IMG/VR virus record: IMGVR_UViG_2667527592_000002
Origin: a virus
Lineage: Duplodnaviria; Heunggongvirae; Uroviricota; Caudoviricetes
Strand: one strand, 5' to 3'
DNA length: 64,000 bases
Shown: positions 1 to 64,000 of the stretch, piece after piece
How the letters are laid out: the number at the start of each line of letters is the position of its first letter
How positions within the stretch are numbered: the first letter of the stretch is position 1
Program-made: the position numbers and the translations under genes
Notes under the pieces: model-generated
Databases searched by the model: none
Seen by the model: only the letters and a program-made list of their open reading frames with translations
Told to the model about the DNA's origin: nothing

Positions 1-2
1 GC

Positions 3-146
3 TTTGTCATGCTTCCTGAGCTGAAATACGCAATTTCAGACACTTTAAGCACTATCGTTACTTTTGTGTTTTATCTTTACTTTGATTACTTATTGAGCAC
101 TAAAATCAATGAATTATCCGAGGAAATGCAAGGTGGCTGTAAGTGA
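3..146 (+). CDS. 3' fragment of hypothetical membrane protein (start outside window)
   Basis: Frame open from window edge to TGA 144-146; hydrophobic translation; stop overlaps next ATG (TGATG). Confidence 0.25.
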   Translation, partial: FVMLPELKYAISDTLSTIVTFVFYLYFDYLLSTKINELSEEMQGGCK

Positions 147-274
147 TGGATTTTTGGGCGTTTGCCGATAAGAACCCTGGTTGGACATTTTTATTTTTGC
201 TGGTGGTTGCATATGGGGTCGAGCAAGCGGCTAAAGCCTTACGCGGTTCTGGCAAAAAGCGTAAGCGGAATTAA
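146..274 (+). CDS. small hypothetical protein, 42 aa
   Basis: ATG 146 to TAA 272-274; hydrophobic core and basic tail (GKKRKRN); below ORF-track size cutoff. Confidence 0.3.
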   Translation: MDFWAFADKNPGWTFLFLLVVAYGVEQAAKALRGSGKKRKRN

Positions 275-283
275 CAGTAATCT

Positions 284-359
284 GGCCCTTTAGCTCAGTG
301 GTTAGAGCAGGCGACTCATAATCGCACGGTCACCGGTTCAAATCCGGTAGGGGCCACCA
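284..359 (+). tRNA. tRNA with CAU anticodon (Met or Ile2/lysidine type)
   Basis: 76 nt cloverleaf read by hand: acceptor GGCCCTT/AGGGGCC, D-arm GCTC-AGTGGTTA-GAGC, anticodon loop CTCATAA, T-arm ACCGG-TTCAAAT-CCGGT, encoded CCA. Confidence 0.9.
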
Positions 360-813
360 TATTTGGTTGTAACACGGCGTATGGCACATGCGTCGTTAGC
401 GGTCTGGTGTAGCTGTTAGGTACCTTACTAACACTGCATGGGCACATCAGGTAGCCGGAATGTGCAAGTCACCGCTGGAGGGATAGCGGACTCAGGGACT
501 CACCATCCTGGCGATTCGGTGTGACAGCCGGAATAGCACGGCGCACAACAGGAAAAGGCGTTTAATTAACGCGAGCGCCGTTTCCGTTGTGGTAATTGCG
601 GCTATGCGCTCGTGACGAAGCCATTTTCATTCACTACGTTCTGATAAGTGACGTCGCCGGGAGTGGCTAACCTGGCAGGTGGAGGCACCACCGCCACAAC
701 TCCTTTCAATTCATCATATAGCCGCTCAGGCTGTACCCCTTAATTAATACGAAGTTACGACATCACTACCGGTACTTCCGGGGGATAGTCGCGCGTGTAA
801 AAAAGGAGACGTT

Positions 814-1389
814 ATGTTAATGGCGAACGATAACGCATATGCAGAAGAAGATCTCATTTTGAGTGACTTCATAGGGAAGCGGGAACGCTGGACCCAAAAG
901 CGAGAGGAACTTTACGCCTCATTAGTTCGCAAAGGCGTCAATATCGAAACCGCACAAAGCGGCGATATGACAGTGGTAAGCGTTGGATTGCACGGTGTAA
1001 GCGTGTCAGCAATCAATCATGAGCCATACGTTGCGTTATCCGAGTCAATGGTAAGGTTAGTTAAGTTCCTGAAGTACACAGAAGCGAATAATGTAATCAT
1101 TGGCAAAAAGAATATCCCTTTTTCCTCGGCTTTTTACTGGATGATGAAAGGGCTTGATGCCCGGCGGACATCATGGCCTAAAGGGAGCTATATATCGATG
1201 TTCCGTGGCAGCATTGGCAGCAAAGAAAAGCTCTTCGAATTCTTGCCGGAAGAGGCATTCGATATTGTGGAAGGGTGCGATGTGATGGTGATGCCTCGCC
1301 TGGTAATGATGAATGGGGATTTACAGGCGCAGACAGACTGGTTTGCAACTGGTGTGGATATTATCGCGACTGACTGGGAGGCTTTCTGA
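814..1389 (+). CDS. hypothetical protein (191 aa)
   Basis: ORF track; ATG preceded by AAGGAG; no recognisable motif. Confidence 0.55.
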   Translation: MLMANDNAYAEEDLILSDFIGKRERWTQKREELYASLVRKGVNIETAQSGDMTVVSVGLHGVSVSAINHEPYVALSESMVRLVKFLKYTEANNVIIGKKNIPFSSAFYWMMKGLDARRTSWPKGSYISMFRGSIGSKEKLFEFLPEEAFDIVEGCDVMVMPRLVMMNGDLQAQTDWFATGVDIIATDWEAF

Positions 1390-1781
1390 TGTACGGGACT
1401 ACCAAATTAAGCACTCAACAGGCCACCAATATGGAGTGGTCTATCGCTAACTGTAAGATTGTGTCATGCAATGCCACGCGTACTGATGTGGGCCATAAAA
1501 GCACTATAACAGGCTATCTAGTAATGACCACCAGGGGGATGAGGGTTAGATTTCGCTGGAAAGCAGAGCAAGTAACGCCATTCAGAGAGCCATCAATGCC
1601 GCTGCAGGTTGAGCAGGATTATCTATGTTTACCAGAAATAGATGGAGGAATGCTGGTGGAGTCTGATGGTAGTAAGGCTGATTTTGAAGCCAATTTGAAG
1701 CTGGCACAGGCCGTAATCAATAGTTATCGCGGAAAGTGGATCGCAAAAGTGAAACATGTTGTTCGTTTGTCTCGCTGGTAG
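1389..1781 (+). CDS. hypothetical protein (130 aa)
   Basis: ORF track; start overlaps upstream stop (TGATG), translational coupling. Confidence 0.5.
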   Translation: MYGTTKLSTQQATNMEWSIANCKIVSCNATRTDVGHKSTITGYLVMTTRGMRVRFRWKAEQVTPFREPSMPLQVEQDYLCLPEIDGGMLVESDGSKADFEANLKLAQAVINSYRGKWIAKVKHVVRLSRW

Positions 1782-1798
1782 CGTTAGGTATTTAATAT

Positions 1799-1814
1799 TA
1801 GTTTTCTAATATAA
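1799..1814 (+). promoter_or_regulatory. operator-like motif, variant copy (TAGTTTTCTAATATAA)
   Basis: Member of recurring asymmetric motif family; about 80 bp upstream of the 1890 operon. Confidence 0.35.
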
Positions 1815-1889
1815 TCATCTTTTTACCAGTCTATACAGTTTTAACATTCTCATTATCATCCCCTCGGTCATTTCCTGCCCGGGGGATTA

Positions 1890-2282
1890 ATGGAACAAAT
1901 CAGCAGCGCAGAAATTGCGGATATCATGATCAGGGCTGACTGCTATCTGACAGTCACTGAAATTACCACTCTCGCCAAAGAAAAATACCCTCATCTCCAT
2001 GTTTCACGAGTAAGTGTAACTAACATCATTCGTCATTTTGTTCGTTCAAGCAGGGCAATCTGTGAGCTGGATGATCGTGTGTATCCACGAAAATACTGGC
2101 TACATGGTCTGAACGGATATCAGTTCAAGGTGCGCGGGCGCACGCCTGAATACGGTAGCTTACTGGTTAAAAACTGTAGCAGGAAATCAGTCGAACAGGC
2201 GCGAAAAGAGCAACGAGAGCTGGTGGACATGGCGAATAAGCTGTGGAATGCCGCCGTTAAAAAGCGTGGTGTTGCTTTATGA
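1890..2282 (+). CDS. hypothetical protein (130 aa)
   Basis: ORF track; stop overlaps pacA-like start (ATGA). Confidence 0.5.
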   Translation: MEQISSAEIADIMIRADCYLTVTEITTLAKEKYPHLHVSRVSVTNIIRHFVRSSRAICELDDRVYPRKYWLHGLNGYQFKVRGRTPEYGSLLVKNCSRKSVEQARKEQRELVDMANKLWNAAVKKRGVAL

Positions 2283-3643
2283 GTCTGGTTAATTGGGAGG
2301 AGCACCGCGCCCGCTTTATAGCGTTGCGTGAAGAAAAAGGGATCACTGTAAAGGAATACTGTGAGGAGCATGGCCTTAGCTTCAATACAGCCAGAAAGCA
2401 TCTCAATATGAAAAAAAATGAGGTGCGGTCGCAGGTAAAGACAACAAAAAAAAGCACCAAATCACCTGAAAAAAAACGGGCGGGAAGAGCAACAAAAAAG
2501 CTGGAAGAGGGTGCAGAAAAAACAAAATTTACAGAAATTGACAATTCGCAGGGTGCAGGTTCTTTCCGAAGTATGCCAAGAAAGAAAACTTCGGATCATG
2601 AAAGTAATTCCAATAATAACAATGAGATAAAAGAATCTGTCAGGAGATCATTGCGCGAAAAAATGGCGAAAATGATCCCCGAAGAAGATAAAAGCGCCCC
2701 AAAAATTGAGGGATCTTCAGCAATGATCCCTGGCGGTGCTGTGCAACGTGCCACATTGCCCACTACGAATGTGGCTCGCGACATGATGAAGAACGGCGCA
2801 GAAGAACACCTGCGGTTAGCAATTCAAATGGCGCAAGAGCGCGCACTTCAGTATCAAAGCATTGTTGATCAGGAGGCCGAACGTCTACAGGCGGAAATAG
2901 ACGCCTTGGGCGATAAAGAGCCAGAAGGAATGCACCCTGGGCAGCGCCTTCTCGGTCTAATCAGTGACGCGGCCTACTACATGAATGATTTTATCAGTAG
3001 GTTGGCAGCTATATATCAGTCCGAACAAAAGCTGCGACAGGGGGATGAAAAGCTTCGTCAGAGCGCTCGCCAGCAAGCATTCAAAGAGGCTGAGGCCAGA
3101 GAAAAACTCGAATTAGCACGCCTACAGGCCGAACAGCGTGGCAAAGAGATTGAATATCGCATTGGCGCTGACGCACGCGCTGCCAGAGTTATCGCCGCCG
3201 CTATACGTATGCGTGAGCGCGAGGAACTGGATGATATCGGTGTTGCTGAATACATCGAGCGCCAGGGGGTCAGCGTCCCGGCTATCCTCGCGGCGCGCGC
3301 GGCGAAAGCTATCACTCTTCTCGAACCACCTGTTTCTGACGTCAATGATGTTGATGATGAACAGCTGGACAAAGAGGCAAGGGAGTTTGCAACGCTTCAG
3401 GCTAACCATCCGCAATGGCTGGCAGAGCGCCGGGCGGATGTGGCAACCATTGTTGAAGAATTGGGGTGCGGAGATTACGACCGCAATGGCGAGCGTAAAG
3501 CTGGAGAATTCGAGGCCAGCGACGAAGAGCTGGATATTGACCCTTCGGCAACGGCTGAAATTTACGGTGATTATGATGCATCTGATGCAGGGTATGACGC
3601 CGGAGATGATGATATCGCGATAGAACCGCCGGAGGATGATTAA
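2279..3643 (+). CDS. putative terminase small subunit (PacA-like), acidic C-terminus
   Basis: Immediately upstream of and overlapping the large terminase; N-terminal HTH-like segment; internal GATC cluster; assignment by position, not by recognised sequence. Confidence 0.45.
   Translation: MSLVNWEEHRARFIALREEKGITVKEYCEEHGLSFNTARKHLNMKKNEVRSQVKTTKKSTKSPEKKRAGRATKKLEEGAEKTKFTEIDNSQGAGSFRSMPRKKTSDHESNSNNNNEIKESVRRSLREKMAKMIPEEDKSAPKIEGSSAMIPGGAVQRATLPTTNVARDMMKNGAEEHLRLAIQMAQERALQYQSIVDQEAERLQAEIDALGDKEPEGMHPGQRLLGLISDAAYYMNDFISRLAAIYQSEQKLRQGDEKLRQSARQQAFKEAEAREKLELARLQAEQRGKEIEYRIGADARAARVIAAAIRMREREELDDIGVAEYIERQGVSVPAILAARAAKAITLLEPPVSDVNDVDDEQLDKEAREFATLQANHPQWLAERRADVATIVEELGCGDYDRNGERKAGEFEASDEELDIDPSATAEIYGDYDASDAGYDAGDDDIAIEPPEDD
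2594..2728. other. GATC cluster (5 sites in 135 bp), candidate pac-type packaging site
   Basis: GATC at 2594, 2646, 2674, 2712, 2725, mostly as TGATC[CT] hexamers; P1 pac lies within pacA and is built from Dam-methylated TGATC[AG] hexamers. Confidence 0.35.
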
Positions 3644-5151
3644 TGGCTGGCGGGCGCAAGATTAAATGCGTCACCAGCGATCCACGCTGGCGCGATATGG
3701 TAATCAAATACCGCTACAACTTTACCCAGGCTGTTGTCGATATTTTTGGGATGTTCCCCTCCCACCAGCAGCAGCAGATCATTCAGTCAGTGCAGGAAAC
3801 GGGGAGTAGGACGACCGTCACGTCCGGACACGGAACGGGGAAGTCGTCCCTTACCGCGATGTTGCTGTTGATTTTTATGATCCTGTTCCCCGATGCCCGT
3901 GTCATCATTGTTGCTAACAAGATAGGCCAGGTAAAAACAGGCGTATTCAAATACGTTAAACAGTATTGGGCGAATGCAGTTAAGCGTCATGGGTGGTTGC
4001 AGACCTATTTTGTCCTCTCTGACACCATGTTTTATGAGCGCTCCCGTAAGGGGATTTGGGAAGTTCTCTGCAAAGGTTATCGACTCGGCAACGAAGAAGC
4101 GCTGGCGGGGGAACACGCGGCACATTTGCTTCTAATTCTGGACGAAGCATCTGGTATATCTGATAAGGCGATCGGCGTAATGACCGGTGCTCTTACTGAA
4201 GAAGATAACCGGATGTTGATGCTATCCCAGCCAACAAGGCCAAGTGGTTATTTCTACGATTCGCACCATTCTCAAGCAAAAACCCCAGACAACCCGAAAG
4301 GGATCTGGACAGCAATTGTTCTTAACTCGGAAGAATCACCGTTCGTCACACCACAATTCATCAAGCAGAAGCTTCTGGAATATGGCGGGCGCGATTCTAT
4401 TGAGTACATGGTCAAGGTGCTTGGTCAGTTCCCACGAGAAATTAACGGCTATTTGCTTGGTCGTGATGAATGCGATCGCGCTGCTCGCCGCAAGGTGTTG
4501 TTGGAGAAAAACTGGGGATGGGTGGCAACGGCTGACGTTGGTAATGGGCGAGATAAGTCGGTCCTCAACATCTGCAAAGTATCTGGTCACAGGGATAAGC
4601 GGCGCGTTGTTAACTTTAAGGTAATGGAGATGCCTGGCACTATGGACCCATTGGCCTTTGCTGACTTCATATATAACGAATGTACGCCGGAAAAATACCC
4701 GAATATAACAATCGCGGTTGATGCTGATGGTTTTGGTTCTGATACGTGTGCGCAGTTGGTGCGTCGTGGTGCGAACCCGGTACGTATTCGGTGGGGAAAA
4801 CCCATGTTTGCGAACAAAGACAGGGAGCGATTTGTTAATCAGCGTGCCTACGCAAATATTATGGCGCGTGATGCCATAAAGTCAGGGCGTATGCGGATAG
4901 ACAGTGACCCTAAAACGGCAGAGCAAGCGTCAAAAATCCCCTTTTTACTGAATGAAGAAGGGAAAATGGCGATGATGCGCAAAGAGCACATGCGGCAAAA
5001 GCTAAACATCAAATCGCCTGACCGATGGGATACCTACTGCTTCACTATGCTGGTGGACTATGTGCCTGCTAATGAAGATATTGGTGCCGAAATGGCAACT
5101 TTCCGAGATCAGGTTCTGGCGGATATCGAAATGCCGGATCTGGATATATAA
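3643..5151 (+). CDS. terminase large subunit (PacB-like)
   Basis: 502 aa; Walker A SGHGTGKS, Walker B LLLILDEAS, C-terminal acidic nuclease-like region; start overlaps pacA stop. Confidence 0.7.
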   Translation: MAGGRKIKCVTSDPRWRDMVIKYRYNFTQAVVDIFGMFPSHQQQQIIQSVQETGSRTTVTSGHGTGKSSLTAMLLLIFMILFPDARVIIVANKIGQVKTGVFKYVKQYWANAVKRHGWLQTYFVLSDTMFYERSRKGIWEVLCKGYRLGNEEALAGEHAAHLLLILDEASGISDKAIGVMTGALTEEDNRMLMLSQPTRPSGYFYDSHHSQAKTPDNPKGIWTAIVLNSEESPFVTPQFIKQKLLEYGGRDSIEYMVKVLGQFPREINGYLLGRDECDRAARRKVLLEKNWGWVATADVGNGRDKSVLNICKVSGHRDKRRVVNFKVMEMPGTMDPLAFADFIYNECTPEKYPNITIAVDADGFGSDTCAQLVRRGANPVRIRWGKPMFANKDRERFVNQRAYANIMARDAIKSGRMRIDSDPKTAEQASKIPFLLNEEGKMAMMRKEHMRQKLNIKSPDRWDTYCFTMLVDYVPANEDIGAEMATFRDQVLADIEMPDLDI

Positions 5152-5170
5152 AGCCCCGCGATGCGGGGCC
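5152..5170. terminator. hairpin between convergent genes (GCCCCGC-GAT-GCGGGGC)
   Basis: 7-bp GC stem; T/A-rich run follows on the minus strand, so mainly terminates the 5179..6216 transcript. Confidence 0.5.
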
Positions 5171-5178
5171 GGTTGTGA

Positions 5179-6216
5179 TTACCAGAGCTTCGCGGCGTAC
5201 TGCGTTTGGGGGAATGTGTATCCGTAACGTTCTTCGATTGCTTTGCCGTATTTTTTACGAGCTTCATTCAGTTTAATGCCGGTCAGGTCGTCTCCAGAGG
5301 CCATCATTACCTCTAACAATTCCAGATCCATTTTATCCAGCCTTGCCATTGCTTCACGTGATGTACGTATCTTACGCTCAATGATATGGCGAATAGCCGG
5401 ATCGGCATCCTCCAGCATCTTAGCGGATTTCTGCTTAAGGCTTTCATTGCGAATATCGATGTTCCTTAAGATGTACGACTTCGCAACGTAGCTTGGCTGG
5501 TGTTTTTCCAGGTCACGAACACGATATAAGTTAAAATCGCCGAGAAGGCTGCAAGGTACCGATTCGACGCCAGAATAAATTGTAATGCTCCGGCGTTCAC
5601 CAACATTATTGACAACGGGGATCGTTGTCTTCGGTAGTCTTGCGAAAACCAATGCGCCATGTGCGCCAACTCTAAAGCGAGAAAGGGCATTGCTGCCTTC
5701 GATGTTTGTTGTCAGCACAACATCTGTATATGCCTCTTTACGCGCCCGGTAGATCTCGCCTTCAGGCTCAGCTTCAAAGAAGCGCTGTTCTTCTTCAAGA
5801 GCGCCTACGATTTGAGAAAAAACCCTATTTTTCAGGCTTTTCTTTATGATTTTGTCGTATTTTTTGAGCAATTGTTCACGTGTAAATGTACGTGTTGTTG
5901 TAGCGCTTTGCACAACAACATGCGTGCTTTGATTGGTGTCCTCAATGATGAATGGGATCGGAGAATATACAGACTCAACAATGTTCGACGCTTTGCCGTC
6001 GGCATCGCGGCACATGTCAACGAAGGCTTTCCATTCAGCAAGACATTTTTCAGCTTCTTCTAATATGTTTTGGTCATGCGTTAATGCAACATGGCGGAAT
6101 TCCTCGCCAGCATAACTGGTATCATGGAAAACAGAGTTTGCGACCACCAGCTCTTTCCACCGTTCAGCGGTTTGCAGGAACCGTTTGTACTCTTTCTCGA
6201 TCGACTTCTTACTCAT
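5179..6216 (-). CDS. hypothetical protein (345 aa); candidate lysogeny regulator by position
   Basis: ORF track; ATG with AGGA RBS; operator-like motif 16-33 bp upstream; sits between terminase and lox-cre. Confidence 0.55.
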   Translation of the reverse strand: MSKKSIEKEYKRFLQTAERWKELVVANSVFHDTSYAGEEFRHVALTHDQNILEEAEKCLAEWKAFVDMCRDADGKASNIVESVYSPIPFIIEDTNQSTHVVVQSATTTRTFTREQLLKKYDKIIKKSLKNRVFSQIVGALEEEQRFFEAEPEGEIYRARKEAYTDVVLTTNIEGSNALSRFRVGAHGALVFARLPKTTIPVVNNVGERRSITIYSGVESVPCSLLGDFNLYRVRDLEKHQPSYVAKSYILRNIDIRNESLKQKSAKMLEDADPAIRHIIERKIRTSREAMARLDKMDLELLEVMMASGDDLTGIKLNEARKKYGKAIEERYGYTFPQTQYAAKLW

Positions 6217-6231
6217 TATTCCTACTCGATT

Positions 6232-6249
6232 TAGTTTTCTAACATAAAA
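6232..6249 (+). promoter_or_regulatory. operator-like motif (TAGTTTTCTAACATAAAA)
   Basis: Recurring asymmetric motif; overlaps promoter region of 5179..6216. Confidence 0.45.
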
Positions 6250-6425
6250 TTACTATGACAAATTTATGTCGAATAACAGAGTGAGTAAAGGATCGAACTG
6301 TGATTTTTTGTCATCAATTTTAGAAAACCAACCGTAGAAACCACACTTCGCAAATTAAAGACCATGAAGGCAACGTGTTACTGGTCATCATCAATCTATG
6401 ATGGATTTAAAAAAATCGGCATTTT

Positions 6426-6459
6426 ATAACTTTAAATAATTGGCATTATTTAAAGTTAG
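6426..6459. other. lox-like recombination site (13-bp inverted arms, 8-bp spacer)
   Basis: ATAACTTTAAATA-ATTGGCAT-TATTTAAAGTTAG; arms 12/13 complementary and about 10/13 identical to loxP arms; 150 bp upstream of cre-like gene. Confidence 0.7.
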
Positions 6460-6610
6460 GCTATAATCATGTGTAGATGAACAGTGTTGACATCACTGAA
6501 AATACGTGCCTCGAATCAAAGGCTTGTATTTTGAAAATTAACTTATAGCTACCCTGTCATTTTTATATTTTTCGCGTAGCGTCATCTGTATATAGAGGTG
6601 TAATAGTTTC

Positions 6611-7639
6611 ATGGGTGAATTAATTATCTCTGGCAGTTCCGGTGGTTTTCTGCGCAACATTGGCAAAGAGTACCAGGAAGCCGCAGAAAACTTTATGCGG
6701 TTCATGAATGACCAGGGGGCTTATGCGCCGAATACTCTGCGCGACCTCCGGTTGGTGTTTCATTCCTGGGCGCGCTGGTGTCACGCTCGCCAGCTTGCCT
6801 GGTTTCCGATCTCACCAGAAATGGCCCGCGAGTATTTTCTTCAGCTGCATGATGCCGATCTGGCTTCGACCACCATTGATAAGCACTACGCCATGCTGAA
6901 CATGCTGCTTTCGCATTGTGGCCTTCCGCCACTTTCGGATGATAAAAGTGTTTCTCTGGCTATGCGGCGCATCCGGCGCGAAGCAGCAACTGAAAAAGGC
7001 GAACGAACAGGCCAGGCTATACCGCTGCGGTGGGACGATCTGAAACTGCTCGACGTCCTGTTGTCCAGGTCAGAACGGCTGGTGGACCTGCGCAACCGGG
7101 CTTTTCTCTTTGTTGCATACAATACGCTGATGCGTATGTCGGAAATCTCGCGTATTCGTGTAGGAGATCTGGACCAGACAGGTGACACTGTCACGCTACA
7201 TATTTCACACACGAAGACAATAACGACCGCCGCCGGGCTTGATAAGGTGCTTTCCCGTCGCACTACCGCTGTGCTGAATGACTGGCTGGATGTTTCCGGG
7301 CTTCGCGAACATCCTGACGCAGTGCTGTTCCCGCCGATACACCGTAGCAATAAGGCCAGGATCACGACAACGCCCCTTACTGCACCTGCAATGGAGAAAA
7401 TATTCAGCGACGCCTGGGTGTTGCTGAATAAAAGAGATGCTACGCCAAACAAAGGAAGATACCGGACGTGGACCGGGCATAGTGCACGCGTCGGGGCCGC
7501 TATTGATATGGCTGAAAAGCAGGTGTCTATGGTGGAGATCATGCAGGAAGGAACCTGGAAGAAACCGGAAACACTTATGCGGTATCTTCGCCGTGGCGGC
7601 GTGTCTGTGGGGGCTAATAGCCGCCTGATGGATTCGTAA
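6611..7639 (+). CDS. cre: Cre-type tyrosine recombinase
   Basis: 342 aa; long collinear similarity to P1 Cre including GHSARVGAA...W...Y active-site region and NTLMRMSEISRIRVGD block. Confidence 0.9.
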   Translation: MGELIISGSSGGFLRNIGKEYQEAAENFMRFMNDQGAYAPNTLRDLRLVFHSWARWCHARQLAWFPISPEMAREYFLQLHDADLASTTIDKHYAMLNMLLSHCGLPPLSDDKSVSLAMRRIRREAATEKGERTGQAIPLRWDDLKLLDVLLSRSERLVDLRNRAFLFVAYNTLMRMSEISRIRVGDLDQTGDTVTLHISHTKTITTAAGLDKVLSRRTTAVLNDWLDVSGLREHPDAVLFPPIHRSNKARITTTPLTAPAMEKIFSDAWVLLNKRDATPNKGRYRTWTGHSARVGAAIDMAEKQVSMVEIMQEGTWKKPETLMRYLRRGGVSVGANSRLMDS

Positions 7640-7642
7640 ATT

Positions 7643-7658
7643 AAATTTCTAACACATC
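7643..7658 (+). promoter_or_regulatory. operator-like motif (AAATTTCTAACACATC)
   Basis: Recurring motif; just downstream of cre stop, upstream of 7713 operon. Confidence 0.4.
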
Positions 7659-7712
7659 TTTTTAGATTAACGCCTTTGCTGTAAAGTACCCTCGCCTATT
7701 TAGGAGGGTGCT

Positions 7713-8057
7713 TTGCAGAGTCAAATCACGGAATCAAGACGCTTCAAGGTGGATGGTTACACCGTAACCTTCGCCGCTGGTGTTAAGAACAGTCATGCTG
7801 TCGTTGTGTTCGGCATCATGACCGGGCTTGAGGCCGTCCCTGTGTTTACCCTCGAAAAAAACTGGCGAAATCTGGAGGAAGCAGAAAGCTACGTCCGGAA
7901 AGTAACCATCATTGCCGCCGAAAAACTCCTGGCCCACTATCAGGAAAATTATCGCACTATGGTCGAGAAGATTAATCTCGCTTTCACTCGCCCCACTACC
8001 GGCTTTATTGCACCGGATACTAATGCAGGTCGATATCCTGCAAGGGGGCGTCGGTGA
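7713..8057 (+). CDS. hypothetical protein (114 aa)
   Basis: ORF track; TTG start 5 nt after AGGAGG. Confidence 0.45.
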   Translation: MQSQITESRRFKVDGYTVTFAAGVKNSHAVVVFGIMTGLEAVPVFTLEKNWRNLEEAESYVRKVTIIAAEKLLAHYQENYRTMVEKINLAFTRPTTGFIAPDTNAGRYPARGRR

Positions 8058-8530
8058 AAACTTATTACCCATCTCTGAATTGTTACCCGTCTTCCTATCC
8101 AGAATTATCCGGGAAGCTGTTAGCTCTATTAGCTAAAGCACCTACGGAATGGTTTAAGCCAGTCGTTATCAATCCACACTTCCTGGATTACGGATCTGTT
8201 CGCACTCGTAACGAACTCAAAAACCTACTGGCGCATGGATTCATTCGACACCGTGCCGGGAAAGGCTATCAGTTAGCGATTGCGCCAGAAGAGGCCATGC
8301 GGCTATTCGCATATCGTGACAGCCAGACAAAAGCTCGGGTAATAGCTCAAATACTTCATAACGGCAGCACCTATGCCCGCCAGTTTGGCGGCGACACGTC
8401 GCAGTTCTTGCGGGCGGTGCGATCGCTGGAGGAGCAAGGAGTTATTGAAAGTTCCTGTCTTCCTGTTCCTACCGTTCCACATATCAAACGTCGGGTTTAC
8501 ACCTTCACGCAGAGAGCTAAAAAACAATGA
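8054..8530 (+). CDS. hypothetical protein (158 aa)
   Basis: ORF track; GTG start overlapping upstream stop. Confidence 0.45.
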   Translation: MKTYYPSLNCYPSSYPELSGKLLALLAKAPTEWFKPVVINPHFLDYGSVRTRNELKNLLAHGFIRHRAGKGYQLAIAPEEAMRLFAYRDSQTKARVIAQILHNGSTYARQFGGDTSQFLRAVRSLEEQGVIESSCLPVPTVPHIKRRVYTFTQRAKKQ

Positions 8531-9021
8531 TTTACGTAAAAGTGAAACGCCTACATCCGGCAGCAAAACTTCCAGCTTATGCCACCTCCGGATCGGCGGC
8601 GATGGATTTTGAGGCTGTTGAAATAACACCATGCGTCGATAGCAATGGTGAAATTTCCTCAAGCTGGTGGGTGCATACCGGACTGGCTATGGAGATCCCG
8701 CCCGGCTGGTGTCTGAAACTCTATCCGCGATCCGGATTGGGCTGCAAAAAACATACTCGCCTGGCTAACTGCGTAGGAATTATCGACTCCGATTATCGCG
8801 GTGAAATCATGGCAAAACTGATTACTGATCCCGGCGGGGAAGGCGTTTGTCTCAAGCCTGGAATGGCTGTCATGCAAGGCATTTTTGAGCGTGTTGAACA
8901 AGTCTCACTAGTCGAGGTTGAGGAACTCAACGAAACGGAACGTGGTGCTGGTGGCTTTGGTAGCACATCGGAAGGCCACTTTGAAATTAAGCGTTCACCG
9001 CTTCAGTACGAAAAGTTATAA
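8527..9021 (+). CDS. dut: dUTP diphosphatase (dUTPase)
   Basis: 164 aa; motifs GIIDSDYRGE and RG(A)GGFGSTS typical of trimeric dUTPases; ATGA overlap with upstream gene. Confidence 0.85.
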   Translation: MIYVKVKRLHPAAKLPAYATSGSAAMDFEAVEITPCVDSNGEISSSWWVHTGLAMEIPPGWCLKLYPRSGLGCKKHTRLANCVGIIDSDYRGEIMAKLITDPGGEGVCLKPGMAVMQGIFERVEQVSLVEVEELNETERGAGGFGSTSEGHFEIKRSPLQYEKL

Positions 9022-9035
9022 GCAGAGAAAAGACT

Positions 9036-9713
9036 ATGAATAACATGACAACGAAAGAGCTTTTGACGGCACTTCCAAAATACAAAAGCCATAAAACAGT
9101 TCGTGCCTCAAAAATCAAAGATATCGAAATTATCGCCCTAATGGATGTGGTCCTTCTTTGCAACATCGAAGTCGTTGAGCCAGAAGGGGTAAAAGTCCAT
9201 GTTGATAAAATGTTTTTGCAAAAACACCGACCAGAAATTGGCGGATATCTGGTCGCTTATGAGGACGGATCTCTGTCCTATTCACCAGAAAAAACATTTG
9301 AAGAAGGCTTTAGTCGGACTAACGACTTCTTCGAAAATGGGGCATTGCTCAGCATTGAAGGTCACAATGGGGTGACATTCATTACAGCCAGGGACGTAAC
9401 TATTTCTGCTGGCGGTATCGCTACTCTACAAGAAGAAATCGACCTTGAAGCAGCCGACTTTTCTGACGCGCTGATGTGGCTGAAGGATGGCAAGAAAGTT
9501 GCTCGACGCGGGTGGAACGGCGAAAACCAATTCTGCTGGCTGGTTCCTGAAGGACAGTACCCGGCACGAATGGAAGCCATTAAGGGATATTTCCCCGGCG
9601 ACCTCGTTCCGTATGGTGCTTATTTCGCCTTAAAAAATGCACAAGGTGTAGTTGTTCCGTGGGTTCCTTCTGTAGGCGACTTACTGGCATGTGACTGGTT
9701 TGTAGTGGAGTAA
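9036..9713 (+). CDS. DUF2829-domain protein (Tad2-like C-terminal domain) with extra N-terminal domain
   Basis: C-terminal ALMWLKDGKKVARRGWNG ... DLLACDWFVVE matches the DUF2829 hallmark as I recall it; N-terminal 140 aa unassigned. Confidence 0.6.
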   Translation: MNNMTTKELLTALPKYKSHKTVRASKIKDIEIIALMDVVLLCNIEVVEPEGVKVHVDKMFLQKHRPEIGGYLVAYEDGSLSYSPEKTFEEGFSRTNDFFENGALLSIEGHNGVTFITARDVTISAGGIATLQEEIDLEAADFSDALMWLKDGKKVARRGWNGENQFCWLVPEGQYPARMEAIKGYFPGDLVPYGAYFALKNAQGVVVPWVPSVGDLLACDWFVVE

Positions 9714-9719
9714 TTTGAC

Positions 9720-10526
9720 ATGGAAAGCACCAAAACAATTCAATACCGCTTGCGTAATGGCCTGCTGGTGGCTGTTAACGCCGACATGTCACTGCCGTTT
9801 GACACGATTGAACGCACTATCATGACGTATCTCGGCTTTAATGAAGAACTGAATGAAGAGCATGGCGTAGCTATATGGAGTGATGCAGACAGCGGCGTTC
9901 GTCGTTACATCACCGCCAGGGGCAAAGACTACTCTCTGGAAGAACTGTTTGCCCTTGCGCAGTCTTTCGAATGTGTAGCATTAGACCTGTTTAATGATCC
10001 TGCTATAGCGCAACGACTTATACGCGAGCTTGGGCTATCCGTTACACCAATTATCTTTAAAAATGGCAGCCTGACTGGCACATGGCGCGTAGAACGCATC
10101 TCAAACTACCTTCCATATAACCGACAGTTAAATGGAGTAATCTCCGGCGTTAATCAGCCCGTAGCGTGTGAAAATGTAAATCTGGTTGTCGCTGTTTTGG
10201 CAACCGCATGTCGTGTTATCGGTTTGGCTAAACAGGCATTTATTCATTTCCCAAATGGTGCAGAAGGTAGCGCAGAGATTATCGCGTGTGATTTCGAATT
10301 TACCTGGATGCTACGCGAATATCTGGACCAAACAGTGTTCCGCGCCGAAGAACTGGATATGTATATCACGTCAACGATTCCTGATGATGTGCGTGCTGAA
10401 GCAATCGCCACAGCAAGGGCCAAATGCCGTGCGGCGATTGCAGAACAGGCCAAAGAAGAACAGTCCGATGAAGTCGCGGCAGATGTGGAGGCAGAGGTAG
10501 CGGAGGATGCTGATGCTGACGCCTAA
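9720..10526 (+). CDS. hypothetical protein, acidic C-terminus (268 aa)
   Basis: ORF track; GGAG RBS. Confidence 0.5.
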   Translation: MESTKTIQYRLRNGLLVAVNADMSLPFDTIERTIMTYLGFNEELNEEHGVAIWSDADSGVRRYITARGKDYSLEELFALAQSFECVALDLFNDPAIAQRLIRELGLSVTPIIFKNGSLTGTWRVERISNYLPYNRQLNGVISGVNQPVACENVNLVVAVLATACRVIGLAKQAFIHFPNGAEGSAEIIACDFEFTWMLREYLDQTVFRAEELDMYITSTIPDDVRAEAIATARAKCRAAIAEQAKEEQSDEVAADVEAEVAEDADADA

Positions 10527-11613
10527 AAACATCACCGAATTACCAGAGTGGAGAGAGCTGGTAAGCAAATATAGCCATGACTGGGCATTAGCAGCAGAAG
10601 AGTTGATGGGTGTTAAGTTAACCCACCAGCAAAAGCTAATTGTTGAGGCGATTCAACAAAAAGGTTCAGCAGTCAGCGTCACCACTCCTGAAGGGATAGG
10701 CCAAAAGACGGTTATCGCTATAATTAGTATTCTTTATACAATCCTGATGCCTGAGTCTAAAACGGTTATTGTTTCCCCAAAGTTCTATAATTGTCGCAGG
10801 CAAGTTATCCAATACATAAGTACGTATTGGGATAGAGTCAGTAACAGAATCCCATTGCTGGGAGAATATTTTAAAGTCGATGGAAACGGCATCAATCATC
10901 GTTACCGGGAATATTGGGGCTGCGAAATTAAGCCATATCACCGAAATTATGAGGAAGGTTTCGGTGGATATTATGCTGAACATCTTTTAATCATTGTTAC
11001 GGAGGCGGCTCTTGCTGGCGATCGGCTATTCAGCATGTTAAGAGCATCGTTAGTAAGTGACGATTCACGTATACTTTTAATGTCCGCTCCTTCAGAGGAG
11101 GAGCATGGACACTTTTACGATTCCCATCATGGTCGTGCTAAATCAGAAGAAAATCCATGTGGTATTTATACAGCCATCAAGCTGAACGCAGAAGATACCC
11201 CCATTATTTCTCAAGGTTATCTTGATAACATTGCAGAAATATATGGTGGTAAAAACAGCGATTACTACCGTCGTATGGTTCTTGGTGAGTTTCCTGGTAT
11301 TAGGGGGGCTGTTCTTGAATCAGATATGCCGAAGACAATGCGCTTTTCGATGCCTGATGGTAGTGAATGGATAATGCCATTACGAGTGATAGCCCGGCAT
11401 CATGCACAGCACCACGCCAAAAAACATGGCGTTACAACATTGGAGTGGTTGAAATCGCACACCATTCCACTCTTCACTGCAGATCACAATGCTATCGTTG
11501 AGTGGGCAAAAACAATTCCGTGGGAGAATGTTGCTGAATACGCCCACATGCTAAAACCGCCGAAAGACAGGCAAGAAATTAGCTGGCTGACAGCAGAAAA
11601 AATCATTGAGTGA
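10507..11613 (+). CDS. terminase-large-subunit-like ATPase-domain paralogue with degenerate Walker motifs, no nuclease domain
   Basis: 368 aa; collinear blocks shared with 3643..5151 (HLLII.TEA, RILLMS.P, GHFYDSHH, YGG, GEFP); Walker A GIGQKT, Walker B IVTE. Confidence 0.6.
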   Translation: MLMLTPKNITELPEWRELVSKYSHDWALAAEELMGVKLTHQQKLIVEAIQQKGSAVSVTTPEGIGQKTVIAIISILYTILMPESKTVIVSPKFYNCRRQVIQYISTYWDRVSNRIPLLGEYFKVDGNGINHRYREYWGCEIKPYHRNYEEGFGGYYAEHLLIIVTEAALAGDRLFSMLRASLVSDDSRILLMSAPSEEEHGHFYDSHHGRAKSEENPCGIYTAIKLNAEDTPIISQGYLDNIAEIYGGKNSDYYRRMVLGEFPGIRGAVLESDMPKTMRFSMPDGSEWIMPLRVIARHHAQHHAKKHGVTTLEWLKSHTIPLFTADHNAIVEWAKTIPWENVAEYAHMLKPPKDRQEISWLTAEKIIE

Positions 11614-11648
11614 TAGTAGGAAGCCCGCCTGGTTGAGCGGGCTTCTTT

Positions 11649-12029
11649 TCAAATATTGGAACCATATAGTTCACGTAGTTTTTCCGCTACTGAAGATACG
11701 GGGATTTCACCAGTTGCAGCCCCCACCGCAAGTTCCACCAGCACGGGAGAATCATATACCTGTATACCGTTACGGCGTAGAAATAGCAGCGCACTGTTTA
11801 GCGCGGTACGCTTATTGGCATCATTGAATATATGCCCTCTCGCAGTAGCCACCAGGTAGGTTGCGGAGACTTCGAAAAGGTCGGTGATCTCTTCGTAGGC
11901 AACTCTGGCCTGAACTCTCCCGATAATGGCCTCTGCCCTACCCGGATCTGACATTCCCGGCAGGCCGCCGTAGCGGCTTATATTCGCATCATGAAGCGCA
12001 ATAAGTTCTTCCGGTGATATATGCCTCAT
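11649..12029 (-). CDS. doc: Doc toxin (Fic-family kinase), phd-doc addiction module
   Basis: 126 aa, near-identical to P1 Doc as I recall it ([22 protein letters not shown]... [11 protein letters not shown]). Confidence 0.95.
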
Positions 12030-12250
12030 TATCGGTTAACCAGTTCCTTGTTGGTGGAGTCCAGGGTGTCAAACAGGGATGCAAATTCAGCATCCAGCGC
12101 CGCCTTTTTGTAGGCTTCGAAAGTAGCCTTGCTGACAATTACTGCTGGTTCACGGCCTCTGCGGGTGATTTCAACCTCTTCCCCGGCTTCAACATTGTTG
12201 AGCAATTCAGAAAGGTTGCCGCGCGCGGTACGGAAGTTAATGGACTGCAT
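12029..12250 (-). CDS. phd: Phd antitoxin
   Basis: 73 aa from ATG 12250 ([15 protein letters not shown]...), matches P1 Phd; the track's GTG at 12256 is a 2-codon extension; overlaps doc start. Confidence 0.9.
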
Positions 12251-12322
12251 AAACACCTCGTGTACTCGTTATGTGTACACAATCATAAACTTCACAGGCA
12301 TAAAGCACCAGCACTTTGCAGC

Positions 12323-12712
12323 TTAAATGACCGGACAATCATCAAACTCCCCACTTCGGGCATCATTGATGACATGAGTGATCACACCAAAAACAGCATT
12401 ACTACCCGTGTAACCATCGTCATCTACTGGTAACGCCTCTTTCTTCCCGGTGCTTAAATCCTCCAGGTGCTGGCGCGGATACTTTCGGTATCTCTTTATG
12501 CGATATTCACCCTCCATAGCGCACACAAGCAGCGAACCATCAACTGGAGTAAGCGAAGAATCAACCACCAGCAAAGCACCCTGCAATATTCCCTCACGGT
12601 GATGGCTGTCTGCCGCCCGCATGAAGTATGTCGCTGATGGATGCCTGATTAGTTGCTGATCAAGAGAAATTCTGCTTTCAACATAGTCCGCCGCAGGAGA
12701 AGGGAAGCCCAT
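12323..12712 (-). CDS. humD: UmuD'-like protein (HumD-like, peptidase S24 fold)
   Basis: FPSPAADYVESRISLDQQLIRHPSATYF resembles UmuD; directly upstream of phd-doc as in P1. Confidence 0.8.
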   Translation of the reverse strand: MGFPSPAADYVESRISLDQQLIRHPSATYFMRAADSHHREGILQGALLVVDSSLTPVDGSLLVCAMEGEYRIKRYRKYPRQHLEDLSTGKKEALPVDDDGYTGSNAVFGVITHVINDARSGEFDDCPVI

Positions 12713-12799
12713 AGCGTTTTCACCTCAATAATACTGTTCATTTATACAGTATACATTAAAGAGACACCTTTGGTGCAAACGCGTTATCGCCGGTCATCA

Positions 12800-13084
12800 T
12801 TAACTCCTACATTCAGGGCAAGAGTTCCCTTCCGCAAAATAGGGGAAACTGCTATCAAGCTCATCACACCATCTGCGATGGTCGTAGCACCAAAACGCCT
12901 CCCACGGTGCACGGAAATACTTCATCCACCAGGACACTCGATCAGGTATATCTGCTGGTGGCAGCTCTTCTGGCAATAATTTGCCTGATAATTCCCTTTC
13001 CGCCCGCGCCAGCATTCCTTTTAGACTCGCATTCTCTTTTTCAAGAATCTCTATGCGCGCCTGTAACTCAGCTTTCGTTGGCAT
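12800..13084 (-). CDS. hypothetical protein (about 94 aa, coiled-coil N-terminus)
   Basis: ORF track frame; start placed at ATG 13084 after GAGG RBS rather than the longer overlapping extension. Confidence 0.4.
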   Translation of the reverse strand: MPTKAELQARIEILEKENASLKGMLARAERELSGKLLPEELPPADIPDRVSWWMKYFRAPWEAFWCYDHRRWCDELDSSFPYFAEGNSCPECRS

Positions 13085-13835
13085 GGTCCGCCTCATGTTT
13101 ATCAGCCACCAGCGGCAATAAAGCCTTCGCCATTTCATGAACCAACATGGCATCAATGACGCCTAGCGTATGGCCCGGCTTAATCTTTAATGCGGCCTCA
13201 AGATAGCCTCTTTCCAGAGTGGTTTTTACGCTTTTCCTGGGCGCTTGTTGGGAACTATCCGGAAAATCCGGATGGTTCCCAGCCTCATAAGCTACCCGCA
13301 ACCAGTGCATGAATGTTTCCGCAGACACACAACCGCAGTCCACATCGATTTTCCCGCGTTGCTGTTCCAGCCATTGCTCAAAATCTAACTTGTAAGCCTT
13401 ACTTTCAGACTTAACTTTCTGAGACGCTATGCGAGCTGCTTCATACTGTTCACGAGTGACAACCGATGTAAACGCACTGCGATCAAGGTCACTGATATCG
13501 CAAATAATGCCATCAATGGAATAATTCTTTGATGATTGGTAATTTTTATGGCGCGTACCAAAAAGAACCGTAGCGCGACTACTACCTGGCATCGTAATGG
13601 ATAGATGGCAAAAATCTTTTCCATCAGGCCATCCACGCCCCTTAGATAATTCCTTCACTAACAAGTCAATCAGTGTCATAGCTTTACCATCCTTGCAAGG
13701 CGCTAAAGCTATTTTGGCAAGCTCCAATACTTCATCTGCTGTGTATCCAGCACCGTGACCATACATTTCGATACGGGAAATAATATCTGAAATACGCTCT
13801 TTAGTGATTCTTGTCATAGTTTTATTTCCTTGCAT
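13068..13835 (-). CDS. hypothetical protein (255 aa)
   Basis: ORF track. Confidence 0.5.
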   Translation of the reverse strand: MQGNKTMTRITKERISDIISRIEMYGHGAGYTADEVLELAKIALAPCKDGKAMTLIDLLVKELSKGRGWPDGKDFCHLSITMPGSSRATVLFGTRHKNYQSSKNYSIDGIICDISDLDRSAFTSVVTREQYEAARIASQKVKSESKAYKLDFEQWLEQQRGKIDVDCGCVSAETFMHWLRVAYEAGNHPDFPDSSQQAPRKSVKTTLERGYLEAALKIKPGHTLGVIDAMLVHEMAKALLPLVADKHEADHANES

Positions 13836-14023
13836 GGTTCGCCTTTACGGCAAACAGCTACACGGTCATTTCTTACATTAACCACAGTCACCGTTCCGTC
13901 ATCGCATTGAATAACGATGAAAGAGTGTTCATTCTCTTTTGTGCAATGTTGCTGTTCCCCTGCTGTAACAGTGAGGGGAATTAATAAAATAATAATTACT
14001 GCGAATTTACTAAATGTTGCCAT
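13814..14023 (-). CDS. small secreted protein with signal peptide and 4 Cys (69 aa)
   Basis: N-terminal hydrophobic signal-like segment; ORF track. Confidence 0.4.
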   Translation of the reverse strand: MATFSKFAVIIILLIPLTVTAGEQQHCTKENEHSFIVIQCDDGTVTVVNVRNDRVAVCRKGEPCKEIKL

Positions 14024-14047
14024 AGCAATCTTTCTTTCTGTTTTTCA

Positions 14048-14341
14048 TTATGGTTGAATCCAGTTATCTTCAATAGCAATGCTCAATCTTTGTAACCATT
14101 CTGCTAATTTCAGCATTGCTTCTCTTTCGCTTAAACCACGAGGAAAATCATCAAGCGATATTGTTGGCTTGAAGTTTCCCAAATTATCCATTTCAACGGT
14201 CAGATTTTGCTCCAGCACGGTATTCCTTACGCGGCTATTGTGCCGAAGCAAATATACTGAACGTGATTTATTGGTTTTGTGGTCGAACGTATATTCGGTA
14301 AGTATCATCTGGCTTCCGCCATGATTATTACCGCGCCACAT
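14048..14341 (-). CDS. hypothetical protein (97 aa)
   Basis: ORF track. Confidence 0.4.
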   Translation of the reverse strand: MWRGNNHGGSQMILTEYTFDHKTNKSRSVYLLRHNSRVRNTVLEQNLTVEMDNLGNFKPTISLDDFPRGLSEREAMLKLAEWLQRLSIAIEDNWIQP

Positions 14342-14648
14342 AATTACTCCGTGTTAATTTTACCTTTATCGCGAACACCTTTACCGGTTTATCGCCGAAG
14401 TGCGGGTGTGTGATTATCTTGATTTCATAGCCGTCATACGGAACATCAATTCTGCGGCTGGAATCGTCGCGCTTCGGATATCCCTTTGTGATAATCAGGC
14501 GGTCATACTTACGGTTAACGAGGCGCTTATTCCAGTAGTCATTACACAGGCGATACTCTTCCGTTTTCTCCCCGCGAATCATGGCATCGAAGTATTCACC
14601 TTTAACGGCAAGTTGCAGGTTAGCCATTACCTCACCTCCAGTCTCCAT
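14328..14648 (-). CDS. hypothetical protein, possible ASCH/PUA-like fold (106 aa)
   Basis: ORF track; weak resemblance only. Confidence 0.45.
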   Translation of the reverse strand: METGGEVMANLQLAVKGEYFDAMIRGEKTEEYRLCNDYWNKRLVNRKYDRLIITKGYPKRDDSSRRIDVPYDGYEIKIITHPHFGDKPVKVFAIKVKLTRSNYVAR

Positions 14649-14887
14649 ACCGCCTGACCAATCCGGCTGGCATGGGTATCTTTGGATACTGTTCCGTCTT
14701 TAGCCAGCTCCATAAGAATTTTGCGCAAATCTGCCGAACGCCATTCTTCATCAGGAAATTCCTTCTCCATTGCCAACCGCAGATTCCAGGTTGCCATCCT
14801 GAATGGATATTCCCCGCCGAGAGCTTTATCTTGCAGGGCAGCCCGGGAACGCATCACCTGCAAAACCTTCTCTTTTACATCCATCAT
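14627..14887 (-). CDS. hypothetical protein (86 aa)
   Basis: ORF track. Confidence 0.4.
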   Translation of the reverse strand: MMDVKEKVLQVMRSRAALQDKALGGEYPFRMATWNLRLAMEKEFPDEEWRSADLRKILMELAKDGTVSKDTHASRIGQAVWRLEVR

Positions 14888-15897
14888 TTCGCCTCCTGCG
14901 GCGGTTCTGGTAGCGGCATCCAGTGAGTTACTTTCGATGCCGGTTCTTCCCCATCGTCAGTAACTGCCCACCATTTGTTTCTCGACCAATCGTAATACCC
15001 TTCGAAGGTATTGCACTCAGTCCAGCCGTAAGACTTACCCCAACACCAAACATACTGTTTATCGTTCGGCATTCGCTCACTACAGCTTATCCAACTATCC
15101 GGAATGACCGGAGAGTTGCCAGTCAGTCTACGCAAAATAGCCTTAACAGCCTCAATACGGTCATCATCGCAACTTTCCAGCGTATCTATGCGATCGAGCA
15201 TGATGATGGCGTTATCAATATCAGGATTGCCGGTCCACTCATTACCGCGATTGGATTCGGCAGTCTGGTTGCCGCGTACTGGTTGATTCTCGGCTTTACC
15301 CTGTCTGTCGTTGCTGCATGAATGCCCTTCCAGCCAGGCCAATGCTTGTCGCATGAAATACGCAATATGTTTGCCGTGGTAATCGTCTTCATTGATGTGA
15401 AAAGCGATACTGCGGATGTATTCAATTGCGTTTTCAATGGCCTCCGGCGTTATCGGCGCTGACATATTTTGATTTTGGAGTGCCAAGACGCGGCTGGCAT
15501 CCTCAACACCTTTAACGGCATCTGCGCAGTAGTTATAGCGATTGCATTCCACTAACTTTTGCTTTAGGTTTTCAATTGCTTGCGCGACATCAGCCTGTAT
15601 TACCGGCGCTGGCGGTGCGGTATAAAACTTCGTCCCCAACGGCAACAACTTCATCGCTTTTTCTCCCTTAATGATGCGATAAGTTGATTTCCCGCCAAGG
15701 TCTACCGTTCCATCCATAACAAGGCCATATCGCTTCTCTGAAACTTCACCAATAGGCTCTGCTTCCAGCGATGCCAGTGCGATACGAAACACATTGGCAA
15801 GCAGGCTGTCTGAAGATTGGTTATCGTGCGCCGGGTCGCTCAGGAAACCAGTGATGAATGATTTAATCTCCGCGTTTTCTCTGGTAATAGTGATCAT
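14884..15897 (-). CDS. hypothetical protein with DUF551-like C-terminus (337 aa)
   Basis: C-terminal W-rich segment ending THWMPLPEPP typical of phage DUF551 proteins. Confidence 0.55.
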   Translation of the reverse strand: MITITRENAEIKSFITGFLSDPAHDNQSSDSLLANVFRIALASLEAEPIGEVSEKRYGLVMDGTVDLGGKSTYRIIKGEKAMKLLPLGTKFYTAPPAPVIQADVAQAIENLKQKLVECNRYNYCADAVKGVEDASRVLALQNQNMSAPITPEAIENAIEYIRSIAFHINEDDYHGKHIAYFMRQALAWLEGHSCSNDRQGKAENQPVRGNQTAESNRGNEWTGNPDIDNAIIMLDRIDTLESCDDDRIEAVKAILRRLTGNSPVIPDSWISCSERMPNDKQYVWCWGKSYGWTECNTFEGYYDWSRNKWWAVTDDGEEPASKVTHWMPLPEPPQEAK

Positions 15898-16103
15898 TTG
15901 TTAATCCTTAAAACTTTATGCCCTGGCGCAAAAGCACGTGTTTTGTCTTTGCTTATTCGCCACCCGTCTTTACGGGCCTCTTTTGCACAACCAGACCATG
16001 ACGTACCGATATACTCACCGAAGTCTGGCACTGGATATACACCTTCCGTACACTGGCGGCAGTCACAATAGAGATGCATGGTGTAACTTGCGGCAATAGC
16101 CAT
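15894..16103 (-). CDS. small Cys-rich hypothetical protein (69 aa)
   Basis: ORF track; ATGA overlap with upstream gene. Confidence 0.4.
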   Translation of the reverse strand: MAIAASYTMHLYCDCRQCTEGVYPVPDFGEYIGTSWSGCAKEARKDGWRISKDKTRAFAPGHKVLRINK

Positions 16104-16104
16104 A

Positions 16105-16296
16105 TCAGTCTCCTTTAGTGCGCAGGTGGTTTTTCCAGCGGTTTTGCGCCGCGCTGCGCTTATCTTTTACTCCCTCTCTGGCAATTCCAGAATATAAGTA
16201 CAACACCACACGGCGATTGCTAACTCTCAACCACTGGCTGGGATAGCAACGTCTGTATACACGGGAAATAAGCATCTTTGCTTTACGGTTTTTCAT
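16105..16296 (-). CDS. small basic protein, tandem paralogue 2 (63 aa)
   Basis: Starts MKNRKAK; about 20 nt at the 5' end identical to neighbouring paralogue. Confidence 0.4.
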   Translation of the reverse strand: MKNRKAKMLISRVYRRCYPSQWLRVSNRRVVLYLYSGIAREGVKDKRSAAQNRWKNHLRTKGD

Positions 16297-16469
16297 CTTA
16301 CTGCGTACCCTTTCTTCCGCCTGTTCTGTGACGCGCTAGGCTTACGCTTTGCGGCAAAAGCCACCTGACCAAATGGATGGAGTACCGCTATCTTATGGTT
16401 GCTGATAACCAGCTCCACCACACGCACAGGTCGCTGTAAAAAAAGTCGTTTTGCTTTACGGTTTTTCAT
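16293..16469 (-). CDS. small basic protein, tandem paralogue 1 (58 aa)
   Basis: Hand-translated: MKNRKAKRLFLQRPVRVVELV...; stop overlaps next ATG (ATGA); below track cutoff. Confidence 0.35.
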   Translation of the reverse strand: MKNRKAKRLFLQRPVRVVELVISNHKIAVLHPFGQVAFAAKRKPSASQNRRKKGYAVR

Positions 16470-16641
16470 CGTTTTGCTCTCCTGCGTTTCTTTGCTGCTC
16501 GTCGTGCCGCCGCAATACCTGTATGGCGGCGCTTTGGTGCCGGGATGATGTTGTCAGCCATCAGGACATGCGGCTTTGTAATTAGCGCAGAAGCCCAAAA
16601 ACGAGTCGGATACGGTAACAAGCCGATACATGCCACACGCA

Positions 16642-17121
16642 TTACTCACCTTCTTTGATGCGAATGCCTGCGGCGCGTGGCACATTAACTTCCACGATGC
16701 GCACTGTTGGTTTGTACATCTCAATCGCTGTCAGCCAGTCAGCGCCGGTCATACGCTTTTCTGCATCGCCATTAGTCCACTTAACCGGTACACCAATAGC
16801 CTTCATCGCAATTTCTATTTCCCCGGCAATGGCGCTTTTCCCGCAACCAGTAAAACCAGATACAACGACAAGAACTTCGCCTTTTGCTGGTTTTATTTCC
16901 CGCGCCTCCACCTCTGCAATTCGGCACATAGCATCGATATTTGTGTCTTCCTGGCGTTTAACTTCATCCAATAATGCCAACGCGATATCTGGCGAAAAGT
17001 GCTTCATAAAATCGTTAAGCGCATTAATTCGCTGATCGAAAGGCATTACAGGCGCTTCACCAGCAATTTTTGTTTTTTCAGCAATTTCACGAAGCTTTTG
17101 ATAGTCAATTTTGTTTGTCAT
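16642..17121 (-). CDS. P-loop NTPase-like protein (159 aa)
   Basis: Walker A-like VVVSGFTGCGKSA; start overlaps stop of PAPS-reductase-like gene. Confidence 0.5.
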   Translation of the reverse strand: MTNKIDYQKLREIAEKTKIAGEAPVMPFDQRINALNDFMKHFSPDIALALLDEVKRQEDTNIDAMCRIAEVEAREIKPAKGEVLVVVSGFTGCGKSAIAGEIEIAMKAIGVPVKWTNGDAEKRMTGADWLTAIEMYKPTVRIVEVNVPRAAGIRIKEGE

Positions 17122-17996
17122 GCCACTACCTCTTCGAATTTCAACTCCAATTGGTCACCCCAGATTTCACATGATTCGGAACACGAACCAGTATCAAACC
17201 GCTTGGCCTGCACCATCGCCTGATACAAATTTCTGTAGTCGCTGTCGGCATACATTCTGGCAATCCCGTCAAGCGTCAGGTGACCACGGTACATAACGTC
17301 TTTACCTGTTCTGCGATGACCATCCCTGACGTGTTTGCCTGTAACCAGTTCATTAAAAACCCGCATCAGACCTGGTTCGTCTTTACATGCAAGCCCCAGC
17401 TTTTGCGTTGACTTTTTGATGCAAAAAACACAGTTCCCGAGGTGCTCCGGGATTTGCAAATCAAAAGGTTGTTTTCGCCACCACCGGATAACATCCGACT
17501 TATCAAAATCTGACAGCTCGGCAAGATACCGGACGCCCGGTTTCGGTTTCAGCCTACGGGGTTCGTCCGCACGAATACCCAGCCATGTGATGTAATTCCC
17601 TCGCCCAAAATGGTCATCGCAATATTTCGTGAAAGGGGTGAGTTTTAGCCTGTCAGTACAGAACGCGCCGCCGATGTATGGCGTACCGTACTTTTTAACC
17701 ATGTCCATAAACGGTTTAAGCACCGGCATTCGCGTCTGAATATCCTTTGGTTCCCATTCCGTATAACCATTTGGCTGCCCAAGTTCTGGATTTATATCGA
17801 CCTGCAACACCGTTAGCGGTACATTCCAGAACTTCACAACCTCACGAATAAAGCGATACGTCAGAGGATGTTCACAGCCGGTATCCATAAAAATGAAATG
17901 GACGCTAGCGCCAGCTTTTCGCTGTGCTTCCATCAGATGAACGAGATAAGCCGATGTTCGTCCACCTGAAAAGCTGACGACTTGATGCATACTCAC
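17118..17996 (-). CDS. PAPS reductase-family protein (PP-loop ATP pyrophosphatase fold)
   Basis: VVSFSGGRTSAYL ... IFMDTGCEHPLTYRFI parallels the CysH N-terminal region. Confidence 0.8.
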   Translation of the reverse strand: MSMHQVVSFSGGRTSAYLVHLMEAQRKAGASVHFIFMDTGCEHPLTYRFIREVVKFWNVPLTVLQVDINPELGQPNGYTEWEPKDIQTRMPVLKPFMDMVKKYGTPYIGGAFCTDRLKLTPFTKYCDDHFGRGNYITWLGIRADEPRRLKPKPGVRYLAELSDFDKSDVIRWWRKQPFDLQIPEHLGNCVFCIKKSTQKLGLACKDEPGLMRVFNELVTGKHVRDGHRRTGKDVMYRGHLTLDGIARMYADSDYRNLYQAMVQAKRFDTGSCSESCEIWGDQLELKFEEVVA

Positions 17997-17999
17997 GGT

Positions 18000-18692
18000 T
18001 TATTCCTGAACGCGCTTAAACTCGATTACCCATACCCACGGGTTAGATAGCCAGTTATCCTGCCCGTAAATACTGCGCCAGATATCACCAAAACCAACGC
18101 GATAAACAGCTTCCGGCGGCGTAATTTTGTACATCGCCGGAGATGCGCCTTCTGCTTTAGCATCTGCCTCGCTCATATCACGCAGCCGTTCCACACGCAC
18201 GTCGGTAATTTCCAGCAAAATGCGCGATGCCCAGCGCGGCATGTGAATTGATGGACGCCACCCGCCATCAAATTTTTCATTCACAGTGTGAGGTTTCCAG
18301 TCGGCATCATCGGGTATCGACCACAAGCCGTAATCACCCGGCTTTTGCTCACAACTGGCCCGATAAATCCTTGCTGCGTTCTTCTCATCGCCACGACAAA
18401 GGTTGTCGTTCCAGTCCACACTGCAACCATCCTCATTGCCTAATATCGCCCACGCCTCACGGACCCATATGCGATCACCAACGTTACCGAACGGGCATAA
18501 ACCATGTTCAGGTGCATCCATAACGTGGGTATAGACACCATTGCGTTTCTTGGTCGGTTTACGGATAACCAGGCAGTTATCGGCCCTGACATTTTTTACA
18601 GGTCGGCGAGTCTGCGTCTTCCTTCCTTCGAGGATGGCCCTGACCATCTCATCGTTAAAAATCATCCCGCGTTCTTTCATTTTTTGATCCAC
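18000..18692 (-). CDS. hypothetical protein (230 aa)
   Basis: ORF track; N-terminal MIFNDEMVRAILEGRKTQTRR motif common in phage proteins. Confidence 0.5.
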   Translation of the reverse strand: MDQKMKERGMIFNDEMVRAILEGRKTQTRRPVKNVRADNCLVIRKPTKKRNGVYTHVMDAPEHGLCPFGNVGDRIWVREAWAILGNEDGCSVDWNDNLCRGDEKNAARIYRASCEQKPGDYGLWSIPDDADWKPHTVNEKFDGGWRPSIHMPRWASRILLEITDVRVERLRDMSEADAKAEGASPAMYKITPPEAVYRVGFGDIWRSIYGQDNWLSNPWVWVIEFKRVQE

Positions 18693-18696
18693 CTCA

Positions 18697-19692
18697 TCAG
18701 TTATTGAACGTGATCACTCCGCGCTCGATGGCGAAGTCGAAAAGCTGGTTAGCTGCTACGTAAAGGCGTATGCCATGTGCTTTTTCCCATGCCCGGACAT
18801 CGTTTTCTGCGCTTCTGGCGCAGTCATCGCAAAGAGGAACAGCCCAGCGGTCGTGTTCGTTTAACGAGCGGGCGCGGTACATGAATGGGTGATTAACCTT
18901 GCCGCCGCAGCCTACACACGGGCGAGACACCACAAACCGGAGATAAGCCGGGCTTTTTCCGAGTAAGGTTTTTGGACGGCGCATATATAGGAGGCCAGAA
19001 TCTTCATCGACGGACAGATTGACGATCTGCTCTGCGGAAATATCCACCAGCTCGCGGGTACTATGCTCCCAGGTAATATCCGACTCTTTCAGAGTGCCGG
19101 TAGGGATTTCAGTTTTTGGCTGACAAAATGCAATGCGACCAGCTTCATCAGGCAGTTCGTCTTTAAGATTCCGGCGAATGGCCCAAAAGGTGAGTTCAAC
19201 CATGCTCAGATCGCGATCTGGCGGAAGTTTTAACTCGCTGGCAGCCCAGTTCATAATCCAGTTGGCGCGATTCAGTGACAGTTGGTCTTCCAGCTTGCCG
19301 TATCCCTTCATCATGTATTCCGCATCATGCTTCCAGCACAGGCGAACGGCAGAACCGTTATAGAAATGGGTGGTTAACTGGTGGCTGCAATCGCGCTTAT
19401 CATGCGCCTGGCAATCGTGAATGTTGGTGCTAACCCAGTGAACGAGAGAATCCTCACCACCTAACGCGTTAAATACGCGCTCACTTTGAAAAAAGGGTGC
19501 CAGTGACTGGTTGGTAACCAGTGAATAATTCAGGTCAACGACACCATCAGGGGTGTTTTCAGCCTGTTCACGCGGCAATGGGGATATAAGAAAACGACGT
19601 CCTGCGCCGATGTAATTGCTGGTGGGCTTATCTACAGGAAAGACAGCCACACCAGTTTCATTTACGACATATGGGGTGATTATTGCACTCAT
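18697..19692 (-). CDS. hypothetical protein with C-terminal Cys-rich zinc-ribbon-like motif (331 aa)
   Basis: ORF track; CVGCGG ... CDDCA. Confidence 0.5.
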   Translation of the reverse strand: MSAIITPYVVNETGVAVFPVDKPTSNYIGAGRRFLISPLPREQAENTPDGVVDLNYSLVTNQSLAPFFQSERVFNALGGEDSLVHWVSTNIHDCQAHDKRDCSHQLTTHFYNGSAVRLCWKHDAEYMMKGYGKLEDQLSLNRANWIMNWAASELKLPPDRDLSMVELTFWAIRRNLKDELPDEAGRIAFCQPKTEIPTGTLKESDITWEHSTRELVDISAEQIVNLSVDEDSGLLYMRRPKTLLGKSPAYLRFVVSRPCVGCGGKVNHPFMYRARSLNEHDRWAVPLCDDCARSAENDVRAWEKAHGIRLYVAANQLFDFAIERGVITFNN

Positions 19693-19731
19693 AATGCATA
19701 CCGACTCTGTTTTGTTCCGAGTGGTAAAATA

Positions 19732-19750
19732 ATATGTTAGAAAACTAAAA
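19732..19750 (-). promoter_or_regulatory. operator-like motif (minus strand TTTTAGTTTTCTAACATAT)
   Basis: Recurring motif 40-58 bp upstream of 18697..19692 operon. Confidence 0.45.
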
Positions 19751-19789
19751 TCAATGTTCTAACGCATTTTGAGTGCGTAAATGATTTGA

Positions 19790-20482
19790 TCAGACTTTAA
19801 GCTGCCCTCCCTTCACATGCATTAGCGTCAGATTTCCGCAAAAAACCGCGCCCGTGTCTATGTAGTGCTGATTCCAGTATGCTTTTGGTCTTCGTACCGG
19901 TGTGTGCCCAAAGATAAAGCGATCTGCGCCTGTGATTTCTCCACCAATGCCATCTATCGAATCACCGACGCGACTGCGCGACCAGACAACATCAAAAAGC
20001 GACACATCCTTACCGAACTGGTACTCTCCACCTGGATAGTCGGCATGGGCTATAACGATAGTTTCATGCCCGGTGTTCAACTCAATGATATAGGGCAGAC
20101 GTCTTACCAGCTCCACCAGCGCCCTGGCTAATATTTCCCGATCAGCGTCCAGCATGAAGAACCATTGACCACCATTCATTAGCCAGTTATTCACGTTGCC
20201 TGCGGGACTTAACGCATCGATCATTAATCGCTCGTGGTTTCCCATAACCGACCGAAACCAGGGCATCTGCAATAGCTCCAGGCATTCAACATTTTCGGTG
20301 CCGCGATCGATAAGGTCGCCAACCGATATCAGTAAATCCTGCGCCGGGTCAAAATCCACACGATGGAGTTCGGACATCAGTCTGGTGTAGCAACCATGCA
20401 GATCACCAACAACCCATATGTTTCTGTAGCCAGAACCATCAATACGGCTATATAAATTCACTTCATGCATAGCCTGGATCAT
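19790..20482 (-). CDS. Ser/Thr protein phosphatase (lambda PPase family)
   Basis: [29 protein letters not shown] metallophosphatase motifs; start set at ATG overlapping upstream stop. Confidence 0.85.
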
Positions 20483-20790
20483 GCGGCAACCTTCTCCCGC
20501 AGCCAGATACAAACTGGACCATCTTCAGTGTCATGGATAGAGCCAACAAACCAGCCTTCACCCTCTGGTCGCTCCGGTTCCCAGGCGGCAATATCGGGTC
20601 CATCTGCGTCCAGATCAAAATCATCTTCATCCATACTGCGAATAGTCCACTGAAGATTATTTTCCTTCATCCAGGCGTCAAATTCCTCAGTGGAAATATA
20701 TTCACGACCTGCGCAAAACTTCTCATACTCCGGATGTGTCCAGCAGCCATATTCATCACGTTCTACCGGCATTTTTTTAATGATGCTCAC
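20479..20790 (-). CDS. hypothetical acidic protein (103 aa)
   Basis: ORF track. Confidence 0.45.
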
Positions 20791-21011
20791 TCTTCATCCT
20801 CCAAGTCGGCAACGGCCTCCATCACATCAGAACCGCGAATAACCTCAAAAGCACGGCAGGCCATTTCAAACACCTGTTGTTCTTGCGGATGCGGTGACTC
20901 CCAATACTTAAAACCAGGTCGATGCTCGTAACCCATCATGGAATAAAAATCGCCAGCAAGTTCAATCGCGGCATCAACAAGTTCGCGATTTGTCATCGTC
21001 TGTTCTGTCAT
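20787..21011 (-). CDS. hypothetical protein (74 aa)
   Basis: ORF track. Confidence 0.4.
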   Translation of the reverse strand: MTEQTMTNRELVDAAIELAGDFYSMMGYEHRPGFKYWESPHPQEQQVFEMACRAFEVIRGSDVMEAVADLEDEE

Positions 21012-21283
21012 TTGGTTTTCTCCTGTCTGAACATCACTATCATCAGGTCGCCTTTTGTCGCTATCCTGGCTGTTGTGCCTGGTTCAATGCGGCTAAGTTC
21101 AAATGCGTCATAGAACGCTTCTAATGCCTTCTGGCGTAGTTCCTGTTTGCGCCGTTTTTTCCACTCTTTTAGGAAAATGGAACCCAGCCATCGCCAGGTA
21201 CGGGACATGATGTAAAGCCAACCGAAAAGTGCCAGACCGGTATTTAGGGCCGTATCGATTGTTATCGTGGTGTCGATATTCAC
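21008..21283 (-). CDS. small membrane protein (91 aa)
   Basis: ORF track; hydrophobic segment LALFGWLYIM. Confidence 0.4.
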   Translation of the reverse strand: MNIDTTITIDTALNTGLALFGWLYIMSRTWRWLGSIFLKEWKKRRKQELRQKALEAFYDAFELSRIEPGTTARIATKGDLMIVMFRQEKTK

Positions 21284-21528
21284 TGTGGTGGCTCCTGCTT
21301 TTCTGCCTTCAATACCATGCGCGAACCATCATCCAGCTCCCAATTAATTTCACCGCCTTCAGCCATGACTAGATGCCAAACGAGTTGTGCGGCCTCGTTG
21401 GTTACATCACGACCGCGATCATTGCCGACACGACGTTTTGTTCCATCCCCTAAGTCACGCATTTTTGCCAACACGATGGTTTTTGATAGCGGTGAAAAAC
21501 CAAGCTGTAGTCGTGCGGTATTACTCAC
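21280..21528 (-). CDS. hypothetical protein (82 aa)
   Basis: ORF track. Confidence 0.4.
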   Translation of the reverse strand: MSNTARLQLGFSPLSKTIVLAKMRDLGDGTKRRVGNDRGRDVTNEAAQLVWHLVMAEGGEINWELDDGSRMVLKAEKQEPPQ

Positions 21529-22322
21529 TGTTTACCTCCTTTTCGAAGCTGTTCGGCGATATCTTCGAGAACGCCATCAGAGAATGAGCGGTCAAAATCG
21601 CCTTCCCGCGCATTAGCCATAAACTCAGTAGAGGTAAGAATCATCCGGGCAATATCCGCGGCGTTCTTCGCAGTATCATCAATAAAACCAGCTTCCCAAG
21701 CAGCCAGCATCCTGTTCGCCACAAAGTAAGCGCCCTCCTTGCGTGCTTCAGTCTTCACTTCATCCAGGAAAGTGTCGGTCGCAGGAGTGGTTTTTTGTGG
21801 TGATAGGGCGATACGAATTGTTTCAAGAGCTGGATCTATTTCCACTGTTGGCACCTTGATAAAACCAAGCTGCACGCCATTCATAATGAACGTGCGGCGA
21901 TCCTCACATATCGCCTTCAGTCTCGCATTCTCCGCAGCCAGCGCCGCGCGATTACCCTCCAGCTCTGCAATGCGCTGTTTTGCGGCATCAAGTTCAATCG
22001 ATAATTTTTCCAACTGCTCTTTATGCTTCTTGTATTCCTGATATGCGTGCCAAGACTGACCTTTGCGCACACTATCAGTAATATCAGTAATCTGTTCTGG
22101 TGTTAGCGTGGTCAGTGGCTGTGCTGGGAAAATCAGCACTTTCCCGGAATCCCAATCAAAACCAGCGTGAATTGACTGAACCTCAACTGAGGGTGTTGAA
22201 CCAATGCTGCCAGGCGAATGAACAACGATCGTTACATCCATATCGCGACGATGGCTGTGGTTATTGGACAAAATACGATTCACCAACTCAGAAAATTTGG
22301 AGAATTTCATGCGGAGCCTCAA
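21525..22322 (-). CDS. coiled-coil protein; C-terminal domain paralogous to 22726..23229
   Basis: Shared block AAENARLK / AAENALARK and similar C-terminal halves. Confidence 0.5.
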   Translation of the reverse strand: MRLRMKFSKFSELVNRILSNNHSHRRDMDVTIVVHSPGSIGSTPSVEVQSIHAGFDWDSGKVLIFPAQPLTTLTPEQITDITDSVRKGQSWHAYQEYKKHKEQLEKLSIELDAAKQRIAELEGNRAALAAENARLKAICEDRRTFIMNGVQLGFIKVPTVEIDPALETIRIALSPQKTTPATDTFLDEVKTEARKEGAYFVANRMLAAWEAGFIDDTAKNAADIARMILTSTEFMANAREGDFDRSFSDGVLEDIAEQLRKGGKQ

Positions 22323-22729
22323 TATGCAAAATAGACAGTTGCCACACCGTTATAGTGATCAAACGATACGGCGTTTACTTCATAGCTGGCAGGAAGCTTC
22401 GAGCCGAGAACGTATCCGGGCCACGTTTTCCATGGAATTTCTCTACTCTCACTATCCCCATATACCGTACATCCAAGCGAACCTACAGCCTCGTCAGAAC
22501 GTTTGCCGCATGTTATGAAACCTATATTTTTCTTGCTGGCCTTAATGGCGATTGGGTGAACACTGGCTGATGCATTGGCAGCACGCTGTGACTGTTGGTT
22601 TGCGATATTCGCAGAGTTCGCAGCAGCTACAGCAGCCGTGGTCGCGGCGGTAGATGCCACAATAACTGCTGAAGCCTGCGCCTGTTGGGTAATGGTCAGC
22701 AATGCCGCCACAAAAATCATCTTCTTCAC
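22319..22729 (-). CDS. secreted protein with signal peptide, C-terminal aromatic residues (136 aa)
   Basis: MKKMIFVAALLTITQQAQA signal-like N-terminus; ends VYFAY. Confidence 0.5.
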   Translation of the reverse strand: MKKMIFVAALLTITQQAQASAVIVASTAATTAAVAAANSANIANQQSQRAANASASVHPIAIKASKKNIGFITCGKRSDEAVGSLGCTVYGDSESREIPWKTWPGYVLGSKLPASYEVNAVSFDHYNGVATVYFAY

Positions 22730-23229
22730 TTGTCAGCTCCTTTGCGAATCTGTTCCGCCCATTCTTCAAGGGATTTCTCCGCATATTCACCGGACAGGCC
22801 ATCAATCGGGTGCGATTCATTAGCCAACTCTTCTTTCGCTGACAGAATCATGCGCGTAACGTCGAAAACTTCACGTAAAGACTTATTGATAAATCCGTGG
22901 TTGAAAGCAGCAGCAAGACGGCTTGCGGTATAGTTAATCCCCTCGTTGCGAGCCTCCGCACGAATTTCAGCCAGGAAAGCATCGGTGACTGGCATATTTC
23001 CTGTTGCCTTCATGGCCTCCAAAATAACCAGAACGCCATCTCTCCCTACCACCTCGCAGATAACCTCGGTGTTGTCGCCAACAACATCGCAGAATGCCTG
23101 AACTGCTTTACGAGCAAGTGCATTCTCCGCCGCTAGCGCAGCACACGCTTTCTCAAGTCGGGAAATTTCCGTTACATACTCAGCGTTACGCTCTGCCAGT
23201 TGCGCGGGCGTTAAACCTTCAGACTTCAT
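22726..23229 (-). CDS. coiled-coil protein, paralogue of 21525..22322 C-terminal domain (167 aa)
   Basis: ORF track; paralogy seen by eye. Confidence 0.5.
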   Translation of the reverse strand: MKSEGLTPAQLAERNAEYVTEISRLEKACAALAAENALARKAVQAFCDVVGDNTEVICEVVGRDGVLVILEAMKATGNMPVTDAFLAEIRAEARNEGINYTASRLAAAFNHGFINKSLREVFDVTRMILSAKEELANESHPIDGLSGEYAEKSLEEWAEQIRKGADK

Positions 23230-23536
23230 ACACTCTCCTTTCGAAATAAACGTACTGATTAATCATGCCCAGGGGCATTTCGAGTTTTTCCGCGATCTCA
23301 CGGCGGGGAACGCCACACTGATGAAGCTGCCGCGCCAGCTCTATATCGCTCTGCCGGTATTTGGCTGACTGGTGAAAGTCACCTTTCAGAATCATGCTGA
23401 TCCCAAGCTCTCGCGCTTTAGTCCTGACGGCATCACCGGTACGACCGATCAGCTTCCCAATACTCTCGACCGTCATAGTTCCGGCGCACTGGCGGAGTAT
23501 CATGACTTCTGCCCTTCCCCATCCCCGCCAGCTCAC
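23219..23536 (-). CDS. HTH DNA-binding protein (105 aa)
   Basis: Two HTH-like segments (IGKLIGRTGDAVRTKARELGI; REIAEKLEMPLG). Confidence 0.5.
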   Translation of the reverse strand: MSWRGWGRAEVMILRQCAGTMTVESIGKLIGRTGDAVRTKARELGISMILKGDFHQSAKYRQSDIELARQLHQCGVPRREIAEKLEMPLGMINQYVYFERRVYEV

Positions 23537-24144
23537 GCAGAACTCCTTCTAACCAAAAGAACGCCATCTTCAGAAACAACGTTGCAGGACTTCAGGTAAT
23601 TCATTGCCTCTTTCGGTAATGGATTCTTTGGATCGGCGTTTGCCAGGGATTTCGATAACCTCATGATAAATTTGATCATTACCTTCTGGCGGAGCTTGTG
23701 CTCATGAGATAAAGAAAGGTAATAGGAAATGGTATGGGCTAAACGCTCACGAAGCTGTTCTGTGCCGTGATATACAGCAGCGATATCACGCAGTGCATTG
23801 ACCAGTTCCCGGTAAATATGTGGAGCAACCTGGCATTCAATGTTGGTTGGTGACTCATAAATTACAGTCAGCCCCAGCTTTTCAGCCAGCGCGTGCTCTG
23901 CACGAGCACCAACCGATTCTTCCCATCGATTGAGCAAATAGATCGCATCAGCAGAACGCACCATTGCCAGGCAAATATCCATGTATTCACTCTGGCAAAG
24001 GCCACCAGGTAACACCGCTGGATTCAGAACGATATGCCCTTCAGCCATCAGCTCGCTCGCTTTCGCATTAAACGCCGCACGGTTGTAATCTGGATAACCA
24101 GTCATCGGCCCCGCGATGTAAATTTTCAAAACACGTTTCACCAT
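23533..24144 (-). CDS. DUF4406-like protein (nucleoside 2-deoxyribosyltransferase-like fold), C-terminal extension
   Basis: N-terminal KIYIAGPMTGYPDYN ... NPA ... WEES.GA motifs; start at ATG 24144, not the longer track extension. Confidence 0.55.
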   Translation of the reverse strand: MVKRVLKIYIAGPMTGYPDYNRAAFNAKASELMAEGHIVLNPAVLPGGLCQSEYMDICLAMVRSADAIYLLNRWEESVGARAEHALAEKLGLTVIYESPTNIECQVAPHIYRELVNALRDIAAVYHGTEQLRERLAHTISYYLSLSHEHKLRQKVMIKFIMRLSKSLANADPKNPLPKEAMNYLKSCNVVSEDGVLLVRRSSA

Positions 24145-24299
24145 CAAAATTTCCCCAAAATCGTGACGCAAAACATAAGCACTGCGAAAAGCTCAATACC
24201 AAGCTCAAGTAGCGCCAACGCCCCGAAAAACAACACATAGAACAGGCCAATCTCATTCACAGATGGCTGGTGGATCGCACTTAAAGCTATAAGCATCAT
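24144..24299 (-). CDS. small membrane protein (51 aa)
   Basis: Hand-translated MMLIALSAIHQ...IGLFYVLFFGALALLELGIELFAVLMFCVTILGKF; stop overlaps next start (ATGA); below track cutoff. Confidence 0.4.
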   Translation of the reverse strand: MMLIALSAIHQPSVNEIGLFYVLFFGALALLELGIELFAVLMFCVTILGKF

Positions 24300-24332
24300 G
24301 TCCTCCAAACAGTTATCAGGAATGATATTAAT

Positions 24333-24350
24333 GTTTTGTGTTAGAAAATC
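24333..24350 (-). promoter_or_regulatory. operator-like motif (minus strand GATTTTCTAACACAAAAC)
   Basis: In divergent promoter region between 24299 operon and ref-like gene. Confidence 0.45.
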
Positions 24351-24416
24351 AATTTTGAATATCTAACTATTTTGATCAATCATAGAAAAATCGCTGAAAA
24401 GTAAGAGGCAGCCATC

Positions 24417-24995
24417 ATGCAGAAACAGAGCTATTGGGAGAAACAGAGACAAAAAGCCATGCAAAAATTGGCTGACCCGGCCTGGCGAGAGGAACAAAGG
24501 GCAAAGCGCCTTCAACAAGCTCAACGCCAGCAGCAGCGAGCGAGAGAAAAAGCCGCATCGCCTGAATATCGGCAAAAAAAAATTGAAAAAGCAAAGCAAT
24601 ATGACCAGCGGAGAAAAGAGAAAGCTGTATCCGCTCCGTCCAAAAAAACACGCACGTCACGCGGCCTGAAGGGCAGATCACTCACAGCCGATGAGCGCCG
24701 GATACAGACCGCTATCGGTACTCTCCCCTGCATTGCCTGCCATATTCACGGGCAACATAGCCCAGTAGTATCCCTGCACCATATCTTCGGGAGAACGGCA
24801 GAGAACGCGCATAAATATGTCCTCCCTTTGTGTAAATGGCACCACCAGTACGCAGCGCCAGCCGAGGTCCGAGAACAATATCCCTGGCTGGTCCCTGTTC
24901 ATGCTGATGGAAAAATAGGCGGAAAAGCAGATTTCATACGGCACAATGCCGATGAAATGGCGTTGTATCAGATGGCAATTGAATTGATAAATTAG
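24417..24995 (+). CDS. Ref-like HNH-motif protein with basic disordered N-terminus
   Basis: 192 aa; K/R/Q-rich N-terminal half, C-terminal CIACHIHGQH ... HHIFG ... CKWHH; resembles P1 Ref architecture. Confidence 0.5.
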   Translation: MQKQSYWEKQRQKAMQKLADPAWREEQRAKRLQQAQRQQQRAREKAASPEYRQKKIEKAKQYDQRRKEKAVSAPSKKTRTSRGLKGRSLTADERRIQTAIGTLPCIACHIHGQHSPVVSLHHIFGRTAENAHKYVLPLCKWHHQYAAPAEVREQYPWLVPVHADGKIGGKADFIRHNADEMALYQMAIELIN

Positions 24996-25010
24996 TTTTC
25001 TAACATTTTA
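24993..25010 (+). promoter_or_regulatory. operator-like motif (TAGTTTTCTAACATTTTA)
   Basis: Overlaps stop codon of ref-like gene. Confidence 0.45.
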
Positions 25011-25326
25011 AGTTGAATTGAAAATTTCTCCGATGTACATTCACTACCGATTGGCACACCGGTCAACTTTTTGAGACAAACTATTTAGTTTTTCGTATTA
25101 TTGCCGCCGCCATACCTATGGCGGTGCAATATAGGTGGCTGAAAAGCCCCCGTTGACTCACGGTGTTCCAGCCTTTATTGCGCCGCCACCAGACCGTGGA
25201 ACAGTCGATGGCGGCTCCGAAAGCAAGGAGTCACTACACTATGAACAACTACAGTCTTTTCCCATCACTCGTCGTCCACCACTCACGCGATAATCTGCAT
25301 TCTTTACTCGCGCTGGGGGTGTCAAA

Positions 25327-25494
25327 ATGACTGTTCGCTACCTCAACTTTCAAATCAAGAACATTACTGGCGGTTGCTATGACTGGTTTGTCACTCTCGG
25401 AAAAGAAGTGATCACCGGGAAGCTGGATGAAGTGAAAGCTAAAGCAATGGCCTACGCCTGCAAGCAAGCCCGGAAAAAATCCGCCAAAGCATAA
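25327..25494 (+). CDS. small hypothetical protein (55 aa)
   Basis: Hand-translated MTVRYLNFQIKNITGGCYDWF...; followed by terminator; below track cutoff. Confidence 0.35.
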   Translation: MTVRYLNFQIKNITGGCYDWFVTLGKEVITGKLDEVKAKAMAYACKQARKKSAKA

Positions 25495-25597
25495 AATACT
25501 GACTGTTGCGCCCTGGCATTATCGTGGGGTATATTTCTACGGCACCTTAGAAAAACGGGTGCCGGGATTGGAACCCCGGATAATGCAAAAGGCGACA

Positions 25598-25622
25598 CAG
25601 ACGCCGAAAGCGTCTTTTTTTG
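25598..25622 (+). terminator. rho-independent terminator (GACGC-CGAAA-GCGTC then T7)
   Basis: 5-bp GC-rich stem, 5-nt loop, seven T. Confidence 0.6.
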
Positions 25623-25806
25623 TGTCATGCCATCGCACAGCCATACGTAGCGTTTAGCTCAGAGATCAATGGTAGTGCTGGCTGGGCTGCCGAAAGGCAG
25701 GCCGGTTCCCTTTTGCGCCGGTAGTTCCAACCCAGTCAGTGCTACCGCCATTGAGATTGGAACCTCACGCGGTAGCTCCTTAAATTAGCAAAAGGAGGCT
25801 GCCAAT
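25623..25806 (+). ncRNA. candidate structured regulatory RNA (immI/c4-like position)
   Basis: GAAA-tetraloop hairpin CTGCC-GAAA-GGCAG; repeats CGGTAGTTCC / CGGTAGCTCC; inverted GTTCCAA / TTGGAAC; immediately upstream of icd-like RBS. Confidence 0.25.
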
Positions 25807-26022
25807 ATGGCTACTATCCCTACCCCAACTCATTCTGAATTTATCTGGCGTTTCTATTCCTGCCAAAAACACCTGTATATCTGCGTAATGGCTGCTACCG
25901 AAGCAGAAGCTCGTTCATACCTTCCTGAAGAACCCTGCATTTTTGCCGCACGCTTCACTCTTGATGCGATGGAGATCCTCAATTACTGGAATCTGCCGAT
26001 GAACTGCGTGGAGGTGCACTGA
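25807..26022 (+). CDS. small protein overlapping antirepressor start (Icd-like position, 71 aa)
   Basis: Strong RBS AAGGAGG; stop overlaps next start (TGATG). Confidence 0.45.
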   Translation: MATIPTPTHSEFIWRFYSCQKHLYICVMAATEAEARSYLPEEPCIFAARFTLDAMEILNYWNLPMNCVEVH

Positions 26023-26963
26023 TGAATCTGCCCATCTCTCGCAAAGCGACAATGACCAGTATTGAGATCGCGAAACTGGTGGGAAGTCGTCACTCTGATG
26101 TTAAACGCAGCATCGAAAGACTTGTTGCTAAAGGTGTTATCCAACATACGCCATTGGCTACAGTTGAGAATAATCAATCACTTAGCCCTAATAAATACAC
26201 AAAAGCCTATGTCTTCGAAGGCGAACAAGGCAAACGAGACAGTATCATTGTCGTCGCACAGCTCTCTCCGGAATTCACCGCCCGGCTGGTGGACCGCTGG
26301 CGCGAACTGGAGAATGCCAGGGGACCGTTAAAATCAAAAGCCGAAATCCTGGCTGAAATGGCGCAAATGCATCTTGAGCATGAACGCCGGATCAACGCCG
26401 TAAATGCCCAGGTAGCCGAGGTATCAGCACAAGTATCGATGGTTGCTGAAACACTCGAGCAAATAAAGAAAGGCAATATTCCGGAAGGCTACATTGGCTA
26501 CCGCCAGCTGGCGGCGAAATGCGGCCTGACTGAAGCCAAATGCCGAAACCTGGTCAACGCTTACCGGATTCCCACCGATACGCATGAGTTTTTAACTCCA
26601 GATGGTTTGCTTGCGCGACGCTCCATTGTGGCCCTGGCCCCCTTCCGGAAAGCCTTTAAGCAGGTGATGTCGGAGGCAGAACCACGCAATAAACGCTGGT
26701 ATCATCCAAAGATGGGGATGTTTCAGGCAATCCACCATCCTGTGCCTGAAAGCCCAAAGGATAATCTGTCACTACATACCGCCAGAGAGAAGATCAGGAC
26801 TGGATACGCAACAGTGTGTCGTCGTTCTTCCTGGCCTGAAGGTGTATGGGTATGGCCCGAAGGTGGATCACGAAAGCACTGGCGCACCATCCGGGACGGA
26901 AAAATCCATGCTATTGATTTAGCTCCAAAGGATGTTATTGCTATGGACTGGATTGTTAGTTAA
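26022..26963 (+). CDS. Rha-family phage regulatory protein / antirepressor-like
   Basis: N-terminal TSIEIAKLVGSRHSDVKRSIERL matches Rha-domain pattern; 313 aa. Confidence 0.7.
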   Translation: MNLPISRKATMTSIEIAKLVGSRHSDVKRSIERLVAKGVIQHTPLATVENNQSLSPNKYTKAYVFEGEQGKRDSIIVVAQLSPEFTARLVDRWRELENARGPLKSKAEILAEMAQMHLEHERRINAVNAQVAEVSAQVSMVAETLEQIKKGNIPEGYIGYRQLAAKCGLTEAKCRNLVNAYRIPTDTHEFLTPDGLLARRSIVALAPFRKAFKQVMSEAEPRNKRWYHPKMGMFQAIHHPVPESPKDNLSLHTAREKIRTGYATVCRRSSWPEGVWVWPEGGSRKHWRTIRDGKIHAIDLAPKDVIAMDWIVS

Positions 26964-27022
26964 ATGCTGCATCCCCGGCGACTCCGGGGATTTAACTGCC
27001 AAATAATCGGATTATCCGCACG

Positions 27023-27334
27023 ATGAAAAAAATAGATTTCACTTATTCTGCCGCCACAATCCAGCGACGTTTCAGTCTCATAAGGGAAGTGGAACTATCA
27101 AAAAACTTGTATCAAATTCTACTGGATGAAGAGTTTTCACTGATGGTTATAGCAGAAAAATTAGCTATGCCGAACGACCGGCACAAGGTCATAGCCAGCC
27201 TCGATCTGGTGACAAACAGATACTGGGAGAAAGAGGAACTACATGAGGCGGGAGTAATTCGTGACCTGATGGAGAATTCCGTTCCCCGCCGCTATCGTGC
27301 AGGGAACGGCATCTCCGTGGTTAAAGGTGTTTAA
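27023..27334 (+). CDS. hypothetical protein (103 aa)
   Basis: ORF track. Confidence 0.4.
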   Translation: MKKIDFTYSAATIQRRFSLIREVELSKNLYQILLDEEFSLMVIAEKLAMPNDRHKVIASLDLVTNRYWEKEELHEAGVIRDLMENSVPRRYRAGNGISVVKGV

Positions 27335-27723
27335 AGCTCACCTGCGCGCTGTTTTTCAAGCACAGATTTAACATTTGGCGCTTTCCCTTTAAAAGAATGG
27401 AAAGTGCCACATTTTTCTGTTTTAACCTCGCGCAGAGCTTCGCCATCGGCGTTCTGCCATTGATGGGATAATGTCATATCACCGCGAGAAGGAACATCCA
27501 GCGAGTACAGCGTGTAAGTTCCCCCCATCTCCGCATACTCCTGGAACACATAGCTCATTACGTCAGATTCAGTTTTTCGGTGTGCGTTATCAACCTTATT
27601 CCCATTCAGAAATATGGCATCTGGATAGATTTTTATATCAAACCGACCGCACTTAACTTGTAAATTTCCGGCGCTCGCGATCAAAGGGAAAGACGCCAGT
27701 AAAGCAATAGCCAATCTTTTCAA
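27331..27723 (-). CDS. secreted protein with signal peptide (130 aa)
   Basis: MKRLAIALLASFPLIASA signal-like N-terminus. Confidence 0.5.
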   Translation of the reverse strand: MKRLAIALLASFPLIASAGNLQVKCGRFDIKIYPDAIFLNGNKVDNAHRKTESDVMSYVFQEYAEMGGTYTLYSLDVPSRGDMTLSHQWQNADGEALREVKTEKCGTFHSFKGKAPNVKSVLEKQRAGEL

Positions 27724-27743
27724 TTCTGCCTCCGCTGCGTAAC

Positions 27744-28367
27744 TTATTGCCCGTATTTTTTACACCATTGCTCTGCCATTTGTTTGGCTAAAGGCCCGGC
27801 TACTGCACTGTATTCTGCTGTTTTACTTTGCACACATGAAGCAGATGGTTTTTTATTTCGCTGCTCGGTTAGTTTGCGCTCATAAGCCATCATGCTATCG
27901 AACCCGGCAATATCACTTTGGCGAAGCATTCCCTTTTTAACCAAAAATTGCTGCCCCTCTGGCACCAACGCAAGCATAAAAAGTGGTTGCAATAACTCAC
28001 CTAATCCTTGCTGGCGATACACTTCGAATTGCTGCCATCCCTGACTTAATCTGGAAAGAGTATCTTTGGTTGAATAACCTGTTTTTGTTATAGCTTTGTC
28101 CGTCAGATATGCTGTATATGCAAAAACGCAAAAGTCAGTTTTACCAATAAACTGAGTTCCAACAGGCCGTAATGGAATGCCCTCCCTCTTGCAAAAGTCC
28201 ATAATTGCCGCTTGTGAATGATCCCCACCAGCGTTATTCATAACCTGCTGCCCTGCCCTGAATTGTGCAGGTAACGCAGTTGCATTGGCAGTATTAACAG
28301 ATACGCATCCCAACATAGCCGCGAGCGCGGCCCCTAAAACCCTTAACTTCACTACACCATCCTTCAT
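27744..28367 (-). CDS. secreted/periplasmic protein with signal peptide (207 aa)
   Basis: Hydrophobic N-terminus ending ANA; ORF track. Confidence 0.5.
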   Translation of the reverse strand: MKDGVVKLRVLGAALAAMLGCVSVNTANATALPAQFRAGQQVMNNAGGDHSQAAIMDFCKREGIPLRPVGTQFIGKTDFCVFAYTAYLTDKAITKTGYSTKDTLSRLSQGWQQFEVYRQQGLGELLQPLFMLALVPEGQQFLVKKGMLRQSDIAGFDSMMAYERKLTEQRNKKPSASCVQSKTAEYSAVAGPLAKQMAEQWCKKYGQ

Positions 28368-28582
28368 GTAAACAAAATGAAGTTTTATGTTATAAAAACA
28401 ATTAACTACATCAACATGATTTAGGCCAAATTTCGGTCAAAAAATAAAATCCACAAAAAGTGGTTGACACTATTTTGGAAATCACAAACTACACATAATC
28501 CATCGCGCTAACGGCTCCCGTTGAAGGTTCTTTTGACGATTAACTTTCAGCCGAAGCGCGGTAGGGAGTCATAACGCCAAAG

Positions 28583-28609
28583 CAGGCCGCCATGTGCGGC
28601 CTTTTTTTG
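28583..28609 (+). terminator. rho-independent terminator-like hairpin directly upstream of a gene
   Basis: GGCCGC-CATGT-GCGGCC followed by TTTTTTT; start codon of next gene 27 nt downstream. Confidence 0.55.
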
Positions 28610-28635
28610 TATCCGTCATCCGTGAAGGAAGGACA

Positions 28636-29289
28636 ATGGAAAAGATCGCAATATTCAGCCTGACCACCAGCAAGCCTCAAATGCTCACTGCAATACTGAA
28701 AGACGGTGCTCTCATTATTAACGAAGTAAAACCCCTTCCCGCGTCAGCATTGGAGCAAAAGCAAAAAATTCCTCCAGCTATAGCAGCCCTGCGGAAAAGC
28801 AAATTTAAGGTACTGGTAGACGAAATTACGCCAACGATCTCCGCTGGCACCGGAGCAAGCCAGGTGACTCTCAAGACCCGTCATGCCGATGGCAGAGCAG
28901 CAATCATCGTCGGGATGGAAAGATACAGAGAGTTAAAACTCCAGAAGCTATTATCCCTGCCGCAAAATAACAAAGGTGCTTTCGAAATCCCCGACTCTAT
29001 CGTTGATACCGAATACAACGGTAACGGAGAAGAAGTCTACAGGGTGAACTGGCAGGATATCAGGCCGGAGCATATTCTGATGATCCTGTGTTGCTACGCG
29101 ACCGTATACCAAAACGTTGCCAGTGCAGATTACGTAGAGCAGATGACCGGGACAGTCGAGAAAGAGCAAAAAACAAGCATACTCGCTTCGTTCCTTTCCA
29201 TTATTGGGCATGAAAAAGTTAAAGCAGGCACCTCCCAGCCAAAGTCACTGGCTGGGAAAGAAGTTGATGAAGATACCGTGATACTTTGA
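28636..29289 (+). CDS. hypothetical protein (217 aa)
   Basis: ATG 28636 after GAAGGAAGG RBS; the track's GTG 28594 start lies inside the terminator hairpin. Confidence 0.55.
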   Translation: MEKIAIFSLTTSKPQMLTAILKDGALIINEVKPLPASALEQKQKIPPAIAALRKSKFKVLVDEITPTISAGTGASQVTLKTRHADGRAAIIVGMERYRELKLQKLLSLPQNNKGAFEIPDSIVDTEYNGNGEEVYRVNWQDIRPEHILMILCCYATVYQNVASADYVEQMTGTVEKEQKTSILASFLSIIGHEKVKAGTSQPKSLAGKEVDEDTVIL

Positions 29290-29424
29290 TCACATTAGTA
29301 GCTTTGTTAACTCCCTCAATACCAGGTAGAAGAGTAACAAAAATATTGACGCGAGTATTTGAGTGGTCAATGAAGCGTTCATAAACAGATCAATTAGCAT
29401 TAATAATTCGAAGATAACATCCAT
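29290..29424 (-). CDS. small hydrophobic protein (44 aa), type-I-toxin-like
   Basis: Hand-translated MDVIFELLMLIDLFMNASLTTQILASIFLLLFYLVLRELTKLLM; GGAG 8 nt upstream; abuts stop of convergent gene. Confidence 0.35.
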   Translation of the reverse strand: MDVIFELLMLIDLFMNASLTTQILASIFLLLFYLVLRELTKLLM

Positions 29425-29617
29425 GTCATTCACTCCGTTTAATTTTTAATCTAATGCCAGCAAAGGAAGCTGGCCCCCGCATAAAGATTAATGAAAGTCA
29501 CTTGTCACCAGTGAGGGGATTTATGAACCACATCCCCCTGAACTGGTGGCCTGTCTGTTTCTCGCATTTCACACCCTGCATACAGTTTCCCCCAGGTTAT
29601 GACTGAGAGGCTTTGTT

Positions 29618-29947
29618 ATGGGCTATAGCAGACTCGACGATAGGTACATTGAAGACGATATTTTTCGTGCGCTGTTTCACCAGGAAATGATTAAGCGGGT
29701 ATCGGAGTATCACTCTGATAATTTCCAGTACACGATAAAGATTGATGAAGTATATCGTTCAGACCTTGCAGCCTACAGGGCGTATGGCAATGCAGATTTG
29801 CGCTGGGTATTCCGGGTGCTGGTGGGCCATGAGTCAGAAATGGAAGAAATGCCCGCCGGGACCACGTTAACTCTTCCTGATGTGGCATGGCTGAGGAACA
29901 AGATCCGTGATTACGCGAGCGCGGAACCGGAGATAGAAAATGCCTGA
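29618..29947 (+). CDS. hypothetical protein (109 aa)
   Basis: ORF track. Confidence 0.45.
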   Translation: MGYSRLDDRYIEDDIFRALFHQEMIKRVSEYHSDNFQYTIKIDEVYRSDLAAYRAYGNADLRWVFRVLVGHESEMEEMPAGTTLTLPDVAWLRNKIRDYASAEPEIENA

Positions 29948-31133
29948 TTTCCTGAAAAACCAGGACGGGCGCTATATCACTGACGGCCTGTCCTCTAAGG
30001 ACTTCACGCGTTTATTCGACCTTATCAGGAAAGAACAAACCCGTAAGCGCCGACAAGCTCACCGGACGCTGACGCCAGGCAGACTTAGGAACAAATCCGC
30101 CGAAGATATTCTCAAGTTAGGGAAGAAAAAAGGCGGCACGTTCTTCACGCGAGACGACCTGAAAGGTTTCGAAAAGCTACGGAGTAAAACGCGCGAAAAA
30201 TATGACAGCAAGACGGCTGGCATCACATACGCCCAGCTGGTGGCATCCAGCCAGGCAATCGATATTAAGCGTGCAAATAACGCCGTGGATGACGGATCTG
30301 GTATCAAAAGAGCTACACCCGTATCTCTTCGCCACAATGTGATTAATATCCGCGTAGAAGCATCGGATATATCCGTCCACCAGCACCATATCGTCCGGAT
30401 ACGCTTTGAAGAATGGGATCAGATGGTTGATGACATCGCAGAAGACGATAAATCAGCTCTCAAAATAACTAAATCACTGTGCGCCGGGCGAGTGTCTTTC
30501 GATTGTGACTGTGGTCGCCATCAATACTGGTATCGCTACATCGCCACTGCGGGTAACTTTGCCCTGGCACCGCCAAAAGAATACGCCTATCCAAAAGTTC
30601 GCAACCCTAAGCTGCAAGGTGTCGCCTGTAAACACGTGATTCACGCAATGACGCGGTTACAGTCCGCCAGTTGGCAAATGAGTATTGCTCGTGCGCTACA
30701 AAAGGCTGCAACGCAAATTGCATTTGGTGACGATCGCCGCCGTACAACCAAACACTTCTCAAAAGAAGACGAGAAGGAGTTTAATCGCAATCGTAGCAGT
30801 AAAACGAACGTTGAAGCCGCCAAACGCGAATGGAGGCTCTATCAGAAGCGCCAGGCAGCTTTAAGTACAAAACTGGCAAAGGACAACGGCAAGATCGACA
30901 AACTACGTGACCAATTGACCAAGGCCAGAAAGTTGTCAGACGCACAGAAAAAACGGGCGGCAGCAAAAGAAGCGGCCTTGCAACGTGAGAAACAGAAAAA
31001 CAAGGAGCTTCAGCAACGCCTTGCCGATCAGTTCGCACTGAAGAAGCAGGCGTTCATTGATGCGCTTGTCATGGCTGGAACACCACCAGCACAAGCTGAA
31101 AAAATGTTCATGGAGTATGTAAAAAAAGCATAA
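29940..31133 (+). CDS. hypothetical protein with SWIM-type zinc-finger-like motif and basic coiled-coil C-terminus
   Basis: FDCDCGRHQ ... ACKHVIHA (CxCx(n)CxH pattern); 397 aa. Confidence 0.5.
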   Translation: MPDFLKNQDGRYITDGLSSKDFTRLFDLIRKEQTRKRRQAHRTLTPGRLRNKSAEDILKLGKKKGGTFFTRDDLKGFEKLRSKTREKYDSKTAGITYAQLVASSQAIDIKRANNAVDDGSGIKRATPVSLRHNVINIRVEASDISVHQHHIVRIRFEEWDQMVDDIAEDDKSALKITKSLCAGRVSFDCDCGRHQYWYRYIATAGNFALAPPKEYAYPKVRNPKLQGVACKHVIHAMTRLQSASWQMSIARALQKAATQIAFGDDRRRTTKHFSKEDEKEFNRNRSSKTNVEAAKREWRLYQKRQAALSTKLAKDNGKIDKLRDQLTKARKLSDAQKKRAAAKEAALQREKQKNKELQQRLADQFALKKQAFIDALVMAGTPPAQAEKMFMEYVKKA

Positions 31134-31142
31134 ACCACACAT

Positions 31143-31176
31143 AGCCTAGCTGCCTAGGCTAGGCTTTCATCTTTTT
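31143..31176 (+). terminator. hairpin AGCCTAGC-TGCCTAG-GCTAGGCT followed by T-rich run
   Basis: 8-bp stem; T-tract overlaps stop codon of convergent AT-rich gene. Confidence 0.5.
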
Positions 31177-31895
31177 GAAAAATCAATTTCCGTTTTATCA
31201 AATAAATTTGAAATATCAGCAACCAATTTATTAAAATCATGATCGCCATTATAAAGCGAAGTCTTCTTTATTGCCATTACAAAATCATATAACTTTTCTG
31301 GGGAGTCAATACCAACCCCTCTACTTTTAAAAAGCTCAATGATAACTCCAACATCATCATATAATAACTTTATTGCCGCTATAATCTCTTTTTGCTGCCT
31401 AAGAAATCTCTCAAGTTCATTTTTATTTTCATCCATAATTCTTTTGTTGAATTGTGTATCATTAATACTTTTTATTATTTCAGTCTCTTTTATTTGCAAC
31501 GCCTTTCTTTTATTTTGATCCATGTCGGCATCCAAATACCTTATCTCTGTATATATTTTACTTGTTAGCTTTGATACGCAAAGAGTGACAATCGGAGCTG
31601 CAATTGATGCAATAATTCCAAAAATAAATGGCAAGCCAAAATGATAAAACCAAGGAGACAAAACGCCTTCATAAACTAGAGGAATCTTACCTCCAACAAA
31701 TGTTACAGATAAAGTATATAGGATATCATCCTTTGACTTCATCAATATTAGTATATCTTTCCAATTAATAATTAAAAAAGAAATGAATATATATGCAAAC
31801 ACTTTATTAAAAAGCTTGTCTTTTATGGCATCTCCAAAAGATACTTTGATTAGATCATTTTCAGTCAATTTTTCTGTTGATGAATCTGTATTCAT
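31167..31895 (-). CDS. AT-rich two-TM membrane protein with cytoplasmic coiled-coil domain (242 aa); candidate exclusion/abortive-infection protein
   Basis: Locus visibly far more AT-rich than flanks; TM segments VFAYIFISFLIINW and FGLPFIFGIIASIAAPIVTLCV; K/E/I/N-rich coiled-coil C-terminus. Confidence 0.6.
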   Translation of the reverse strand: MNTDSSTEKLTENDLIKVSFGDAIKDKLFNKVFAYIFISFLIINWKDILILMKSKDDILYTLSVTFVGGKIPLVYEGVLSPWFYHFGLPFIFGIIASIAAPIVTLCVSKLTSKIYTEIRYLDADMDQNKRKALQIKETEIIKSINDTQFNKRIMDENKNELERFLRQQKEIIAAIKLLYDDVGVIIELFKSRGVGIDSPEKLYDFVMAIKKTSLYNGDHDFNKLVADISNLFDKTEIDFSKR

Positions 31896-31957
31896 ATAAA
31901 CTACCGGGATTACTAATATCTATTTTATGAAAATAGCGGTCATCCAGACCGCCAAAC

Positions 31958-32317
31958 TCAAATACCAACCAAGCTTTCAAGAGGAATGCCAAACTGGGAA
32001 TGTAAACGGCGAATCATAGGTAACGTCAAATTTCGTGTCCCATTTAGCACTTCGTAAACACGATTTGACTTACCAATCGCCGGTTCCAGATCCTTCACGG
32101 TCAGCCCTTGCTGTTCCATACGGAATTTAATGGCCTCAATAGGTGATGGTGGCTCAATTGGGTAATGTTTTTTCTCGTACTCCTCAATGAGAAGACACAT
32201 GACCTCAAAGAAATCACCTTCCGGGGTGTTCATTTCCGGTTCGTTATCGAACATCGGTTCGACCGCACGCAGTGCGGCCTCATAATCTTGTTCTGTACGG
32301 ATAGGTTTAATGTTCAT
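31958..32317 (-). CDS. higA: HigA-family antitoxin (HTH)
   Basis: C-terminal GKSNRVYEVLNGTRNLTLPMIRRLHSQFGIP matches HigA HTH region; downstream of higB. Confidence 0.8.
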   Translation of the reverse strand: MNIKPIRTEQDYEAALRAVEPMFDNEPEMNTPEGDFFEVMCLLIEEYEKKHYPIEPPSPIEAIKFRMEQQGLTVKDLEPAIGKSNRVYEVLNGTRNLTLPMIRRLHSQFGIPLESLVGI

Positions 32318-32320
32318 GAT

Positions 32321-32623
32321 TTACTCCAGTTCTATTGTATCCGCGTCAATGGCATCGTATTCCTTGTGTGTTCCAATAAATTTAACGAACATCCATCCTC
32401 GCTGATAAGCAATTGCGACAATTAACCTGTAATCATTTCCCTTAATATTGAACACCACGCGCCTGTTTTTAAGGATGCTGGCTGTCCGGTACTGTTCTTT
32501 GATCTCAGCCGGATTTTTCCAGTCAGCCTTTGTTGCTTCATCAACCCATGCCTTTAATGGCTGTTCTGCATCGGGATTCTTCGCCCAGAAATCCCTTAGT
32601 GTCTTTACCGAAATTATTTTCAT
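32321..32623 (-). CDS. higB: HigB-family toxin (RelE/ParE fold)
   Basis: FNIKGNDYRLIV ... KFIGTHKEYD parallels E. coli HigB; ATG 32623 after GAAGGA RBS. Confidence 0.8.
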   Translation of the reverse strand: MKIISVKTLRDFWAKNPDAEQPLKAWVDEATKADWKNPAEIKEQYRTASILKNRRVVFNIKGNDYRLIVAIAYQRGWMFVKFIGTHKEYDAIDADTIELE

Positions 32624-32653
32624 CACAGATTCCTTCTTTCTGAAAGTATAGTA

Positions 32654-32699
32654 GTCCCAATATGGGACAATGTAAAGTACTTTAGTCCCATGCTGGGAT
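32654..32699. promoter_or_regulatory. two palindromic operator-like sites in higB promoter
   Basis: TAGTCCCA-ATA-TGGGACA (32654-32668) and TAGTCCCA-TGC-TGGGATA (32685-32699), 31 bp apart. Confidence 0.45.
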
Positions 32700-32726
32700 A
32701 TGAATTGAAATCACAATCTCCAGACA

Positions 32727-33560
32727 ATGCACCCTCGATACCTGATAAATCGACCTTTGAGGATGCTTATGGGCCGTTTTGACGAATGGTTTGCTGACGA
32801 TGCAAACCTGGCAAGTAAGGAGTCAGAACATGACAGCACGCAGAGAGAAACGCCAGCGGCGGTTGAAGCGGATGCAGGAAGCGCGCCGGAACATGGCAAT
32901 GCCGGACCGGATTCATTCAGCATTCTGGAAGAGCAATCCACCGCCGAAGCTGATAGCCATGATAATTTTGCTGATAGCAACGGTGGCCTTACTCCGGACG
33001 CTGGCGAATCAAATATAGCCATACTTCCACCTTCCCTGGCTGGCAGAGAACCGACTCCACAGCTAAAAGCACGCTATAACGGGCATAAAGCCTTTAACGA
33101 CCAAATCCGCGCAGACTGGATGCTGATTATTGAATCCAGCCCAGACGCGTTTCAGGCTCTCTTATATCGACCAGATGTTGGCACATATGGGGTAGTCAGC
33201 GACGAAACAGGAGAAGAGTCATTCACTGAACTGGATAACAACCAACGCGAACTGACTTACCAGGAACCTGAAATCGTTTATGTGCTGGATAACCCGGACG
33301 GGCGTGACTCTTTCCATGCGATTGACGCAGACGGTGAGCAGGATGGCTTAACCGATGATGTTCTGATTCTGCGTATTGCAGCAAATAACGTCCCCGTCGG
33401 ATCAATTCTTGAATGGAATGAAGAGATGGTAAACGGCGTAGCCCGCCGCTGGTTGTACGTGCACCGTATTTTTAGCTACGGCACACAGCATGTTGGTTCG
33501 CTTTACTACTGCATACCGGCCAGGAATTTTGATACGACTCAAAACGGAGTGATCGAATGA
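32727..33560 (+). CDS. hypothetical protein, acidic N-terminus (possible virion protein)
   Basis: ORF track; alternative start ATG 32769 has the better RBS. Confidence 0.45.
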   Translation: MHPRYLINRPLRMLMGRFDEWFADDANLASKESEHDSTQRETPAAVEADAGSAPEHGNAGPDSFSILEEQSTAEADSHDNFADSNGGLTPDAGESNIAILPPSLAGREPTPQLKARYNGHKAFNDQIRADWMLIIESSPDAFQALLYRPDVGTYGVVSDETGEESFTELDNNQRELTYQEPEIVYVLDNPDGRDSFHAIDADGEQDGLTDDVLILRIAANNVPVGSILEWNEEMVNGVARRWLYVHRIFSYGTQHVGSLYYCIPARNFDTTQNGVIE

Positions 33561-34324
33561 CTTCAAATAAAACCCTCCTGGCGCGAACAGGTGAATGGCA
33601 AACCTCACGCACAGGAAAATTCCAGACCACGGGCTTTGAAAGCGTGGATAACGCGTTTGCTACGCTAATCAGCAATATCTTTTCTGATATCTTACTGGTG
33701 GCCCCCGCGCCGGAAGAAAAACGCTTTGCGTCATTCCTGAATCGTCCACCAGCAGAGCGTGTCTATGTGGCCCGTTTCGACAATGCGATCGAGTTTCTTA
33801 AAGCAGTTCGTCGCGCAAATGCCGGGCAAGGGAGAAAACCTGAAAACCAGAACATTAACCGGGATGCTCTCCCCCTGGTCAATATCTCACGCACTATGGA
33901 TATCAATTATATCAACGATGATCAGCAGATTGACCGCAAAAAAGTAGCCAGTTTTTGCGAACCGGATACCGGAATGCCTTTAGCAGAACTGGAATACACC
34001 CAGGCCATTCTGACGTATGACGTTACGTTAATGGCAACTGATAAAGCGACCATGAGTCTGATGTGTAATTCGCTGGGCGCACGGCTTCGCCTGATGACAG
34101 GTACACAATTTGAAGCAACCACTCACCTTGTTCGTGTCCCGGTCCCGCTGATTTGCTCGATACAGGATGCCAAAGAAGTCGGCTTTACGGATGTTTCAGC
34201 ACCAATTGGAGAAGAGCGTATTTATGCCACACAAGCGCCGATAAGTGTGATTGCAGACGTGATCACAGCATGGGAGTTGGACGCAAAACGTATTATTACC
34301 GAAACCTCGATATCTATGGGGTGA
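33557..34324 (+). CDS. hypothetical protein (possible baseplate component)
   Basis: ORF track; ATGA overlap; upstream of spike gene. Confidence 0.45.
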   Translation: MTSNKTLLARTGEWQTSRTGKFQTTGFESVDNAFATLISNIFSDILLVAPAPEEKRFASFLNRPPAERVYVARFDNAIEFLKAVRRANAGQGRKPENQNINRDALPLVNISRTMDINYINDDQQIDRKKVASFCEPDTGMPLAELEYTQAILTYDVTLMATDKATMSLMCNSLGARLRLMTGTQFEATTHLVRVPVPLICSIQDAKEVGFTDVSAPIGEERIYATQAPISVIADVITAWELDAKRIITETSISMG

Positions 34325-34327
34325 TAA

Positions 34328-35308
34328 GTGGCCCAGGAGTTACAACAATATTTTCTACAGTCAGTGCTCATTAACGATAACAAAGTGCCACGAGACTGGA
34401 TTTTTACCGCAGTATATGTAGAAAAAACCAGCCTCAAAGCCCCTTTGCTAAAACTGGAAATTCATGACGCTACCGGCACCGTAATTGATGACTGGAAAGC
34501 CAAATACGGTGCATCGCTGGTGGCTGAAATGGGCGATCCAAACGGTAATGCAGGCACTTTTAAAACAGATTTCTTTGTTACGTCTGCAATGCTGGCTGGT
34601 GATGTTGTTACCGTTATTGCTGTCAGTGAAGACGTGCGCAGGTTTAAGATCCCCTCCCCGCGCACAAATTTACATACCAACAAAACACCAGACGCTATAT
34701 TCAAGGCATATTCCGGCAAGCTTAAAATTACCAGCAGCGTGCTAAAACGCGCAGTTACATATCATCTGAATGCTGGTGACAAACCGTCAAAAATGCTTTC
34801 GGAGATAGCGCGAGACAAAGGTGCATTGTGTTGGGTATGTCGGGGGGAATTTAACTTTTACACCCTGGCTGATCTGATGAAGCAAACGCCATCATTTACC
34901 TACGAGGGGAATAACCCTAAAGCAGAATACACTTTGTCAAAAATGCGCCTACTCCAACAGGAACATGCGTCAACAGCAAAGAATCAATATCGTTTTGTTG
35001 GGTATTCCATGACCGATGGCTACGTCGAATATGGCGATAGCTCACTCCCAGTGCGTTATATATCCGACTCTGATATGGAAACTCTTCGCAATATGCAGCT
35101 GTCTCTCGTCCCCAAAATGGATATAGAAGTCGCAGGCAATCCTGATATAAAACCGGGGATGGTAATAGAGATTATCGTATACCGCTATGACCAGGAAAAC
35201 CGCATTGATGAATCAATGCCCCGTAAGCTGATAGTAAAAAATGTTGCGCACTTTGAGGACCGCGTAGGCTACACAACACGAATGATATTGGGAGTGCCGA
35301 ACAAATGA
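34328..35308 (+). CDS. hypothetical protein (possible baseplate hub component)
   Basis: ORF track; immediately upstream of spike gene. Confidence 0.45.
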   Translation: MAQELQQYFLQSVLINDNKVPRDWIFTAVYVEKTSLKAPLLKLEIHDATGTVIDDWKAKYGASLVAEMGDPNGNAGTFKTDFFVTSAMLAGDVVTVIAVSEDVRRFKIPSPRTNLHTNKTPDAIFKAYSGKLKITSSVLKRAVTYHLNAGDKPSKMLSEIARDKGALCWVCRGEFNFYTLADLMKQTPSFTYEGNNPKAEYTLSKMRLLQQEHASTAKNQYRFVGYSMTDGYVEYGDSSLPVRYISDSDMETLRNMQLSLVPKMDIEVAGNPDIKPGMVIEIIVYRYDQENRIDESMPRKLIVKNVAHFEDRVGYTTRMILGVPNK

Positions 35309-35958
35309 AGCGTAGAGCGCAAATTGTTGGAACTGTGCACCCGGCAGGGCTTATGCGTGCTCAAGTCCGTGTTTTACCTGACTGGAATGGCGTTCCTGAT
35401 GACGATCTCCCATGGGCAGAATACCTGTTACCCATAGGTAACGCGTTTGTACCTACAGTAAAAGGCGACCTAGTATGGGTAGAGTTTCCTTATCTGGATG
35501 TTAATGGTCGAATTGATACCAGACGCCCAATGATAGTTGGCGCGGCTCAGGATGCGCCAGGCGGAATTCCAAACGTTGCACCAGAAGCATCTGGCAAAGG
35601 CAACGGCTGGACGCCGCCGGAAGTAGATGGAGCACCTCCCCGCCCCCAAATCTCAGCAACGAAAGACTTCGTTATTCACCGCAACAATATTCTTGAAGTA
35701 CGAACTGCTGGTGGCGGCTATGAAATTGCCAATACGGCAGCTGGCTCAAGGATTGGCATGAATGAGTCCGGGCAGATATATATCATTGGTCCGGCTGATG
35801 TAATCGTGAATGCAGGAGGGAGTGTTAACGTCAAATCAGCCAACAACATCAATGTTAATGGGGAAAATATAGCTGTCACCGCTAACGGGGACATAGCTTT
35901 CAAGGCAGGAGGAACCTTTCAGGCCACTGCTGGCAACTTCGATTTCAAGAAAGGATAG
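35305..35958 (+). CDS. baseplate spike protein (gpV-like OB domain plus beta-helix repeats)
   Basis: N-terminal VGTVHP ... DLPWAEYLLPIG ... GDLVWVEFPYLD; Gly/Asn/Val-rich C-terminal repeats. Confidence 0.55.
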   Translation: MKRRAQIVGTVHPAGLMRAQVRVLPDWNGVPDDDLPWAEYLLPIGNAFVPTVKGDLVWVEFPYLDVNGRIDTRRPMIVGAAQDAPGGIPNVAPEASGKGNGWTPPEVDGAPPRPQISATKDFVIHRNNILEVRTAGGGYEIANTAAGSRIGMNESGQIYIIGPADVIVNAGGSVNVKSANNINVNGENIAVTANGDIAFKAGGTFQATAGNFDFKKG

Positions 35959-35968
35959 AAAACGCACC

Positions 35969-36010
35969 CATTTGTGTTAGATAATTAACATGCATTTTCT
36001 AACACAAATG
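35969..36010. promoter_or_regulatory. inverted pair of operator-like motifs (13-bp perfect arms CATTTGTGTTAGA / TCTAACACAAATG)
   Basis: Arms 16 bp apart; right arm ends 8 bp before rdgC start. Confidence 0.5.
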
Positions 36011-36017
36011 GTGAGAC

Positions 36018-36923
36018 ATGAGATCAGTCGCTTTCAAAAATATCTTCATCTATCGTCTTTCACGCGAAGTTAACTGGGATACCGCAGAAGTAAATGCTGC
36101 CCTTAGCAAGTTTGTGTTTACCCCATGCGGTTCTCAGGATATTGCTAAAGCTGGTTGGACCCCCGTCCTTGGCGACAACCTCACCCATGAATACAAGGGT
36201 TTTCTTCTGATACAGCATAAACGAGAGGAAAAAATCCTACCTTCTCAAGTGCTCAAAGAAGAGCTACAGAAAAAAATCCTGAAACTTGAAGAAGAACAAG
36301 ACAGAAAGCTGAAGAAGACCGAAAAAGATTCGCTGAAGGATGAAGTGCTTCACTCTCTTCTTCCTCGTGCTTTCACGAGAAAATCAGTCGCTAAAATCCT
36401 GATAGACCGAAGCAATCATCTGGTTTTTGTCGAGGCGAGCAGTGCTAAAAAAGCAGAGGATCAGCTGGCTTTGTTACGGAAATCTCTTGGCAGCTTGCCC
36501 GTTGTCCCCTTCTCTCCGAAAGACCCATTAGAACTGACCATCACTGGCTGGATTAAAAATGGCTTCCCGAACGGTTTCCGTGCCGGTGAGGAAGCGACCT
36601 TAAAAGCATTGCTTGATGATGGCGGCGCGGTCCGCTGCAAAAAAGTGGACCTGCTATCCGACGAGATCATGAGTCATATAGAAGCTGGTAAGGTTGCAAC
36701 CACAGTTGCGGTTAACTGGCAAGACCGTGCATTTTTCAGACTGAATGACGATATGAGTATCAAGGCTTTGTCGTTCAGCGACGAATTGTACGACCAGAAC
36801 GACGATATTGATCGAGAGGATGTTGCTCAACGATTTGACGCTGACTTTATCCTGTTTACTGCTGAATTATCAGCGATGTTCACTTCGCTGGTGGAGGCCG
36901 TTGGTGGTGAAGCAGAACGTTAA
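36018..36923 (+). CDS. rdgC: recombination-associated protein RdgC
   Basis: Collinear with E. coli RdgC as I recall it: [45 protein letters not shown]. Confidence 0.85.
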
Positions 36924-36936
36924 CAATAGACCTCTT

Positions 36937-37587
36937 ATGGTGAGTCTTTGTGATTTCACGGGGAAAATGGTCGCCCCCTGGCTGGAGCATGGTATAGATG
37001 CTGTTATCGTCGATCCACAACACGCAAAGACCACAGATGAGCTGATGCAATCAGGCGCAGTTCTGACACGTATCAGTGCGATTATCGATAGTGATGAAGT
37101 TTATGCTTTTCTCCGAAATAATTTACAACGTATTGTGTTTTTAGCTGGTTTTCCGCCGTGCACGGACCTTGCTGTTTCCGGTGCGCGCTGGTTTGCACAT
37201 AAGGCTGACAAAGATCCGGTTTTCCAGTTCAAAGCGATGCAAGTCGTCTGGCAGTGTTACGACATTGCAAAGATGATTGGTTGCCCGTACATGATTGAAA
37301 ACCCGGTCAGCCAAATATCGACATTCTGGCGTAAACCTGATCACATCTTCCATCCTTACCACTTCACTGCATATTGCAAGGAAGACAATTACACCAAAAA
37401 AACATGCCTCTGGAGCGGGCAGGGCTTTGTCATGCCTGATGCCCTAATGGACGAATCATTAGGCAAGCCAGATAACAGAATCCATACCGCGCCACCTGGG
37501 CCTGAAAGGGCTAATTTTCGAAGTGCTACTCCGAATGGATTCGCAAAAGCAGTTTTCGAAGCAAATAAGGGGGTGCTCTATGAGTAA
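36937..37587 (+). CDS. short DNA (cytosine-5) methyltransferase-like protein
   Basis: GFPPC (PC catalytic motif), MIENPV (ENV motif); only 217 aa, no obvious target-recognition domain. Confidence 0.45.
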   Translation: MVSLCDFTGKMVAPWLEHGIDAVIVDPQHAKTTDELMQSGAVLTRISAIIDSDEVYAFLRNNLQRIVFLAGFPPCTDLAVSGARWFAHKADKDPVFQFKAMQVVWQCYDIAKMIGCPYMIENPVSQISTFWRKPDHIFHPYHFTAYCKEDNYTKKTCLWSGQGFVMPDALMDESLGKPDNRIHTAPPGPERANFRSATPNGFAKAVFEANKGVLYE

Positions 37588-38485
37588 ATCTCTAGTAAGC
37601 ACAGCCATAGAAAGACATGATTCGATGGCGGAAATTAGCTATATGCGCACCATTCGGACTCCGGATGAATACGAGCGTCCGATCTTCAAATGGGTAGGCG
37701 GTAAATTTTCAGAGTTGCCTATAGTGCTTGAGCATCTACCACACGGTAAGCGGTTAATAGAACCATTCGTTGGTGGCGGTTCCGTATTTACGAATGCAGG
37801 ATTTCGCCACAACCTGCTTAATGATATTAACGGTGACTTGATTAACTTCTATCAGACATTGCAGCGAGAAAGACATTCTCTAGTCACGCTGTCATATAGT
37901 TTTTTCCAAAATTACAACAACGCTGACGCTTACCTCGAAGTGCGTGAGGCATTTAACAGAGGAAAGTATGACCAACTACATCATGCTGCTGCCTTTTTGT
38001 ACCTTAATCGGCACTGTTTTAATGGCGTAACACGGTACAACCAAAATGGCGAGTTCAACGTAGGGTATGGTAAATACAAAGCGCCCTACTTCCCACATGC
38101 AGAGATGGAGGCATTTTTGGCTGATGACGTACTCAAAAACACTTCCTTTGTATCAGGTGACTTTGCTGGCGTCATCGAGGCGGCTGGTGAAGGCGATGTG
38201 ATTTTTTGCGATCCGCCGTATGAACCGCTGCCGGATACAGAAGGGTTTACCAGTTATTCAGGAAATAGCTTCCGTTTCGACGAACAGAAACGGCTGGTAT
38301 CTCTATTGGTGGAAGCCCACCAGCGCGGCGCTAAGGTAGTGATTACAAATAGTGGTGCTCCAAACATCCGTGAACTATATGAAGGAAACGGGTTTAAAGT
38401 ACATCATATGGCAGCCAGACGGTCGGTTTCCTGCAAGGCGTCAACACGTGTAGTTGCTAACGATATAATTGCAATAATGAAGTAA
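37580..38485 (+). CDS. Dam-family DNA adenine methyltransferase
   Basis: KWVGGK, EPFVGGGSVF and DPPY motifs; start overlaps upstream stop. Confidence 0.85.
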   Translation: MSKSLVSTAIERHDSMAEISYMRTIRTPDEYERPIFKWVGGKFSELPIVLEHLPHGKRLIEPFVGGGSVFTNAGFRHNLLNDINGDLINFYQTLQRERHSLVTLSYSFFQNYNNADAYLEVREAFNRGKYDQLHHAAAFLYLNRHCFNGVTRYNQNGEFNVGYGKYKAPYFPHAEMEAFLADDVLKNTSFVSGDFAGVIEAAGEGDVIFCDPPYEPLPDTEGFTSYSGNSFRFDEQKRLVSLLVEAHQRGAKVVITNSGAPNIRELYEGNGFKVHHMAARRSVSCKASTRVVANDIIAIMK

Positions 38486-38486
38486 A

Positions 38487-38516
38487 AAACGCCGCAGTAG
38501 CGGCGTTTACTTTTTC
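38487..38516. terminator. bidirectional rho-independent terminator between dam-like and glnS
   Basis: AAACGCCGC-AGTA-GCGGCGTTT with T-runs on both strands. Confidence 0.6.
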
Positions 38517-38533
38517 ATGTGGCGAAATACCTA

Positions 38534-40195
38534 TTAACCTAACTTCGCCCAGGTATCACGCAGCCCAACGGTGCGGTTAAATACCGGTTTTTCCGCCGTA
38601 GAATGGCGGCTGTCGAGGCAGAAATAACCTTCACGCTCAAACTGGAATGCTTTACCCGCTACCGCTTCTTTCAGCGACGGTTCAGCAAAGCCTTGTTTGA
38701 TCACCAGCGATTCCGGGTTAATCACCGACAGGAAATCATCCGCAGCACCTGGGTTCGGTACACTGAACAGACGGTCGTACAGGCGAATTTCAACCGGCAG
38801 CGCATGTGCCGCGCTCACCCAGTGAATAACGCCTTTCACTTTACGACCATCTGCCGGATCTTTGCTTAAGGTGTCGGCGTCATAAGTACAGAAGATGGTG
38901 GTGATATTGCCTTCGGCATCTTTCTCCACGCGTTCAGCCTTAATGACGTAAGCATTACGCAGACGCACTTCTTTACCCAGCACCAGACGTTTGTACTGCT
39001 TGTTAGCTTCTTCGCGGAAATCGGCGCGGTCGATCCAAATCTCACCGCTAAACGGCACCTGACGGCTACCCATTTCCGGTTTGTTTGGATGGTTCGGCAT
39101 GGTGACCATTTCGCCTTCGCCCTGGTAGTTTTCGATAACCAGTTTCACCGGATCGATAACCGCCATTGCGCGCGGGGCATTTTCGTTGAGATCTTCACGG
39201 ATGCAGGATTCCAGCGACGCCATCTCAATGGTGTTGTCCTGCTTGGTCACGCCGATGCGTTTGCAGAACTCACGAATAGAAGCCGCAGTGTAACCACGAC
39301 GACGCAGACCGGAAATGGTCGGCATACGCGGGTCATCCCAGCCTTCAACGTGCTTGTCGGTCACCAGCAGGTTCAGCTTACGCTTGGACATCACGGTGTA
39401 TTCCAGATTCAGGCGCGAGAATTCGTACTGGCGCGGGTGAACAGGAATGGTGATGTTGTCCAGTACCCAGTCATACAGACGACGGTTGTCCTGGAACTCA
39501 AGCGTACACAGAGAGTGCGTAATACCTTCCAGCGCATCGCTGATGCAGTGGGTGAAGTCGTACATCGGGTAGATGCACCACTTGTTGCCAGTCTGGTGGT
39601 GTTCAGCAAACTTAATACGGTACAGCACCGGGTCGCGCATCACGATAAACGGCGAAGCCATGTCGATTTTCGCACGCAGGCAGGCTTTACCTTCTTCAAA
39701 ACCACCGGCACGCATTTTTTCGAACAGCGCCAGGTTCTCTTCAACGCTGCGGTCGCGGTACGGGCTGTTTTTACCCGGCTGCGTCAGGGTGCCGCGGTAT
39801 TCGCGGATCTGTTCCGGCGTCAGTTCGTCAACATACGCCAGGCCTTTGTTGATCAGTTCAACAGCATAGGCATGGAGTTTGTCAAAATAATCGGAGGAGT
39901 AACGGATGTTGCCAGACCAGTGAAAACCTAACCATTCAACGTCGTTTTTAATCGACTCAACGTACTCGATATCTTCTTTTACCGGGTTAGTGTCGTCGAA
40001 ACGCAGGTTGCACTGGCCTTTATAGTCCTGGGCGATCCCGAAGTTCAGGCAGATAGATTTCGCATGACCAATATGCAGATAGCCATTCGGTTCCGGCGGG
40101 AAACGGGTATGTACTGTGGTGTGCTTACCACTGGCCAGATCTTCATCGATGATCTGACGAATAAAGTTAGTCGGGCGGGCTTCTGCCTCACTCAT
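38534..40195 (-). CDS. glnS: glutaminyl-tRNA synthetase
   Basis: 553 aa; near-identical to E. coli GlnRS from memory ([17 protein letters not shown]...; HIGH in YLHIGHAKS; MSK in VMSKRKL). Confidence 0.95.
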
Positions 40196-40369
40196 TGTGG
40201 ATTCCTCAAAGCGTAAACAACGTATAACAGCGTATGATCTTATAAGCCGAATAGGCTGACAACCACTAGTTGATTAGAAATTGCTTTCTATCGTTATTTC
40301 AATAATGAGCTTTTTCATGAAGCCCACTTTTGCGCATAAGTAAATTAATGATAAATGGTACACAATCGG

Positions 40370-40428
40370 AACCAAAAAGGATGTAAAGGTGCACCAAATT
40401 AGTGGTGTATTGGTACACCTTTGGTTCA
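40370..40428. promoter_or_regulatory. long imperfect palindrome (GGTGCACC / GGTGTA..TACACC), candidate centromere or terminator
   Basis: AAAGGTGCACC ... GGTACACCTTT inverted arms with outer GAACCAAA / TTTGGTTC. Confidence 0.3.
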
Positions 40429-40463
40429 AGACTTTTTAAGTTCTAAAACCAACCTGAAAGACT

Positions 40464-40751
40464 TTATTTTGCTTCCTCAGACTCCGCTAACATGAGGATA
40501 GCATGGCGGATCATATTCAATTTGCTGCGATTATGCTTTTTACTTAACGCATCAAGTACTTGGTACTCGTATTCATTGAAACCAACACGAATAGATTTAA
40601 AATCACGTGGAGCGTCCTTATCGAGCACTTTGTTGTCTTCTGGTTGCTCACCCGGCACCAAATCAGCCTTACTGGCAAAATCCTCAATTCGGCGTTCAAG
40701 ATCGGGGTCTTTTACTTCGGGGGCTTTTACCGATTTACGAGGCTTAATCAC
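40464..40751 (-). CDS. ribbon-helix-helix centromere-binding protein (ParG-like)
   Basis: 95 aa; C-terminal RHH-like RVGFNEYEYQVLDALSKKHNRSKLNMIRHAIL; overlaps parA stop. Confidence 0.6.
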   Translation of the reverse strand: MIKPRKSVKAPEVKDPDLERRIEDFASKADLVPGEQPEDNKVLDKDAPRDFKSIRVGFNEYEYQVLDALSKKHNRSKLNMIRHAILMLAESEEAK

Positions 40752-41385
40752 TTAATAACTCCTTAACCAACATCTGGATTTCACCTTTAGCTTTCCCGTT
40801 GTCCATCTCAACAACGCCCTTCCCTTCAGCCATGCAATCGCGGTAAACCTTACGATCACGAATGATGGTTTTCAGCAACTTCAGTTGCGGATATTCAGCC
40901 AGGTACTCTTTGGCCTCATTAGTTTCATTCACAACCGGATTGGATGGGGCCATTGTTAAGACTGCGAACGCCTTAATGCTAGGATTAGGCATCAGGTCCA
41001 AAGCCTCTTCAAACACTTCAACAAAGTGTGCCAGCGTGTCTAAATCTGGTTGAGATGGTCTGAATGGGACCAACACAATATCTGCAGCGGTTATGCCTGT
41101 ACGCATCTCTTTGCTATCGCGCCCGGCTGTATCAACAACTACAAATTCATAACGCTTATCCAGATCGAGAAGTGTTTCTCGAATATTACCAAACTTCTGG
41201 ACACAATGAATTACAGGAGAAACCTCTGCCGTGTTACGGTCAGCTGCCCAGCGGGCAGCTGTTCCTTGCTTGTCTGCATCTAGTAACACTACATCCTTAT
41301 TTGCGCGGGCAAGCTCCGCACAGATGTTTACGCTTGTGGTTGATTTTCCACAGCCACCTTTTTGGCTGACTACCAATATAATCAT
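40744..41385 (-). CDS. parA: ParA-family partition ATPase (small type Ib, ParF-like)
   Basis: Deviant Walker A SQKGGCGKST, VVVDTAG Walker B; ATG 41385 after GAGGAA RBS. Confidence 0.85.
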   Translation of the reverse strand: MIILVVSQKGGCGKSTTSVNICAELARANKDVVLLDADKQGTAARWAADRNTAEVSPVIHCVQKFGNIRETLLDLDKRYEFVVVDTAGRDSKEMRTGITAADIVLVPFRPSQPDLDTLAHFVEVFEEALDLMPNPSIKAFAVLTMAPSNPVVNETNEAKEYLAEYPQLKLLKTIIRDRKVYRDCMAEGKGVVEMDNGKAKGEIQMLVKELLSD

Positions 41386-41625
41386 ATCCGTTCCTCGGTG
41401 TGATTTTGGTATCAAAACGGTTCCAGATAAGAGCCTTTTTGATGCGGGACAGGCTCTATAATGGAGTCATGAATGTTTGGCAAAGTATAACATCAATCAG
41501 ACCAAATACACCTTATATTGCATCCTATTTAACACGAAATCAGCCCTAAATTGGAACCAGATACAAAATTGCACCATAACAGCACCTAACTGGTGCCAGA
41601 TTAACACTAATTAGACACCATTAAG

Positions 41626-41654
41626 GCATAAAAAAGGCTGCAATTTGCAGCCTT
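41626..41654 (-). terminator. rho-independent terminator downstream of parR
   Basis: AAGGCTGCA-ATT-TGCAGCCTT perfect 9-bp stem; T5 follows on minus strand. Confidence 0.6.
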
Positions 41655-41672
41655 ACACCAGCACATCTTCTG

Positions 41673-42017
41673 TCAATCAGGTAGAGAGTCAGCCAGATTG
41701 CGCGCCGACGCGCTTTTGGCAACAACTTGCTCCTTCACTGGCTCAATGGAGGCAGGGCGCTCCTCAACCGCAGCTGGTAGTTCCAGGAAGGATGCCAGCA
41801 TTTTTCGGATCAGCTCCGGGTTGTTGTCTTCGGTCAGCAGGGAAGCCAGTAATCCTGGAAGCCTGCTATCGACTTCTCCCAGCGCAAGCCCTGCCAACAA
41901 TGCGGTTCTTGCCATATCGCTATGTTTTTTTATCTTCTCGCTCGCCGCCTTTTCATTGGCATAAGCCTCTGGGCGAAGATAAATCATCACTTTCTTACGT
42001 TCCTGAGACATGGACAT
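41673..42017 (-). CDS. parR: ParR-like adaptor (type II partition)
   Basis: 114 aa directly downstream of parM; ARTALLAGLALG resembles ParR N-terminal region. Confidence 0.6.
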   Translation of the reverse strand: MSMSQERKKVMIYLRPEAYANEKAASEKIKKHSDMARTALLAGLALGEVDSRLPGLLASLLTEDNNPELIRKMLASFLELPAAVEERPASIEPVKEQVVAKSASARNLADSLPD

Positions 42018-42024
42018 TACCTCG

Positions 42025-42981
42025 TTAACCGATTGCTTTCAGGCCATGAACAAGAGCAAGTTGCGGGTCATCCGCCACGAAGAAACGGTCATCACGAATA
42101 TTAACTTGCTCGCGAATTGCATCTGCCACCAGCGGTGCGCCACCACCGATCACCATGACATGCGTATATCCTTTAAAGTCGCCAATCACATCAAGAACTC
42201 GGGTACGCAGACGGTCAATGCTTGCGGCAATGGCCTTTTTCACATCACCAATCGCTGATGGGTCATTGATATTGTCGTTCAGATAATCTTCATCGTGGCG
42301 GTTAATAATGAGCTGATCAACATTGTAATTTGACGTTTCGGTATTGGCCCTTGCAAGTGCTTGCCTTACTTCCCTGGTGACCAGTGATACACCAAGATTC
42401 GAATCGCCAAAAACACGGGAAACTGCCGTCATTTGCCCGGCGACCATTGAAACATCAAGGGTAGTTCCACCCAAATCGACGATAAGAACAGAATGGGCAG
42501 GGTTCAGATTGTCGCACAGGCCAATTCCTGCCGGAATAGACTCCGGTCGTACCGTAACTTTCTTAATCGTGAACACATTGCCTTTATTCAGCGTGACGGG
42601 GCGCATAAGGCTGGCTTTCTTGCGCTCGATGTTATCGAGATTGTATTGCGCGTCGTCGTCGTAAAACTCCGCCAGAGGCAGCGTGACCACAATTTCTACT
42701 TCCTGCGGCTCAATACCGCTTGTCAGCAGGGCATGGTGAACAGCCAGGACGTTAAGCGGGCTGTATTGCCATTCCACGTTATTCGTCGGCAGAACATCTG
42801 GCGAGATCAAATCATACGAATACTTCTCGTCGTCAATGACATAGTTAAACGGCTTGCCAGCACCAAATGTTGCTGACCATCCGCGCTTAAAGCTGTTAGG
42901 ACTGATGTGAGTGCGAGTTTCCCCGTCGTGCTCCCACAGCATTTTGATATTGGTTGAACCATCATCGATAAAAATGCGCAT
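42025..42981 (-). CDS. parM: ParM/StbA actin-like segregation ATPase
   Basis: MRIFIDDGSTNIK ... HISPNSFKRGW ... VLAVHHALLTSG collinear with R1 ParM; ATG 42981 after GGAG. Confidence 0.85.
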   Translation of the reverse strand: MRIFIDDGSTNIKMLWEHDGETRTHISPNSFKRGWSATFGAGKPFNYVIDDEKYSYDLISPDVLPTNNVEWQYSPLNVLAVHHALLTSGIEPQEVEIVVTLPLAEFYDDDAQYNLDNIERKKASLMRPVTLNKGNVFTIKKVTVRPESIPAGIGLCDNLNPAHSVLIVDLGGTTLDVSMVAGQMTAVSRVFGDSNLGVSLVTREVRQALARANTETSNYNVDQLIINRHDEDYLNDNINDPSAIGDVKKAIAASIDRLRTRVLDVIGDFKGYTHVMVIGGGAPLVADAIREQVNIRDDRFFVADDPQLALVHGLKAIG

Positions 42982-43007
42982 CTTCTTGCTCCACTTCTGA
43001 GACACAT

Positions 43008-43162
43008 TTGAGAATCAAAATGTAATTTTAAAAGAGAAGCACCCAAAAATCCACACCAAACGAGACAAAAAAGAGCGCTTGTTGAGTTTATTTTGAGAAT
43101 ATCTTAATCACCCACTGAATGATGGCCTGATAGTGAGATTTATTTGAGAATGAATTGAGAAT
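43008..43162. repeat. parC-like centromere repeats (TTGAGAAT x4 plus degenerate copies)
   Basis: TTGAGAAT at 43008, 43093, 43144, 43155; variants TTGAGTTT (43082), GTGAGATT (43132); upstream of parM. Confidence 0.45.
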
Positions 43163-43248
43163 ACAAAAAATATTCCGAAATTTAACTCTCCGTTTGAATG
43201 ACGAAATAACAAAGTGATGACAATAGGAGGATAACCAGGAGGTGAAGA

Positions 43249-43533
43249 ATGAGCGCAATAGCCACCAGCGACACCCTTTGTTCTGGTCACGGAGGATTTC
43301 CGCCGCGACTGGTAGCTGAAACCGTTCCCTGGTTCACCGTTAACGGTAAGCCAGTTGTTGTAGATGGTGCCATGTTTCCCAGTCACACTGACGGTAACAG
43401 TGCACACCCAGGGGCAGCTGTATCGACGCGAGTATGGTTTTCGATAGGTGGAAAGGGAGTTGTCTGTGTAGGCGATCCGCTTTCTTGTGGTTCTGTTATC
43501 GCCAACGGCGAGGATATTTTTCAGGTTGCATAA
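43249..43533 (+). CDS. PAAR-motif spike-tip protein
   Basis: 94 aa; CSGHGGFPP ... PSHT ... GSVIANG pattern; AGGAGG RBS. Confidence 0.6.
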   Translation: MSAIATSDTLCSGHGGFPPRLVAETVPWFTVNGKPVVVDGAMFPSHTDGNSAHPGAAVSTRVWFSIGGKGVVCVGDPLSCGSVIANGEDIFQVA

Positions 43534-44339
43534 TGCTTGATTCAATAGGTGAAGTTAAAGCCTTCAAAATTCTGTCAGATGCCGGTATCTCTACACCAGA
43601 ATCTATAACCATAAGCCGGGCAGCTTCTGTAAAAGCCTCATCGCTCGCCAGCGCCATACAGGGAATAGTTCACGCCGATAAAACCTATCCTGATTCTGTT
43701 TCGGCCTGGGCTACTCAATTGCTTGGCTTTTCTGAACAGCTCAATGAGGCCAGCAAAGCGTCTTCATTACTGGCTGATTCTCTTTCCCCATACACCAAGC
43801 CATCAGAGCTGTTACAGATGAAGATTGGCTGGGAATGCTACGCAAAAGGTAACGAGCTGCCCCTCATACCTGCTTTCGCCCTTGTTGAGGGAATGGGTAA
43901 TGTTTCCATTCCGCAATCTCTAACGGACGCATTGACGGCGCTAAAACTTGATGCTCTGAAAACCGCCATGAACGCCATTAACGCAAAAATTGAAGCTGCC
44001 GGAAGTGCTGGTGGTGGTGATAGCAATGGTGGACAGGGTGGTGCTGGGGGCGCTCAGGCTCCAGTCATTACTCAGGATGAAATTGATGCTTTACGGGAAG
44101 CAGTGACAGCCGCCGAAGCTTTACTCTCCGAAATTAACTCAGCAAGTGAGAGTGTCGTAGCCCTTACAGGTCGCATTAAAACGTCAACCACTCAGGCAAC
44201 CAAAGGTTTAGAGAACGCTGTCGCCATCACGTTAACTGGTTCTCTACTGGATGATGCAGTAATGAGTCCGGCAATCAGTTTAATCATGCCACAAGGCGTT
44301 ATCGATGCACTCCAAAAGAACACCAAAAAGGAACCATAG
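43533..44339 (+). CDS. hypothetical protein, Gly-rich central linker (268 aa)
   Basis: ATG overlaps PAAR stop (TAATG); track's longer 43434 start is an out-of-context extension. Confidence 0.45.
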   Translation: MLDSIGEVKAFKILSDAGISTPESITISRAASVKASSLASAIQGIVHADKTYPDSVSAWATQLLGFSEQLNEASKASSLLADSLSPYTKPSELLQMKIGWECYAKGNELPLIPAFALVEGMGNVSIPQSLTDALTALKLDALKTAMNAINAKIEAAGSAGGGDSNGGQGGAGGAQAPVITQDEIDALREAVTAAEALLSEINSASESVVALTGRIKTSTTQATKGLENAVAITLTGSLLDDAVMSPAISLIMPQGVIDALQKNTKKEP

Positions 44340-44394
44340 CAACACCACTTAGGAACACAAAAGGATGTGAATTGGTACATGTTTAACACCAAAA

Positions 44395-44868
44395 ATGAAC
44401 CTGAAGAGGATGGTTTTGAAAAAGATAATTTTGATTGTAATTGCGCTTTTAGCCATTTCTGGAATTTACCGAACAACGACGGCAGTTATCGAACACATCA
44501 GGTATGTCCGATCGCTTGAAGACTCAAAATCACAACTGGAAAGCACGAACAACACGCTTTCTACCGCATTACAGTTAAGTGAGAACGCTCGCTCAGCCAT
44601 GCTGACCGAAAACGAAAGAATTAAAGCACTGGAAAAGGAGTACCAGCGCAAAACAGCAGAACTGAATGCCAACCTAATCAAACAACGGGAGGAAAGCCAG
44701 AATGAAATCACTCGCCTTGAAAATGCGTTACGCCGTGCTGGGATTAACGATGTGCGTGTGCCTGATGACGTTATCAGGATGCAGCGGGAACGGGCAAAAG
44801 CCATCAACCAGCGTGCCAGTGAAAATTACCGTAGAAGCCACCAGCAAGCCGCAGGCAAATCTGATTGA
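44395..44868 (+). CDS. Rz-like inner-membrane spanin (i-spanin)
   Basis: N-terminal TM (IILIVIALLAISGIY) then coiled coil; alternative start ATG 44410 has better RBS. Confidence 0.55.
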   Translation: MNLKRMVLKKIILIVIALLAISGIYRTTTAVIEHIRYVRSLEDSKSQLESTNNTLSTALQLSENARSAMLTENERIKALEKEYQRKTAELNANLIKQREESQNEITRLENALRRAGINDVRVPDDVIRMQRERAKAINQRASENYRRSHQQAAGKSD

Positions 44869-45034
44869 TTACTCCCCTTGTTTAGTGCCAGAAGACACGC
44901 CAGTGCTGTTAAACAAGTATCCGACATACGCTGAACAGTTATTCAGCACGATCGACGAATGCAACCAACGAAACGCACTGAATAACCAAAGAAACAGGGA
45001 GATTTGGGAAGGGAAGGGGGATCAAGGCTCCTGA
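44702..45034 (+). CDS. Rz1-like outer-membrane lipoprotein spanin (o-spanin), overlapping Rz in +1 frame
   Basis: Lipobox LMTLSGC after short signal; Pro-rich; starts inside Rz and extends past its stop. Confidence 0.5.
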   Translation: MKSLALKMRYAVLGLTMCVCLMTLSGCSGNGQKPSTSVPVKITVEATSKPQANLIDYSPCLVPEDTPVLLNKYPTYAEQLFSTIDECNQRNALNNQRNREIWEGKGDQGS

Positions 45035-45480
45035 AGCCAGATGTCCTGGCTGTCAGCTTCTTCGAAACCGTGACAGACGTTAAAGTCACTCAAACGATAC
45101 TGACGCTGACGGCCCCTATTTCGCTCATGCCAATGCATATATCCACCAGCAAATGCCAGCGGACAATCGCTATAGTCTATGTAACCAATACCATTCCCCA
45201 AACGTGCTTCGCGCGCACCAGCTTTCCAGGACAGTAGAAAAGAGTCACGATCCGCCAGCATAACAACAAAATCGTCCGGATCTCCGATACAGTGAAGAAT
45301 ACCTGCCTTACATAACTGCTTGAGCGCTTTTGACTGGCTCAGGATGTCTTCTCCGTAATACTGAAAACAATCATCAACAACAGCGGGATAGCCTGCCGGG
45401 GGATTCAGGCTGGTTGGTATAGCTGACGCGATCGCCAGCATTAAGCGATATTGTGTTTTTGATGGGTTAACGTGACTCAT
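45022..45480 (-). CDS. hypothetical protein (152 aa)
   Basis: ORF track. Confidence 0.45.
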   Translation of the reverse strand: MSHVNPSKTQYRLMLAIASAIPTSLNPPAGYPAVVDDCFQYYGEDILSQSKALKQLCKAGILHCIGDPDDFVVMLADRDSFLLSWKAGAREARLGNGIGYIDYSDCPLAFAGGYMHWHERNRGRQRQYRLSDFNVCHGFEEADSQDIWLQEP

Positions 45481-45496
45481 TTTGTCCCTTGTTTAC

Positions 45497-45889
45497 TCAT
45501 TGTCGCCATGCATTTTTTAACTCAGGAATATCTGCCATTTCAATTAACTTGCGAAGTCCAGCACTGACTTTCCCATTGCCAACCATAGCAAGCCAATCTC
45601 TTACAGCTTTCGGCATGTAGAGCGTTGCAGTTACCGGCTCTTCAACCCTGGCAGGACATCCGCATACAGGCCATTTAATTGATTCCATAACTTCGGATGC
45701 CGGGGTGAGGGCGGGGACATTGAGTATATCTCTACCAGAAAACTGGATAACGATCCGTTCAGCGAGCGAGAGTATCTCACTTTCGGCAAGAATTGATGCC
45801 AACTGCGCCTCAACAAGAAAGCGACTTGTTGTGTTCAGAGAGTGGCTCTTAGCGCCATTTTTATACGAAACAAAGATTCGATACGCCAT
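45497..45889 (-). CDS. hypothetical protein (130 aa)
   Basis: ORF track; operator-like motif 12-31 bp upstream. Confidence 0.45.
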   Translation of the reverse strand: MAYRIFVSYKNGAKSHSLNTTSRFLVEAQLASILAESEILSLAERIVIQFSGRDILNVPALTPASEVMESIKWPVCGCPARVEEPVTATLYMPKAVRDWLAMVGNGKVSAGLRKLIEMADIPELKNAWRQ

Positions 45890-45900
45890 AACTCTAATGA

Positions 45901-45920
45901 TTTGTGTTAGAAAACTAAAA
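45901..45920 (-). promoter_or_regulatory. operator-like motif (minus strand TTTTAGTTTTCTAACACAAA)
   Basis: Recurring motif between divergent 45889 and 46048 genes. Confidence 0.45.
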
Positions 45921-46047
45921 TTAAATCACATAACAACATGCGTGTTAATAGATTTTATTTTACTAAACCTATTGACTAAATCACAAAGTAGGTATTGTTA
46001 GCCCGTCAAAAGAACCTTCACGCCGCGCCCGAATTTAGGGCTTAACC

Positions 46048-47745
46048 GTGAATAAAAACATTCAGCCAGCTCGTGATCGCGAGCGCGAGATTATGAATCG
46101 GGCGGCAAGCGTCATGGCTATGACCGTCGATCCGACCACCGATGCAGCAGGCAACATGATTGCTGACCAGGCAGTAATGATGGAAAACCTGGATAAAGCA
46201 ATCCAGAAAGTGCCTATGTTTGAAGGCGTAAATCCAGAGGTCGCTCGTCAGATCACTGGTGGGTGGGCTATGTCTCTGCATGAGTATAAACGTCAACATG
46301 GTCATTACCCGGCAAGTGACATCCTGGCGAACGCACACATGGCTCTTGAACGCCTGATGACTGAATGTGCCAGTGATACCCATGAAGGCACGGGTAAGGC
46401 AATGTTTGAGTCTGTCGCGCAATCAATGCGTAGCTCTGACGGCGTAATGAAAGTTGCTCAATATGCTGCTCTAATTCTGCCTGCCTCTCTGGGCGCTGCT
46501 ACCAGTGATGCCTGTACTTTTGTTCCTTGTGATCGTGACGAGTCAAATATTTATGAACTGGTCAACGTAGCAGGCACAAAATTCGGCACCTTCAAACAAG
46601 GTGACGAACTGAATATGCAGTCAGCTGGTGTTTATTCTCAAATGAAGCGCCTGTATACCCTTTCCACTAAAGGGGATGGCAGCACCAAAACCTTCCAGTT
46701 CGACATCCAAAATTTTGAGGGACAATCCTGCCCGCTTCGCGCTGGTTATAACAAACTGCTGATCAACCGCAAACCGTCCAAAGTTGACGACGGCGATGGC
46801 AACCTTTATTTCAATGCTAAAGACAGCAAAGGCAATGCTTTCTCAGCGACTGCCAAAGTTGCCTATGACACTGGTGTCATTGACATTACATTTACCCAGG
46901 CTCCGCCAGAAGGTACTGAAATTGCTGTTCAGGTCGAAATTAACATCGAGCGCAATCCAAGCCTGATTCCTGTGATCAACCAGGCTATGCGTAAGTACGA
47001 AGTTCGTCCGTCCCAGTACGTAATTGCTTCCGAACACACGGTAATGTCCGCATCCGATTTAAGCCGTGAGCACGGCCTTGAATTAGCGGCACTTCAGTTC
47101 TCCGCGATGCGTAACTGGATCTCCCATGAAACCGACATCATGCGTCTGCGCACCCTGGTATTCCATACCGTTTATGGTCGTGAATTTGATGTGGCTCTGC
47201 CGGAAGCTCAAAACTATGAGTCCTGGGTCGGCCTCCTGCGTCACGTAGTAAACGCTCTGTCTCAAGAAATGGCAAATCGTACCCTGACAACGGGTATTCG
47301 TGGCGGCTTTGCTGGTGGTGACGCCGCGAACTTCCTGCGCTCTCTGCCTCCACAGCACTTCCAGATCGCACCAGGTTACGTTCAGTCGCCGTATGTACAG
47401 TACATCGGCACCCTGTTTGGCACGATTCGTATTTACGAAGTGCCGCAACCTGTCTGTGAGCAATTCCAGGCACAGGGATATGACTTCGGGCTGGATGACA
47501 TCTTCTTCTATGGGCGTGGCGAAGGCATCGGTAAAGCCGGTCTGATTGCTGGTGATGCAGTCCCTGCAATCCCTTACGTGCATGAAACCAATCCGTCTCT
47601 CGTTAACCGTACCACTCTCTGGGGCAGTGCCATCAACGAAGTACATCCTCGCAACGGTGAAAACTACTTCACCCGCCTGCGTCTGACTCGTGCCAAAGAA
47701 GGCGCTATCGACATGCTGTCAGGCAAGGTTAACGAAAAAAAGTGA
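46048..47745 (+). CDS. putative major head (capsid) protein
   Basis: 565 aa; first large ORF of virion block, followed by Ig-like ORF; by size and position only; GTG start uncertain. Confidence 0.4.
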   Translation: MNKNIQPARDREREIMNRAASVMAMTVDPTTDAAGNMIADQAVMMENLDKAIQKVPMFEGVNPEVARQITGGWAMSLHEYKRQHGHYPASDILANAHMALERLMTECASDTHEGTGKAMFESVAQSMRSSDGVMKVAQYAALILPASLGAATSDACTFVPCDRDESNIYELVNVAGTKFGTFKQGDELNMQSAGVYSQMKRLYTLSTKGDGSTKTFQFDIQNFEGQSCPLRAGYNKLLINRKPSKVDDGDGNLYFNAKDSKGNAFSATAKVAYDTGVIDITFTQAPPEGTEIAVQVEINIERNPSLIPVINQAMRKYEVRPSQYVIASEHTVMSASDLSREHGLELAALQFSAMRNWISHETDIMRLRTLVFHTVYGREFDVALPEAQNYESWVGLLRHVVNALSQEMANRTLTTGIRGGFAGGDAANFLRSLPPQHFQIAPGYVQSPYVQYIGTLFGTIRIYEVPQPVCEQFQAQGYDFGLDDIFFYGRGEGIGKAGLIAGDAVPAIPYVHETNPSLVNRTTLWGSAINEVHPRNGENYFTRLRLTRAKEGAIDMLSGKVNEKK

Positions 47746-47892
47746 TGGTGGCGAACGTGTCGGTATCACCAACGTCACTTGACGTAGATGAAGGTGAAAC
47801 TATCGCCGCGAACACTTCAAAGGCACAGAAAAAAACAAAGCAGAAGTAAGGCAAAAACACGCCCCTGAATAAGGGGCGTTCAGGAGAAAAGA

Positions 47893-48171
47893 ATGGCAAA
47901 CATTCAAGTAACTATCTCGCCATCTGACGCAACAGACAAATCTTTCACTGTTGAGTCCGATCACCCTGAAATTGTCCAGGTTGATGGCACTACATGTACC
48001 GCTCTTAAGGCCGGGCAGGCAGTGCTGACAATCAAAACCAATGACGGCAATAAAACCGCACAGTGCACAGTCACTGTTAGGGAGGCACCTAAAAGCGTAA
48101 GCGCCGTCAGTGTTGAACCAACTACGAAAGAAGTAACCGTAGGCGACAACTTCACGGTAAGCGAATCCTGA
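47893..48171 (+). CDS. bacterial Ig-like (Big_2-type) domain protein
   Basis: 92 aa; TISPSDAT ... VTVREAPKSVSAVSV pattern. Confidence 0.5.
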   Translation: MANIQVTISPSDATDKSFTVESDHPEIVQVDGTTCTALKAGQAVLTIKTNDGNKTAQCTVTVREAPKSVSAVSVEPTTKEVTVGDNFTVSES

Positions 48172-48238
48172 TCAGAGGCTGCCCATTAACCGTGGGTAGC
48201 CTTGCCTCGTTCTCTCGCTTTAGAGGATAAGAACCAGC

Positions 48239-49897
48239 ATGAATAAGATTAGTTTTTCGGTAGGGCAGGCAGCTGGCGTTGCTGTAATGTCAGTAAATGC
48301 TGACGCTACCCTCACCAATACCAGCGGTGGCGCTTCCGTCTTTGCTGGGCTTGTAATATCGCGTCGTGGCGCACCGGGTAAGGTACTGAAAGTTGACGAT
48401 ACGACTTATCAAAGCGTATTAGGTTCACCGATTCACCCTCGCCTGGGCGCGGCATTTGAACCATACCGCCACGTGGAGCGTGCAGTAAAAGGCGGTTCTG
48501 GATATGTCGTTCGAGTTTGCGCTAAAGACATGAAGGTACCGGGTATTTCTGTTTCCGTTGTGGGCAGAGCAAAAGCGGCAAAGGCGAGTAAAGAACTTTC
48601 CGTTGAACCAACTGAAACCACAGTAAATCCAGGTGACACATTAAGCGTTGGTGTTGCTTCAACAGCAACGACTCAATCAGTGGTCTTCACACCAAAAGAG
48701 ACGCCTCAGATAAAAGGTGATGAGAAAGCATTATTCTTCATCAAAGATGGTGATGCATCTCAAAATCGCACGTTATCACTAACCCGCGATAATGAAGAAA
48801 GCGAACTCTTTACGCTGACGCTGAAAGAAAAACAAACTGATGGGTCCATTGAGGTACTGGAAAGCCACCAGGTGTCCTTCAATCCAGAAGGCACTAACGA
48901 CATGGGCCAACCTGCATGGATTCCGACACTGCTTGAAAGCCAGTCCACTCGCATTGGTGCCGTGCTGGCAGATGATGCAGAAGCATCTGCTGCTCAACTC
49001 ATTTTTGAGGATGTAGCTTTTGAAGGTGGTACTGATGGCGATCTGTCCACAATTAACACTGAAGACTATCTGGAAGCATTAAAGGTTCTCGAAGCTTCAG
49101 AGGTTAATTACACCGCATTGCTGTCACTGGGTTGTTATGACGCATCCGCCTTAGCCGCAATCAAAAAGCTGGCTGAAGATGTTCGCGTAGACATGTTCTA
49201 TGACCTGAAGGGTAACCAGACACCTGAAAACGCTATTTCAGAAGCGAAAAGCCATAGTTTTGGCGGCTCACATCAACCAAGCCGTTACTACTTCCCGCTT
49301 TCCTGCCGAGATACCTTCACTGGGATGAATGTCGTCTATGGCATTAGTTGCGACGCATTCGTAGCGAAAGCAAAAGGAGTTGCGCTGGTACCGGATGTTG
49401 GTGGTTGGCATTACGCACCCGCAGGTATATCACGCGCGATTATTGATCGACAGAACATTGCCCGAATTCCAAATATCGGTGCGGTTGATCGTGAAGCGTT
49501 CGTTCTTGCGCGCATTAATCCAGTTTCAGTTGCTGCTGACGGGTCCGTTTACATTGACGACTCTTTAACAACTTACAGCAAAAACAACTATCTGCGATTC
49601 CAGCATGTGTCTTCCTTGATGAACGCCATCGCCAGAAATTTCTATGACGTAGCTCAGGCGATTAAGCACGAACCGGATGGCATTACCAAAGAAACGCTCA
49701 TGAAAGCAATGACTGAATTGCTTGACCGTTACGTTGCAGCCGGTGCGCTGGTTACTCCACGTGACAAATCCCAGGGCGAAGATCCATATGTTGTTCAGGT
49801 TGTCCAAAAGGACATCGATCTGTGGGAAGTGTCCTGGTCTGTTTGTCCGACCGGTACAGCTCGCCGAATCGTCGGTAAGCCAATTCTGATGCGCTGA
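48239..49897 (+). CDS. putative tail sheath protein
   Basis: 552 aa; AGAGG RBS; by size and position in a contractile-tail gene set only. Confidence 0.4.
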   Translation: MNKISFSVGQAAGVAVMSVNADATLTNTSGGASVFAGLVISRRGAPGKVLKVDDTTYQSVLGSPIHPRLGAAFEPYRHVERAVKGGSGYVVRVCAKDMKVPGISVSVVGRAKAAKASKELSVEPTETTVNPGDTLSVGVASTATTQSVVFTPKETPQIKGDEKALFFIKDGDASQNRTLSLTRDNEESELFTLTLKEKQTDGSIEVLESHQVSFNPEGTNDMGQPAWIPTLLESQSTRIGAVLADDAEASAAQLIFEDVAFEGGTDGDLSTINTEDYLEALKVLEASEVNYTALLSLGCYDASALAAIKKLAEDVRVDMFYDLKGNQTPENAISEAKSHSFGGSHQPSRYYFPLSCRDTFTGMNVVYGISCDAFVAKAKGVALVPDVGGWHYAPAGISRAIIDRQNIARIPNIGAVDREAFVLARINPVSVAADGSVYIDDSLTTYSKNNYLRFQHVSSLMNAIARNFYDVAQAIKHEPDGITKETLMKAMTELLDRYVAAGALVTPRDKSQGEDPYVVQVVQKDIDLWEVSWSVCPTGTARRIVGKPILMR

Positions 49898-49941
49898 TTT
49901 ATAACCCCCCGCTAAATGATGCGGGGGAAAGAGGTTTGAAT

Positions 49942-50676
49942 ATGAAAAATTATACTGCTGATCCTTTTATGCGTGCGATTTTCGGTTCTGGCTGCTTTGA
50001 AAGCGGTGATAAATCCACGCAGGACAATAATGATAACGCCATGCTGGAAAGCGCAGGACAGAAAGGGAAGGACACTCAACCAAAGCCCAAAGACGACATT
50101 GAAACCGCAATGATGGAAGCGGTTGAATCCCGTGCACAAGGTGATATGCGCAGCCTGGCAGCTTCCATGCTTGCTGGTTGGGTTGAAGATGGTGATCCGG
50201 AGGCTGACTCATTTGATGCATTAGCAATCACTATGGCTGGTCTGGCTGATATCGATGAAGACACCGATTTCACCGATGAGCAAATCGATGCTTATAACGA
50301 TGCTCTCGCAGCTCTTGCTGATGCAGCTGTTGCGCTTGGCGCTGATCAGGACGATGTAACCGAAATGATCGACGATGAAGATGACTCAGCTGCCGAACGT
50401 GTTTATGACGCTCTTTCCGAAAGCGACACCGACATGATGGAAACAGCTATTGCCATTTACACCGTTGCTGGTGGTGATAGCGCAATGCTGGAAGCGGTAC
50501 GTAAAAAAGTGGTTCGTGATGGCAAGGTTACCATCATCCGTAAACGCCCGCGTCCTCGCCGCATGACGTCATTGCAAAAACAGGCGCTGAAAAAAGCACG
50601 CCGCAAAGCACATACATCCGTAGCGAATATCAACCGCAAAAAATCAATGCGCATTCGCAAAAAACGCGGTTTGTAA
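49942..50676 (+). CDS. highly acidic protein with strongly basic C-terminal tail
   Basis: ATG 49942 after GAGG; long D/E-rich segment then RKRPRPRR...RKKSMRIRKKRGL. Confidence 0.5.
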   Translation: MKNYTADPFMRAIFGSGCFESGDKSTQDNNDNAMLESAGQKGKDTQPKPKDDIETAMMEAVESRAQGDMRSLAASMLAGWVEDGDPEADSFDALAITMAGLADIDEDTDFTDEQIDAYNDALAALADAAVALGADQDDVTEMIDDEDDSAAERVYDALSESDTDMMETAIAIYTVAGGDSAMLEAVRKKVVRDGKVTIIRKRPRPRRMTSLQKQALKKARRKAHTSVANINRKKSMRIRKKRGL

Positions 50677-50725
50677 GTGACATAGGCCGCCTGCAAAGGT
50701 GGCCTCTACCTGGGAGAAATAGCGT

Positions 50726-51316
50726 TTGATTTGCGGCGCGATAATGCCTGACGGAATAAGTCCGTTAATGAAGGTTTATATCCTCTCTTCAGAGGATATG
50801 GTCGTCGGTTATATCGGTGAAGGATCTACCGCAGAACTGTCATCAATGTGGCAATCACCATTTGAAAACCAGTCAGTAGGAGGTTTGCTTGGCGGTATTA
50901 GCGCTGCGGCTGGCTCTCTTGCAGATACGCTTCAGACCGCAACCGGCGTAACAACAAAAACCCTCTTCAACTCAATGCTTGTTTGGGAAGGTCAGCAACC
51001 GCCTGAATTTAATCTGGTAATTGATTTCATGGCGACAACGAACGCGCAACTTGAAGTGAACGCAGCCATTACAGCATTGCTGAAGATGGAATCGCCGGAA
51101 CTGAACAATGTAGCGCCATTCGGTCGTCGCCCTGAGACAGTAACGTTAAACATAGGTAGGAACATAGCCCTTACCGACGTTGTTATCAAAAGCGTGAGTT
51201 ACCAACTGGACGCCCCACGCACACCGGAAGGCTATTTCACTCATAACACGGTAACCCTGCAATGCAGCGGAAACACCTCGATTAACCGTAGCAACATATC
51301 ATCTGTTTTTGTGTAG
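50726..51316 (+). CDS. hypothetical virion protein (196 aa)
   Basis: ORF track; start uncertain. Confidence 0.4.
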   Translation: MICGAIMPDGISPLMKVYILSSEDMVVGYIGEGSTAELSSMWQSPFENQSVGGLLGGISAAAGSLADTLQTATGVTTKTLFNSMLVWEGQQPPEFNLVIDFMATTNAQLEVNAAITALLKMESPELNNVAPFGRRPETVTLNIGRNIALTDVVIKSVSYQLDAPRTPEGYFTHNTVTLQCSGNTSINRSNISSVFV

Positions 51317-51324
51317 GAGTATTT

Positions 51325-51816
51325 ATGTCCGGTTTTGCAAATACAAAAGCCGATATCGCTTTTCTGAAATCCCGGTTGAACAAAAACCTGGCAGCGGGCG
51401 AAAAACTTATTGGTTCAGAATTCTGGATGACTATTAAAGGTTACGAAAAACTATCTGTACTTGTTCGTACCACTCAGTTGCCGGAAATGACACGCGAAGA
51501 CGTGGAAGACTATGGTCCTGGCGGCATGAAGATCAACCAGCACGGGCCATTGCGTAACTCAGGTGAATTCCAGGTCACCTGCTCTGAAACCATCGAAGGG
51601 GATGTTCTGGCAGCCGTAAAACAAATGGTATATGGCAAAGAATATCTGGAAATTACCTTACAGGCAGCGGCTGAATCCAATAGCGGTAACCATAAAGGTC
51701 TGATCCGCACATATTATCACTGCAAAGTGTATTCCGACGCAGTGGACTTCTCCACCGAAGACGTAACAGCAGTCGTTAAGCCTTCCCTGCGTATTGTTTA
51801 CAACTGGGTAGAGTGA
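51325..51816 (+). CDS. putative tail tube protein
   Basis: 163 aa; size and position only. Confidence 0.4.
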   Translation: MSGFANTKADIAFLKSRLNKNLAAGEKLIGSEFWMTIKGYEKLSVLVRTTQLPEMTREDVEDYGPGGMKINQHGPLRNSGEFQVTCSETIEGDVLAAVKQMVYGKEYLEITLQAAAESNSGNHKGLIRTYYHCKVYSDAVDFSTEDVTAVVKPSLRIVYNWVE

Positions 51817-51868
51817 TCTCTTTCCCGCCCTTGTGGCGGGAACTCCTTGTATTTGAGTTGTAGGTACG

Positions 51869-52420
51869 ATGACACCAACCGAATTATTAGAAAGCGTTAA
51901 AGCACGATTTAATCCACTGCTTGTGCGTGAAGAAGAAACGCTGAAAGCCTTCTTGATCAAAGCTCTGACCACGTATCAAGACAGGGCAGGGGTAGTGAAA
52001 ACGTTAAAACTTGAAAGAGCTGGTGGTACTGCAATCCCGTTGCCAGAAGATTATCTCTCTCTGGTTCATGTTACCGACAACAACGGCCTGTTGGTCTATT
52101 CGGATGAATTATCCGGCTTTATTGAATTAGAGCTAACAGGTTCAGAACGCTGGCCTTTTCGAATGCTGTATCTGGTTAATCTACGCGACAGAAAGCTGGA
52201 TGAATGGCAAGTGCCTCCTGCAATCATTGGAATGCTGGAGGAATATCTGGAGGCGCTTATCAATGTAAGAAATGTCGCCCGGCAGCGTAGAGCGTCCATC
52301 GACGGGAAATTTGACTACTCCGATCTTCCCGATGAAGCCACGCTATATGCCCGCGTGCAGGAGATTGAGGAAAAAATGTCCTCAAACCGGGCCATTATTC
52401 CGGGGGCTACCATTTTTTAA
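51869..52420 (+). CDS. hypothetical tail protein (183 aa)
   Basis: ORF track. Confidence 0.45.
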   Translation: MTPTELLESVKARFNPLLVREEETLKAFLIKALTTYQDRAGVVKTLKLERAGGTAIPLPEDYLSLVHVTDNNGLLVYSDELSGFIELELTGSERWPFRMLYLVNLRDRKLDEWQVPPAIIGMLEEYLEALINVRNVARQRRASIDGKFDYSDLPDEATLYARVQEIEEKMSSNRAIIPGATIF

Positions 52421-52435
52421 CGCTGGAGGCGCAGA

Positions 52436-53143
52436 GTGAGTATTTTCAGCAGCGTTGGTAGAACGTTGACCACCGCATTGTCATTCAACACGAAATCATT
52501 CACCAGCAACCTCATTAGCGACATTCTTGATAAAGCCATATCAGGCGGCGGGGTAAGCGGGAATTACAGTAGCGATATTGTCTACGGAAAAAATATTGTT
52601 GCTGCCGCTATGCGTATCCGTTACGCCCAGGGGTGGCAGTGGACCGTTGAAGTGGATGGTCTGAACGGCTTCGATATGTTCGTGAAGGATATCACCTACA
52701 GCAGTGGGAACATCGAGACAGAAAGCAAGGTGATCGGCAGCGTAGAATTCAGCAAGCCAACCTATGTTAGCGCCGGACCGGTCACTATGACCGTGAGGGA
52801 TACCGAAGATGGCAAGATCATGGACTGGTTCAAAGAGCGTCGTTCTCGTGTAACAAATCCTGATGGAACAATAAACCTTCCTCCGGAATATCTGATGAAA
52901 ATCCGTGTCTACCGGGTAACTCAGGACGGCGGAAAAGAACTGGAAGAAGAAATGCGCGTATTTCCTACACAACTTGGGGAAATCACTCGCTCACGTGATC
53001 AGGTGTCAGAGTTCTTGTCATACCCAATCACTTTCCAGAAATACACATCCGCAGGCTCAGGTGTTTCTGCTTTGGTCAACGGTGCCGCTGGAATGGCTAC
53101 AAGTGCGTTAAAGGGGGCTGTGAGTGGAGTGATCAAATTCTGA
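52436..53143 (+). CDS. hypothetical tail protein (235 aa)
   Basis: ORF track. Confidence 0.45.
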   Translation: MSIFSSVGRTLTTALSFNTKSFTSNLISDILDKAISGGGVSGNYSSDIVYGKNIVAAAMRIRYAQGWQWTVEVDGLNGFDMFVKDITYSSGNIETESKVIGSVEFSKPTYVSAGPVTMTVRDTEDGKIMDWFKERRSRVTNPDGTINLPPEYLMKIRVYRVTQDGGKELEEEMRVFPTQLGEITRSRDQVSEFLSYPITFQKYTSAGSGVSALVNGAAGMATSALKGAVSGVIKF

Positions 53144-53233
53144 ATAGCTTTAATTATGTGTGCTGGAGGGTTGCTCATTTCCCGTCAGCACCCACGCCCT
53201 CAACGATAGCGGGTAGGGAAGGAAGCGCAATTT

Positions 53234-53528
53234 TGAGGGCATTTTTTACATCATCAATCCATCTGTAATGAAGGCATTCTTTACACATTTCAATAATATC
53301 AATCAGTTAACACCGTGAATGATAATGAAAAAGCACAATAAGAATGCCAGAAACACACGATATTGGTTGAGGGCAATTTTTACATAAACCTTAAATATCA
53401 ATAGGTTATATAAAAACACAACTTGCTAATAACAAGATACATGCAATTAAGATGTAAAAATTGCCCTCAATTGCCGATCGTTAAGGGCAAATTCTACACC
53501 TTGAGAGGGGTGTAAAAATTGCCCTTAA
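53234..53528. repeat. incA-like iteron array downstream of repA (about 6 copies, both orientations)
   Basis: 19-bp units TGAGGGCA(A/T)TTTTTACA(T/C)C at about 53234, 53270, 53367, 53451(rev), 53482, 53509(rev); last overlaps repA stop. Confidence 0.6.
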
Positions 53529-54280
53529 GACTGCTGATAGGTAAATTTTATCCTGGTAACTTTGCCGCCTTCCGTCACCTCTGAGAAGACTATTTTCATT
53601 TTTGTATTTTTTTCAATCTCTGCTACAGCCTTCGTTAAAAAACTTCTCTTAAATTCGGCATACCGCTGATAGCTTTTTGGTAACCCATAACGCTCCCGCA
53701 TCCATTCGACGCCAAGTATGGCAAAGCCGCTTCCATCATCCTTCCTGTACTGGCATAAGGACTCATAAAGCCGCATAGAATAAGGATTTGTAAGGCGAGA
53801 CACTTCGGTAAAATTCAGCCTTGTGAATCTCTTATCAAGCAGAGTAAAAAACGGCATGAGATATGGATTAAGATGAATAATGTAAGTCCCGCGCCGTGGT
53901 GAATAGGCATCCTTAATCATCCAAGGATAAGACTCATAACTATCTTCTGATTCGGTCGATTCATCAGGGTTATATATCGTAACTTTCTTCTCGCTAAGCC
54001 CTGAAATGGCCTTACGAATATCCTTGCTGGCTTCAGCAGAGGGCAAATTATACATCTCTGCATATTCGTTGACCGTCAACTCACAGGCACCTGAACCAAG
54101 AACGCCATCCTTAGAAGCATAGCGAAGTCTTCCCACCACAATAAACAACAGTCGCTTTTGGTCGCGAGTCAGGTGATAAGCAGCCTCCGTGATCTCATTG
54201 GCTTGTGCCAAACTACGACTAATAGGTGTCGCTGACTCAATCAGGCTGACGGCTTTTGCTGTTAATTCCGCTCTGTTCAT
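53525..54280 (-). CDS. repA: iteron-binding replication initiator RepA (Rep_3 family)
   Basis: C-terminal MRERYGLPKSYQRYAEFKRSFLTKAVAEIEKNT ... KVTRIKF typical of Rep_3 initiators; flanked by iterons; ATG 54280. Confidence 0.85.
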   Translation of the reverse strand: MNRAELTAKAVSLIESATPISRSLAQANEITEAAYHLTRDQKRLLFIVVGRLRYASKDGVLGSGACELTVNEYAEMYNLPSAEASKDIRKAISGLSEKKVTIYNPDESTESEDSYESYPWMIKDAYSPRRGTYIIHLNPYLMPFFTLLDKRFTRLNFTEVSRLTNPYSMRLYESLCQYRKDDGSGFAILGVEWMRERYGLPKSYQRYAEFKRSFLTKAVAEIEKNTKMKIVFSEVTEGGKVTRIKFTYQQS

Positions 54281-54304
54281 AACCCTGTGTGATCCTTCAA
54301 ATGG

Positions 54305-54421
54305 TGAGGGCAATTTTTACATCACTTTGAGGGCAATTACTACACCTTTTGAGGGCAAATCTTACACCTTTTGAGGGCAAATCTTACACCGATCGTATTT
54401 AATTGAGGGCAAATCTTACAC
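54305..54421. repeat. oriR-like iteron array: five direct 19-bp iterons
   Basis: TGAGGGCAA(T/A)T(T/A)(T/C)TACA(T/C)C at 54305, 54327, 54349, 54371 (22-bp register), 54403; inverted copy at 54545-54564. Confidence 0.7.
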
Positions 54422-54517
54422 CAGTCTCCTCTACAGCCCGCGCCACTACTGGCTCCAGCGACGCCTAAAAAGGATCTAAAAAGGATTAAAAATGGAAAAA
54501 GGTTTATAAAAATACTC

Positions 54518-54526
54518 TGTGGATAT
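54518..54526 (-). promoter_or_regulatory. DnaA-box-like 9-mer (ATATCCACA)
   Basis: 8/9 match to TTATCCACA in AT-rich stretch between iterons. Confidence 0.35.
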
Positions 54527-54668
54527 GTGAGTAGCGTCACTTAAGGTGTAAAAATCACCCTCAATAATCGCTTCACGACCGGCAAAGATCTTCATTCAAT
54601 CCCCATCGCAAATCACACACTCCCTATCCTCTGGAAAATGAACAGATACCTGCTTTTCGGAGGAATAA

Positions 54669-55490
54669 TTGAACATTCCAAAATTCCCATTGCCTTCCCG
54701 TCCTGAGACAGAAATTCAGTTCCACGCCCCTACCGTGAAGGATGCGCTGAAATATTCTGACCTGAACCCGGCAGAAGATGAGGCAACTACTACAGAGTAC
54801 CTTAACTCTATGCAGGATGGTGAAATTAACGACAGTGCTAACTGGACAGTTCAGGATCGCAGAACTGCTCTTTGGTGGATATTTGTTAATTCGCGCCCCG
54901 ATGCAGTAATGACTTACTCCTATGAGTGCAGTCACTGCGGTAATACGCATCACGCCGATATAAACCTGGGCGATCTGGCTCAAACAGTAGAGATACTCAC
55001 TGTACCGCCTTACGTAAAAACCAACGTACCGGTAAACGGTGTACCAACTGACTGGATACTTAAACCATTAACCGGGAAAGGCGCGGAACTCCTTGAACGT
55101 ATGCGTGCGTCACTTCCTGATATGAAAAGCCCTGAATACAGTGCAGGCGTGGCCCGTATGCGCATTGCAGAACTCGCTTTATGCACGGCACTGGACGACG
55201 ATCCGGAAGACTTCACTCAAGCAGCTAACCGACGCTTCGACATCATTGAAAGCATGGCGCTTGAAACCGAGTTTACACCGCTTGTGGCTCGCATACAGCT
55301 TATGCAAAAAGACCTACGCCACGGCCTGAAAATGTCTATTGAGAGAGGCACAAGCCGACTGATCCTGCCTCCGCAACATTGCAAAAACGCTAAGGAGGGT
55401 GCAGATGTGACAACCACACTGTACGTCCCCTTTCTCAATAGAGAGTTTATCCCATCAATTAGATCTGAATGGATGGCTAACCATTATTAA
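54669..55490 (+). CDS. hypothetical protein (273 aa)
   Basis: ORF track. Confidence 0.5.
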   Translation: MNIPKFPLPSRPETEIQFHAPTVKDALKYSDLNPAEDEATTTEYLNSMQDGEINDSANWTVQDRRTALWWIFVNSRPDAVMTYSYECSHCGNTHHADINLGDLAQTVEILTVPPYVKTNVPVNGVPTDWILKPLTGKGAELLERMRASLPDMKSPEYSAGVARMRIAELALCTALDDDPEDFTQAANRRFDIIESMALETEFTPLVARIQLMQKDLRHGLKMSIERGTSRLILPPQHCKNAKEGADVTTTLYVPFLNREFIPSIRSEWMANHY

Positions 55491-55504
55491 CAACCTGACT
55501 CTAT

Positions 55505-58500
55505 ATGGATATCAGCCCGTTAGCGACGTTGAACAATTACCGCAATGGCGAGCACTCCATATGTCAAAAGCCCTGGAAGAAAAATACAAAGCTCAAGCCG
55601 GGAAACGTTGATCGCGCTGGTAAAAGAGAGGTTATTTTGAAAGAAAATAAAGACCGTATCGCAATAATTGACGCTATTCAGGAAGCGAGCACAAACGAAC
55701 TTAAAGCTCTTGCTGAGGTAAAAGACGCCATTCTTTCTGGGGCAAGCACCATAACTCAACAGGACGAAAGGCAAGGCAGAGTTAGCAACAGACTATCACG
55801 CAGGCGTAAAGACTACGAGCAAAGTACATCTGATAGCGTTAGAGATGTCCAAACTAACCCATATAAAAAACGTCTCCCTGCTAAAAAGGAGAGGGCACCG
55901 ATAAACCAAACCGTGGACCGCTCTATCGTTGCAACGAACACACCAGAAAGTGTTCGTTCTGTGCAATCACGTCAGAACATCCGAAAATCGGACGGTTCTA
56001 TACCGGTAGCTGCTAATTCAACTCCTCTTGAACCACAATCCCCCCAAAGTCTAAAAGGCCCGCTGCGGGATAGTAATGGACGTTTTGTATCCCAGAAAAG
56101 CAATGAGGATGTAGCCAGAAAAAAAGAACTGCAGAACGCACGTAAAGCCGACGCAAAATTACAAGCTGGCTTTCTCAGAAAGCTGGGTTCCATTATGGGG
56201 GTAGATGGCAATCAGTCTTCCAGTGAAGAGTCTTTAACAAATGCAGCTGGTGTCGGTGCTGGTGGGCCGTTATGGATGGCAGCTCGTGGCATGTACGACA
56301 TAACTAAAGAGATCACAGGTAAAGCAGAATCTCTTAAAGAATGGGTAGAAAAGGGGAAAAAAGAAACATCAACCTCGAAAGCGATATCACCAGTAATTAC
56401 TTATCCGGCGGCGGTGAATTCTCAAAAAGCAACATCTGCAAAAGCGTTCAATAACGCTGTTGAGACAAAATCCGCACAAGCAGTAGAAGAGCAAACCAAA
56501 ATCCTTCAGACCAATGACAACAAAATAATTGATGGTCTGGAAAATGTTTCTGACGAGATAGTTAAGCTTCGGAAATCAGTGTCTTCTGGAAATAAGTTCG
56601 GCTTAAGTGATCTCTGGAAAAATCGAGCAAGCAGAAGAAATAAAATCAATATTGGTGATCAGACGGGAAAAAATAAACGGAACAAATCGAAAAGGAAAGG
56701 CCGCAATCTTGGGAAAAAAGCACTCTCCGCTGGCGAAAAAGTTGCTGCCGGTAGCGCTGCGGCTGGCACTGGTGTCGGAGCAGCAAAAGTAGTTAAAAAT
56801 AAGATCAGCAAACCCAAAGATGTAAGCACTATCAGCGATACATCAAAGGGGATTGCAAAGGAAACAAAAAATACTGCTAAGGCCGTGAAGTCAGCTGGTG
56901 TTGTGGCTGAAGATGCCACCATTAAAACCGGCGAAGCCATTGCAAAGAAAAAAACTGAATCTGTAGCCCTCAAAAGTGCAGCAAAAATAGGTGTTAAATC
57001 AGCAGCATCCACAGCGGCAAGAGCGGTCCCTATCATCGGTTCGCTGGCAATGGCTGGATATGACGCCATAGATGGTTACACAGATACAGAGGCGCAAAAG
57101 GCAGCCTTTGGTTTAAGTGACGATGATGCTGTATCCGAACAGAAAAAAACGGCTTACGCAACAGCTAATGTGCTCGATATGGGGGGCTTGGTGTCGGGCG
57201 CAACGAACTTGATAGGAAAAGGAATTTCTGCGCTAGGATTTGAAAGAGCAGGTGAAAAACTTCAGAATTTTGATACCGGAGATATTGCTCGTGGTGTTAA
57301 CGGCGCGGTAGATATCACCAAATCTGTTTTTGGTAGCCTTAAGGATACATTTTTATCCACTGACGAAAACACGAAACAAGTAAAAAAAGCTGTTGAAGAC
57401 GGCACCAAAAAAACTGTCGATGCGATTCATTCTCTAGGTGAACAATTACAAGGTGGGCGTAATGGCGAGGATGGAGTTGGTGAGCACGGATATACTTCTC
57501 CAACTGAATTTAGTGCACCTGCCAACAACACCATTGCAGCGGATCTGAATATTGGCGGCAGCAACGCTAAAAACCGCAATTACCGAAATAATAATCTCGG
57601 CAATCTTGTTTTTGCCAACCAGGAAGGGGCGACGCTGGAATCGCCAAATGCAAAAGGGGAACAACGTTTTGCGCGATTTAACACACCTGAAGAAGGGATC
57701 AGGGCACTGGCAAACCAGGTTTCCAGCTATTACAACGGCACCAGTGCCGCAGCGGGATATCAGAAGTTACAGACGGTATCCAGCATCATTTCAAAATGGG
57801 CACCGCCAAATGAGAACAATACTAACCAATATATTGATAACGTCAGTAAATATCTTGGTGTATCGCCTAATGAAAAAATAGATGTCAGCAACCCAGAGGT
57901 TATGACGCAATTAGTTCGTGCAATTGCGACGAAAGAAGGCGGAAATCCGGCAGTTAATAATGAGTTCATTAAGAATGCACTTGGAGCATTTAACACAAAC
58001 ACTGGTCGATGGGAGGGACAATTCTCTGACGAAACATTGGCGCGGATTAATAAAATTCAGAAAGAAAATGGTGGTCAGCTAATTGCCCGCGATTCGCAAT
58101 ATAGTGTTGGTCGCAAGGTAAAATATGCTAATGGAAAATCTCCAGCTCAACCAGTTTTGAATGCCGTTCCGACAGCAACACAACAGCCAATTGAGGTTGC
58201 ACAACATGCCCAGGCAGTCAAAAAGCCACAAAAAACAGGCAATCAATCGCAACCGATTAATCCAGAGAATGTTGATGTTAATACTGGCTCGCCATCAAGT
58301 CTGCTTGAGAGATTAATCGCTATAAATGACAGCGGGGTAGGTAATTTATTTGGAGGTGCGGCTACCAGCCTTGCTGGTACAAGCCTTGGCCTGATTAAGG
58401 ATTTTGCGTCGGCGACTTCGTTTGGTTCTATATCTTCGCTTTCCGAAAAAGCGAAAGGAATGGATCAGGCTCTTACTGAAAAGATATCCAGCTTAACCGG

Positions 58501-59287
58501 TAAATCTTTTGGATTTCAAAAAGCAAGCCAGGTAACTGATATAAGAGACGCTTTACAAAAAAGACCAAAAGCTGAACGCGATATGCCTTCAGTGGATCTT
58601 CTTTCCGGTGTTTCTTCGGCAAGTGAGAGTGAAAAAATCTCTGTAAACTCAAGGGGGATTCCAGTTTATGACAATGGATACAAGGTAATTGATGGTGAAG
58701 ATAAGGGGGTACTTGGCTCTTTGTTTGACTCGTCATTAACAGGTCTGAAACGTATTAGCTCTGCTGTGTTACCTGCAATTGGCGATAACGTTTCACGACT
58801 TATTGGTGGGGTAGATGGCACTGGCATTGTTAATGATTTGGTTTATCAGGCTACTGGGCAGAACTCAACAATTGCCAGGGCTATTAGCCCGCTTACCAGG
58901 AGCGCCGGTAGTTGGCTGAATAATGGTATTCAACAAACCGCAGATAGCATTAGAGGTATATCAAACGAAGCCAATAATGCCATATTTGGCTCTGCGTCAG
59001 CCGTGCAAGAACCTTTTCTTGCTATGCCACCACAGCTTCCTACTGTAACAGATCTCGCACGAAGCGGAATAAGACAACCATTAACTACTGACACTATAAA
59101 TAACGATCCTGCTATGTTGAAGGCGCTGGATAACATCTGCTCTATCCTGAACGACCTTCTGAATGTGAACAAGAACAATACAAAAGGCGATCCGGATAAG
59201 GTTGTCAAAACATCGCAGCCGCAACCGCGACCACGTGCTAGCACAACTATTAATGACCCGTCGCTGGATGCTCTGCTTGAGGATTAA
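55505..59287 (+). CDS. tail tape-measure-like protein (Sit-like), possible cell-wall hydrolase region
   Basis: 1260 aa, largest ORF, just upstream of baseplate genes; Ala/Gly/Lys-rich repeats; central NRNYRNNNLGNLVF... block. Confidence 0.55.
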   Translation: MDISPLATLNNYRNGEHSICQKPWKKNTKLKPGNVDRAGKREVILKENKDRIAIIDAIQEASTNELKALAEVKDAILSGASTITQQDERQGRVSNRLSRRRKDYEQSTSDSVRDVQTNPYKKRLPAKKERAPINQTVDRSIVATNTPESVRSVQSRQNIRKSDGSIPVAANSTPLEPQSPQSLKGPLRDSNGRFVSQKSNEDVARKKELQNARKADAKLQAGFLRKLGSIMGVDGNQSSSEESLTNAAGVGAGGPLWMAARGMYDITKEITGKAESLKEWVEKGKKETSTSKAISPVITYPAAVNSQKATSAKAFNNAVETKSAQAVEEQTKILQTNDNKIIDGLENVSDEIVKLRKSVSSGNKFGLSDLWKNRASRRNKINIGDQTGKNKRNKSKRKGRNLGKKALSAGEKVAAGSAAAGTGVGAAKVVKNKISKPKDVSTISDTSKGIAKETKNTAKAVKSAGVVAEDATIKTGEAIAKKKTESVALKSAAKIGVKSAASTAARAVPIIGSLAMAGYDAIDGYTDTEAQKAAFGLSDDDAVSEQKKTAYATANVLDMGGLVSGATNLIGKGISALGFERAGEKLQNFDTGDIARGVNGAVDITKSVFGSLKDTFLSTDENTKQVKKAVEDGTKKTVDAIHSLGEQLQGGRNGEDGVGEHGYTSPTEFSAPANNTIAADLNIGGSNAKNRNYRNNNLGNLVFANQEGATLESPNAKGEQRFARFNTPEEGIRALANQVSSYYNGTSAAAGYQKLQTVSSIISKWAPPNENNTNQYIDNVSKYLGVSPNEKIDVSNPEVMTQLVRAIATKEGGNPAVNNEFIKNALGAFNTNTGRWEGQFSDETLARINKIQKENGGQLIARDSQYSVGRKVKYANGKSPAQPVLNAVPTATQQPIEVAQHAQAVKKPQKTGNQSQPINPENVDVNTGSPSSLLERLIAINDSGVGNLFGGAATSLAGTSLGLIKDFASATSFGSISSLSEKAKGMDQALTEKISSLTGKSFGFQKASQVTDIRDALQKRPKAERDMPSVDLLSGVSSASESEKISVNSRGIPVYDNGYKVIDGEDKGVLGSLFDSSLTGLKRISSAVLPAIGDNVSRLIGGVDGTGIVNDLVYQATGQNSTIARAISPLTRSAGSWLNNGIQQTADSIRGISNEANNAIFGSASAVQEPFLAMPPQLPTVTDLARSGIRQPLTTDTINNDPAMLKALDNICSILNDLLNVNKNNTKGDPDKVVKTSQPQPRPRASTTINDPSLDALLED

Positions 59288-59292
59288 TACAG

Positions 59293-59667
59293 ATGCTTTA
59301 TGAAATAGACGCAAGACTTCAAACGAATGAGAGCGGTGTCATTATTGCAGAAGGAAGTACCGCAGCATGGATGGCCCGACTTGACGAGTGGCTACGAACC
59401 CCTGAAGGGAGTGTTTATGGTTTACCCTCTTGGGGGAATCCAATGGAAGAATTTAAGCATGAACCATTCGGCTCTGAAACTTCGCACATAGTTGAAGTGG
59501 CTATTGAAGGGAGAATGATGAAAAAACTACGACAAGACTTGCCAGGTTTGGATGTGCAGGGGATTCGTTGCACATCAATTTCTGAAGATTCTTTATTAAT
59601 TAGTTTTTATGCGAAAGGTGGGAGCATGGATATTGTTATGCAGAAATCAAGTGGGGTGGGCGCGTGA
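59293..59667 (+). CDS. putative baseplate wedge protein (gpW/gp25-like by size and position)
   Basis: 124 aa; ORF track. Confidence 0.4.
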   Translation: MLYEIDARLQTNESGVIIAEGSTAAWMARLDEWLRTPEGSVYGLPSWGNPMEEFKHEPFGSETSHIVEVAIEGRMMKKLRQDLPGLDVQGIRCTSISEDSLLISFYAKGGSMDIVMQKSSGVGA

Positions 59668-61094
59668 CGATTACAGAATTACTGGACAAATTTAACGCCA
59701 AGTTAAATGAAAACACATGGTGGTCACGATTTGTAAATAGTCAGTTTGTGCAGATGCACGCGATATTCGGATCACAGCTTATTTATATTGCCCGTACATT
59801 TGCAAGCCGCGGCCTCACTGAGGGACTTATTTCAACGGCTACGCGCCGCTCAAGTATTTTAGCGGTTGCTGAAGACCGTAGCTACGTAGGGCGATTTGTT
59901 AGTGCTTCATACGGAACAACGTCTATAACCAATAAAACTGATCGGGATATTACGTTACCAGCCGGGGCTGAATTGCTTGCCAATGACCAAACACCTTTGG
60001 CAATTATTAACAGTGTTGTAATTCCTGCTGGAGGAACTGTTTCTGGCGTAGAAACTAAACAGCATGAAGCTGTTAGCGTTACATTTGATATTGAGAAGGA
60101 AACTTTATTTCTGACATTGTTGCTTTCCAGAGAGTTAACAAAAGAAGTCTCTAGCCTGGATGTTTATGTTATTACAGATGGCGTAGAAGAAAAATGGACA
60201 TATAACCCATTATTTAGAATGTCCAGAGACAAGAGTAAGCACTATTCATTGGCATATAAACCTACAGAACAACTTGGAGTCAAGTTTGGTGATGGTTCTA
60301 TGGGTATGATGCCTCCAGCAGGCTGTCAGGTTCGAATCGATGTTATGGCTAGCCTTGGCGACTATACTTTGGCTGAAGGACAAAAGTTAGAACCGGCTGG
60401 AAATATCGCTCAATATGTGGAGTCACTAGAGTTTAAAACTGATTCGATCATTACCGGTGGTAGTGGTATGGAAACTACAGAAGAAACTCGAAATCGTGCT
60501 CAGTATTATGTTGCATACGATGAACAAGTGGTATGGGGCGGTGATTATCGCCAATTCATTCAGAATGTTGTTCATGGAACTTCATGGTTGAACGTTTGGG
60601 GCGAAGCGTTACAAGAGAAAATAACTGGGTTTGACGTTCGAAACATCAACAAGATTTTCTTTTGCGGACATAAGCCAGGTGTAAGCCAGGCTCAGCTAAA
60701 ATCAGAAATACTGAAAGCTCTAGAGAATGTTCCAAATGAGTTGAACAAGCGGTTTGAGTATGTAGATACAAATGAACAACCATTTACTATAAAATTTACA
60801 GGTATTGCACGTAAAAATGTTCTGATAGACGACGCTCAAAATGCTATTAAAGCAGCGTTGGAAGATAATTTTGGTCGTGATTCGTCATCATTCAGTTTAT
60901 TACTACAGAGTGATGATGATTCTCAGCAATGTTATGCACAGGTAAAAGTTAAAGATATTTGGCGAGTAATAGAGTCGCTGGATATGTTTCTCTCTTATGA
61001 CATAACAATACAAAATATGAAAGATGCAGTTTACTTTAATGACTTCATTTATCTTGACGTGAAATCTTCAACGTTCAGTATTTCTTACCCGTAA
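59664..61094 (+). CDS. putative baseplate protein (gpJ-like by position)
   Basis: 476 aa; ATGA overlap. Confidence 0.45.
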   Translation: MTITELLDKFNAKLNENTWWSRFVNSQFVQMHAIFGSQLIYIARTFASRGLTEGLISTATRRSSILAVAEDRSYVGRFVSASYGTTSITNKTDRDITLPAGAELLANDQTPLAIINSVVIPAGGTVSGVETKQHEAVSVTFDIEKETLFLTLLLSRELTKEVSSLDVYVITDGVEEKWTYNPLFRMSRDKSKHYSLAYKPTEQLGVKFGDGSMGMMPPAGCQVRIDVMASLGDYTLAEGQKLEPAGNIAQYVESLEFKTDSIITGGSGMETTEETRNRAQYYVAYDEQVVWGGDYRQFIQNVVHGTSWLNVWGEALQEKITGFDVRNINKIFFCGHKPGVSQAQLKSEILKALENVPNELNKRFEYVDTNEQPFTIKFTGIARKNVLIDDAQNAIKAALEDNFGRDSSSFSLLLQSDDDSQQCYAQVKVKDIWRVIESLDMFLSYDITIQNMKDAVYFNDFIYLDVKSSTFSISYP

Positions 61095-61104
61095 TGAGGT
61101 TAGC

Positions 61105-61950
61105 ATGAAAGATAATTGGCTTAAGGAACGATTAACTAAAGTAAAACAGGATTCACATCTCTGGAGTGCATTTATAGACGCTTTACAGGATGTCTGGAAT
61201 GAGGCAGTAGAACCAATATTAACAAGAATAAGTAACAGAAAATCCTTCTTCACTATGGACAGTGAGGATATGGATGCCCGCATTGCTGAATACGGGCGTT
61301 TTTTCGTTATCACTGAAAAAGATAAGGCTCGTAGGCCAATGCTGCTGGCACAACGTTTAGATGAAGTGCACTTTAAAGGCACTATCTTGCCAATTGAGCA
61401 GACATTCTGGCGTGAATTCGGTTGTATTCCTGTTAGTTGGGAACCGCTGTATGCACCTGTAAATATAGAAAAACACCCCTATGGTTCATATTTTGCGACC
61501 GAAATAGAAATACCTACGGCACAGGCTCAATTCGGTGAGTTCTTCCTGACATCAAGGGGGCTGGTCGTTGTTGATCAGAACAAGCTATATCGCTCATATG
61601 GAGAGCAGGATAAAGAAGCCGCTGTACAGAAATTGTTATCTGACTTCGAAACAGTAATAGCCCCTTTATTGCCATTGCATATTGTTTTTGATGGCGTCTC
61701 GTTTCGGCTTAGTGCTGTATTCCCTGAAGTGGCAGAAATACTAAATTGCTTGTCTACGGATGTTTCGGTAATTGAAGGTGTTTATGTTACTGAGAGTATG
61801 GCTGATATGCTATCCCGTAGTGATACCTCCTGCCAGGTAGACAATATTTCTCTTAACGCCATACCGAACCGAACGGCAGAAAAGCAATTACATCTTGATG
61901 TAACCCCACTCGATGCGTGGCCTTTGGATTACCACCTTCAACCTGTTTAA
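61105..61950 (+). CDS. putative baseplate/tail protein
   Basis: 281 aa; ORF track. Confidence 0.45.
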   Translation: MKDNWLKERLTKVKQDSHLWSAFIDALQDVWNEAVEPILTRISNRKSFFTMDSEDMDARIAEYGRFFVITEKDKARRPMLLAQRLDEVHFKGTILPIEQTFWREFGCIPVSWEPLYAPVNIEKHPYGSYFATEIEIPTAQAQFGEFFLTSRGLVVVDQNKLYRSYGEQDKEAAVQKLLSDFETVIAPLLPLHIVFDGVSFRLSAVFPEVAEILNCLSTDVSVIEGVYVTESMADMLSRSDTSCQVDNISLNAIPNRTAEKQLHLDVTPLDAWPLDYHLQPV

Positions 61951-62044
61951 TAATTCTTCCCCCGCATTTGGGGGAAGAACAACGGAAATCACAAACTGAG
62001 CATACTCTCCTTTGGTTCATTGCTTATGAAGGAGCTATGTTCGT

Positions 62045-62491
62045 ATGGCTGAAAATTTAAAGGCAAGAGATGGTAACCGCCTGTATAAGGCGCAATTGCT
62101 TTCCTACTATTATTCACGCCGCGCAGAGTCGGCGATCGGCAAAGGTGCGCGTTTTGTTATCTCTAAGGCGTATTGGTGCAAATCTAGTCTGGTAACTGCT
62201 AATGGTGCAGGAGGCTGGAATATAGCGGACATTCCACTCGATTTTAAATTGAGTGACGCTCAACAGTTTGCCGTGTCCGATCTGATATTATCCAGCGTGG
62301 ATGGGATTATCACTATCAATGCAGCCTTCCCTCAAGAAAGAATGCCGGATAACACGCCTTACGACTTTAACACGCTTGTGCTTGTTGATGCTGAGGAACA
62401 GGCTTTTGGTGTGCTTTGCACCCAGCAAGATACCCTCTATAAAGGTAAACGTTACAGTATTCTCATGACAATCGAGCAAGTTGAGGGTTGA
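62045..62491 (+). CDS. hypothetical tail protein (148 aa)
   Basis: ORF track; directly upstream of tail fibre. Confidence 0.45.
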   Translation: MAENLKARDGNRLYKAQLLSYYYSRRAESAIGKGARFVISKAYWCKSSLVTANGAGGWNIADIPLDFKLSDAQQFAVSDLILSSVDGIITINAAFPQERMPDNTPYDFNTLVLVDAEEQAFGVLCTQQDTLYKGKRYSILMTIEQVEG

Positions 62492-62493
62492 TT

Positions 62494-64000
62494 ATGGGGG
62501 CTGATAAAACGAACAACATAATGACACTATCCTCTGGTGTCTCACAGCCTTTGCTTGCTGATGTTCAATATTTCGAACTCTATAGTAGTTCGGCTCTTAA
62601 CAGAAAACTAAAAAATATTGTTTTGCCTGGCTTTTACTGTGGATTTGAACCAGTTCCCGGCACAGGGTTGAGCGTCCGTATAACTTCTGAAAATTCAGAA
62701 GGTAAAGGGGCTGCTTCAGTAGATGTAAATAATGTTCAGATATCCGTTCAGCAAATAGAAGATGTGACTGTCTCGGTAAAGGCAGGGGCTACCAACATTA
62801 TTGTGCTGGAAGCCAATTTTGAACATGGTGTAAAAACGACACAGGTAGATAGCACATCTTCTGTCAGTGCTGCAAGAATTTACGCGCGTACGGACAATAC
62901 TATTGGGCAGAATCAAATTGAATTATGTCGAGTTATCGTGCCTAGCGGCGCAACGGCTGTGACTAAAGAAATGATTGTGCTTAAATACCGGGTTAACCGT
63001 GCTGTTGGTGTCGAATTCTCTAATGAAATAAGCAGTACAGAAGAAAGAAAAGCGGCTACACCTCTGGCTGTCAAAACTCTCCATGATTTGGTTGATACAA
63101 AAGCTCCGCTCGATAGTCCGCATCTGTCAGGTACGCCGACTTCGCCAACACCTGAACCCGGTACAAAAAACACACAGATCGCAAATGCGGCCTTTGTCTA
63201 TGCAGCTATAAATGCGCTTATCAATGGTGCTCCGGGAACGATGGACACGCTGAAAGAAATTGCAGCAGCCATCAATAACGACCCAAAATTCAGCGAAACT
63301 ATCAATAACGCACTGGCTCTTAAAGCTCCTTTGGCAAGCCCTGCATTAACGGGTGTCCCTACTGCGCCGACCGCCGCACAGGGCACAAATAATACGCAGA
63401 TTGCTACGACCGCTTATGTAAGAGCTGCCATTTCCGCATTGGTTGGTTCATCACCAGAAGCTCTTGATACCCTGAATGAGCTTGCCGCAGCACTTGGCAA
63501 TGACCCGAACTTTGCGACAACAATGACAAATGCGCTGGCAGGCAAACAGCCTCTGGATGCAACTTTAACCGCGCTTGCTGCCCTTGCGACTGGTGCAAAC
63601 AAACTGCCTTATTTCACCGGTAAGGATACGGTAGCGCAGACTGATTTAACGTCAGTCGGTCGCGATATTCTGGCTAAAACAAGCACACTGGCCGTTATCC
63701 AATACCTTGGTTTAAGAGAACTCGGTACCAGCGGTGAAAAGATCCCCCTGTTGAGCACGGCTAACACATGGAGTGCGCGCCAGACTTTCAACGGCGGGAT
63801 CACCGGGGCGCTGACAGGGAACGCCGATACCGCGACGAAATTGAAAACAGCCAGAAACATTAATGGCGTCAGGTTCGATGGTTCGGCTGACATTAATATC
63901 AATACTCTGGTATCACGCGGTCGAGTAACTGCTCTGGCGTCGAATGCGCAGGGGACATCCGGGATTCAGCTGTATGAGGCATACAACAATGGCTACCCTT
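62494..64000 (+). CDS. tail fibre protein, 3' end beyond window
   Basis: Open from ATG 62494 to window end; repeated NTQIA..A(F/Y)V...AP(L)xSPxLTG.PTAPT motifs typical of P1/Mu/P2 tail fibres. Confidence 0.7.
   Translation, partial: MGADKTNNIMTLSSGVSQPLLADVQYFELYSSSALNRKLKNIVLPGFYCGFEPVPGTGLSVRITSENSEGKGAASVDVNNVQISVQQIEDVTVSVKAGATNIIVLEANFEHGVKTTQVDSTSSVSAARIYARTDNTIGQNQIELCRVIVPSGATAVTKEMIVLKYRVNRAVGVEFSNEISSTEERKAATPLAVKTLHDLVDTKAPLDSPHLSGTPTSPTPEPGTKNTQIANAAFVYAAINALINGAPGTMDTLKEIAAAINNDPKFSETINNALALKAPLASPALTGVPTAPTAAQGTNNTQIATTAYVRAAISALVGSSPEALDTLNELAAALGNDPNFATTMTNALAGKQPLDATLTALAALATGANKLPYFTGKDTVAQTDLTSVGRDILAKTSTLAVIQYLGLRELGTSGEKIPLLSTANTWSARQTFNGGITGALTGNADTATKLKTARNINGVRFDGSADININTLVSRGRVTALASNAQGTSGIQLYEAYNNGYP

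Follow-up and report, generated by a model that had tools for sequence, protein, structure and literature searches.

What is the short asymmetric motif that recurs across this D6-like relative of phage P1, and which protein would read it? The window, a 64,000-nt stretch of DNA analysed at full length, is 96–99% identical to phage D6 over most of its length, and is a mosaic variant of it with replaced segments at 9–18 kb, 21–23 kb and 27–28 kb. Escherichia phage D6 (MF356679) was reportedly described by Gilcrease and Casjens in 2018, and its GenBank record has no annotated operators. An earlier note had taken the motif for the dispersed operators of a P1 C1-like repressor with altered specificity, a reading that our sequence comparisons support; its observation as a whole is partly confirmed. 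We conclude that the master lysogeny repressor of this D6-like phage-plasmid, a C1 homologue encoded at 5179..6216, very probably has this motif as its operators.

Counts of the motif and chance expectation

The exact 14-mer (TTTTCTAACAYAAA) was found at 6235+, 24335−, 35995+ and 45901− (four copies, against 0.01 expected). The earlier count of eight to nine copies was too high for exact matches; at ≤2 mismatches eight copies were present (1.3 expected; none of 100 shuffles reached eight). This set takes in a copy at 28384− and leaves out those at 7643 and 24993, which have a perfect core and three mismatches in the 3′ tail. Every position listed previously holds a real motif copy, 0–6 nt from the start given, and the list had missed the site at 28383. 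The core 8-mer (TTCTAACA) occurs seven times, each time in the 8.6% of the window that is non-coding (binomial P 4e-8). Scoring with a 21-nt position matrix gave 11 strong sites in the window (at least 15 bits, our cut-off; range 15–29 bits) compared to 0.3 expected from Markov shuffles. Nine of these sites had served to train the matrix, which makes this count partly circular; independent checks come from the core count and from the relatives. The matrix also gave three weak partner half-sites (1777−, 6313− and 24353+). The consensus of the D6-type site is AwTTAGTTTTCTAACAYAAA, with TTCTAAC(A) as its invariant part.

Could these counts reflect chance, or the composition of AT-rich intergenic DNA? 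The intergenic DNA of the window is somewhat AT-richer (42.5% GC), and with up to three mismatches allowed the 14-mer is no longer in excess (19 copies versus 15.3 expected from shuffles). However, the excess of exact and ≤2-mismatch copies speaks against this explanation, as does the retention of the core at orthologous spots of relatives. When only intergenic DNA was shuffled, preserving dinucleotides, 0.09 matrix hits were obtained versus 10 observed, and 0.27 core copies (maximum 4 in 1000 shuffles) versus 7. As these shuffles fall far below the observed core and matrix counts, an AT-rich background, which the earlier note had named as a possible refutation, fails to account for the motif. 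The shuffles and the conservation together rule out a composition artefact, whose probability is close to nil.

Placement, orientation and pairing of the sites

The sites are always intergenic, as claimed previously, except for overlaps of 1–6 nt with the cre and ref stop codons. With the exception of the strong site next to c1, which has the opposite orientation, every strong site is co-oriented with a gene that starts 9–125 nt downstream. The sites are therefore not placed at random in 'both orientations', the earlier description. The genes preceded by strong sites include lpa, the ref/orf88 pair, c4-icd-ant, rdgC(hrdC)-dmt, pdcB-pmgT and the operon after cre.

The first strong site (1796..1816, +, 24.2 bits, variant core TTCTAATA) lies 74 nt upstream of lpa (1890–2282; Pfam BPP1_LPA, E 5e-57), which encodes the late-promoter activator. 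Its weak partner half-site (1777..1797, −, 10.2 bits) has the same 19-nt offset as in the other pairs, and at the lpa locus of a D6-like S. dysenteriae plasmid each of the two halves makes a good site, their centres being 21 bp apart. The next strong site (6229..6249, +, 28.3 bits) runs opposite to c1, at 13 nt upstream of that gene's start codon, and its 3′ end is overlapped by the −10 element (TTTTAT, 6249–6244) of a predicted c1 promoter. It is kept in D6, the S. dysenteriae plasmid and pK91, and is a candidate autoregulatory operator of c1. A weak site (6313..6333, −, 11.9 bits), 97 nt upstream of c1, is co-oriented with it; its TTTAGAAAACC block is kept in all four relatives, while the adjacent bases diverge. 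The strong site that overlaps the stop codon of the cre/dre recombinase gene (7639..7659, +, 23.9 bits) lies 54 nt before the orf117-orf116-dut-isaA operon and is also kept in D6, the S. dysenteriae plasmid and pK91. Directly past cre, the elements of Leclercia and Pantoea carry motif variants of their own.

Further along, a strong site overlaps the ref stop codon (24990..25010, +, 24.9 bits) at the head of the isrK-c4-icd-ant immunity region. Downstream of it are isrK (25542–25620, Rfam), the C4 antisense RNA (25665–25752; Rfam, 76.7 bits), icd (25807–26022) and the gene for a Rha-type antirepressor (Rha/HTH_24, 26022–26963). The site with core TTATAACA (28383..28403, −, 18.8 bits) lies 16 nt before ORF 27744–28367, which is divergent from mat (28594–29289), and its D6 equivalent precedes a simB-like gene. 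The strongest site (45900..45920, −, 28.8 bits) lies 11 nt before orf52-orf53, divergent from major capsid gene 23, directly downstream of a predicted promoter (−35 TTAACA, −10 TTTAAT); it is kept in D6 and the S. dysenteriae plasmid. All promoters here were predicted by scanning for a simple consensus, and at several sites the prediction is weak.

Double sites are found at four loci, with head-to-head half-sites whose TTAGA and TCTAA centres are 21 bp, or two helical turns, apart. One lies between ppp and pdcB(DUF968)-pmgT (19730–19750, −, 26.8 bits; 19749–19769, +, 15.4 bits), 38 nt before pdcB; D6 and the S. dysenteriae plasmid keep both of its halves, and a promoter is predicted across the minus-strand site (−35 TTGATT, −10 TATTTT). 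Another (24334–24354, −, 26.8 bits; 24353–24373, +, 9.3 bits) is situated where the orf88-DUF4406 operon, on the minus strand, and ref, on the plus strand (24417–24995), diverge, and in its S. dysenteriae counterpart both halves are strong. The pair at 35970–35990 (−, 24.8 bits) and 35989–36009 (+, 23.1 bits) fills the gap between baseplate gene 5 and rdgC(hrdC)-dcm-dmt, leaving 9 nt to the ATG of rdgC (Pfam RdgC, E 1e-101). Its core is kept in D6 and the S. dysenteriae plasmid and its flanks diverge. This pair had been described as a perfect 13-bp inverted repeat; it is indeed an inverted repeat, but one of 18 nt, 94% complementary, with a perfect part of 14 nt.

The rdgC pair would fold stably as RNA (−20.5 kcal/mol, z −5.3), its 3′ arm reaching the ribosome-binding site, and the ppp/pdcB pair folds weakly (z −3.0). 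The paired copies might then work as RNA, in hairpins blocking read-through or covering ribosome-binding sites, and not as DNA bound by protein. We consider this very unlikely. None of the seven single strong sites folds (z about 0 to +0.5), folding of the ref pair is no better than that of shuffles, and no U-run follows the rdgC hairpin. Moreover, the conserved unit is the asymmetric half-site and not the stem, and the relatives show the opposite of compensatory changes that keep pairing and alter the TCTAAC core. The hairpin could be a secondary property of the rdgC locus only.

Since Lpa is encoded in the window, and P1 late promoters too have a conserved box that is dispersed genome-wide, the −22 box, the motif might instead be the counterpart of that box, an element of Lpa-activated late promoters; one site does lie in the divergent region beside capsid gene 23. 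In contrast to this expectation, the motif precedes the early and lysogeny genes lpa, c1, ref, c4-icd-ant and rdgC-dmt, and not the tail, head or baseplate operons. At rdgC, orf52 and ORF 27744–28367 it cannot be a −22 box because the site ends 9–16 nt from the start codon. Late operons are marked by a separate, late-promoter-like motif, AAATCACA, followed 7 nt on by a −10-like hexamer (13 occurrences versus 3.7 expected), which precedes mat, gene 7, gene 23, pmgB-sit and R-S. A role as a late-promoter element is thus highly improbable.

The candidate repressor and its clades

The product of the c1 homologue (5179..6216, minus strand; 345 aa) is the only match to P1 C1 in the window. It is 99.7% identical to D6 orf1, 'prophage repressor', and 21% identical to P1 C1 over 240 aa (E 3e-8), with both in PHROG 1678. 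It is 62 aa longer than P1 C1, with a C-terminal helical extension. Its AlphaFold model, a confident one (pLDDT 94.8), gave a structural match to Tus only, with moderate TM-scores (0.37–0.44). Tus is a monomer that clamps its asymmetric Ter site with inter-domain β-strands. By sequence, the comparison of C1 with Tus was not significant (hhalign probability 6–8.5%), and the Pfam Ter family matched two of 65 members at E 0.012 or worse. The likeness of the Ter core (GTTGTAACTA) to the operator is not convincing, and C1, a transcriptional repressor whose sites are numerous on a phage genome, is not a replication-fork trap. The asymmetry of the site agrees with a repressor that would bind as a monomer, and the predicted fold appears to resemble that of Tus.

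Across four clades of C1 the TCTAA core is invariant and the flanks are clade-specific: ATTGC-TCTAA-TAAATTT in P1, TTAGTTT-TCTAA-CAYAAA in D6, AGTAAT-TCTAA-GG in Leclercia (C1 31% identical) and A.-TCTAA-GG in Pantoea (C1 28% identical). In the Leclercia element 17 of 22 TTCTAA copies fall in the 15% of DNA that is non-coding, as do 34 of 83 TCTAA copies in the 13% of the Pantoea element (P 4e-10). The S. dysenteriae plasmid (C1 69.5% identical) keeps TTTCTAAC at every orthologous spot, and its flanks diverge. This co-variation of motif and repressor is confounded because whole genomes diverge across the clades; no mosaic element with c1 alone swapped was found. D6 itself has the same motif in the same places, with additional copies near repL, icd-ant and pmgR/S.

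Comparison with P1 and a model for the regulon

P1 C1 with its dispersed monovalent and divalent operators forms the ImmC part of the tripartite immunity system of P1 and P7. P1 has 22 dispersed asymmetric 17-bp operators, and its C1 controls repL and lpa (PMC8546580) as well as ref, ssb, dmt, kilA and ban (PMC4713147). The P1 GenBank record annotates C1 operators at ref, mat, c4-icd-ant, kilA-repL, (uhr-hrdC-)dmt, pmgR/S, pmgT, lpa and c1, those with names being Oref, Omat, Oc4, OrepL, Odmt, OpmgR, OpmgT and Olpa. Olpa has a place equivalent to that of the lpa site in the window, Oref is at ref, Omat at the end of ref, Oc4 before c4-icd-ant and Odmt before uhr-hrdC-dmt.

In the window and D6 the D6-type motif is found at genes orthologous to P1 C1 targets: lpa, ref, c4-icd-ant, hrdC-dmt, pmgT and c1 are common to both types, with repL and pmgR/S in D6. 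Both systems have a homologous repressor, encoded by a syntenic c1 beside pacB and a lox-type site, and an asymmetric 17–21-bp site in many copies dispersed on the genome. They also share the TCTAA core and its polarity toward the downstream gene, as P1 single operators are likewise co-oriented with their genes when aligned on this core, and in both systems one operator is followed by the C4 RNA, icd and an antirepressor. On this alignment the two consensus sequences agree in the core and in a few flank positions, as is expected of diverged homologous systems. The earlier note had given the P1 consensus correctly as ATTGCTCTAATAAATTT (PMC8546580) and had called the motif different from it; indeed, ATTGCTCTAATAAATTT has no match in the window at ≤3 mismatches, and a search of P1 found no D6-type site of at least 15 bits. 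These mutually exclusive site sets and the single, 21% identical C1 homologue support a related repressor with altered specificity. The suggested P1-like organization holds in that the orthologous genes carry P1 C1 operators, but the double sites are built otherwise: head-to-head with centres 21 bp apart in the D6 type, and tail-to-tail at 13 bp in P1 Obanab. The window antirepressor, unlike that of P1, is of the Rha type. Searches of the window, D6 and the S. dysenteriae and Pantoea plasmids gave no homologue of Coi or Lxc, the partners of C1 in P1, and therefore the circuit differs from that of P1.

Might a DNA-binding protein other than C1 occupy these sites? Candidates are the Rha/KilA-type antirepressor (winged helix), a HigA antitoxin, an Xre-like protein, or host IHF, Fis or H-NS. 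The element does encode the Rha/HTH_24 protein and HigA-type antitoxins, the motif is AT-rich, as are many nucleoid-protein sites, and H-NS also binds the P1 ref regulatory region (PMC4713147). However, the 8-mer core is invariant and the sites carry 15–29 bits each, far above nucleoid-protein sites. They match the annotated P1 C1 operators gene-for-gene, with core and polarity in common, and their flanks vary with the C1 clade in four lineages. In addition, pK91, a conjugative plasmid with only a remnant of the element, c1 included, retains the c1-proximal and post-cre sites. Another binder is unlikely, and we infer that C1 binds the motif and that binding represses.

We propose that in the plasmid prophage C1 would occupy ~11 strong sites in the window, and ~15–17 per whole D6-type genome, each on or just downstream of a putative σ70 promoter and co-oriented with the gene that it precedes. 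Occupancy would shut off lpa, and via lpa all late genes, as well as the divergent ref and orf88 units, the c4-icd-antirepressor operon, rdgC-dcm-dmt, pdcB-pmgT, the dut operon after cre, and the orf52-orf53 and ORF 27744–28367 units; in D6, outside the window, the repL and pmgR/S region would also be shut off. The site 13 nt from the c1 start codon, with the weaker site 84 nt away, would allow c1 to be autoregulated. The motif system is most likely a lineage-specific version of the known P1 C1 system, rather than a new kind.

The asymmetric motif and the element that carries it

Four exact copies of the 14-mer TTTTCTAACAYAAA are present in the window (0.01 expected), and eight copies when up to two mismatches are allowed (1.3 expected). 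At three mismatches the count was uninformative, as it was not above chance (19 compared to 15.3 expected). The earlier note had reported eight to nine copies of this 14-mer. Each of its listed positions does hold a copy, but only four copies are exact, and its count was therefore loose. An unbiased k-mer count returned the same motif, from which the commonest 12-mer of the window, TTAGTTTTCTAA, derives. At k = 10-11 it was the top k-mer family after Chi. Chi sites (GCTGGTGG) are strongly over-represented across the window, for example at 198, 1651, 3762 and 5048, and the Chi 9-mer (TGCTGGTGG/CCACCAGCA, 23 copies) dominates its k-mer table. Over-representation of Chi is a known trait of P1, and was also seen in a Leclercia relative.

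Nine copies were used to build a 21-nt matrix, whose scores were bimodally distributed, with 11 strong sites at 15-29 bits (Markov expectation, 0.3) and a few at 9-12 bits, three of which adjoin strong sites. As the matrix is partly circular, we added two further checks. All seven copies of the 8-mer core TTCTAACA lie in the 8.6% of the window outside long ORFs (P = 4e-8), and dinucleotide shuffles of the intergenic DNA alone yielded 0.27 core copies and 0.09 matrix matches, compared to 7 and 10 observed. An AT-rich background, which the earlier note had raised as a possible trivial origin, does not account for the shuffle results or for the enrichment in non-coding DNA. The motif is real, with its counts corrected. 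It is asymmetric, with ~17 informative nt in the 21-nt matrix, and lacks an internal dyad. The 64-kb window contains 11 strong sites, and core-anchored refinement gave 15 in the whole of phage D6.

The 12 kb between 30000 and 42000 match Escherichia phage D6 (MF356679) at 96.6% identity, and Salmonella and E. coli plasmids at up to 99.2%. Whole-window BLAST showed it to be collinear with D6, in reversed orientation, at 92-98% identity and with several segments replaced. D6 is a plasmid prophage and a distant relative of P1, and most of its genes have a P1 counterpart named in the record. The key genes of the window are lpa (1890-2282), pacA and pacB (2279-5151; pacB alone 3643-5151), a c1 homologue (5179-6216, minus strand), a cre/dre recombinase gene (6611-7639), ref (24417-24995), icd and an antirepressor gene (25807-26963), mat (28594-29289), rdgC(hrdC)-dcm-dmt (36018-38485) and capsid gene 23 (46048-47745). 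This c1 or this rdgC region is present in ~150-170 complete plasmid records.

Several other features were observed. The inverted repeat TAACTTTAAATAATTGGCATTATTTAAAGTTA (6427-6459), between c1 and the recombinase gene, corresponds to the annotated rox site of D6, so that the 'cre' homologue is a Dre-type recombinase. An ORF at 10507-11613 (plus strand, 368 aa), last in the operon that starts at the operator after cre, lies in a segment missing from D6; it shares 34-36% identity with the terminase subunit PacB of P1 and D6, and is possibly a second gene of the pacB type, now diverged. A full-length glnS (glutaminyl-tRNA synthetase; 38534-40195, minus strand) is also carried by D6, and there is a tRNA gene at 284-356. 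Iteron arrays (TTGAGGGCAATTTTTACA) at 53367-53520 and 54305-54403 flank a RepB/RepA-like initiator gene (53525-54313, minus strand), and together these form a plasmid replication origin with its copy-control region.

Probable C1-type operators and their arrangement

The protein encoded at 5179-6216 (minus strand) is 21% identical to the P1 repressor C1 (BLASTP, E = 3e-8), and both belong to PHROG 1678 (E = 4e-170 and 3e-140). It is the sole match to P1 C1 in the window, and each relative that we examined likewise had only one. The gene occupies the immC position, flanked by pacB and the cre/dre homologue. In the P1 RefSeq record the C1 operators are annotated individually, and extracting them reproduced the consensus ATTGCTCTAATAAATTT, which has also been published for P1, with '22 operators widely dispersed' (PMC8546580). 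The annotated P1 operators precede ref, mat, ssb, c4-icd-ant, kilA-repL, rlfA and uhr-hrdC-dmt, as well as ban, 26/pmgL, ppp, pmgR/S, pmgT, lpa and c1/coi; those at shared genes are named Olpa, Oref, Oc4, Odmt, OpmgT, OrepL and OpmgR. The window motif lies upstream of the P1-orthologous lpa, ref, c4-icd-ant, hrdC-dmt, pdcB-pmgT and c1, and in the divergent region adjoining mat. In the part of D6 outside the window, it is also found before repL, before a second icd-ant module and around pmgR/pmgS.

No match to the P1/P7 consensus was found in the window at up to three mismatches, and P1 contains no D6-type site of at least 15 bits. When aligned on TCTAA, the two consensus sequences have the core and a few flank positions in common, and both kinds of site are oriented alike with respect to the gene downstream. 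This pattern points to a homologous system of different specificity and not to a member of the P1/P7 immunity group. The idea put forward earlier, of a related repressor with altered specificity, gains support from the homologous C1, the operators at the same genes, and the TCTAA core with its diverged flanks. The motif is best regarded as the D6-lineage set of C1-type operators, and we infer from these comparisons that C1 binds it. That another DNA-binding protein reads the sites would be unparsimonious, given their gene-for-gene match with the P1 operators.

The ImmI module is also recognizable. An Rfam C4 antisense RNA (25665-25752, 76.7 bits) has isrK (62.5 bits) directly upstream, the two spanning 25542-25752. 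They precede icd (63% identity to its P1 counterpart) and a gene for a Rha-type antirepressor, with the site at 24990 upstream. The second icd-antirepressor module of D6 lies outside the window. The window resembles the P1 C1 network in its immC-position c1, dispersed asymmetric sites, target genes and ImmI module. It differs from P1 in several respects. Searches of the window and D6 with P1 Coi and Lxc (tblastn) found nothing below E = 0.3, although very small or diverged analogues may exist, and the c1-cre interval has no ORF of at least 60 aa. The antirepressor is of the Rha type, and the repressor has a C-terminal helical extension of ~100 aa in its AlphaFold model. The operators of the D6 lineage diverge from those of P1 outside TCTAA, and their double sites have a head-to-head, 21-bp geometry.

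With one exception, every strong site has the same orientation as the gene that follows it, the start codon being 9-125 nt further on. The sites (with the gap to the downstream gene) are 1796+ (lpa, 74 nt), 7639+ (the orf117-dut operon, 54 nt), 19730- (pdcB-pmgT, 38 nt), 24334- (orf88-DUF4406, 26 nt), 24990+ (isrK-c4-icd-ant, 125 nt to the first ORF), 28383- (the ORF at 27744-28367, 16 nt), 35989+ (rdgC, 9 nt) and 45900- (orf52, 11 nt); the weak site 24353+ is 44 nt from ref. The exception is 6229+, which is 13 nt from the c1 start codon and opposite in orientation to c1. A weaker conserved site, 6313-, lies 84 nt from 6229+ and is co-oriented with c1. At five loci the operators occupy junctions between co-directional genes (orf5/lpa, cre/orf117, ppp/pdcB, ref/c4 and gene 5/rdgC).

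Double sites are present at four loci (1777-/1796+, 19730-/19749+, 24334-/24353+ and 35970-/35989+). Their half-sites are head-to-head in an identical 19-nt register, with the TTAGA and TCTAA centres 21 bp, or two helical turns, apart. The rdgC pair forms an 18-nt inverted repeat that is 94% complementary and includes a 14-nt perfect part, confirming, at slightly greater length, the 13-bp inverted pair described earlier. As RNA, this double operator (35965-36013) is predicted to fold stably (-20.5 kcal/mol, z = -5.3), in a hairpin extending to the rdgC ribosome-binding site. A reading of the motif as RNA structure fits only this pair, as the single sites do not fold, and at this locus alone the hairpin could contribute an extra layer of control, over translation or read-through.

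A simple sigma-70 consensus scan predicted plausible promoters at 19730, 24334, 45900 and 6229, and weak ones at 7639 and 35970. Co-oriented promoter-like hexamers span or abut several sites. The predicted -35 element at 19730 and 24334 is TTGATT, within the 5' flank of the motif, and a good predicted promoter ends directly upstream of 45900; the candidates at the remaining sites are weak. We rejected the motif itself as a -35 element: CTAACA matches TTGACA at 4/6 positions, but rdgC, orf52 and the ORF at 27744 would lose their ribosome-binding sites if transcription began there. We also rejected the possibility that the motif is a box of Lpa-dependent late promoters. Late operons are instead marked by a separate motif, AAATCACA, followed 7 nt on by a -10-like hexamer, with 13 copies compared to 3.7 expected. 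It is found upstream of mat, gene 7, gene 23, pmgB-sit and R-S (28479, 32708, 45923, 45978, 54610 and 61986, all plus strand), and looks like the D6-lineage version of the P1 Lpa-dependent late promoter. The P1-type -22 box AAGTGACTT has one copy in the window (29503, minus strand). The TTCTAACA sites, in contrast, lie upstream of early or lysogeny genes, at distances from the start codons that are too short for promoter boxes.

Candidate operators in related elements

A tblastn search with the window C1 found 149 plasmid records, in identity classes of ~100, 89, 80, 68-70 and 28-31%. In a D6-like plasmid of S. dysenteriae (C1 69.5% identical), TTTCTAAC is kept at every orthologous intergenic position while the bases around it diverge. 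In this plasmid both halves of the ref pair, and both of the lpa pair, are good sites, again spaced 21 bp apart. The G of TTAGTTTTCTAAC has given way to A or T at three or more of the orthologous sites, a hint of a small parallel shift. The conjugative plasmid pK91 (NZ_CP029871) carries a remnant of the element and was informative solely for its c1 and cre sites.

In the Leclercia plasmid pE1_003 (C1 31% identical), 17 of 22 TTCTAA hexamers fall in the 15% of the DNA that is non-coding, with the consensus TaA.agtaATTCTAAgG. Sites are found before ref, before rdgC, at three positions between c1 and cre, and directly after cre; operator variants lie at 84062, 84206, 84395 and 85455. In the Pantoea plasmid pPA-MXU-90 (C1 28% identical), 34 of 83 TCTAA copies fall in the 13% that is non-coding (P = 4e-10), with the consensus A.TCTAAgg.ttttt. 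Its double sites (32113/32126, 33513/33526 and 83192/83205) are built as TCTAA-N8-TTAGA, and the 13 bp between their centres match the geometry of Obanab in P1. The four C1 clades (P1, D6, Leclercia and Pantoea) therefore have TCTAA in common, each with flanks of its own, and two double-site geometries occur among them. Co-variation of motif and C1 across the clades is confounded by overall divergence, and among the plasmid records searched there was no mosaic of a D6 backbone with a foreign c1.

A Tus-like model of the repressor and its implications

The C1 family is small, with 84 representatives at E ≤ 1e-3 among 1.84 billion proteins, and its conservation lies in the N-terminal ~245 residues. 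An AlphaFold model of the window C1 homologue, based on a 65-sequence alignment, had a mean pLDDT of 94.8 and a pTM of 0.81, and its predicted three-dimensional fold resembles that of Tus, the replication terminus protein of E. coli. Sequence comparisons, by contrast, do not place C1 in the Tus family (Pfam Ter, PF05472). Pfam gave no match for the window protein, and the copy searched holds no C1 family. Ter was matched by 2 of the 65 C1 members, at E = 0.012 or worse, and was the only Pfam family matched by more than one of them. An hhalign comparison of C1 with Tus gave a probability of 6-8.5%, aligning C1 53-188 to Tus 115-260 with the conserved 'RE..IL' of C1 opposite 'RDEVL' of Tus. Among the 120 Tus homologues listed, none was less than 81% identical to the E. 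coli protein, and so profile-profile comparison gained nothing. Neither single-protein nor profile searches of PDB sequences found relatives of C1, the profile search missing Tus, and a BFVD fold search gave no significant match. The likeness of the Ter core to the operator sequence was unconvincing.

Tus acts as a monomer, and its inter-domain beta-strands clamp an asymmetric site. The family-invariant residues R41, R157, R159 and G187 of C1 lie in predicted beta-strands, as judged from the alignment and the model. Taking these together, it is reasonable to suppose that C1 reads its asymmetric operator as a Tus-like monomer. A broader proposal, which we consider speculative and rather unlikely, is that C1-family repressors in general are Tus-fold monomeric polar DNA clamps, in which beta-strand arginines read TCTAA and the polarity of the operator is functional. 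The arginines conserved family-wide (R41, R157 and R159) would then contact the invariant TCTAA, and the clade-specific flanks would set immunity specificity. Bound C1 would block read-through by RNA polymerase from the upstream gene in an orientation-dependent manner, and the clamp might also stop helicases, as Tus does at Ter. Our literature search found no report linking C1 with Tus, or describing Tus-like phage repressors, though the likeness may be noted elsewhere. Searches on D6 C1 operators, and on the core sequence with 'repressor', found nothing relevant; an earlier description of the D6 operators is possible.

Phage-plasmids of the D6 type are frequent in E. coli, Salmonella and Shigella, and the operator set would define the C1 regulon of the lineage. 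Several functionally uncharacterized genes fall within it and are probably early or lytic. As the P1 and D6 site sets exclude each other, immunity groups could be predicted from sequence. The operators also provide engineering handles, through operator titration and derepression, and the comparison of four clades, with an invariant TCTAA, variable flanks and two geometries, offers material for the evolution of repressor specificity. The main new by-products are the predicted Tus-like fold of the C1 family and the strict polarity of its operators. If confirmed, a Tus-like fold would account for the asymmetric sites of this repressor family, and the polar-clamp proposal, if true, would tie a 35-year-old puzzle, that of a monomeric repressor with an asymmetric operator, to a replication-terminator fold.

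Follow-up and report, generated by a model that had tools for sequence, protein, structure and literature searches.

A cluster of Dam sites within pacA as the probable pac site of a D6-type, P1-family phage-plasmid

The DNA analysed here, a stretch of 64,000 nucleotides referred to below as the window, was found by sequence comparison to belong to a phage D6-like phage-plasmid of the P1 family. Identity to D6 is 99.5%, a figure that also holds for the lpa-pacA-pacB-c1 stretch. The ORF at 2279–3643 (+ strand, 454 codons) was named pacA, encoding the small terminase or pacase A subunit, on the basis of the pacA annotated in D6 records AY753669 and MF356679; it is 99.5% identical to D6 pacA, and its product matches PHROG 1711 terminase (E 6e-183). 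A tblastn search of phage records with D6 PacA did not recover P1 at E 1e-5, so that a direct BLASTP was required to find the P1 match, which is collinear at only 21% identity. Immediately downstream lies pacB, the gene for the large terminase or pacase B subunit (3643–5151, + strand), which is annotated as pacB in D6 and whose product shares 56% identity with P1 PacB across 488 aa. Further downstream are the rox site, target of the Dre recombinase (6427–6458, no strand assigned) and identical to the annotated rox of AY753669, and dre (6611–7639). In GenBank, rox and cix are annotated for D6 but pac is not, and a full-text literature search that did not extend to Sauer & McDermott 2004 or Gilcrease & Casjens 2018 found no D6 pac site described. 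The D6-like pacA region was matched by 119–121 PLSDB plasmids; E. coli, Salmonella and Shigella commonly carry phage-plasmids of this type.

Within pacA, five GATC sites, at 2594, 2646, 2674, 2712 and 2725, fall in 135 bp, i.e., nt 316–450 of the 1365-nt gene, with spacings of 52, 28, 38 and 13 bp. The cluster occupies codons ~106–150, in the hypervariable linker-coding part of the gene: among D6-type lineages the PacA linker (aa 49–160) is 38–39% identical, compared to 79–90% for the N-terminal domain and 77–88% for the C-terminal part. The linker is probably disordered. A single-sequence structure model of PacA was weak (pTM 0.24), with low confidence at aa 60–112 and 133–170.

An earlier note on this DNA, made from the sequence alone, had reported the five sites inside a pacA-like gene, and this count stands. 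The note’s expectation of about one GATC per 256 bp does not: the window contains 211 GATCs, one per 303 bp, which is slightly under the shuffled expectation of 241 ± 15. The pacA cluster is the window’s tightest grouping of three, four, five, six and seven GATC sites, and the tightest of four, five and six sites in the complete 91,159-bp D6 genome. Had a single 135-bp stretch been specified beforehand, a cluster like this would have a Poisson probability of ~1e-4 (lambda 0.445). When the position was left free, five sites fitted into 135 bp or less somewhere in the window in 17% of trials with uniform placement and in 21% of those with first-order Markov sequences; for the whole D6 genome the share was 31% of random placements. 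The density of the cluster alone is not significant on this basis (P 0.17–0.31). Because these scan statistics are unremarkable both window-wide and genome-wide, the case for a pac site was not rested on density. There is no competing pac-like site in D6, the pacA cluster being the densest in GATC and no cluster of TGATCA/G being present anywhere in the D6 genome.

The sites are the centres of longer elements. Element 1 (2593–2599, – strand) is ATGATCC, with its GATC at 2594–2597, and is read in frame as Asp-His. Element 2 (2645–2652, – strand; GATC 2646–2649) is AATGATCT and codes Arg-Ser in the window and Gly-Ser in lineages of 75% identity. Element 3 (2671–2680, + strand; GATC 2674–2677) is AATGATCCCC, codes Met-Ile-Pro, and takes part in a direct repeat (D2) and, with element 2, in an inverted repeat (I3). 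Element 4 (2709–2717; GATC 2712–2715), to which no strand was assigned, is AGGGATCTT and codes Gly-Ser in the window and Arg-Ser in two relatives (L008 and L011); in relatives its sequence is GGGATCATT or AGATCAT, i.e., ATGATCY on the – strand. With element 5 it forms a 7-bp inverted repeat (I9). Element 5 (2722–2731, + strand; GATC 2725–2728) is AATGATCCCT and again codes Met-Ile-Pro. The strand order is thus –, –, +, –/+, +, and the D6-type unit is an asymmetric (A)ATGATCC(C) of 7–10 bp, found on either strand with the Dam site at its centre. Three of the window’s nine copies of ATGATCC fall in the cluster. The earlier description of the sites as mostly TGATC[CT] holds for four of the five when both strands are read, since the – strand has TGATCC at 2593–2598 and TGATCT at 2645–2650; on the + strand alone it does not hold, as only two sites are TGATCC (2673–2678 and 2724–2729). 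The fifth site, at 2712, is GGATCT/AGATCC.

A possible outlying sixth element, TGATCCC, is found at 2339–2345 (– strand; GATC 2341–2344), at pacA nt 63. Its GATC was kept in all 32 D6-type sequences compared, with synonymous positions invariant. It falls where pacA is conserved and codes for the HTH, and the Enterobacter lineage described below does not have it, so its membership of the cluster is uncertain. Between elements 1 and 2 is a spacer of 48 bp (2598–2645, no strand), 73% A+T, which might, as a low-confidence guess, be a bend and cleavage region. No match to the IHF consensus (WATCAANNNNTTR) with one mismatch or fewer was found inside 2594–2728, spacer included; the consensus is weak, and P1’s own annotated site carries a mismatch. 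A perfect IHF match at 2852–2864 is not conserved in 75%-identity relatives.

Conservation was examined in a sample of 32 distinct D6-type pacA sequences. The GATCs of elements 1 through 5 were retained at their exact positions in 32, 31, 31, 32 and 32 of them, respectively, the sole loss at element 2 being a change to GACC in one sequence (L021). The DNA around them is poorly conserved: nt 271–480 are only 61–63% identical between deep D6-type lineages, and across pacA nt 151–540 only 8.5% of 4-nt windows are invariant. We also asked how many GATCs the protein sequence alone would call for. Synonymous resampling predicted 1.6–2.2 GATCs in the cluster stretch, against the five observed (P 0.003–0.02 in each of four lineages). 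The same procedure gave P 0.007 for P1’s proven pac, and the remainder of pacA showed no GATC excess. The elements are read in three frames, as Asp-His, Arg/Gly-Ser and Met-Ile, and elements 2 and 4 retained GATC through the Arg/Gly interchange. Synonymous third positions were retained within the motifs, whereas overall, where a degenerate amino acid is invariant, its codon is so in only 28% of cases. Given the three reading frames, the retention of GATC through amino acid change and the excess over synonymous resampling, these comparisons argue that the constraint acts on the DNA and not on the protein. The Met-Ile-Pro peptides of elements 3 and 5 are also conserved, so that part of the conservation could be at the level of the protein.

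GATC clusters at pacA nt ~150–480 were present in all eight PacA lineages recovered from plasmids and IMG/VR, P1 included. GATC is the single invariant core of the elements across these lineages, and the flanking bases vary by lineage. In addition to D6 and P1, the lineages with such clusters are those of Enterobacter plasmid p60214CZ_1 and of L048, L050, L063, L015 and L069. The p60214CZ_1 type and L048, like D6, have the element ATGATCCC/GGGATCAT. D6 elements 2, 3 and 5 have orthologues in the Enterobacter lineage, at 55% identity, the counterpart of element 2 being the site at nt 380. The layouts differ. The six lineages just named have a left-hand cluster of 3–7 sites at nt 154–255, which D6-type genes lack, and left and right clusters together are found in every PacA lineage except the D6 type. 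The L050 type, unlike D6, has 6–7 sites at an exact 12-bp period. Among the lineages recovered, this distribution shows Dam-site arrays inside pacA to be general and ancient in the PacA family as a whole, and not special to P1.

P1 pac is a 161-bp segment inside pacA with seven TGATCA/G repeats, bent by IHF/HU and cleaved in a methylation-dependent manner (PMC10028697). In the P1 record, cleavage at pac is placed at pacA nt 275–285 and an IHF site is annotated; the cleavage position is flanked by four GATCs on each side, at nt 195, 202, 214 and 229 and at nt 325, 337, 348 and 376. The D6 cluster lies in the same linker-coding region, past the N-terminal HTH domain and still within the 5' third of the gene, and like P1 pac it is composed of multiple short GATC-centred elements. 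In both elements pacB follows pacA immediately, and in both a recombination site lies a few kb downstream: rox is 3.7 kb from the D6 cluster along the direction of pacA transcription, and in P1 the distance from the cleavage site to lox, in the corresponding orientation, is 4.0 kb. The differences are in the unit and its arrangement. The P1 unit is the near-palindromic TGATCA/G, a hexamer found in none of the five cluster elements of D6, whose GATC-centred repeats are instead of the asymmetric type described above. In P1, 4 + 3 elements (HEX4 and HEX3) surround a centre of ~90 bp for a total of ~160 bp, whereas D6 has one cluster, of a comparable overall length (135 bp); a left-hand equivalent of HEX4 at pacA nt 150–250 is absent in the D6 type, so the bipartite P1 layout is not reproduced. 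Finally, the annotated IHF site of P1 pac contrasts with the lack of a recognisable IHF consensus inside the D6 cluster.

D6-like elements also share with P1 an encoded Dam. The methylase attributed to the element in the earlier note was confirmed: the ORF at 37580–38485 (+ strand; ATG at 37580, or GTG at 37523) matches PF02086 (D12-class N6-adenine methyltransferases) at E 3e-56. Its matches to individual enzymes are E. coli Dam (2G1P; E 3e-58 over 269 aa), DpnII M1 (E 1e-46) and T4 Dam (E 3e-10). The D6 counterpart, D6_63, is annotated as ‘similar to C-term half of P1 dmt’, and the methylase shares 66–70% identity with the Dam domain of P1-type contigs; the matches listed in a Dam-gene scan across lineages were D6-type and P1-type contigs. 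Judged by homology, the element’s methylase is a true Dam relative, close to enzymes of proven GATC specificity.

Recognition sites in or beside the small-terminase gene are not confined to PacA phages. The headful phages P22 (gene 3), SPP1 (gene 1) and Sf6 have pac within or beside that gene, and from it they start unidirectional headful packaging. The D6 cluster resembles these sites in location; it differs in that theirs have no Dam-site repeats and their terminases are unrelated in sequence to PacA. To our knowledge the pac sites of P22, SPP1 and Sf6 are not methylation-gated. Dense runs of Dam sites are also found at E. coli oriC and at the P1 plasmid origin oriR, where the clusters are bound by SeqA or require Dam. 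As at these origins, the methylation state of the D6 cluster could be a timing signal after replication. The origin clusters sit at replicons, whereas the D6 cluster is inside pacA, with repA and repL elsewhere.

Several other explanations of the cluster were considered. A common tetramer might simply be locally abundant by chance, in keeping with the scan statistics, in which equally tight clusters turned up in 17–31% of random placements. Position-exact retention in 32 sequences spanning lineages of such low identity, an extended motif common to the elements, and the fact that pacA lineages too divergent to align have clusters at the corresponding place in the gene all speak against chance, as does the synonymous excess, and we regard a chance origin as effectively refuted and scarcely credible. 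It might also be argued that the conserved peptide motifs of PacA, K/Q-M-I-P and D-H, are what is required, and that GATC is a by-product of them without a function in the DNA. There are indeed two copies of Met-Ile-Pro, preserved across the D6, Enterobacter and L048 lineages; the Asp-His of element 1 is conserved as well; and the protein sequence by itself predicts 1.6–2.2 GATCs in the cluster stretch. But a peptide requirement does not explain why one DNA motif appears in three frames and on both strands, why the GATCs of elements 2 and 4 survive replacement of the amino acid, why third positions in the motifs are kept, or why the GATC count exceeds that of synonymous resampling in every lineage; moreover, the peptides lie in a segment that is 38% identical and was modelled with low confidence. 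We consider this explanation very improbable.

An explanation that accepts a role in the DNA is that the cluster is a Dam- or SeqA-responsive element with another job, such as sequestration of new DNA, an origin-like function or methylation-sensitive control of pacA/pacB, the true pac being elsewhere. The roles of GATC clusters at oriC and the P1 plasmid origin are a general precedent, and the D6 cluster is without the bipartite layout of P1. Against such a job, a promoter and terminator scan found no sigma-70-like promoter in or near the cluster, repL and repA of D6 are annotated elsewhere, the D6 genome offers no other GATC or TGATCA/G cluster to act as pac, and in every lineage the position matches the gene region of the proven P1 pac. 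This alternative seems to us quite improbable, if a little less so than the peptide explanation. Closest to the pac reading is the possibility that the cluster is indeed the recognition site but that GATC is only part of what PacA reads; cleavage would not be gated by methylation, and the Dam would serve anti-restriction, replication timing or gene regulation. The longer and asymmetric D6-type element (AAATGATCCC) means that recognition need not depend on methyl groups, and with PacA proteins as divergent as those of D6 and P1 the biochemical details may differ. However, a methylation requirement predicts just what is seen across the eight lineages, an invariant GATC core with variable flanks; the Dam gene has been kept at 66–70% identity between the D6 and P1 types while PacA diverged to 21%; and methylation dependence has been described for P1 (PMC10028697). 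Recognition without gating is therefore unlikely in our view, though the least so of these alternatives.

We conclude that the cluster is probably the pac site, i.e., the start signal for headful packaging, of this D6-type, P1-family phage-plasmid. This reading, put forward in the earlier note as a candidate, draws on the conservation in 32 sequences, the excess over the needs of the protein and the clusters in every PacA lineage, and the correspondence in position with P1 pac and the presence of a Dam add to its support. The site consists of five, perhaps six, asymmetric copies of a Dam-site-centred unit in the linker-coding part of pacA. By comparison with P1 we infer pacase binding, cleavage and its position, the dependence on methylation and the direction of packaging as follows. 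Late in infection, a PacA-PacB pacase would bind these elements on concatemeric DNA and would cut nearby only when the GATC adenines had been methylated, whether by the host Dam or by the element’s own. Processive packaging would then proceed rightwards through pacB, c1 and rox, and since it would run through rox, the terminal redundancy of the first headful would include rox, making circularisation by Dre possible.

Contig ends were tried as a proxy for packaging termini. The only hint of cleavage was one assembly break at ~2598–2607, within the A+T-rich spacer, in IMG genome 2537562191; 13 further viral contigs include the site, and all of them run past this point. A metagenome scan gave one apparent end (L108), which proved to be unrelated sequence that shares a chance 20-mer, and L109 is an internal chunk rather than a contig end. 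Contig ends were accordingly rejected as evidence.

The D6-type pacase may read a pac architecture of its own, an asymmetric ~10-bp AAATGATCCC in inverted pairs, in one cluster and with no HEX4-like arm. PacA specificity would then have co-diverged with the site, and the P1-type (TGATCA/G) and D6-type (ATGATCCC) pairs would be orthogonal; we put this forward tentatively, as somewhat short of an even chance. If it is true, a P1 and a D6 plasmid sharing a cell would leave each other’s DNA unpackaged, and each could be used independently for phagemid delivery. P1 phagemid systems rest on pac; delivery orthogonal to theirs could come from a second pac/pacase pair whose recognition element differs. 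D6-like phage-plasmids can move host genes, and where and how packaging starts matters for predicting transduction. In sum, the D6 cluster is the expected counterpart of the well-studied P1 system, with a different repeat unit and layout, and involves no new principle; the changes in unit sequence and layout of the array among PacA lineages provide a natural series for finding what the pacase reads.

Across window 1800-5200 the sequence shares 99.5% identity with the P1-family plasmid prophage Escherichia phage D6, and 119 plasmids from E. coli, Salmonella, Shigella and Enterobacter match it as well. By the D6 record annotation, the gene order is lpa (1890-2282), pacA (2279-3643), pacB (3643-5151), c1 (5179-6216, minus strand), the Dre recombinase site rox (6427-6458) and dre (6611-7639). 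PacB is 56% identical to P1 PacB. PacA is only 21% identical to P1 PacA, yet the two are collinear end to end; with PacA as the tblastn query, P1 was not recovered at E 1e-5. A pac site is annotated in neither D6 record; rox is annotated in both, and cix in the complete-genome record. No description of a D6 pac site was found in the searchable full-text literature. Salmonella plasmid pSa1423-90k (L007) has at 501-1866 a pacA copy, not annotated as a gene, that is 88.7% identical and contains 18 in-frame stops, with the GATC pattern retained and displaced by indels; this copy may be a pseudogene or low-quality sequence.

The five GATC sites that the earlier note placed within 135 bp of the pacA-like gene were found at 2594, 2646, 2674, 2712 and 2725, all within the 454-codon ORF 2279-3643. 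D6 itself carries all five, with 2 substitutions relative to the window across 200 bp. The actual background rate in the window is 1 per 303 bp (211 sites; shuffles give slightly more, 241 +/- 15) rather than about 1 per 256 bp. It is the tightest GATC grouping in the window at each size from 3 to 7 sites, and in the complete D6 genome (91,159 bp) for 4, 5 and 6 sites. For a position fixed beforehand, the Poisson chance of the cluster is about 1e-4. With position left free, however, 17% of uniform placements in the window and 21% of sequences from a first-order Markov model of it contain five GATC within 135 bp somewhere, and an equally tight five-site cluster arises by chance in 31% for the whole D6 genome. 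Because chance gives equal tightness in 17-31%, cluster tightness alone is weak evidence.

The hexamers are, in order, TGATCC(-), TGATCT(-), TGATCC(+), GGATCT(+) and TGATCC(+), so that the description "mostly TGATC[CT]" holds for four of five sites when both strands are counted and fails on a single strand. Aligned by orientation, the D6-type unit is asymmetric and longer than a hexamer: AAATGATCCC, which on the opposite strand reads GGGATCATTT. Elements 1 to 5 in the window read tcATGATCCg(-), cAATGATCTc(-), AAATGATCCC(+), GGGATCTT and cAATGATCCC(+), and relatives at 75% identity fit the unit near-perfectly at four of the five sites. Elements 2 and 3 (I3) and elements 4 and 5 (I9) form inverted pairs. 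Three of the nine ATGATCC copies in the window fall in the cluster. An isolated GATC at 2341-2344, 253 bp upstream, lies within an extended D6-type motif, GTGATCCC(-), at 2339-2345 (pacA nt 63). It is kept in 32/32 D6-type genes with its synonymous positions (GGG ATC) invariant, is located in the conserved helix-turn-helix (HTH)-coding part and has no counterpart in the Enterobacter lineage; this motif might be a putative outlying pac element.

Conservation was assessed in 32 distinct D6-type pacA sequences from plasmids and IMG/VR, which form three or four deep lineages. Between lineages, protein identity is 79-90% in the PacA N-terminal domain, 38-39% in the linker (aa 49-160) and 77-88% in the C-terminal part; DNA identity among deep lineages at pacA nt 271-480 is 61-63%. 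A single-sequence structure model of PacA was weak (pTM 0.24), and its low confidence at aa 60-112 and 133-170 would fit a flexible linker. Of the 4-nt windows in pacA nt 151-540, only 8.5% are invariant, yet GATC is retained at the exact positions of sites 1 to 5 in 32/32, 31/32, 31/32, 32/32 and 32/32 sequences. The remaining GATCs in the 3' two-thirds of pacA are gained and lost. The only two element losses are single T-to-C changes (GATC to GACC), at pacA nt 368 in L021 and nt 396 in L042, IMG/VR D6-type contigs that are thus natural single-site variants of the cluster. All three reading frames occur among the copies of the motif (Asp-His, Arg/Gly-Ser and Met-Ile), and at elements 2 and 4 GATC is unchanged despite Arg-Gly swaps. 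When codons were re-drawn synonymously for the same protein, 1.6-2.2 GATC were expected versus the five observed (P of 0.009, 0.018, 0.003 and 0.021 in four lineages); the proven pac of P1 gave P 0.007 under the same test, and the remainder of pacA showed no GATC excess. Given the three-frame reading, the retention of GATC through Arg/Gly swaps and the excess over synonymous re-draw, the comparisons indicate that the constraint is on the DNA of the GATC elements.

A separate 30-nt stretch at 2393-2422 (pacA nt 115-144), AGAAAGCATCTCAATATGAAAAAAAATGAG, is invariant in 32/32 D6-type pacA genes, all synonymous positions included, against an overall figure of only 28% for codons of the same class. 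It includes a run of eight A and encodes RKHLNMKKNE, with which the HTH domain ends. Its DNA-level conservation is absent in the Enterobacter lineage, and it may represent either a recombination footprint or a signal at the DNA or RNA level.

GATC clusters at pacA nt ~150-480 are present in each of the PacA lineages recovered. They lie at nt 176 or 202 to 229 and 325-391 in L069/L070, 214-247 and 318-409 in Pantoea L015, 199-255 and 338-375 in the L063 type, 154-238 and 339 in L048, and 157-181 and 380-471 in Enterobacter L012/L044. In P1, nt 195-229 hold four TGATCA, and nt 325-376 hold TGATCG, TGATCA, TGATCA and TGATCG in that order. The D6 type has GATC at nt 316-447 only, and is therefore the sole type without a left-hand cluster. 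The D6-type element is also present in the Enterobacter and L048 lineages, the remaining lineages having TGATCA/G, and Enterobacter pacA has orthologues of D6 elements 2, 3 and 5. L012 (Enterobacter hormaechei plasmid p60214CZ_1), L044 and L046 represent an intermediate lineage that combines D6-type ATGATCCC/GGGATCAT elements with two clusters laid out in the manner of P1 (3 and 5 sites, ~200 bp between), the left one lying within four codons that are inserted by comparison with D6. Of the pac-like arrays seen here, the most regular belongs to the IMG/VR sequences L050-L062, L067 and L068, whose PacA is 32-33% identical to D6 PacA: nt 154-214 hold six to seven TGATCA-type sites repeated exactly every 12 bp, translated as tandem x-Asp-His-x tetrapeptides, with further GATCs at 363 and 379.

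P1 pac occupies 161 bp within pacA, has seven TGATCA/G repeats with Dam sites, and is bent by IHF and HU; P1 titre falls ~9-fold when the repeats are recoded synonymously (PMC10028697). The P1 record annotates cleavage at pacA nt 275-285, with an IHF site just 5' of it. In both phages the repeats lie in the linker C-terminal to the N-terminal helix-turn-helix domain of PacA, and aligning the two proteins puts the D6 cluster (codons 106-150) at and just after the position of the P1 right-hand repeats. No IHF consensus (<=1 mismatch) was found within the cluster, nor was a promoter-like site in a promoter scan. A perfect IHF consensus, TATCAAAGCATTG, is present at 2852-2864, 124 bp downstream from the cluster and immediately 5' of GATC 2867; the 75%-identity relatives conserve neither this match nor GATC 2867.

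Contig ends were considered as a proxy for termini. In one isolate assembly, IMG genome 2537562191, the end of contig L047 and the start of L036 lie inside pacA at ~2598-2607, right after element 1, with a 10-nt overlap, ATGAAAATAA. The break was not repeated in 13 other viral contigs spanning the site. An apparent metagenome contig end at the cluster was rejected as a chance sequence match.

The proposal that the cluster is a pac site is supported by the comparative evidence, namely the 32-sequence conservation, the synonymous excess and the recurrence in all PacA lineages recovered, and the cluster is probably the D6-type pac site. A pac site here that acts independently of methylation is unlikely. 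In P1, hemimethylated pac is bound and cleavage requires further methylation (PMC10028697). The element does encode a Dam-family methylase, as had been claimed: the ORF whose 3' end is at 38485 belongs to the D12 class of adenine methyltransferases (PF02086, E 3e-56), and its closest solved relatives are two GATC-specific enzymes, Dam of E. coli (E 3e-58) and DpnII M1. With the Dam domain of P1-type contigs it shares 66-70% identity, and is thus conserved far more than PacA. The D6 annotation likens it to the C-terminal half of P1 dmt and shows a putative gene for a cytosine methylase next to it. That neighbor, directly 5' at 36808-37587 (+), is a 259-codon ORF with a TTG start and no Pfam match, the counterpart of D6_64 ("putative DNA-cytosine methylase"); the single bifunctional dmt of P1 thus appears to be represented here by two genes. 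On the other side, 38534-40195 (-) is a 553-codon ORF, the counterpart of D6_62, which the D6 annotation calls a glutaminyl-tRNA synthetase resembling GlnS of E. coli, an unusual cargo in a phage-plasmid.

Because the hexamer sequence and the 4+3 layout both differ from those of P1 pac, the D6-type site would be a variant form of a known type of system. By analogy with P1, the source of the inferred cleavage position, packaging direction and gating by methylation, the elements centred on GATC would be bound by pacase, which would cut close to them once they are methylated, and packaging would then proceed rightwards. The first headful would as a result be terminally redundant for rox, which is 3.7 kb from the cluster; in P1 the distance between pac and lox is 4.0 kb.

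Follow-up and report, generated by a model that had tools for sequence, protein, structure and literature searches.

A D6-type c1 prophage repressor gene in a single reading frame and its candidate operators in a P1-family plasmid prophage

The master repressors of the P1/P7/D6 C1 family have long been regarded as devoid of a helix-turn-helix and as binding to operators that are asymmetric. For phage P1, 22 asymmetric 17-bp operators were described, and the lysis-lysogeny decision is treated as depending centrally on Coi, which inactivates C1 by forming a 1:1 complex with it, and on Lxc, which serves as corepressor within a ternary complex (PMC8546580). The P1 genome (NC_005856) encodes a Coi of 69 aa and a C1 of 283 aa, sizes which had been given correctly in the initial annotation of the locus described here. 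A further member of the family has been annotated since 2004, namely the c1 gene of phage D6, which is labelled c1 or prophage repressor, "similar to P1 C1", in the two records AY753669 and MF356679.

The stretch of DNA that was analysed (the window, 64,000 nucleotides at its full length) is a phage D6-like plasmid prophage of the P1 family. Between positions 4900 and 6700 it shares 99.3-99.6% identity with phage D6 (AY753669, MF356679), and the remaining window is colinear with D6 in a mosaic manner, with 88-98% identity and some insertions. The segment reaching from c1 to rox is 100% identical with that of the E. coli plasmid NZ_AP018804.1 and was found in at least 139 plasmid records from Escherichia, Salmonella, Shigella and Enterobacter. 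It carries an ORF of 345 codons starting with ATG, the product of which matches D6 C1 (AAV84948 in AY753669; ASR76322, D6_1, in MF356679) at 344 of 345 residues, the conservative substitution E302D being the sole difference, and the gene is flanked by the same pacB, rox and dre as in D6. The gene is hence the same gene as D6 c1, carried by a closely related plasmid prophage, and was as such already known. The length of 345 aa given in the initial annotation is correct, and the coordinates given there (5179-6252) take in 36 nt of upstream DNA at the end. These additional 36 nt include an operator-like motif (6231-6248). The features of the gene and its surroundings are as follows.

5152..5170, no strand assigned: GC-rich hairpin between the convergent genes pacB and c1, terminator-like on the c1 strand
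5179..6216, minus strand: c1, D6-type C1 prophage repressor, 345 aa plus stop, single frame (ORF list, homology)
5182..5409, minus strand: C-terminal extension, about residues 270-345, D6 subclade only (alignment, AF2 model)
5482..6216, minus strand: conserved C1 core, residues 1-245, with a predicted Tus-like alpha/beta fold; includes 6016-6216 (residues 1-67)
6013..6015, minus strand: ATG of Met68 within the frame, which is no start codon (context, conservation, helix position)
6220..6227, minus strand: Shine-Dalgarno-like purine run GAGTAGGA, preceding the annotated ATG (direct sequence reading)

The hairpin between pacB and c1 possesses an 8-bp stem with seven GC pairs, which is followed by a T-rich tail. 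On its other side, c1 is separated by a spacer of 210 bp from a perfect rox site (6427-6458), behind which dre is located (6611..7639, plus strand), while pacB occupies 3643..5151 on the plus strand. The initial annotation had placed the gene at the c1 position on account of its neighbours, and this is borne out, as pacB and rox-dre flank it in the same way as pacB and lox/cre flank c1 in P1. The gene points towards pacB and away from the lox/cre-type recombination module. This arrangement is likewise found in two distant D6-type loci (L007 and L008, whose C1 proteins share 51% and 44% identity, respectively, with that of the window), both of which keep the order lpa-pacA-pacB-c1, with c1 and pacB converging and c1 and a cre-like recombinase gene diverging. 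Between c1 and the recombination module of L007 and L008 no gene is called, and a conserved small ORF between c1 and rox was not found in the window, L007 or L008, each of which has non-conserved ORFs of 20-40 aa at this place. A LexA box, as identified at P1 P2coi, was sought between c1 and dre, where just one match with one mismatch was found (6469-6484), and across the window the counts of LexA-box matches are no higher than chance.

The initial annotation had left similarity to C1 unconfirmed, and this similarity could be established by sequence comparison. BLASTP aligned the protein with P1 C1 at E 3e-8 and 21% identity (residues 7-237 to 8-242), colinear from the N-terminus, and hhalign of two profiles, built from eight proteins of D6 type and eight of P1 type, respectively, gave a probability of 97.5% and E 8.4e-12 (7-241 to 8-246). 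Both subfamilies carry the domain PF27008 (Phage_P7_repressor_C1), whose assignment was precomputed on a 99% identical representative of the ORF protein and likewise on all of the homologs; a Pfam scan of the ORF itself was empty, the copy used for it predating PF27008. PHROG 1678 is matched by the ORF with E 3.8e-170 and by P1 C1 with E 2.6e-140, whereby the D6 type covers positions 2-347 of the 347-position profile and P1 C1 merely 1-280. The P1 and P7 C1 proteins (283 aa; PF27008, NF041318, PHROG 1678) thus share a colinear, homologous core with the D6-type protein, identity to P1 C1 being only about 20%. The match to NCBIfam NF041318, the P1 C1 equivalog, is colinear but reaches merely 25.4 bits against a cut-off of 500 bits. 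As in addition the P1 operator ATTGCTCTAATAAATTT is absent, the protein is assigned to a distinct subfamily and specificity and not to the P1 C1 equivalog. An exhaustive HMM search of the C1 family yielded 133 representatives at 50% identity clustering, and 86 full-length members (247-399 aa) entered the family alignment. In this search, three short proteins (P0090-P0092) matched C1 residues 1-60 alone. In each of them the N-terminus of P1 C1 runs into unrelated sequence, and they probably stem from truncation or from assembly junctions and do not represent stand-alone N-terminal genes.

A recurring operator-like motif had been noted upstream of the start, and its presence was corroborated at 15-32 nt from the ATG. 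Allowing for up to two mismatches, TTRNTTTTCTAACAYA occurs at 11 sites in the window versus 0.71 ± 0.92 expected (window shuffles), ten of which lie wholly within a crude intergenic set versus 0.12 expected from a first-order intergenic model. All 11 copies are located outside coding sequence, bar a 4-nt overlap at one. The sites and the associated immunity region are given below.

1798..1815, plus strand: site 75-92 nt upstream of lpa (1890..2282)
6231..6248, plus strand: proximal c1 site TTAGTTTTCTAACATAAA, opposite in orientation to c1 and 15-32 nt ahead of its ATG
6314..6331, minus strand: distal c1 site TTGGTTTTCTAAAATTGA, in the same orientation as c1 and 98-115 nt ahead of its ATG
7641..7658, plus strand: site directly after dre, upstream of ORF 7713..8057 (motif search)
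19731..19748, minus strand: site upstream of the pdcB-like gene (18697..19692, minus strand), overlapping the promoter-like TTGATT-17-TATTTT
24335..24352, minus strand: site next to ref (24417..24995, plus strand) in a divergent region, to be compared with P1 Oref
24992..25009, plus strand: site at the front of the immI-like region, which comprises isrK, C4 antisense RNA, icd and an anti-repressor; overlaps the promoter-like TTGAAT-16-TAACAT
25542-25620: isrK, immI-like module
25665-25752: C4 antisense RNA, immI-like module
28384..28401, minus strand: site in the divergent simB-like / mat region, overlapping the promoter-like TTGATG-16-TAACAT
35971..36008, no strand assigned: head-to-head site pair (35971-35988 minus, 35991-36008 plus), flanked by the homologs of gene 5 and hrdC and upstream of the latter
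45901..45918, minus strand: site upstream of the D6 orf52 homolog, adjoining the major capsid gene (motif search)

Several of these sites overlap promoter-like hexamers, the operator TAACAT serving as -10, whereby the hexamers are weak matches to the consensus. In both L007 and L008, the core TTTTCTAACA is found again ahead of c1 and behind the cre-like gene, at positions and in orientations equivalent to those in the window. The proximal c1 site has as its counterpart an inverted site 20-35 nt upstream of c1 in L007, with the core being kept in L008, and the counterparts of the distal site are sense-oriented in both loci and located about 105-127 nt upstream of c1. The post-dre site is conserved after the cre-like gene in both loci, and the lpa site, including the core, is conserved upstream of lpa in L007. 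The recurrence of the motif in L007 and L008, read from the sequences, is phylogenetic footprinting across 44-51% C1 identity. Many dispersed asymmetric operators of about 17 bp at promoters of lytic and regulatory genes, those of lpa and c1 included, are characteristic of the C1 family, and the candidate sites conform to this pattern. The P1 operators are likewise asymmetric and dispersed in many copies, and sites of both types are located at lpa, c1, ref and immI; P1 Olpa, located 71-87 nt upstream of lpa, has a place equivalent to that of the 1798..1815 site and the same orientation. The annotated P1 operators (ATTGCTCTAATAAATT) share an invariant core TCTAA and a similar length with the D6-type sites but differ in the rest. 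Correspondingly, the P1 operator consensus ATTGCTCTAATAAATTT has no match within three mismatches in the 64 kb, which fits a related repressor of different specificity. As only the TCTAA core is common to both operator types, the immunity specificity of the D6 type should be distinct.

Next to the sequence comparisons, the architecture of the protein was approached by structure prediction. AlphaFold2, run with the 86-sequence alignment, yielded a model with pLDDT 94.9 and pTM 0.81 (an earlier model from 16 sequences had a pLDDT of 82.8), and a Foldseek search of the PDB returned just four significant matches, all of them Tus (E 3e-8 to 3e-6, probability 1.0). The match extends over about 273 columns, but TM-scores of 0.31-0.37 and a high rmsd go along with it. 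No significant sequence similarity to E. coli Tus (PDB 1ECR / 4XR0) was found: searches of the PDB, for which both the protein and the 86-sequence profile served as queries, returned nothing significant and no Tus, similarity to the Ter protein family (PF05472) was lacking at the level of both sequence and profile, and hhalign of the C1 and Tus profiles gave a probability of 11% and P 0.0026 (C1 86-195 to Tus 146-267), which is not significant. Here it has to be considered that the Tus profile is shallow, as the Tus homologs among the matches listed are all at least 81% identical. Tus binds to its asymmetric Ter site as a monomer, which it contacts through interdomain beta strands. The C1 model possesses two long strands, 99-112 and 155-171, the second of which bears the near-invariant R157 and the invariant R159. 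Judging from the model, C1 may well have a Tus-like architecture, and the resemblance of the predicted core to Tus suggests recognition of an asymmetric site by a monomer, which would read the operator via long interdomain beta strands with the invariant (Y/F)R-x-R motif (R157/R159). A Tus-like fold would be a testable structural explanation for how C1 recognizes asymmetric sites and, if true, would link the immunity repressors of phage-plasmids evolutionarily or architecturally to replication-terminator proteins, with Tus acting in fork arrest and C1 in transcriptional repression. Among the papers available to the literature search, none linking C1 and Tus was found.

Prior to assigning a function to the gene, other readings of the ORF have to be considered. 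The initial annotation had suggested that the frame joins two genes by fusion or read-through, namely a coi-like one (residues 1-67) and a c1-like one (68-345), C1 proper beginning at Met68. This was reasoned from the resulting 67 plus 278 aa being close in size to P1 Coi and C1, and in P1 coi indeed immediately precedes c1, both being on one strand. The split as such is correct, as the methionines of the ORF are residues 1, 68, 267, 290, 296, 304 and 305, but Met68 is not a gene boundary, being conserved as Met in merely 3 of the 86 family members and lacking a clear Shine-Dalgarno sequence at proper spacing (upstream context tgctgaatggaaagccttcgttgacATG). In five of the eight D6-type proteins column 68 is L or V, and within the AlphaFold2 model Met68 resides inside the predicted helix 49-71. 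The N-terminal 67 residues form the start of the C1 fold: taken alone, they match positions 2-68 of PHROG 1678 with E 1e-30 and align with residues 8-65 of C1, and no match to the Coi family (PHROG 2079) was obtained with them. Neither does the ORF protein show any similarity to P1 Coi by BLASTP (best E 29), and tblastn of the 64-kb window with Coi, ImcA, ImcB and Lxc of P1 finds noise alone, the best hit for Coi having E 2.1. A separate small gene of this kind is also not found directly upstream of c1. The likeness to P1 Coi (69 aa, C1 inactivator) is limited to the size of the N-terminal segment and the site expected for coi upstream of c1, a coi-like gene being absent from the window. The segment is moreover present in 86 of 86 homologs, P1 C1 included, all of which begin at window residue 1-4, with an occupancy of at least 0.97 over residues 1-67, and the near-invariant F13, R41 and W62, whose columns are three among the family's eight best-conserved ones, are located within the supposed Coi part. 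Finally, the length by which the protein exceeds P1 C1 is C-terminal. The family starts, the conserved N-terminal columns and the variable, unsupported Met68 together refute the reading of the ORF as a coi-c1 unit, which is left with next to no probability, and the resemblance of 67 and 278 aa to the sizes of Coi and C1 is a coincidence. The fusion was likewise rejected as a candidate by BLASTP, PHROG comparison of the N-terminal 67 aa, tblastn (Coi/ImcA/ImcB) and the family alignment. The claim is of little weight also in that the gene has been known since 2004 and is carried by at least 139 plasmids, while the fusion does not exist. A related idea does without Coi homology and assumes Met68 to be a secondary in-frame start, giving rise to a truncated isoform which modulates full-length C1 in a Coi-like manner. 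It could draw on the in-frame ATG, on an element that has neither Coi nor Lxc and on nested in-frame products known from P1 immunity (Ant1/Ant2; PMC8546580). The missing Shine-Dalgarno sequence and the replacement of Met68 described above speak against it just as they do against the fusion, and a protein starting at Met68 would be missing two helices and one beta hairpin, in which the near-invariant F13, R41 and W62 reside, for which reason the product would probably misfold; the isoform is hence considered very unlikely.

A further alternative concerns not the gene structure but the function, namely that the C1 homolog is mainly not a repressor but a polar roadblock for replication forks or transcription, or a factor in plasmid maintenance. 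With Tus as sole structural match and with sites that are asymmetric and oriented, such a role is conceivable, but the sites all locate to the 5' ends of genes that are controlled by C1 in P1 (lpa, c1, ref, immI), several of them overlap promoter-like hexamers, and P1 C1, to which the protein is homologous, is established as a repressor (PMC8546580), so that very little probability is assigned to it. The ORF very probably represents a single c1 gene encoding, from the ATG at 6216, the 345-aa master prophage repressor of a D6-type plasmid prophage, in which residues 1-245 would constitute the DNA-binding core conserved among C1 proteins.

The mechanism suggested for this master repressor assumes sequence-specific binding of a single polypeptide to an asymmetric operator of 16-18 bp (consensus TTRNTTTTCTAACAYAAA) which overlaps or abuts promoters and is dispersed over the plasmid prophage. 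Among its targets would be lpa, as the activator of the late genes, and ref, besides the antirepressor region of immI type, the mat/simB region and others, whereby shut-off of lpa would keep the late genes off and the antirepressor operon and other early functions would be silenced as well. The two oppositely oriented sites preceding c1 are expected to provide for autoregulation. P1 tunes C1 via Coi and Lxc, whereas the D6-type lineage is without either and runs a P1-style circuit lacking these two. As Coi, ImcA/B and Lxc are absent from the window, relief of repression presumably proceeds via an antirepressor of immI type, controlled by the C4 RNA; according to the D6 annotation, the immI-like module continues behind isrK and C4 with icd and an antirepressor of KilA/Rha type. 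The operator consensus and the site map may be of use for predictions of heteroimmunity and of regulons among the D6-like phage-plasmids found in E. coli, Salmonella and Shigella.

What distinguishes the D6-type protein from P1 C1 on the side of the repressor itself is a C-terminal helical extension, which makes up the approximately 60 extra residues that it possesses over P1 C1. It was speculated that this module may confer self-association, looping between paired sites or docking of a partner or antirepressor. A tentative proposal, considered possible but rather doubtful, combines a Tus-type fold of the C1 family with the D6 C-terminal module, the latter making up for the missing Coi and Lxc. 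That the extension is a fused Lxc was ruled out, as no similarity was found and lxc is absent from the whole window. A known domain was not detected in it, with no Pfam match even at E 10, and within PHROG it matches just the tail of the C1 family itself. In the alignment the extension is absent from P1-type C1, which is without the extra helical module of D6 type and has a short basic tail instead. Of the 86 family members, about 16-22 possess it. It is characterized by the motif RKI..A.EA..L..MD.EL..M..SGD.L...KL..AR..YG..IEE..G.TF. The C-terminal region was modelled as a long helical hairpin (233-270, 276-307) followed by three short helices, so that the extension would correspond to the second hairpin arm plus the three short helices, and the helices 233-270, 276-307 and 316-342 are predicted with pLDDT >90.

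Residues ~270-345 of the 345-aa prophage repressor C1 (window 5182-5409, minus strand) form a conserved helical module, which was found, among C1 proteins, to be confined to the subclade named after phage D6. As a consequence of this restriction, and of the scant or zero match to the module revealed by other long C1 family members (362-399 aa), C1 repressors seem to carry a variable add-on region at their C-terminal end.

Among the two distant D6-type loci, L007 was identified to possess, at ~3738-3770, a rox site identical to that of D6, whereas L008 holds at ~3735-3770 a variant palindromic site, TAACTTTAGATAACTCCCATTATCTAAAGTTA, both its recombinase and its C1 being more diverged. The L008 recombinase and TAACTTTAGATAACTCCCATTATCTAAAGTTA may constitute a new Dre-like recombinase/target pair.

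With regard to LexA-box-like sites (CTGT-N8-ACAG), the sole perfect match within the window locates to 12734-12749, in the counterpart of the D6 humD region (12333-12760). The c1-dre intergenic region holds only a match with one mismatch (6469-6484), while P1 possesses a LexA site at P2coi, in the equivalent place. A pair of operator-like sites (35971-36008), arranged head to head with a 2-nt gap and flanked by the homologs of gene 5 and hrdC, resembles the bivalent overlapping operators annotated for P1, e.g., Oc1ab.

Sequence comparison with the large terminase PacB revealed a further gene:

10507-11613, plus strand: paralog of the PacB N-terminal half, 368 aa

The encoded protein shares 34% identity with the N-terminal ATPase half of PacB over 269 aa (E 1e-52) and is missing the C-terminal ~230 residues of the latter. 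In place of the Walker-type motifs GHGTGKS and LLILDEA of PacB, it shows PEGIGQK and LLIIVTEA, respectively. A Pfam search with this paralog matched nothing, and the ~1.2 kb stretch holding it (~10484-11691) is without counterpart in D6. The paralog may represent a terminase that has degenerated or acts as a decoy.

The RNA genes identified are:

284-359, plus strand: tRNA-Met gene, CAT anticodon
25542-25752, plus strand: isrK-like RNA followed in tandem by C4 antisense RNA (62.5 and 76.7 bits, respectively)

The latter tandem belongs to an immI-like region, and the operator-like site 24992-25009 precedes it by ~550 nt.

What the first reader, a model, noticed from the sequence alone, without database searches (positions are those of the whole stretch)
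6426..6459. Variant lox site upstream of the Cre-like recombinase
The 34-bp site ATAACTTTAAATA-ATTGGCAT-TATTTAAAGTTAG has 13-bp inverted arms (12/13 complementary) around an asymmetric 8-bp spacer and lies 150 bp upstream of cre. The arms match loxP arms (ATAACTTCGTATA) at about 10/13 positions but differ in the central three bases, and the spacer is unrelated. The recombinase also diverges from Cre outside the catalytic core, so this is a candidate orthogonal Cre/lox pair.
Basis: partly seen in the sequence, partly recalled or inferred. Interest (0 to 1): 0.5.

Follow-up and report, generated by a model that had tools for sequence, protein, structure and literature searches.

The report
Known rox site of Dre recombinase

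Summary
The sequence is exactly as described. Its best parse is a perfect 14-4-14 palindrome at 6427-6458 (TAACTTTAAATAAT-TGGC-ATTATTTAAAGTTA). This is the only perfect close-spaced inverted repeat with arms of 12 bp or more in the 64-kb window; 30 simulated windows gave none. It is 32/32 identical to the annotated rox crossover site of phage D6. The 342-aa ORF that starts 152 bp downstream (6611-7639) is Dre: 341/342 identical to D6 Dre, 41% identical to P1 Cre, with all catalytic residues present. A published paper prints the same 34 bases, including the two flanking ones. Dre/rox was described in 2004 as a Cre/lox-like pair that does not cross-react with Cre/loxP, and it is widely used in mice, zebrafish and bacteria. 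The window is a D6-like phage-plasmid; the locus occurs in 124 of 5,426 complete E. coli genomes. Two small additions came out of the comparisons. The rox core supplies the -35 (TTGGCA) of an 11/12 sigma-70 promoter match pointing at dre, and its TATAAT box is kept in all 30 related loci examined. Homology between lineages also breaks exactly at the left edge of rox. Verdict: real, functional, already known; low interest.

The parts
6427..6458 (.). rox, the 32-bp recombination target of Dre (14-4-14)
   Evidence: Perfect 14-bp inverted repeat with a 4-nt core. 32/32 identical to the annotated rox of D6 AY753669.1 4909-4940. Unique in the window. The same sequence is printed in PMC3082901.
6427..6440 (+). 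left rox arm TAACTTTAAATAAT (binding site for one Dre monomer, by analogy with Cre on a loxP arm)
   Evidence: Identical in window, D6 and 4 of the 7 plasmids, and in all 23 viral contigs, though those were retrieved with both arms fixed in the search pattern. One natural A9G variant occurs in pEF-4 and pFUJ80155-1.
6441..6444 (+). asymmetric core TGGC, which gives the site its direction
   Evidence: Anatomy as in PMC4777119. The D6 genome record is linearised inside it, at window 6442/6443. Natural variants TAGC, TAGT and GGGG were seen.
6445..6458 (+). right rox arm ATTATTTAAAGTTA
   Evidence: Invariant in all 9 sequences of alignment A2.
6611..7639 (+). dre, Cre-like tyrosine recombinase of 342 aa
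   Evidence: 341/342 identical to D6 Dre AAV84949.1, S2G only. 26 synonymous and 1 non-synonymous nucleotide differences. Pfam Phage_integrase 5e-17. E = 5e-69 to Cre chains in the PDB. 41% identical to P1 Cre. R175, E178, K202, H290, R293, W316 and Y325 are present.
6440..6467 (+). candidate sigma-70 promoter reading towards dre: -35 TTGGCA (6440-6445, inside the rox core), 16-nt spacer, -10 TATAAT (6462-6467)
   Evidence: 11/12 consensus match and the only promoter-like site in 6150-7750. The -10 box lies 3-4 bp after rox in 30/30 related loci (one is TATGAT), including one whose Dre is 70% identical. Function is inferred, not shown.
5179..6216 (-). c1 prophage repressor gene (context: rox lies in the c1-dre intergenic region)
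   Evidence: Position and length correspond to the annotated c1 of D6. No Pfam match.

Best explanation
Window 6427-6458 is rox, the 32-bp target of the tyrosine recombinase Dre encoded 152 bp downstream (6611-7639), on a D6-like P1-type plasmid prophage of E. coli. By the Cre/loxP mechanism, one Dre monomer binds each 14-bp arm and two rox sites synapse as a Dre tetramer. Tyr325 then cleaves and exchanges one pair of strands to form a Holliday junction, after which the second pair is exchanged. The asymmetric TGGC core fixes the site's direction, so directly repeated sites give excision. In the phage's life cycle this most likely resolves plasmid-prophage dimers into monomers for stable inheritance, and circularises terminally redundant virion DNA after infection, as Cre/loxP does for P1. 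What is shown here: sequence identity to rox and Dre, conserved catalytic residues, purifying selection on dre, and conservation of site, position and orientation across relatives. What comes from the literature: Dre recombines this exact sequence and does not cross-react with loxP. What is inferred: the strand-exchange details, the cleavage positions and the biological role in D6-like plasmids.
For: The site is 32/32 identical to the annotated rox of D6, and the intergenic region is 99% identical. The protein is 341/342 identical to Dre. The window is collinear with the D6 genome across the site. PMC3082901 used '(A)TAACTTTAAATAAT TGGC ATTATTTAAAGTTA(G)' as rox and found efficient Dre recombination with no cross-reactivity with Cre, VCre or SCre. 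PMC3553980 reports Dre-specific excision and co-integration on rox. PMC4777119 gives the 14-4-14 anatomy and the conserved Dre active site Arg175/His290/Arg293/Trp316/Tyr325, and all of these residues are present here. dre shows 26 synonymous against 1 non-synonymous change relative to D6. rox sits 152-153 bp upstream of dre, in the same orientation, in 20 viral contigs and 6 plasmids whose Dre ranges from 99.7% down to 69.6% identity. It stays 94-100% identical while the flanks fall to 32-80%. The role in keeping P1 monomeric is stated for Cre/loxP in PMC2409434, and multimer resolution is assigned to the cre/lox homologues of D6-like prophages in PMC6799933.
Against: Nothing here contradicts it. 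Several limits apply. No recombination assay was run on this window's allele (Dre S2G), although residue 2 lies outside the region that aligns to Cre. The original 2004 paper could not be read in the held library, so its content is cited through later papers. The Dre cleavage positions on rox have not been mapped biochemically, according to PMC4777119. The dimer-resolution and cyclisation roles for D6 rest on analogy with P1.
Confidence: 0.95

Rival explanations
1. A new, previously undescribed lox variant and recombinase, that is, a novel orthogonal Cre/lox pair distinct from every known system.
For: The site differs from loxP (21-22/34 matches) and the recombinase is only 41% identical to Cre. 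Read without databases, it looks new.
Against: The site is identical to published rox and the protein is 99.7% identical to published Dre. The locus is present in 144 plasmid records and in 124 complete E. coli genomes.
Confidence: 0.01
2. Dual-function site: besides being the crossover site, the rox core and right arm form a sigma-70 promoter for dre (-35 TTGGCA 6440-6445, -10 TATAAT 6462-6467). Dre bound at rox would then occlude the promoter and autoregulate its own synthesis. This adds to the main explanation rather than replacing it.
For: 11/12 match to consensus with a 16-nt spacer, and the only promoter-like hit in 1.6 kb. The TATAAT box is kept 3-4 bp after rox in 30/30 loci (one TATGAT), even where the adjacent 100 bp are only 61-72% identical. 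There is no other gene between rox and dre, whereas P1 has cra and three annotated cre promoters, all downstream of lox.
Against: A consensus match is not evidence of function, and the region is AT-rich. The -35 weakens in the natural spacer variants (TTAGTA, TGGGGA) with no visible compensation. A second invariant TTGACA at 6487-6492 could belong to the real promoter. No transcript data exist, and I could not check whether the 2004 paper already discusses this.
Confidence: 0.35
3. The palindrome is only a regulatory operator or a hairpin terminator, or a chance AT-rich palindrome, and recombination occurs elsewhere.
For: The same arm palindrome with a TAAT core, flanked by A7/T7, occurs in a Clostridia MAG with no Dre-like gene within the 8 kb of the locus. 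AT-rich palindromes of this kind can therefore arise without a recombinase.
Against: Published assays used minimal 32-34-bp rox sites and found them sufficient for Dre recombination. No T-run follows the site in the window. The palindrome is unique in the window and absent from simulations. It is strictly linked to dre in position and orientation across relatives.
Confidence: 0.01

Closest known systems
Dre/rox of Escherichia/Salmonella phage D6 (Sauer & McDermott 2004; GenBank AY753669.1, MF356679.1)
   Same: The 32-bp site is identical. Dre is 341/342 identical. The position between c1 and dre is the same, as is the 152-bp distance to the start codon. The surrounding genome is collinear at 88-98% identity.
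   Different: This is a different isolate. The region is about 97.5% identical at the nucleotide level. Dre carries S2G. About 9 kb of the window's accessory genes have no D6 counterpart. The closest records are E. coli plasmids such as CP055626.1, at 99.5%.
Cre/loxP of phage P1
   Same: Both are simple tyrosine-recombinase systems. Cre is 343 aa and Dre 342 aa, they align end to end at 41% identity, and they share the same catalytic residues. Both targets are inverted-repeat sites of about 34 bp with an asymmetric core, located at the same genome position next to the immunity region. The arms share 10/13 bases.
   Different: loxP is 13-8-13 and rox is 14-4-14. The central three bases of each arm differ, as does the core. 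Neither enzyme acts on the other's site. P1 has the cra gene and three promoters between lox and cre, so cre starts 419 bp from lox, whereas dre starts 152 bp from rox with a promoter-like element overlapping the site.
Other Cre-like pairs used as tools: VCre/VloxP, SCre/SloxP, Vika/vox, Nigri/nox, Panto/pox
   Same: Each is a single tyrosine recombinase acting on a short palindromic site beside its own gene, and the pairs are mutually orthogonal.
   Different: Those sites are 13-8-13 and unrelated in sequence. vox has about 33% sequence homology to rox, and Vika is 23% identical to Dre.

Membership tests
Dre/rox system of phage D6 | Target sequence TAACTTTAAATAAT-TGGC-ATTATTTAAAGTTA (32 bp, 14-4-14) | tested here: met
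   32/32 identical to the annotated rox and to the sequence printed in PMC3082901.
Dre/rox system of phage D6 | Adjacent recombinase is Dre | tested here: met
   341/342 identical to AAV84949.1 over the full length.
Dre/rox system of phage D6 | Location in the c1-dre intergenic region of a P1-like plasmid prophage | tested here: met
   The gene order lpa-pacA-pacB-c1-rox-dre matches the D6 annotation. The window is collinear with the D6 genome.
Dre/rox system of phage D6 | Dre-dependent recombination between two rox sites; no recombination by Cre | not testable with these tools
   Shown in the literature for the identical site and for a protein differing only at residue 2. Not assayed for this allele.
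Cre-like tyrosine recombinases (Phage_integrase, PF00589) | Catalytic residues Arg-Glu/Lys-His-Arg-Trp/His and the nucleophilic Tyr | tested here: met
   R175, E178, K202, H290, R293, W316 and Y325 are present, matching the list in PMC4777119. PF00589 scores 62.6 bits against a cut-off of 27.1.
Cre-like tyrosine recombinases (Phage_integrase, PF00589) | Full-length two-domain similarity to Cre | tested here: met
   Residues 22-341 align to Cre 21-340 at E = 5e-69. BLASTP gives 41% identity.
loxP (the target of P1 Cre) | 13-bp arms ATAACTTCGTATA and 8-bp spacer ATGTATGC | tested here: not met
   Arms match at 10/13, only about 3/8 of the spacer matches, and the whole site matches at 21-22/34. 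The site is lox-like in design but is not loxP.

The most novel reading that the evidence does not exclude
The rox site doubles as the promoter of its own recombinase. The asymmetric core plus flanking bases (TTGGCA) act as the -35, and a strictly conserved TATAAT lies 3-4 bp beyond the right arm. Dre occupancy of rox would then shut off dre transcription, a built-in autoregulatory loop that is absent from P1 Cre/loxP. This would also constrain the natural spacer sequence. In addition, rox marks a natural mosaic breakpoint where D6-like plasmids exchange immunity modules.
Probability: 0.3. Interest if true: 0.25.

Novelty: already known. Interest (0 to 1): 0.07.

Why it matters
Dre/rox is a standard tool, used alongside Cre/loxP for intersectional genetics in mice, zebrafish and bacteria. 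Finding it again in a natural D6-like plasmid adds nothing fundamental. It does show that the first-stage reader can recognise a functional recombination site and its orthogonality from raw sequence alone. Three points have minor practical value. Natural rox core variants exist (TAGC, TAGT, GGGG), as does an arm variant (A9G). Dre homologues down to 70% identity keep the same arms. A likely promoter is embedded in rox, which could matter when rox sites are placed upstream of reporters in bacteria.

Tried and rejected
1. I tried to read the original description (Sauer & McDermott 2004, PMC534624 / doi 10.1093/nar/gkh941), the D6 genome paper (PMC5800970) and the P1 genome paper (PMC523184). None is held, so their content is cited only through later papers and GenBank annotation.

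2. I considered that plasmid pSa1423-90k shows joint decay of rox (left arm TAACTTCCAAATAAT) and dre. I rejected this. Its dre region aligns with 36 gap openings in about 1 kb, which is typical of an error-rich assembly, so the 'damaged' arm is probably a sequencing artefact.

3. The rox-arm palindrome in a Clostridia MAG (L033) has no Dre-like gene in the 8-kb locus. It has a TAAT core flanked by A7/T7. I treated it as a coincidental AT-rich hairpin, not as a rox site.

4. My first fixed-offset identity bins were distorted by indels, so I replaced them with gapped MAFFT profiles.

5. A search for additional Dre half-sites or pseudo-rox sites in the window found none.

6. I did not use the large protein-database searches, structure prediction or fold search, because identity to an annotated, experimentally characterised locus made them unnecessary.

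Full report
**Observation.** The repeat finder gives a cleaner parse: a perfect 14-bp inverted repeat, 6427-6440 and 6445-6458, around the 4-nt core TGGC (pair I2). The arms are 12/13 complementary and match loxP arms at 10/13, with the three central bases different. The spacer is essentially unrelated, and the whole site matches loxP at 21-22/34. The palindrome is not a chance feature. It is the only perfect inverted repeat in the 64-kb window with arms of 12 bp or more and a spacer of 10 bp or less, and 30 first-order Markov simulations produced none. The 32-mer is unique even with 3 mismatches allowed, and there are no further half-sites.

**Identity.** A megablast of 6200-7700 against phage records hits Escherichia phage D6 at about 97.5% identity. 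The features under the match are annotated 'dre: tyrosine recombinase' and 'region of crossover (rox) site for Dre recombinase'. Aligned directly, the window's 32-mer is identical to D6 rox (AY753669.1 4909-4940), and the intergenic region is 99% identical. The ORF 6611-7639 encodes 342 aa and is 341/342 identical to D6 Dre, differing only by S2G. The two dre genes differ by 26 synonymous and 1 non-synonymous nucleotide changes, which indicates strong purifying selection. The protein matches Pfam Phage_integrase. It aligns over its whole length to Cre structures at E = 5e-69 and is 41% identical to P1 Cre. It carries R175, E178, K202, H290, R293, W316 and Y325, which include the active-site residues listed for Dre in PMC4777119. 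The complete D6 genome record is linearised inside the rox core, corresponding to window 6442/6443. The window is collinear with the reverse complement of D6 over 55 of 64 kb.

[quoted passage not shown] Those are the 34 bases of the finding. The paper found no cross-reactivity among Cre, Dre, VCre and SCre and their sites. PMC3553980 likewise shows Dre-specific excision and co-integration on rox, and gives 37% identity between Dre and Cre. PMC4777119 describes rox as 14-bp inverted repeats around a 4-bp asymmetric spacer. It shows that the bases flanking the 4-bp core (positions 2 and 7 of a loxP-like 8-bp frame) dominate compatibility. It argues that the crossover region is functionally similar in length to that of loxP, and notes that the cleavage positions are still unmapped. 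All of these papers credit the system to Sauer & McDermott (2004), which I could not open. For biology, Cre/loxP keeps the P1 plasmid prophage monomeric (PMC2409434). The cre/lox homologues of D6-like prophages are assigned the multimer-resolution role (PMC6799933).

**Host replicon and prevalence.** The closest records are roughly 90-95-kb E. coli plasmids at 99.5% identity, for example CP055626.1. In total 144 plasmid records match at megablast sensitivity, mostly from Escherichia, Salmonella and Shigella. The rox-dre intergenic region occurs in 124 of 5,426 complete E. coli genomes, with 123 places on plasmids and 3 on chromosomes. The window is therefore a D6-like phage-plasmid and not D6 itself.

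**Comparative test of the site.** I fetched seven diverged plasmids and 23 viral contigs that carry the rox arms with any 4-nt core. A Dre-like gene was present in the held locus for 20 of the viral contigs and intact in 6 of the plasmids. In all of these the site lies 152-153 bp upstream of the start codon in the same orientation, while Dre identity ranges from 99.7% down to 69.6%. Gapped identity profiles show rox at 94-100% identity, while the 100 bp to its left fall to 32-46% and the right flank falls to 61-80% in the more distant relatives. The natural variants seen are cores TAGC (L015), TAGT (pSa128) and GGGG (L022), and one arm change, A9G (pEF-4 and pFUJ80155-1). One apparently damaged arm, in pSa1423-90k, sits in an indel-ridden assembly and was discounted.

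**Two incremental observations.**

- *A promoter match overlapping the site.* The only sigma-70-like match in 6150-7750 is an 11/12 fit. Its -35 (TTGGCA, 6440-6445) spans the rox core, and its -10 (TATAAT, 6462-6467) lies just beyond the right arm, reading towards dre. The -10 box is kept at that offset in 30/30 loci, one of them as TATGAT. P1 differs: its three annotated cre promoters and the cra gene all lie downstream of lox. This suggests, but does not show, that Dre bound at rox could repress its own promoter.
- *A homology break at the site edge.* Homology between lineages changes abruptly at the left edge of rox. Contig L032, for example, matches the window at 97-100% for 1.3 kb to the right, but only 45% in the first 100 bp to the left and 71-99% further out. 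This fits rox being a natural crossover point, or a boundary of the immunity module. Distinguishing between the two needs full-length breakpoint analysis.

**Verdict.** Novelty: already known. Interest is low.

Noticed in passing
window 6440-6467: An 11/12 sigma-70 promoter match has its -35 (TTGGCA) inside the rox core and its -10 (TATAAT) 3 bp after the right arm, reading towards dre. The -10 is conserved in all 30 related loci. P1 has no equivalent overlap between lox and its cre promoters.
   Followed up: partly
window 6327-6426 versus related loci (L003, L005, L019, L027, L032): The 100 bp immediately left of rox are effectively unalignable between lineages (32-46% identity), while rox and its right flank stay conserved. 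In L032 the identity jumps from about 80% on the c1 side to 99-100% on the dre side exactly at rox, which marks a mosaic breakpoint.
   Followed up: partly
window 6127-6227 (c1 start codon and 5' end): A roughly 100-bp block 200-300 bp left of rox stays at 99% identity in lineages whose neighbouring c1 sequence is only 70-86% identical. It is an unexplained island of conservation around the c1 start.
   Followed up: no
window 6483-6499: CAGTGTTGACATCACTG contains a consensus TTGACA. The core CAGT-TTGACA is invariant in all 9 aligned relatives, and in the window it forms a small CAGTG/CACTG inverted repeat. It could be a second promoter -35 or an operator between rox and dre.
   Followed up: no
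L008 (pSa128, IncFIB conjugative), L007 (pFUJ80155-1, IncHI1B), L009 (pYUXYEH3934-1, IncFIB): rox plus a gene about 89% identical to dre sit on large plasmids typed IncFIB or IncHI1B (pSa128 conjugative, pYUXYEH3934-1 mobilizable, pFUJ80155-1 non-mobilizable). In pSa128 and pFUJ80155-1 an IS26-family or other transposase gene is adjacent. This suggests the module has been captured outside D6-like prophages. pSa128 carries the core variant TAGT.
   Followed up: partly
L015 (IMGVR_UViG_3300009011_000012) 3706-3737: A Dre homologue only 69.6% identical keeps both rox arms unchanged, with core TAGC, at 153 bp from its start. It is a natural diverged Dre that may recognise the same arms.
   Followed up: partly
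L033 (OZ007016.1, Clostridia MAG) 6381-6412: The rox-arm palindrome occurs here with a TAAT core flanked by A7/T7, with no Dre-like gene in the 8-kb locus. It is probably a coincidental AT-rich hairpin or bidirectional terminator.
   Followed up: partly
window 25542-25752: Rfam matches to the isrK Hfq-binding RNA (25542-25620) and the C4 antisense RNA (25665-25752). This is the P1-type immI antisense control region, upstream of the icd/antirepressor-like genes.
   Followed up: no
window 284-359: A tRNA-Met (CAT) gene. The corresponding part of D6 is annotated with tRNA-Ser, tRNA-Thr and tRNA-Asn further along.
   Followed up: no
window 54305-54390: A 22-bp unit repeated 3.9 times (TGAGGGCAAATCTTACACCTTT). 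By collinearity it maps near the repA-like plasmid replication gene of D6, so it is probably a set of origin iterons.
   Followed up: no
window 9036-9713: An ORF of 225 aa with a C-terminal Tad2-like (Thoeris anti-defence 2) domain, PF11195, E = 1.6e-22.
   Followed up: no
window 10492-11658, 13217-15092, 17114-18694, 21286-23119, 27294-28309, 32325-32707: These accessory segments have no counterpart in phage D6. They include a 368-aa ORF (10507-11613) with no Pfam or PADLOC match, a PAPS-reductase/SspD-like ORF (17118-17996; PADLOC SspD 1.8e-13), and a HigB-family toxin (32321-32626; PF09907 3e-34, PADLOC PD-Lambda-2_A 3e-42).
   Followed up: partly
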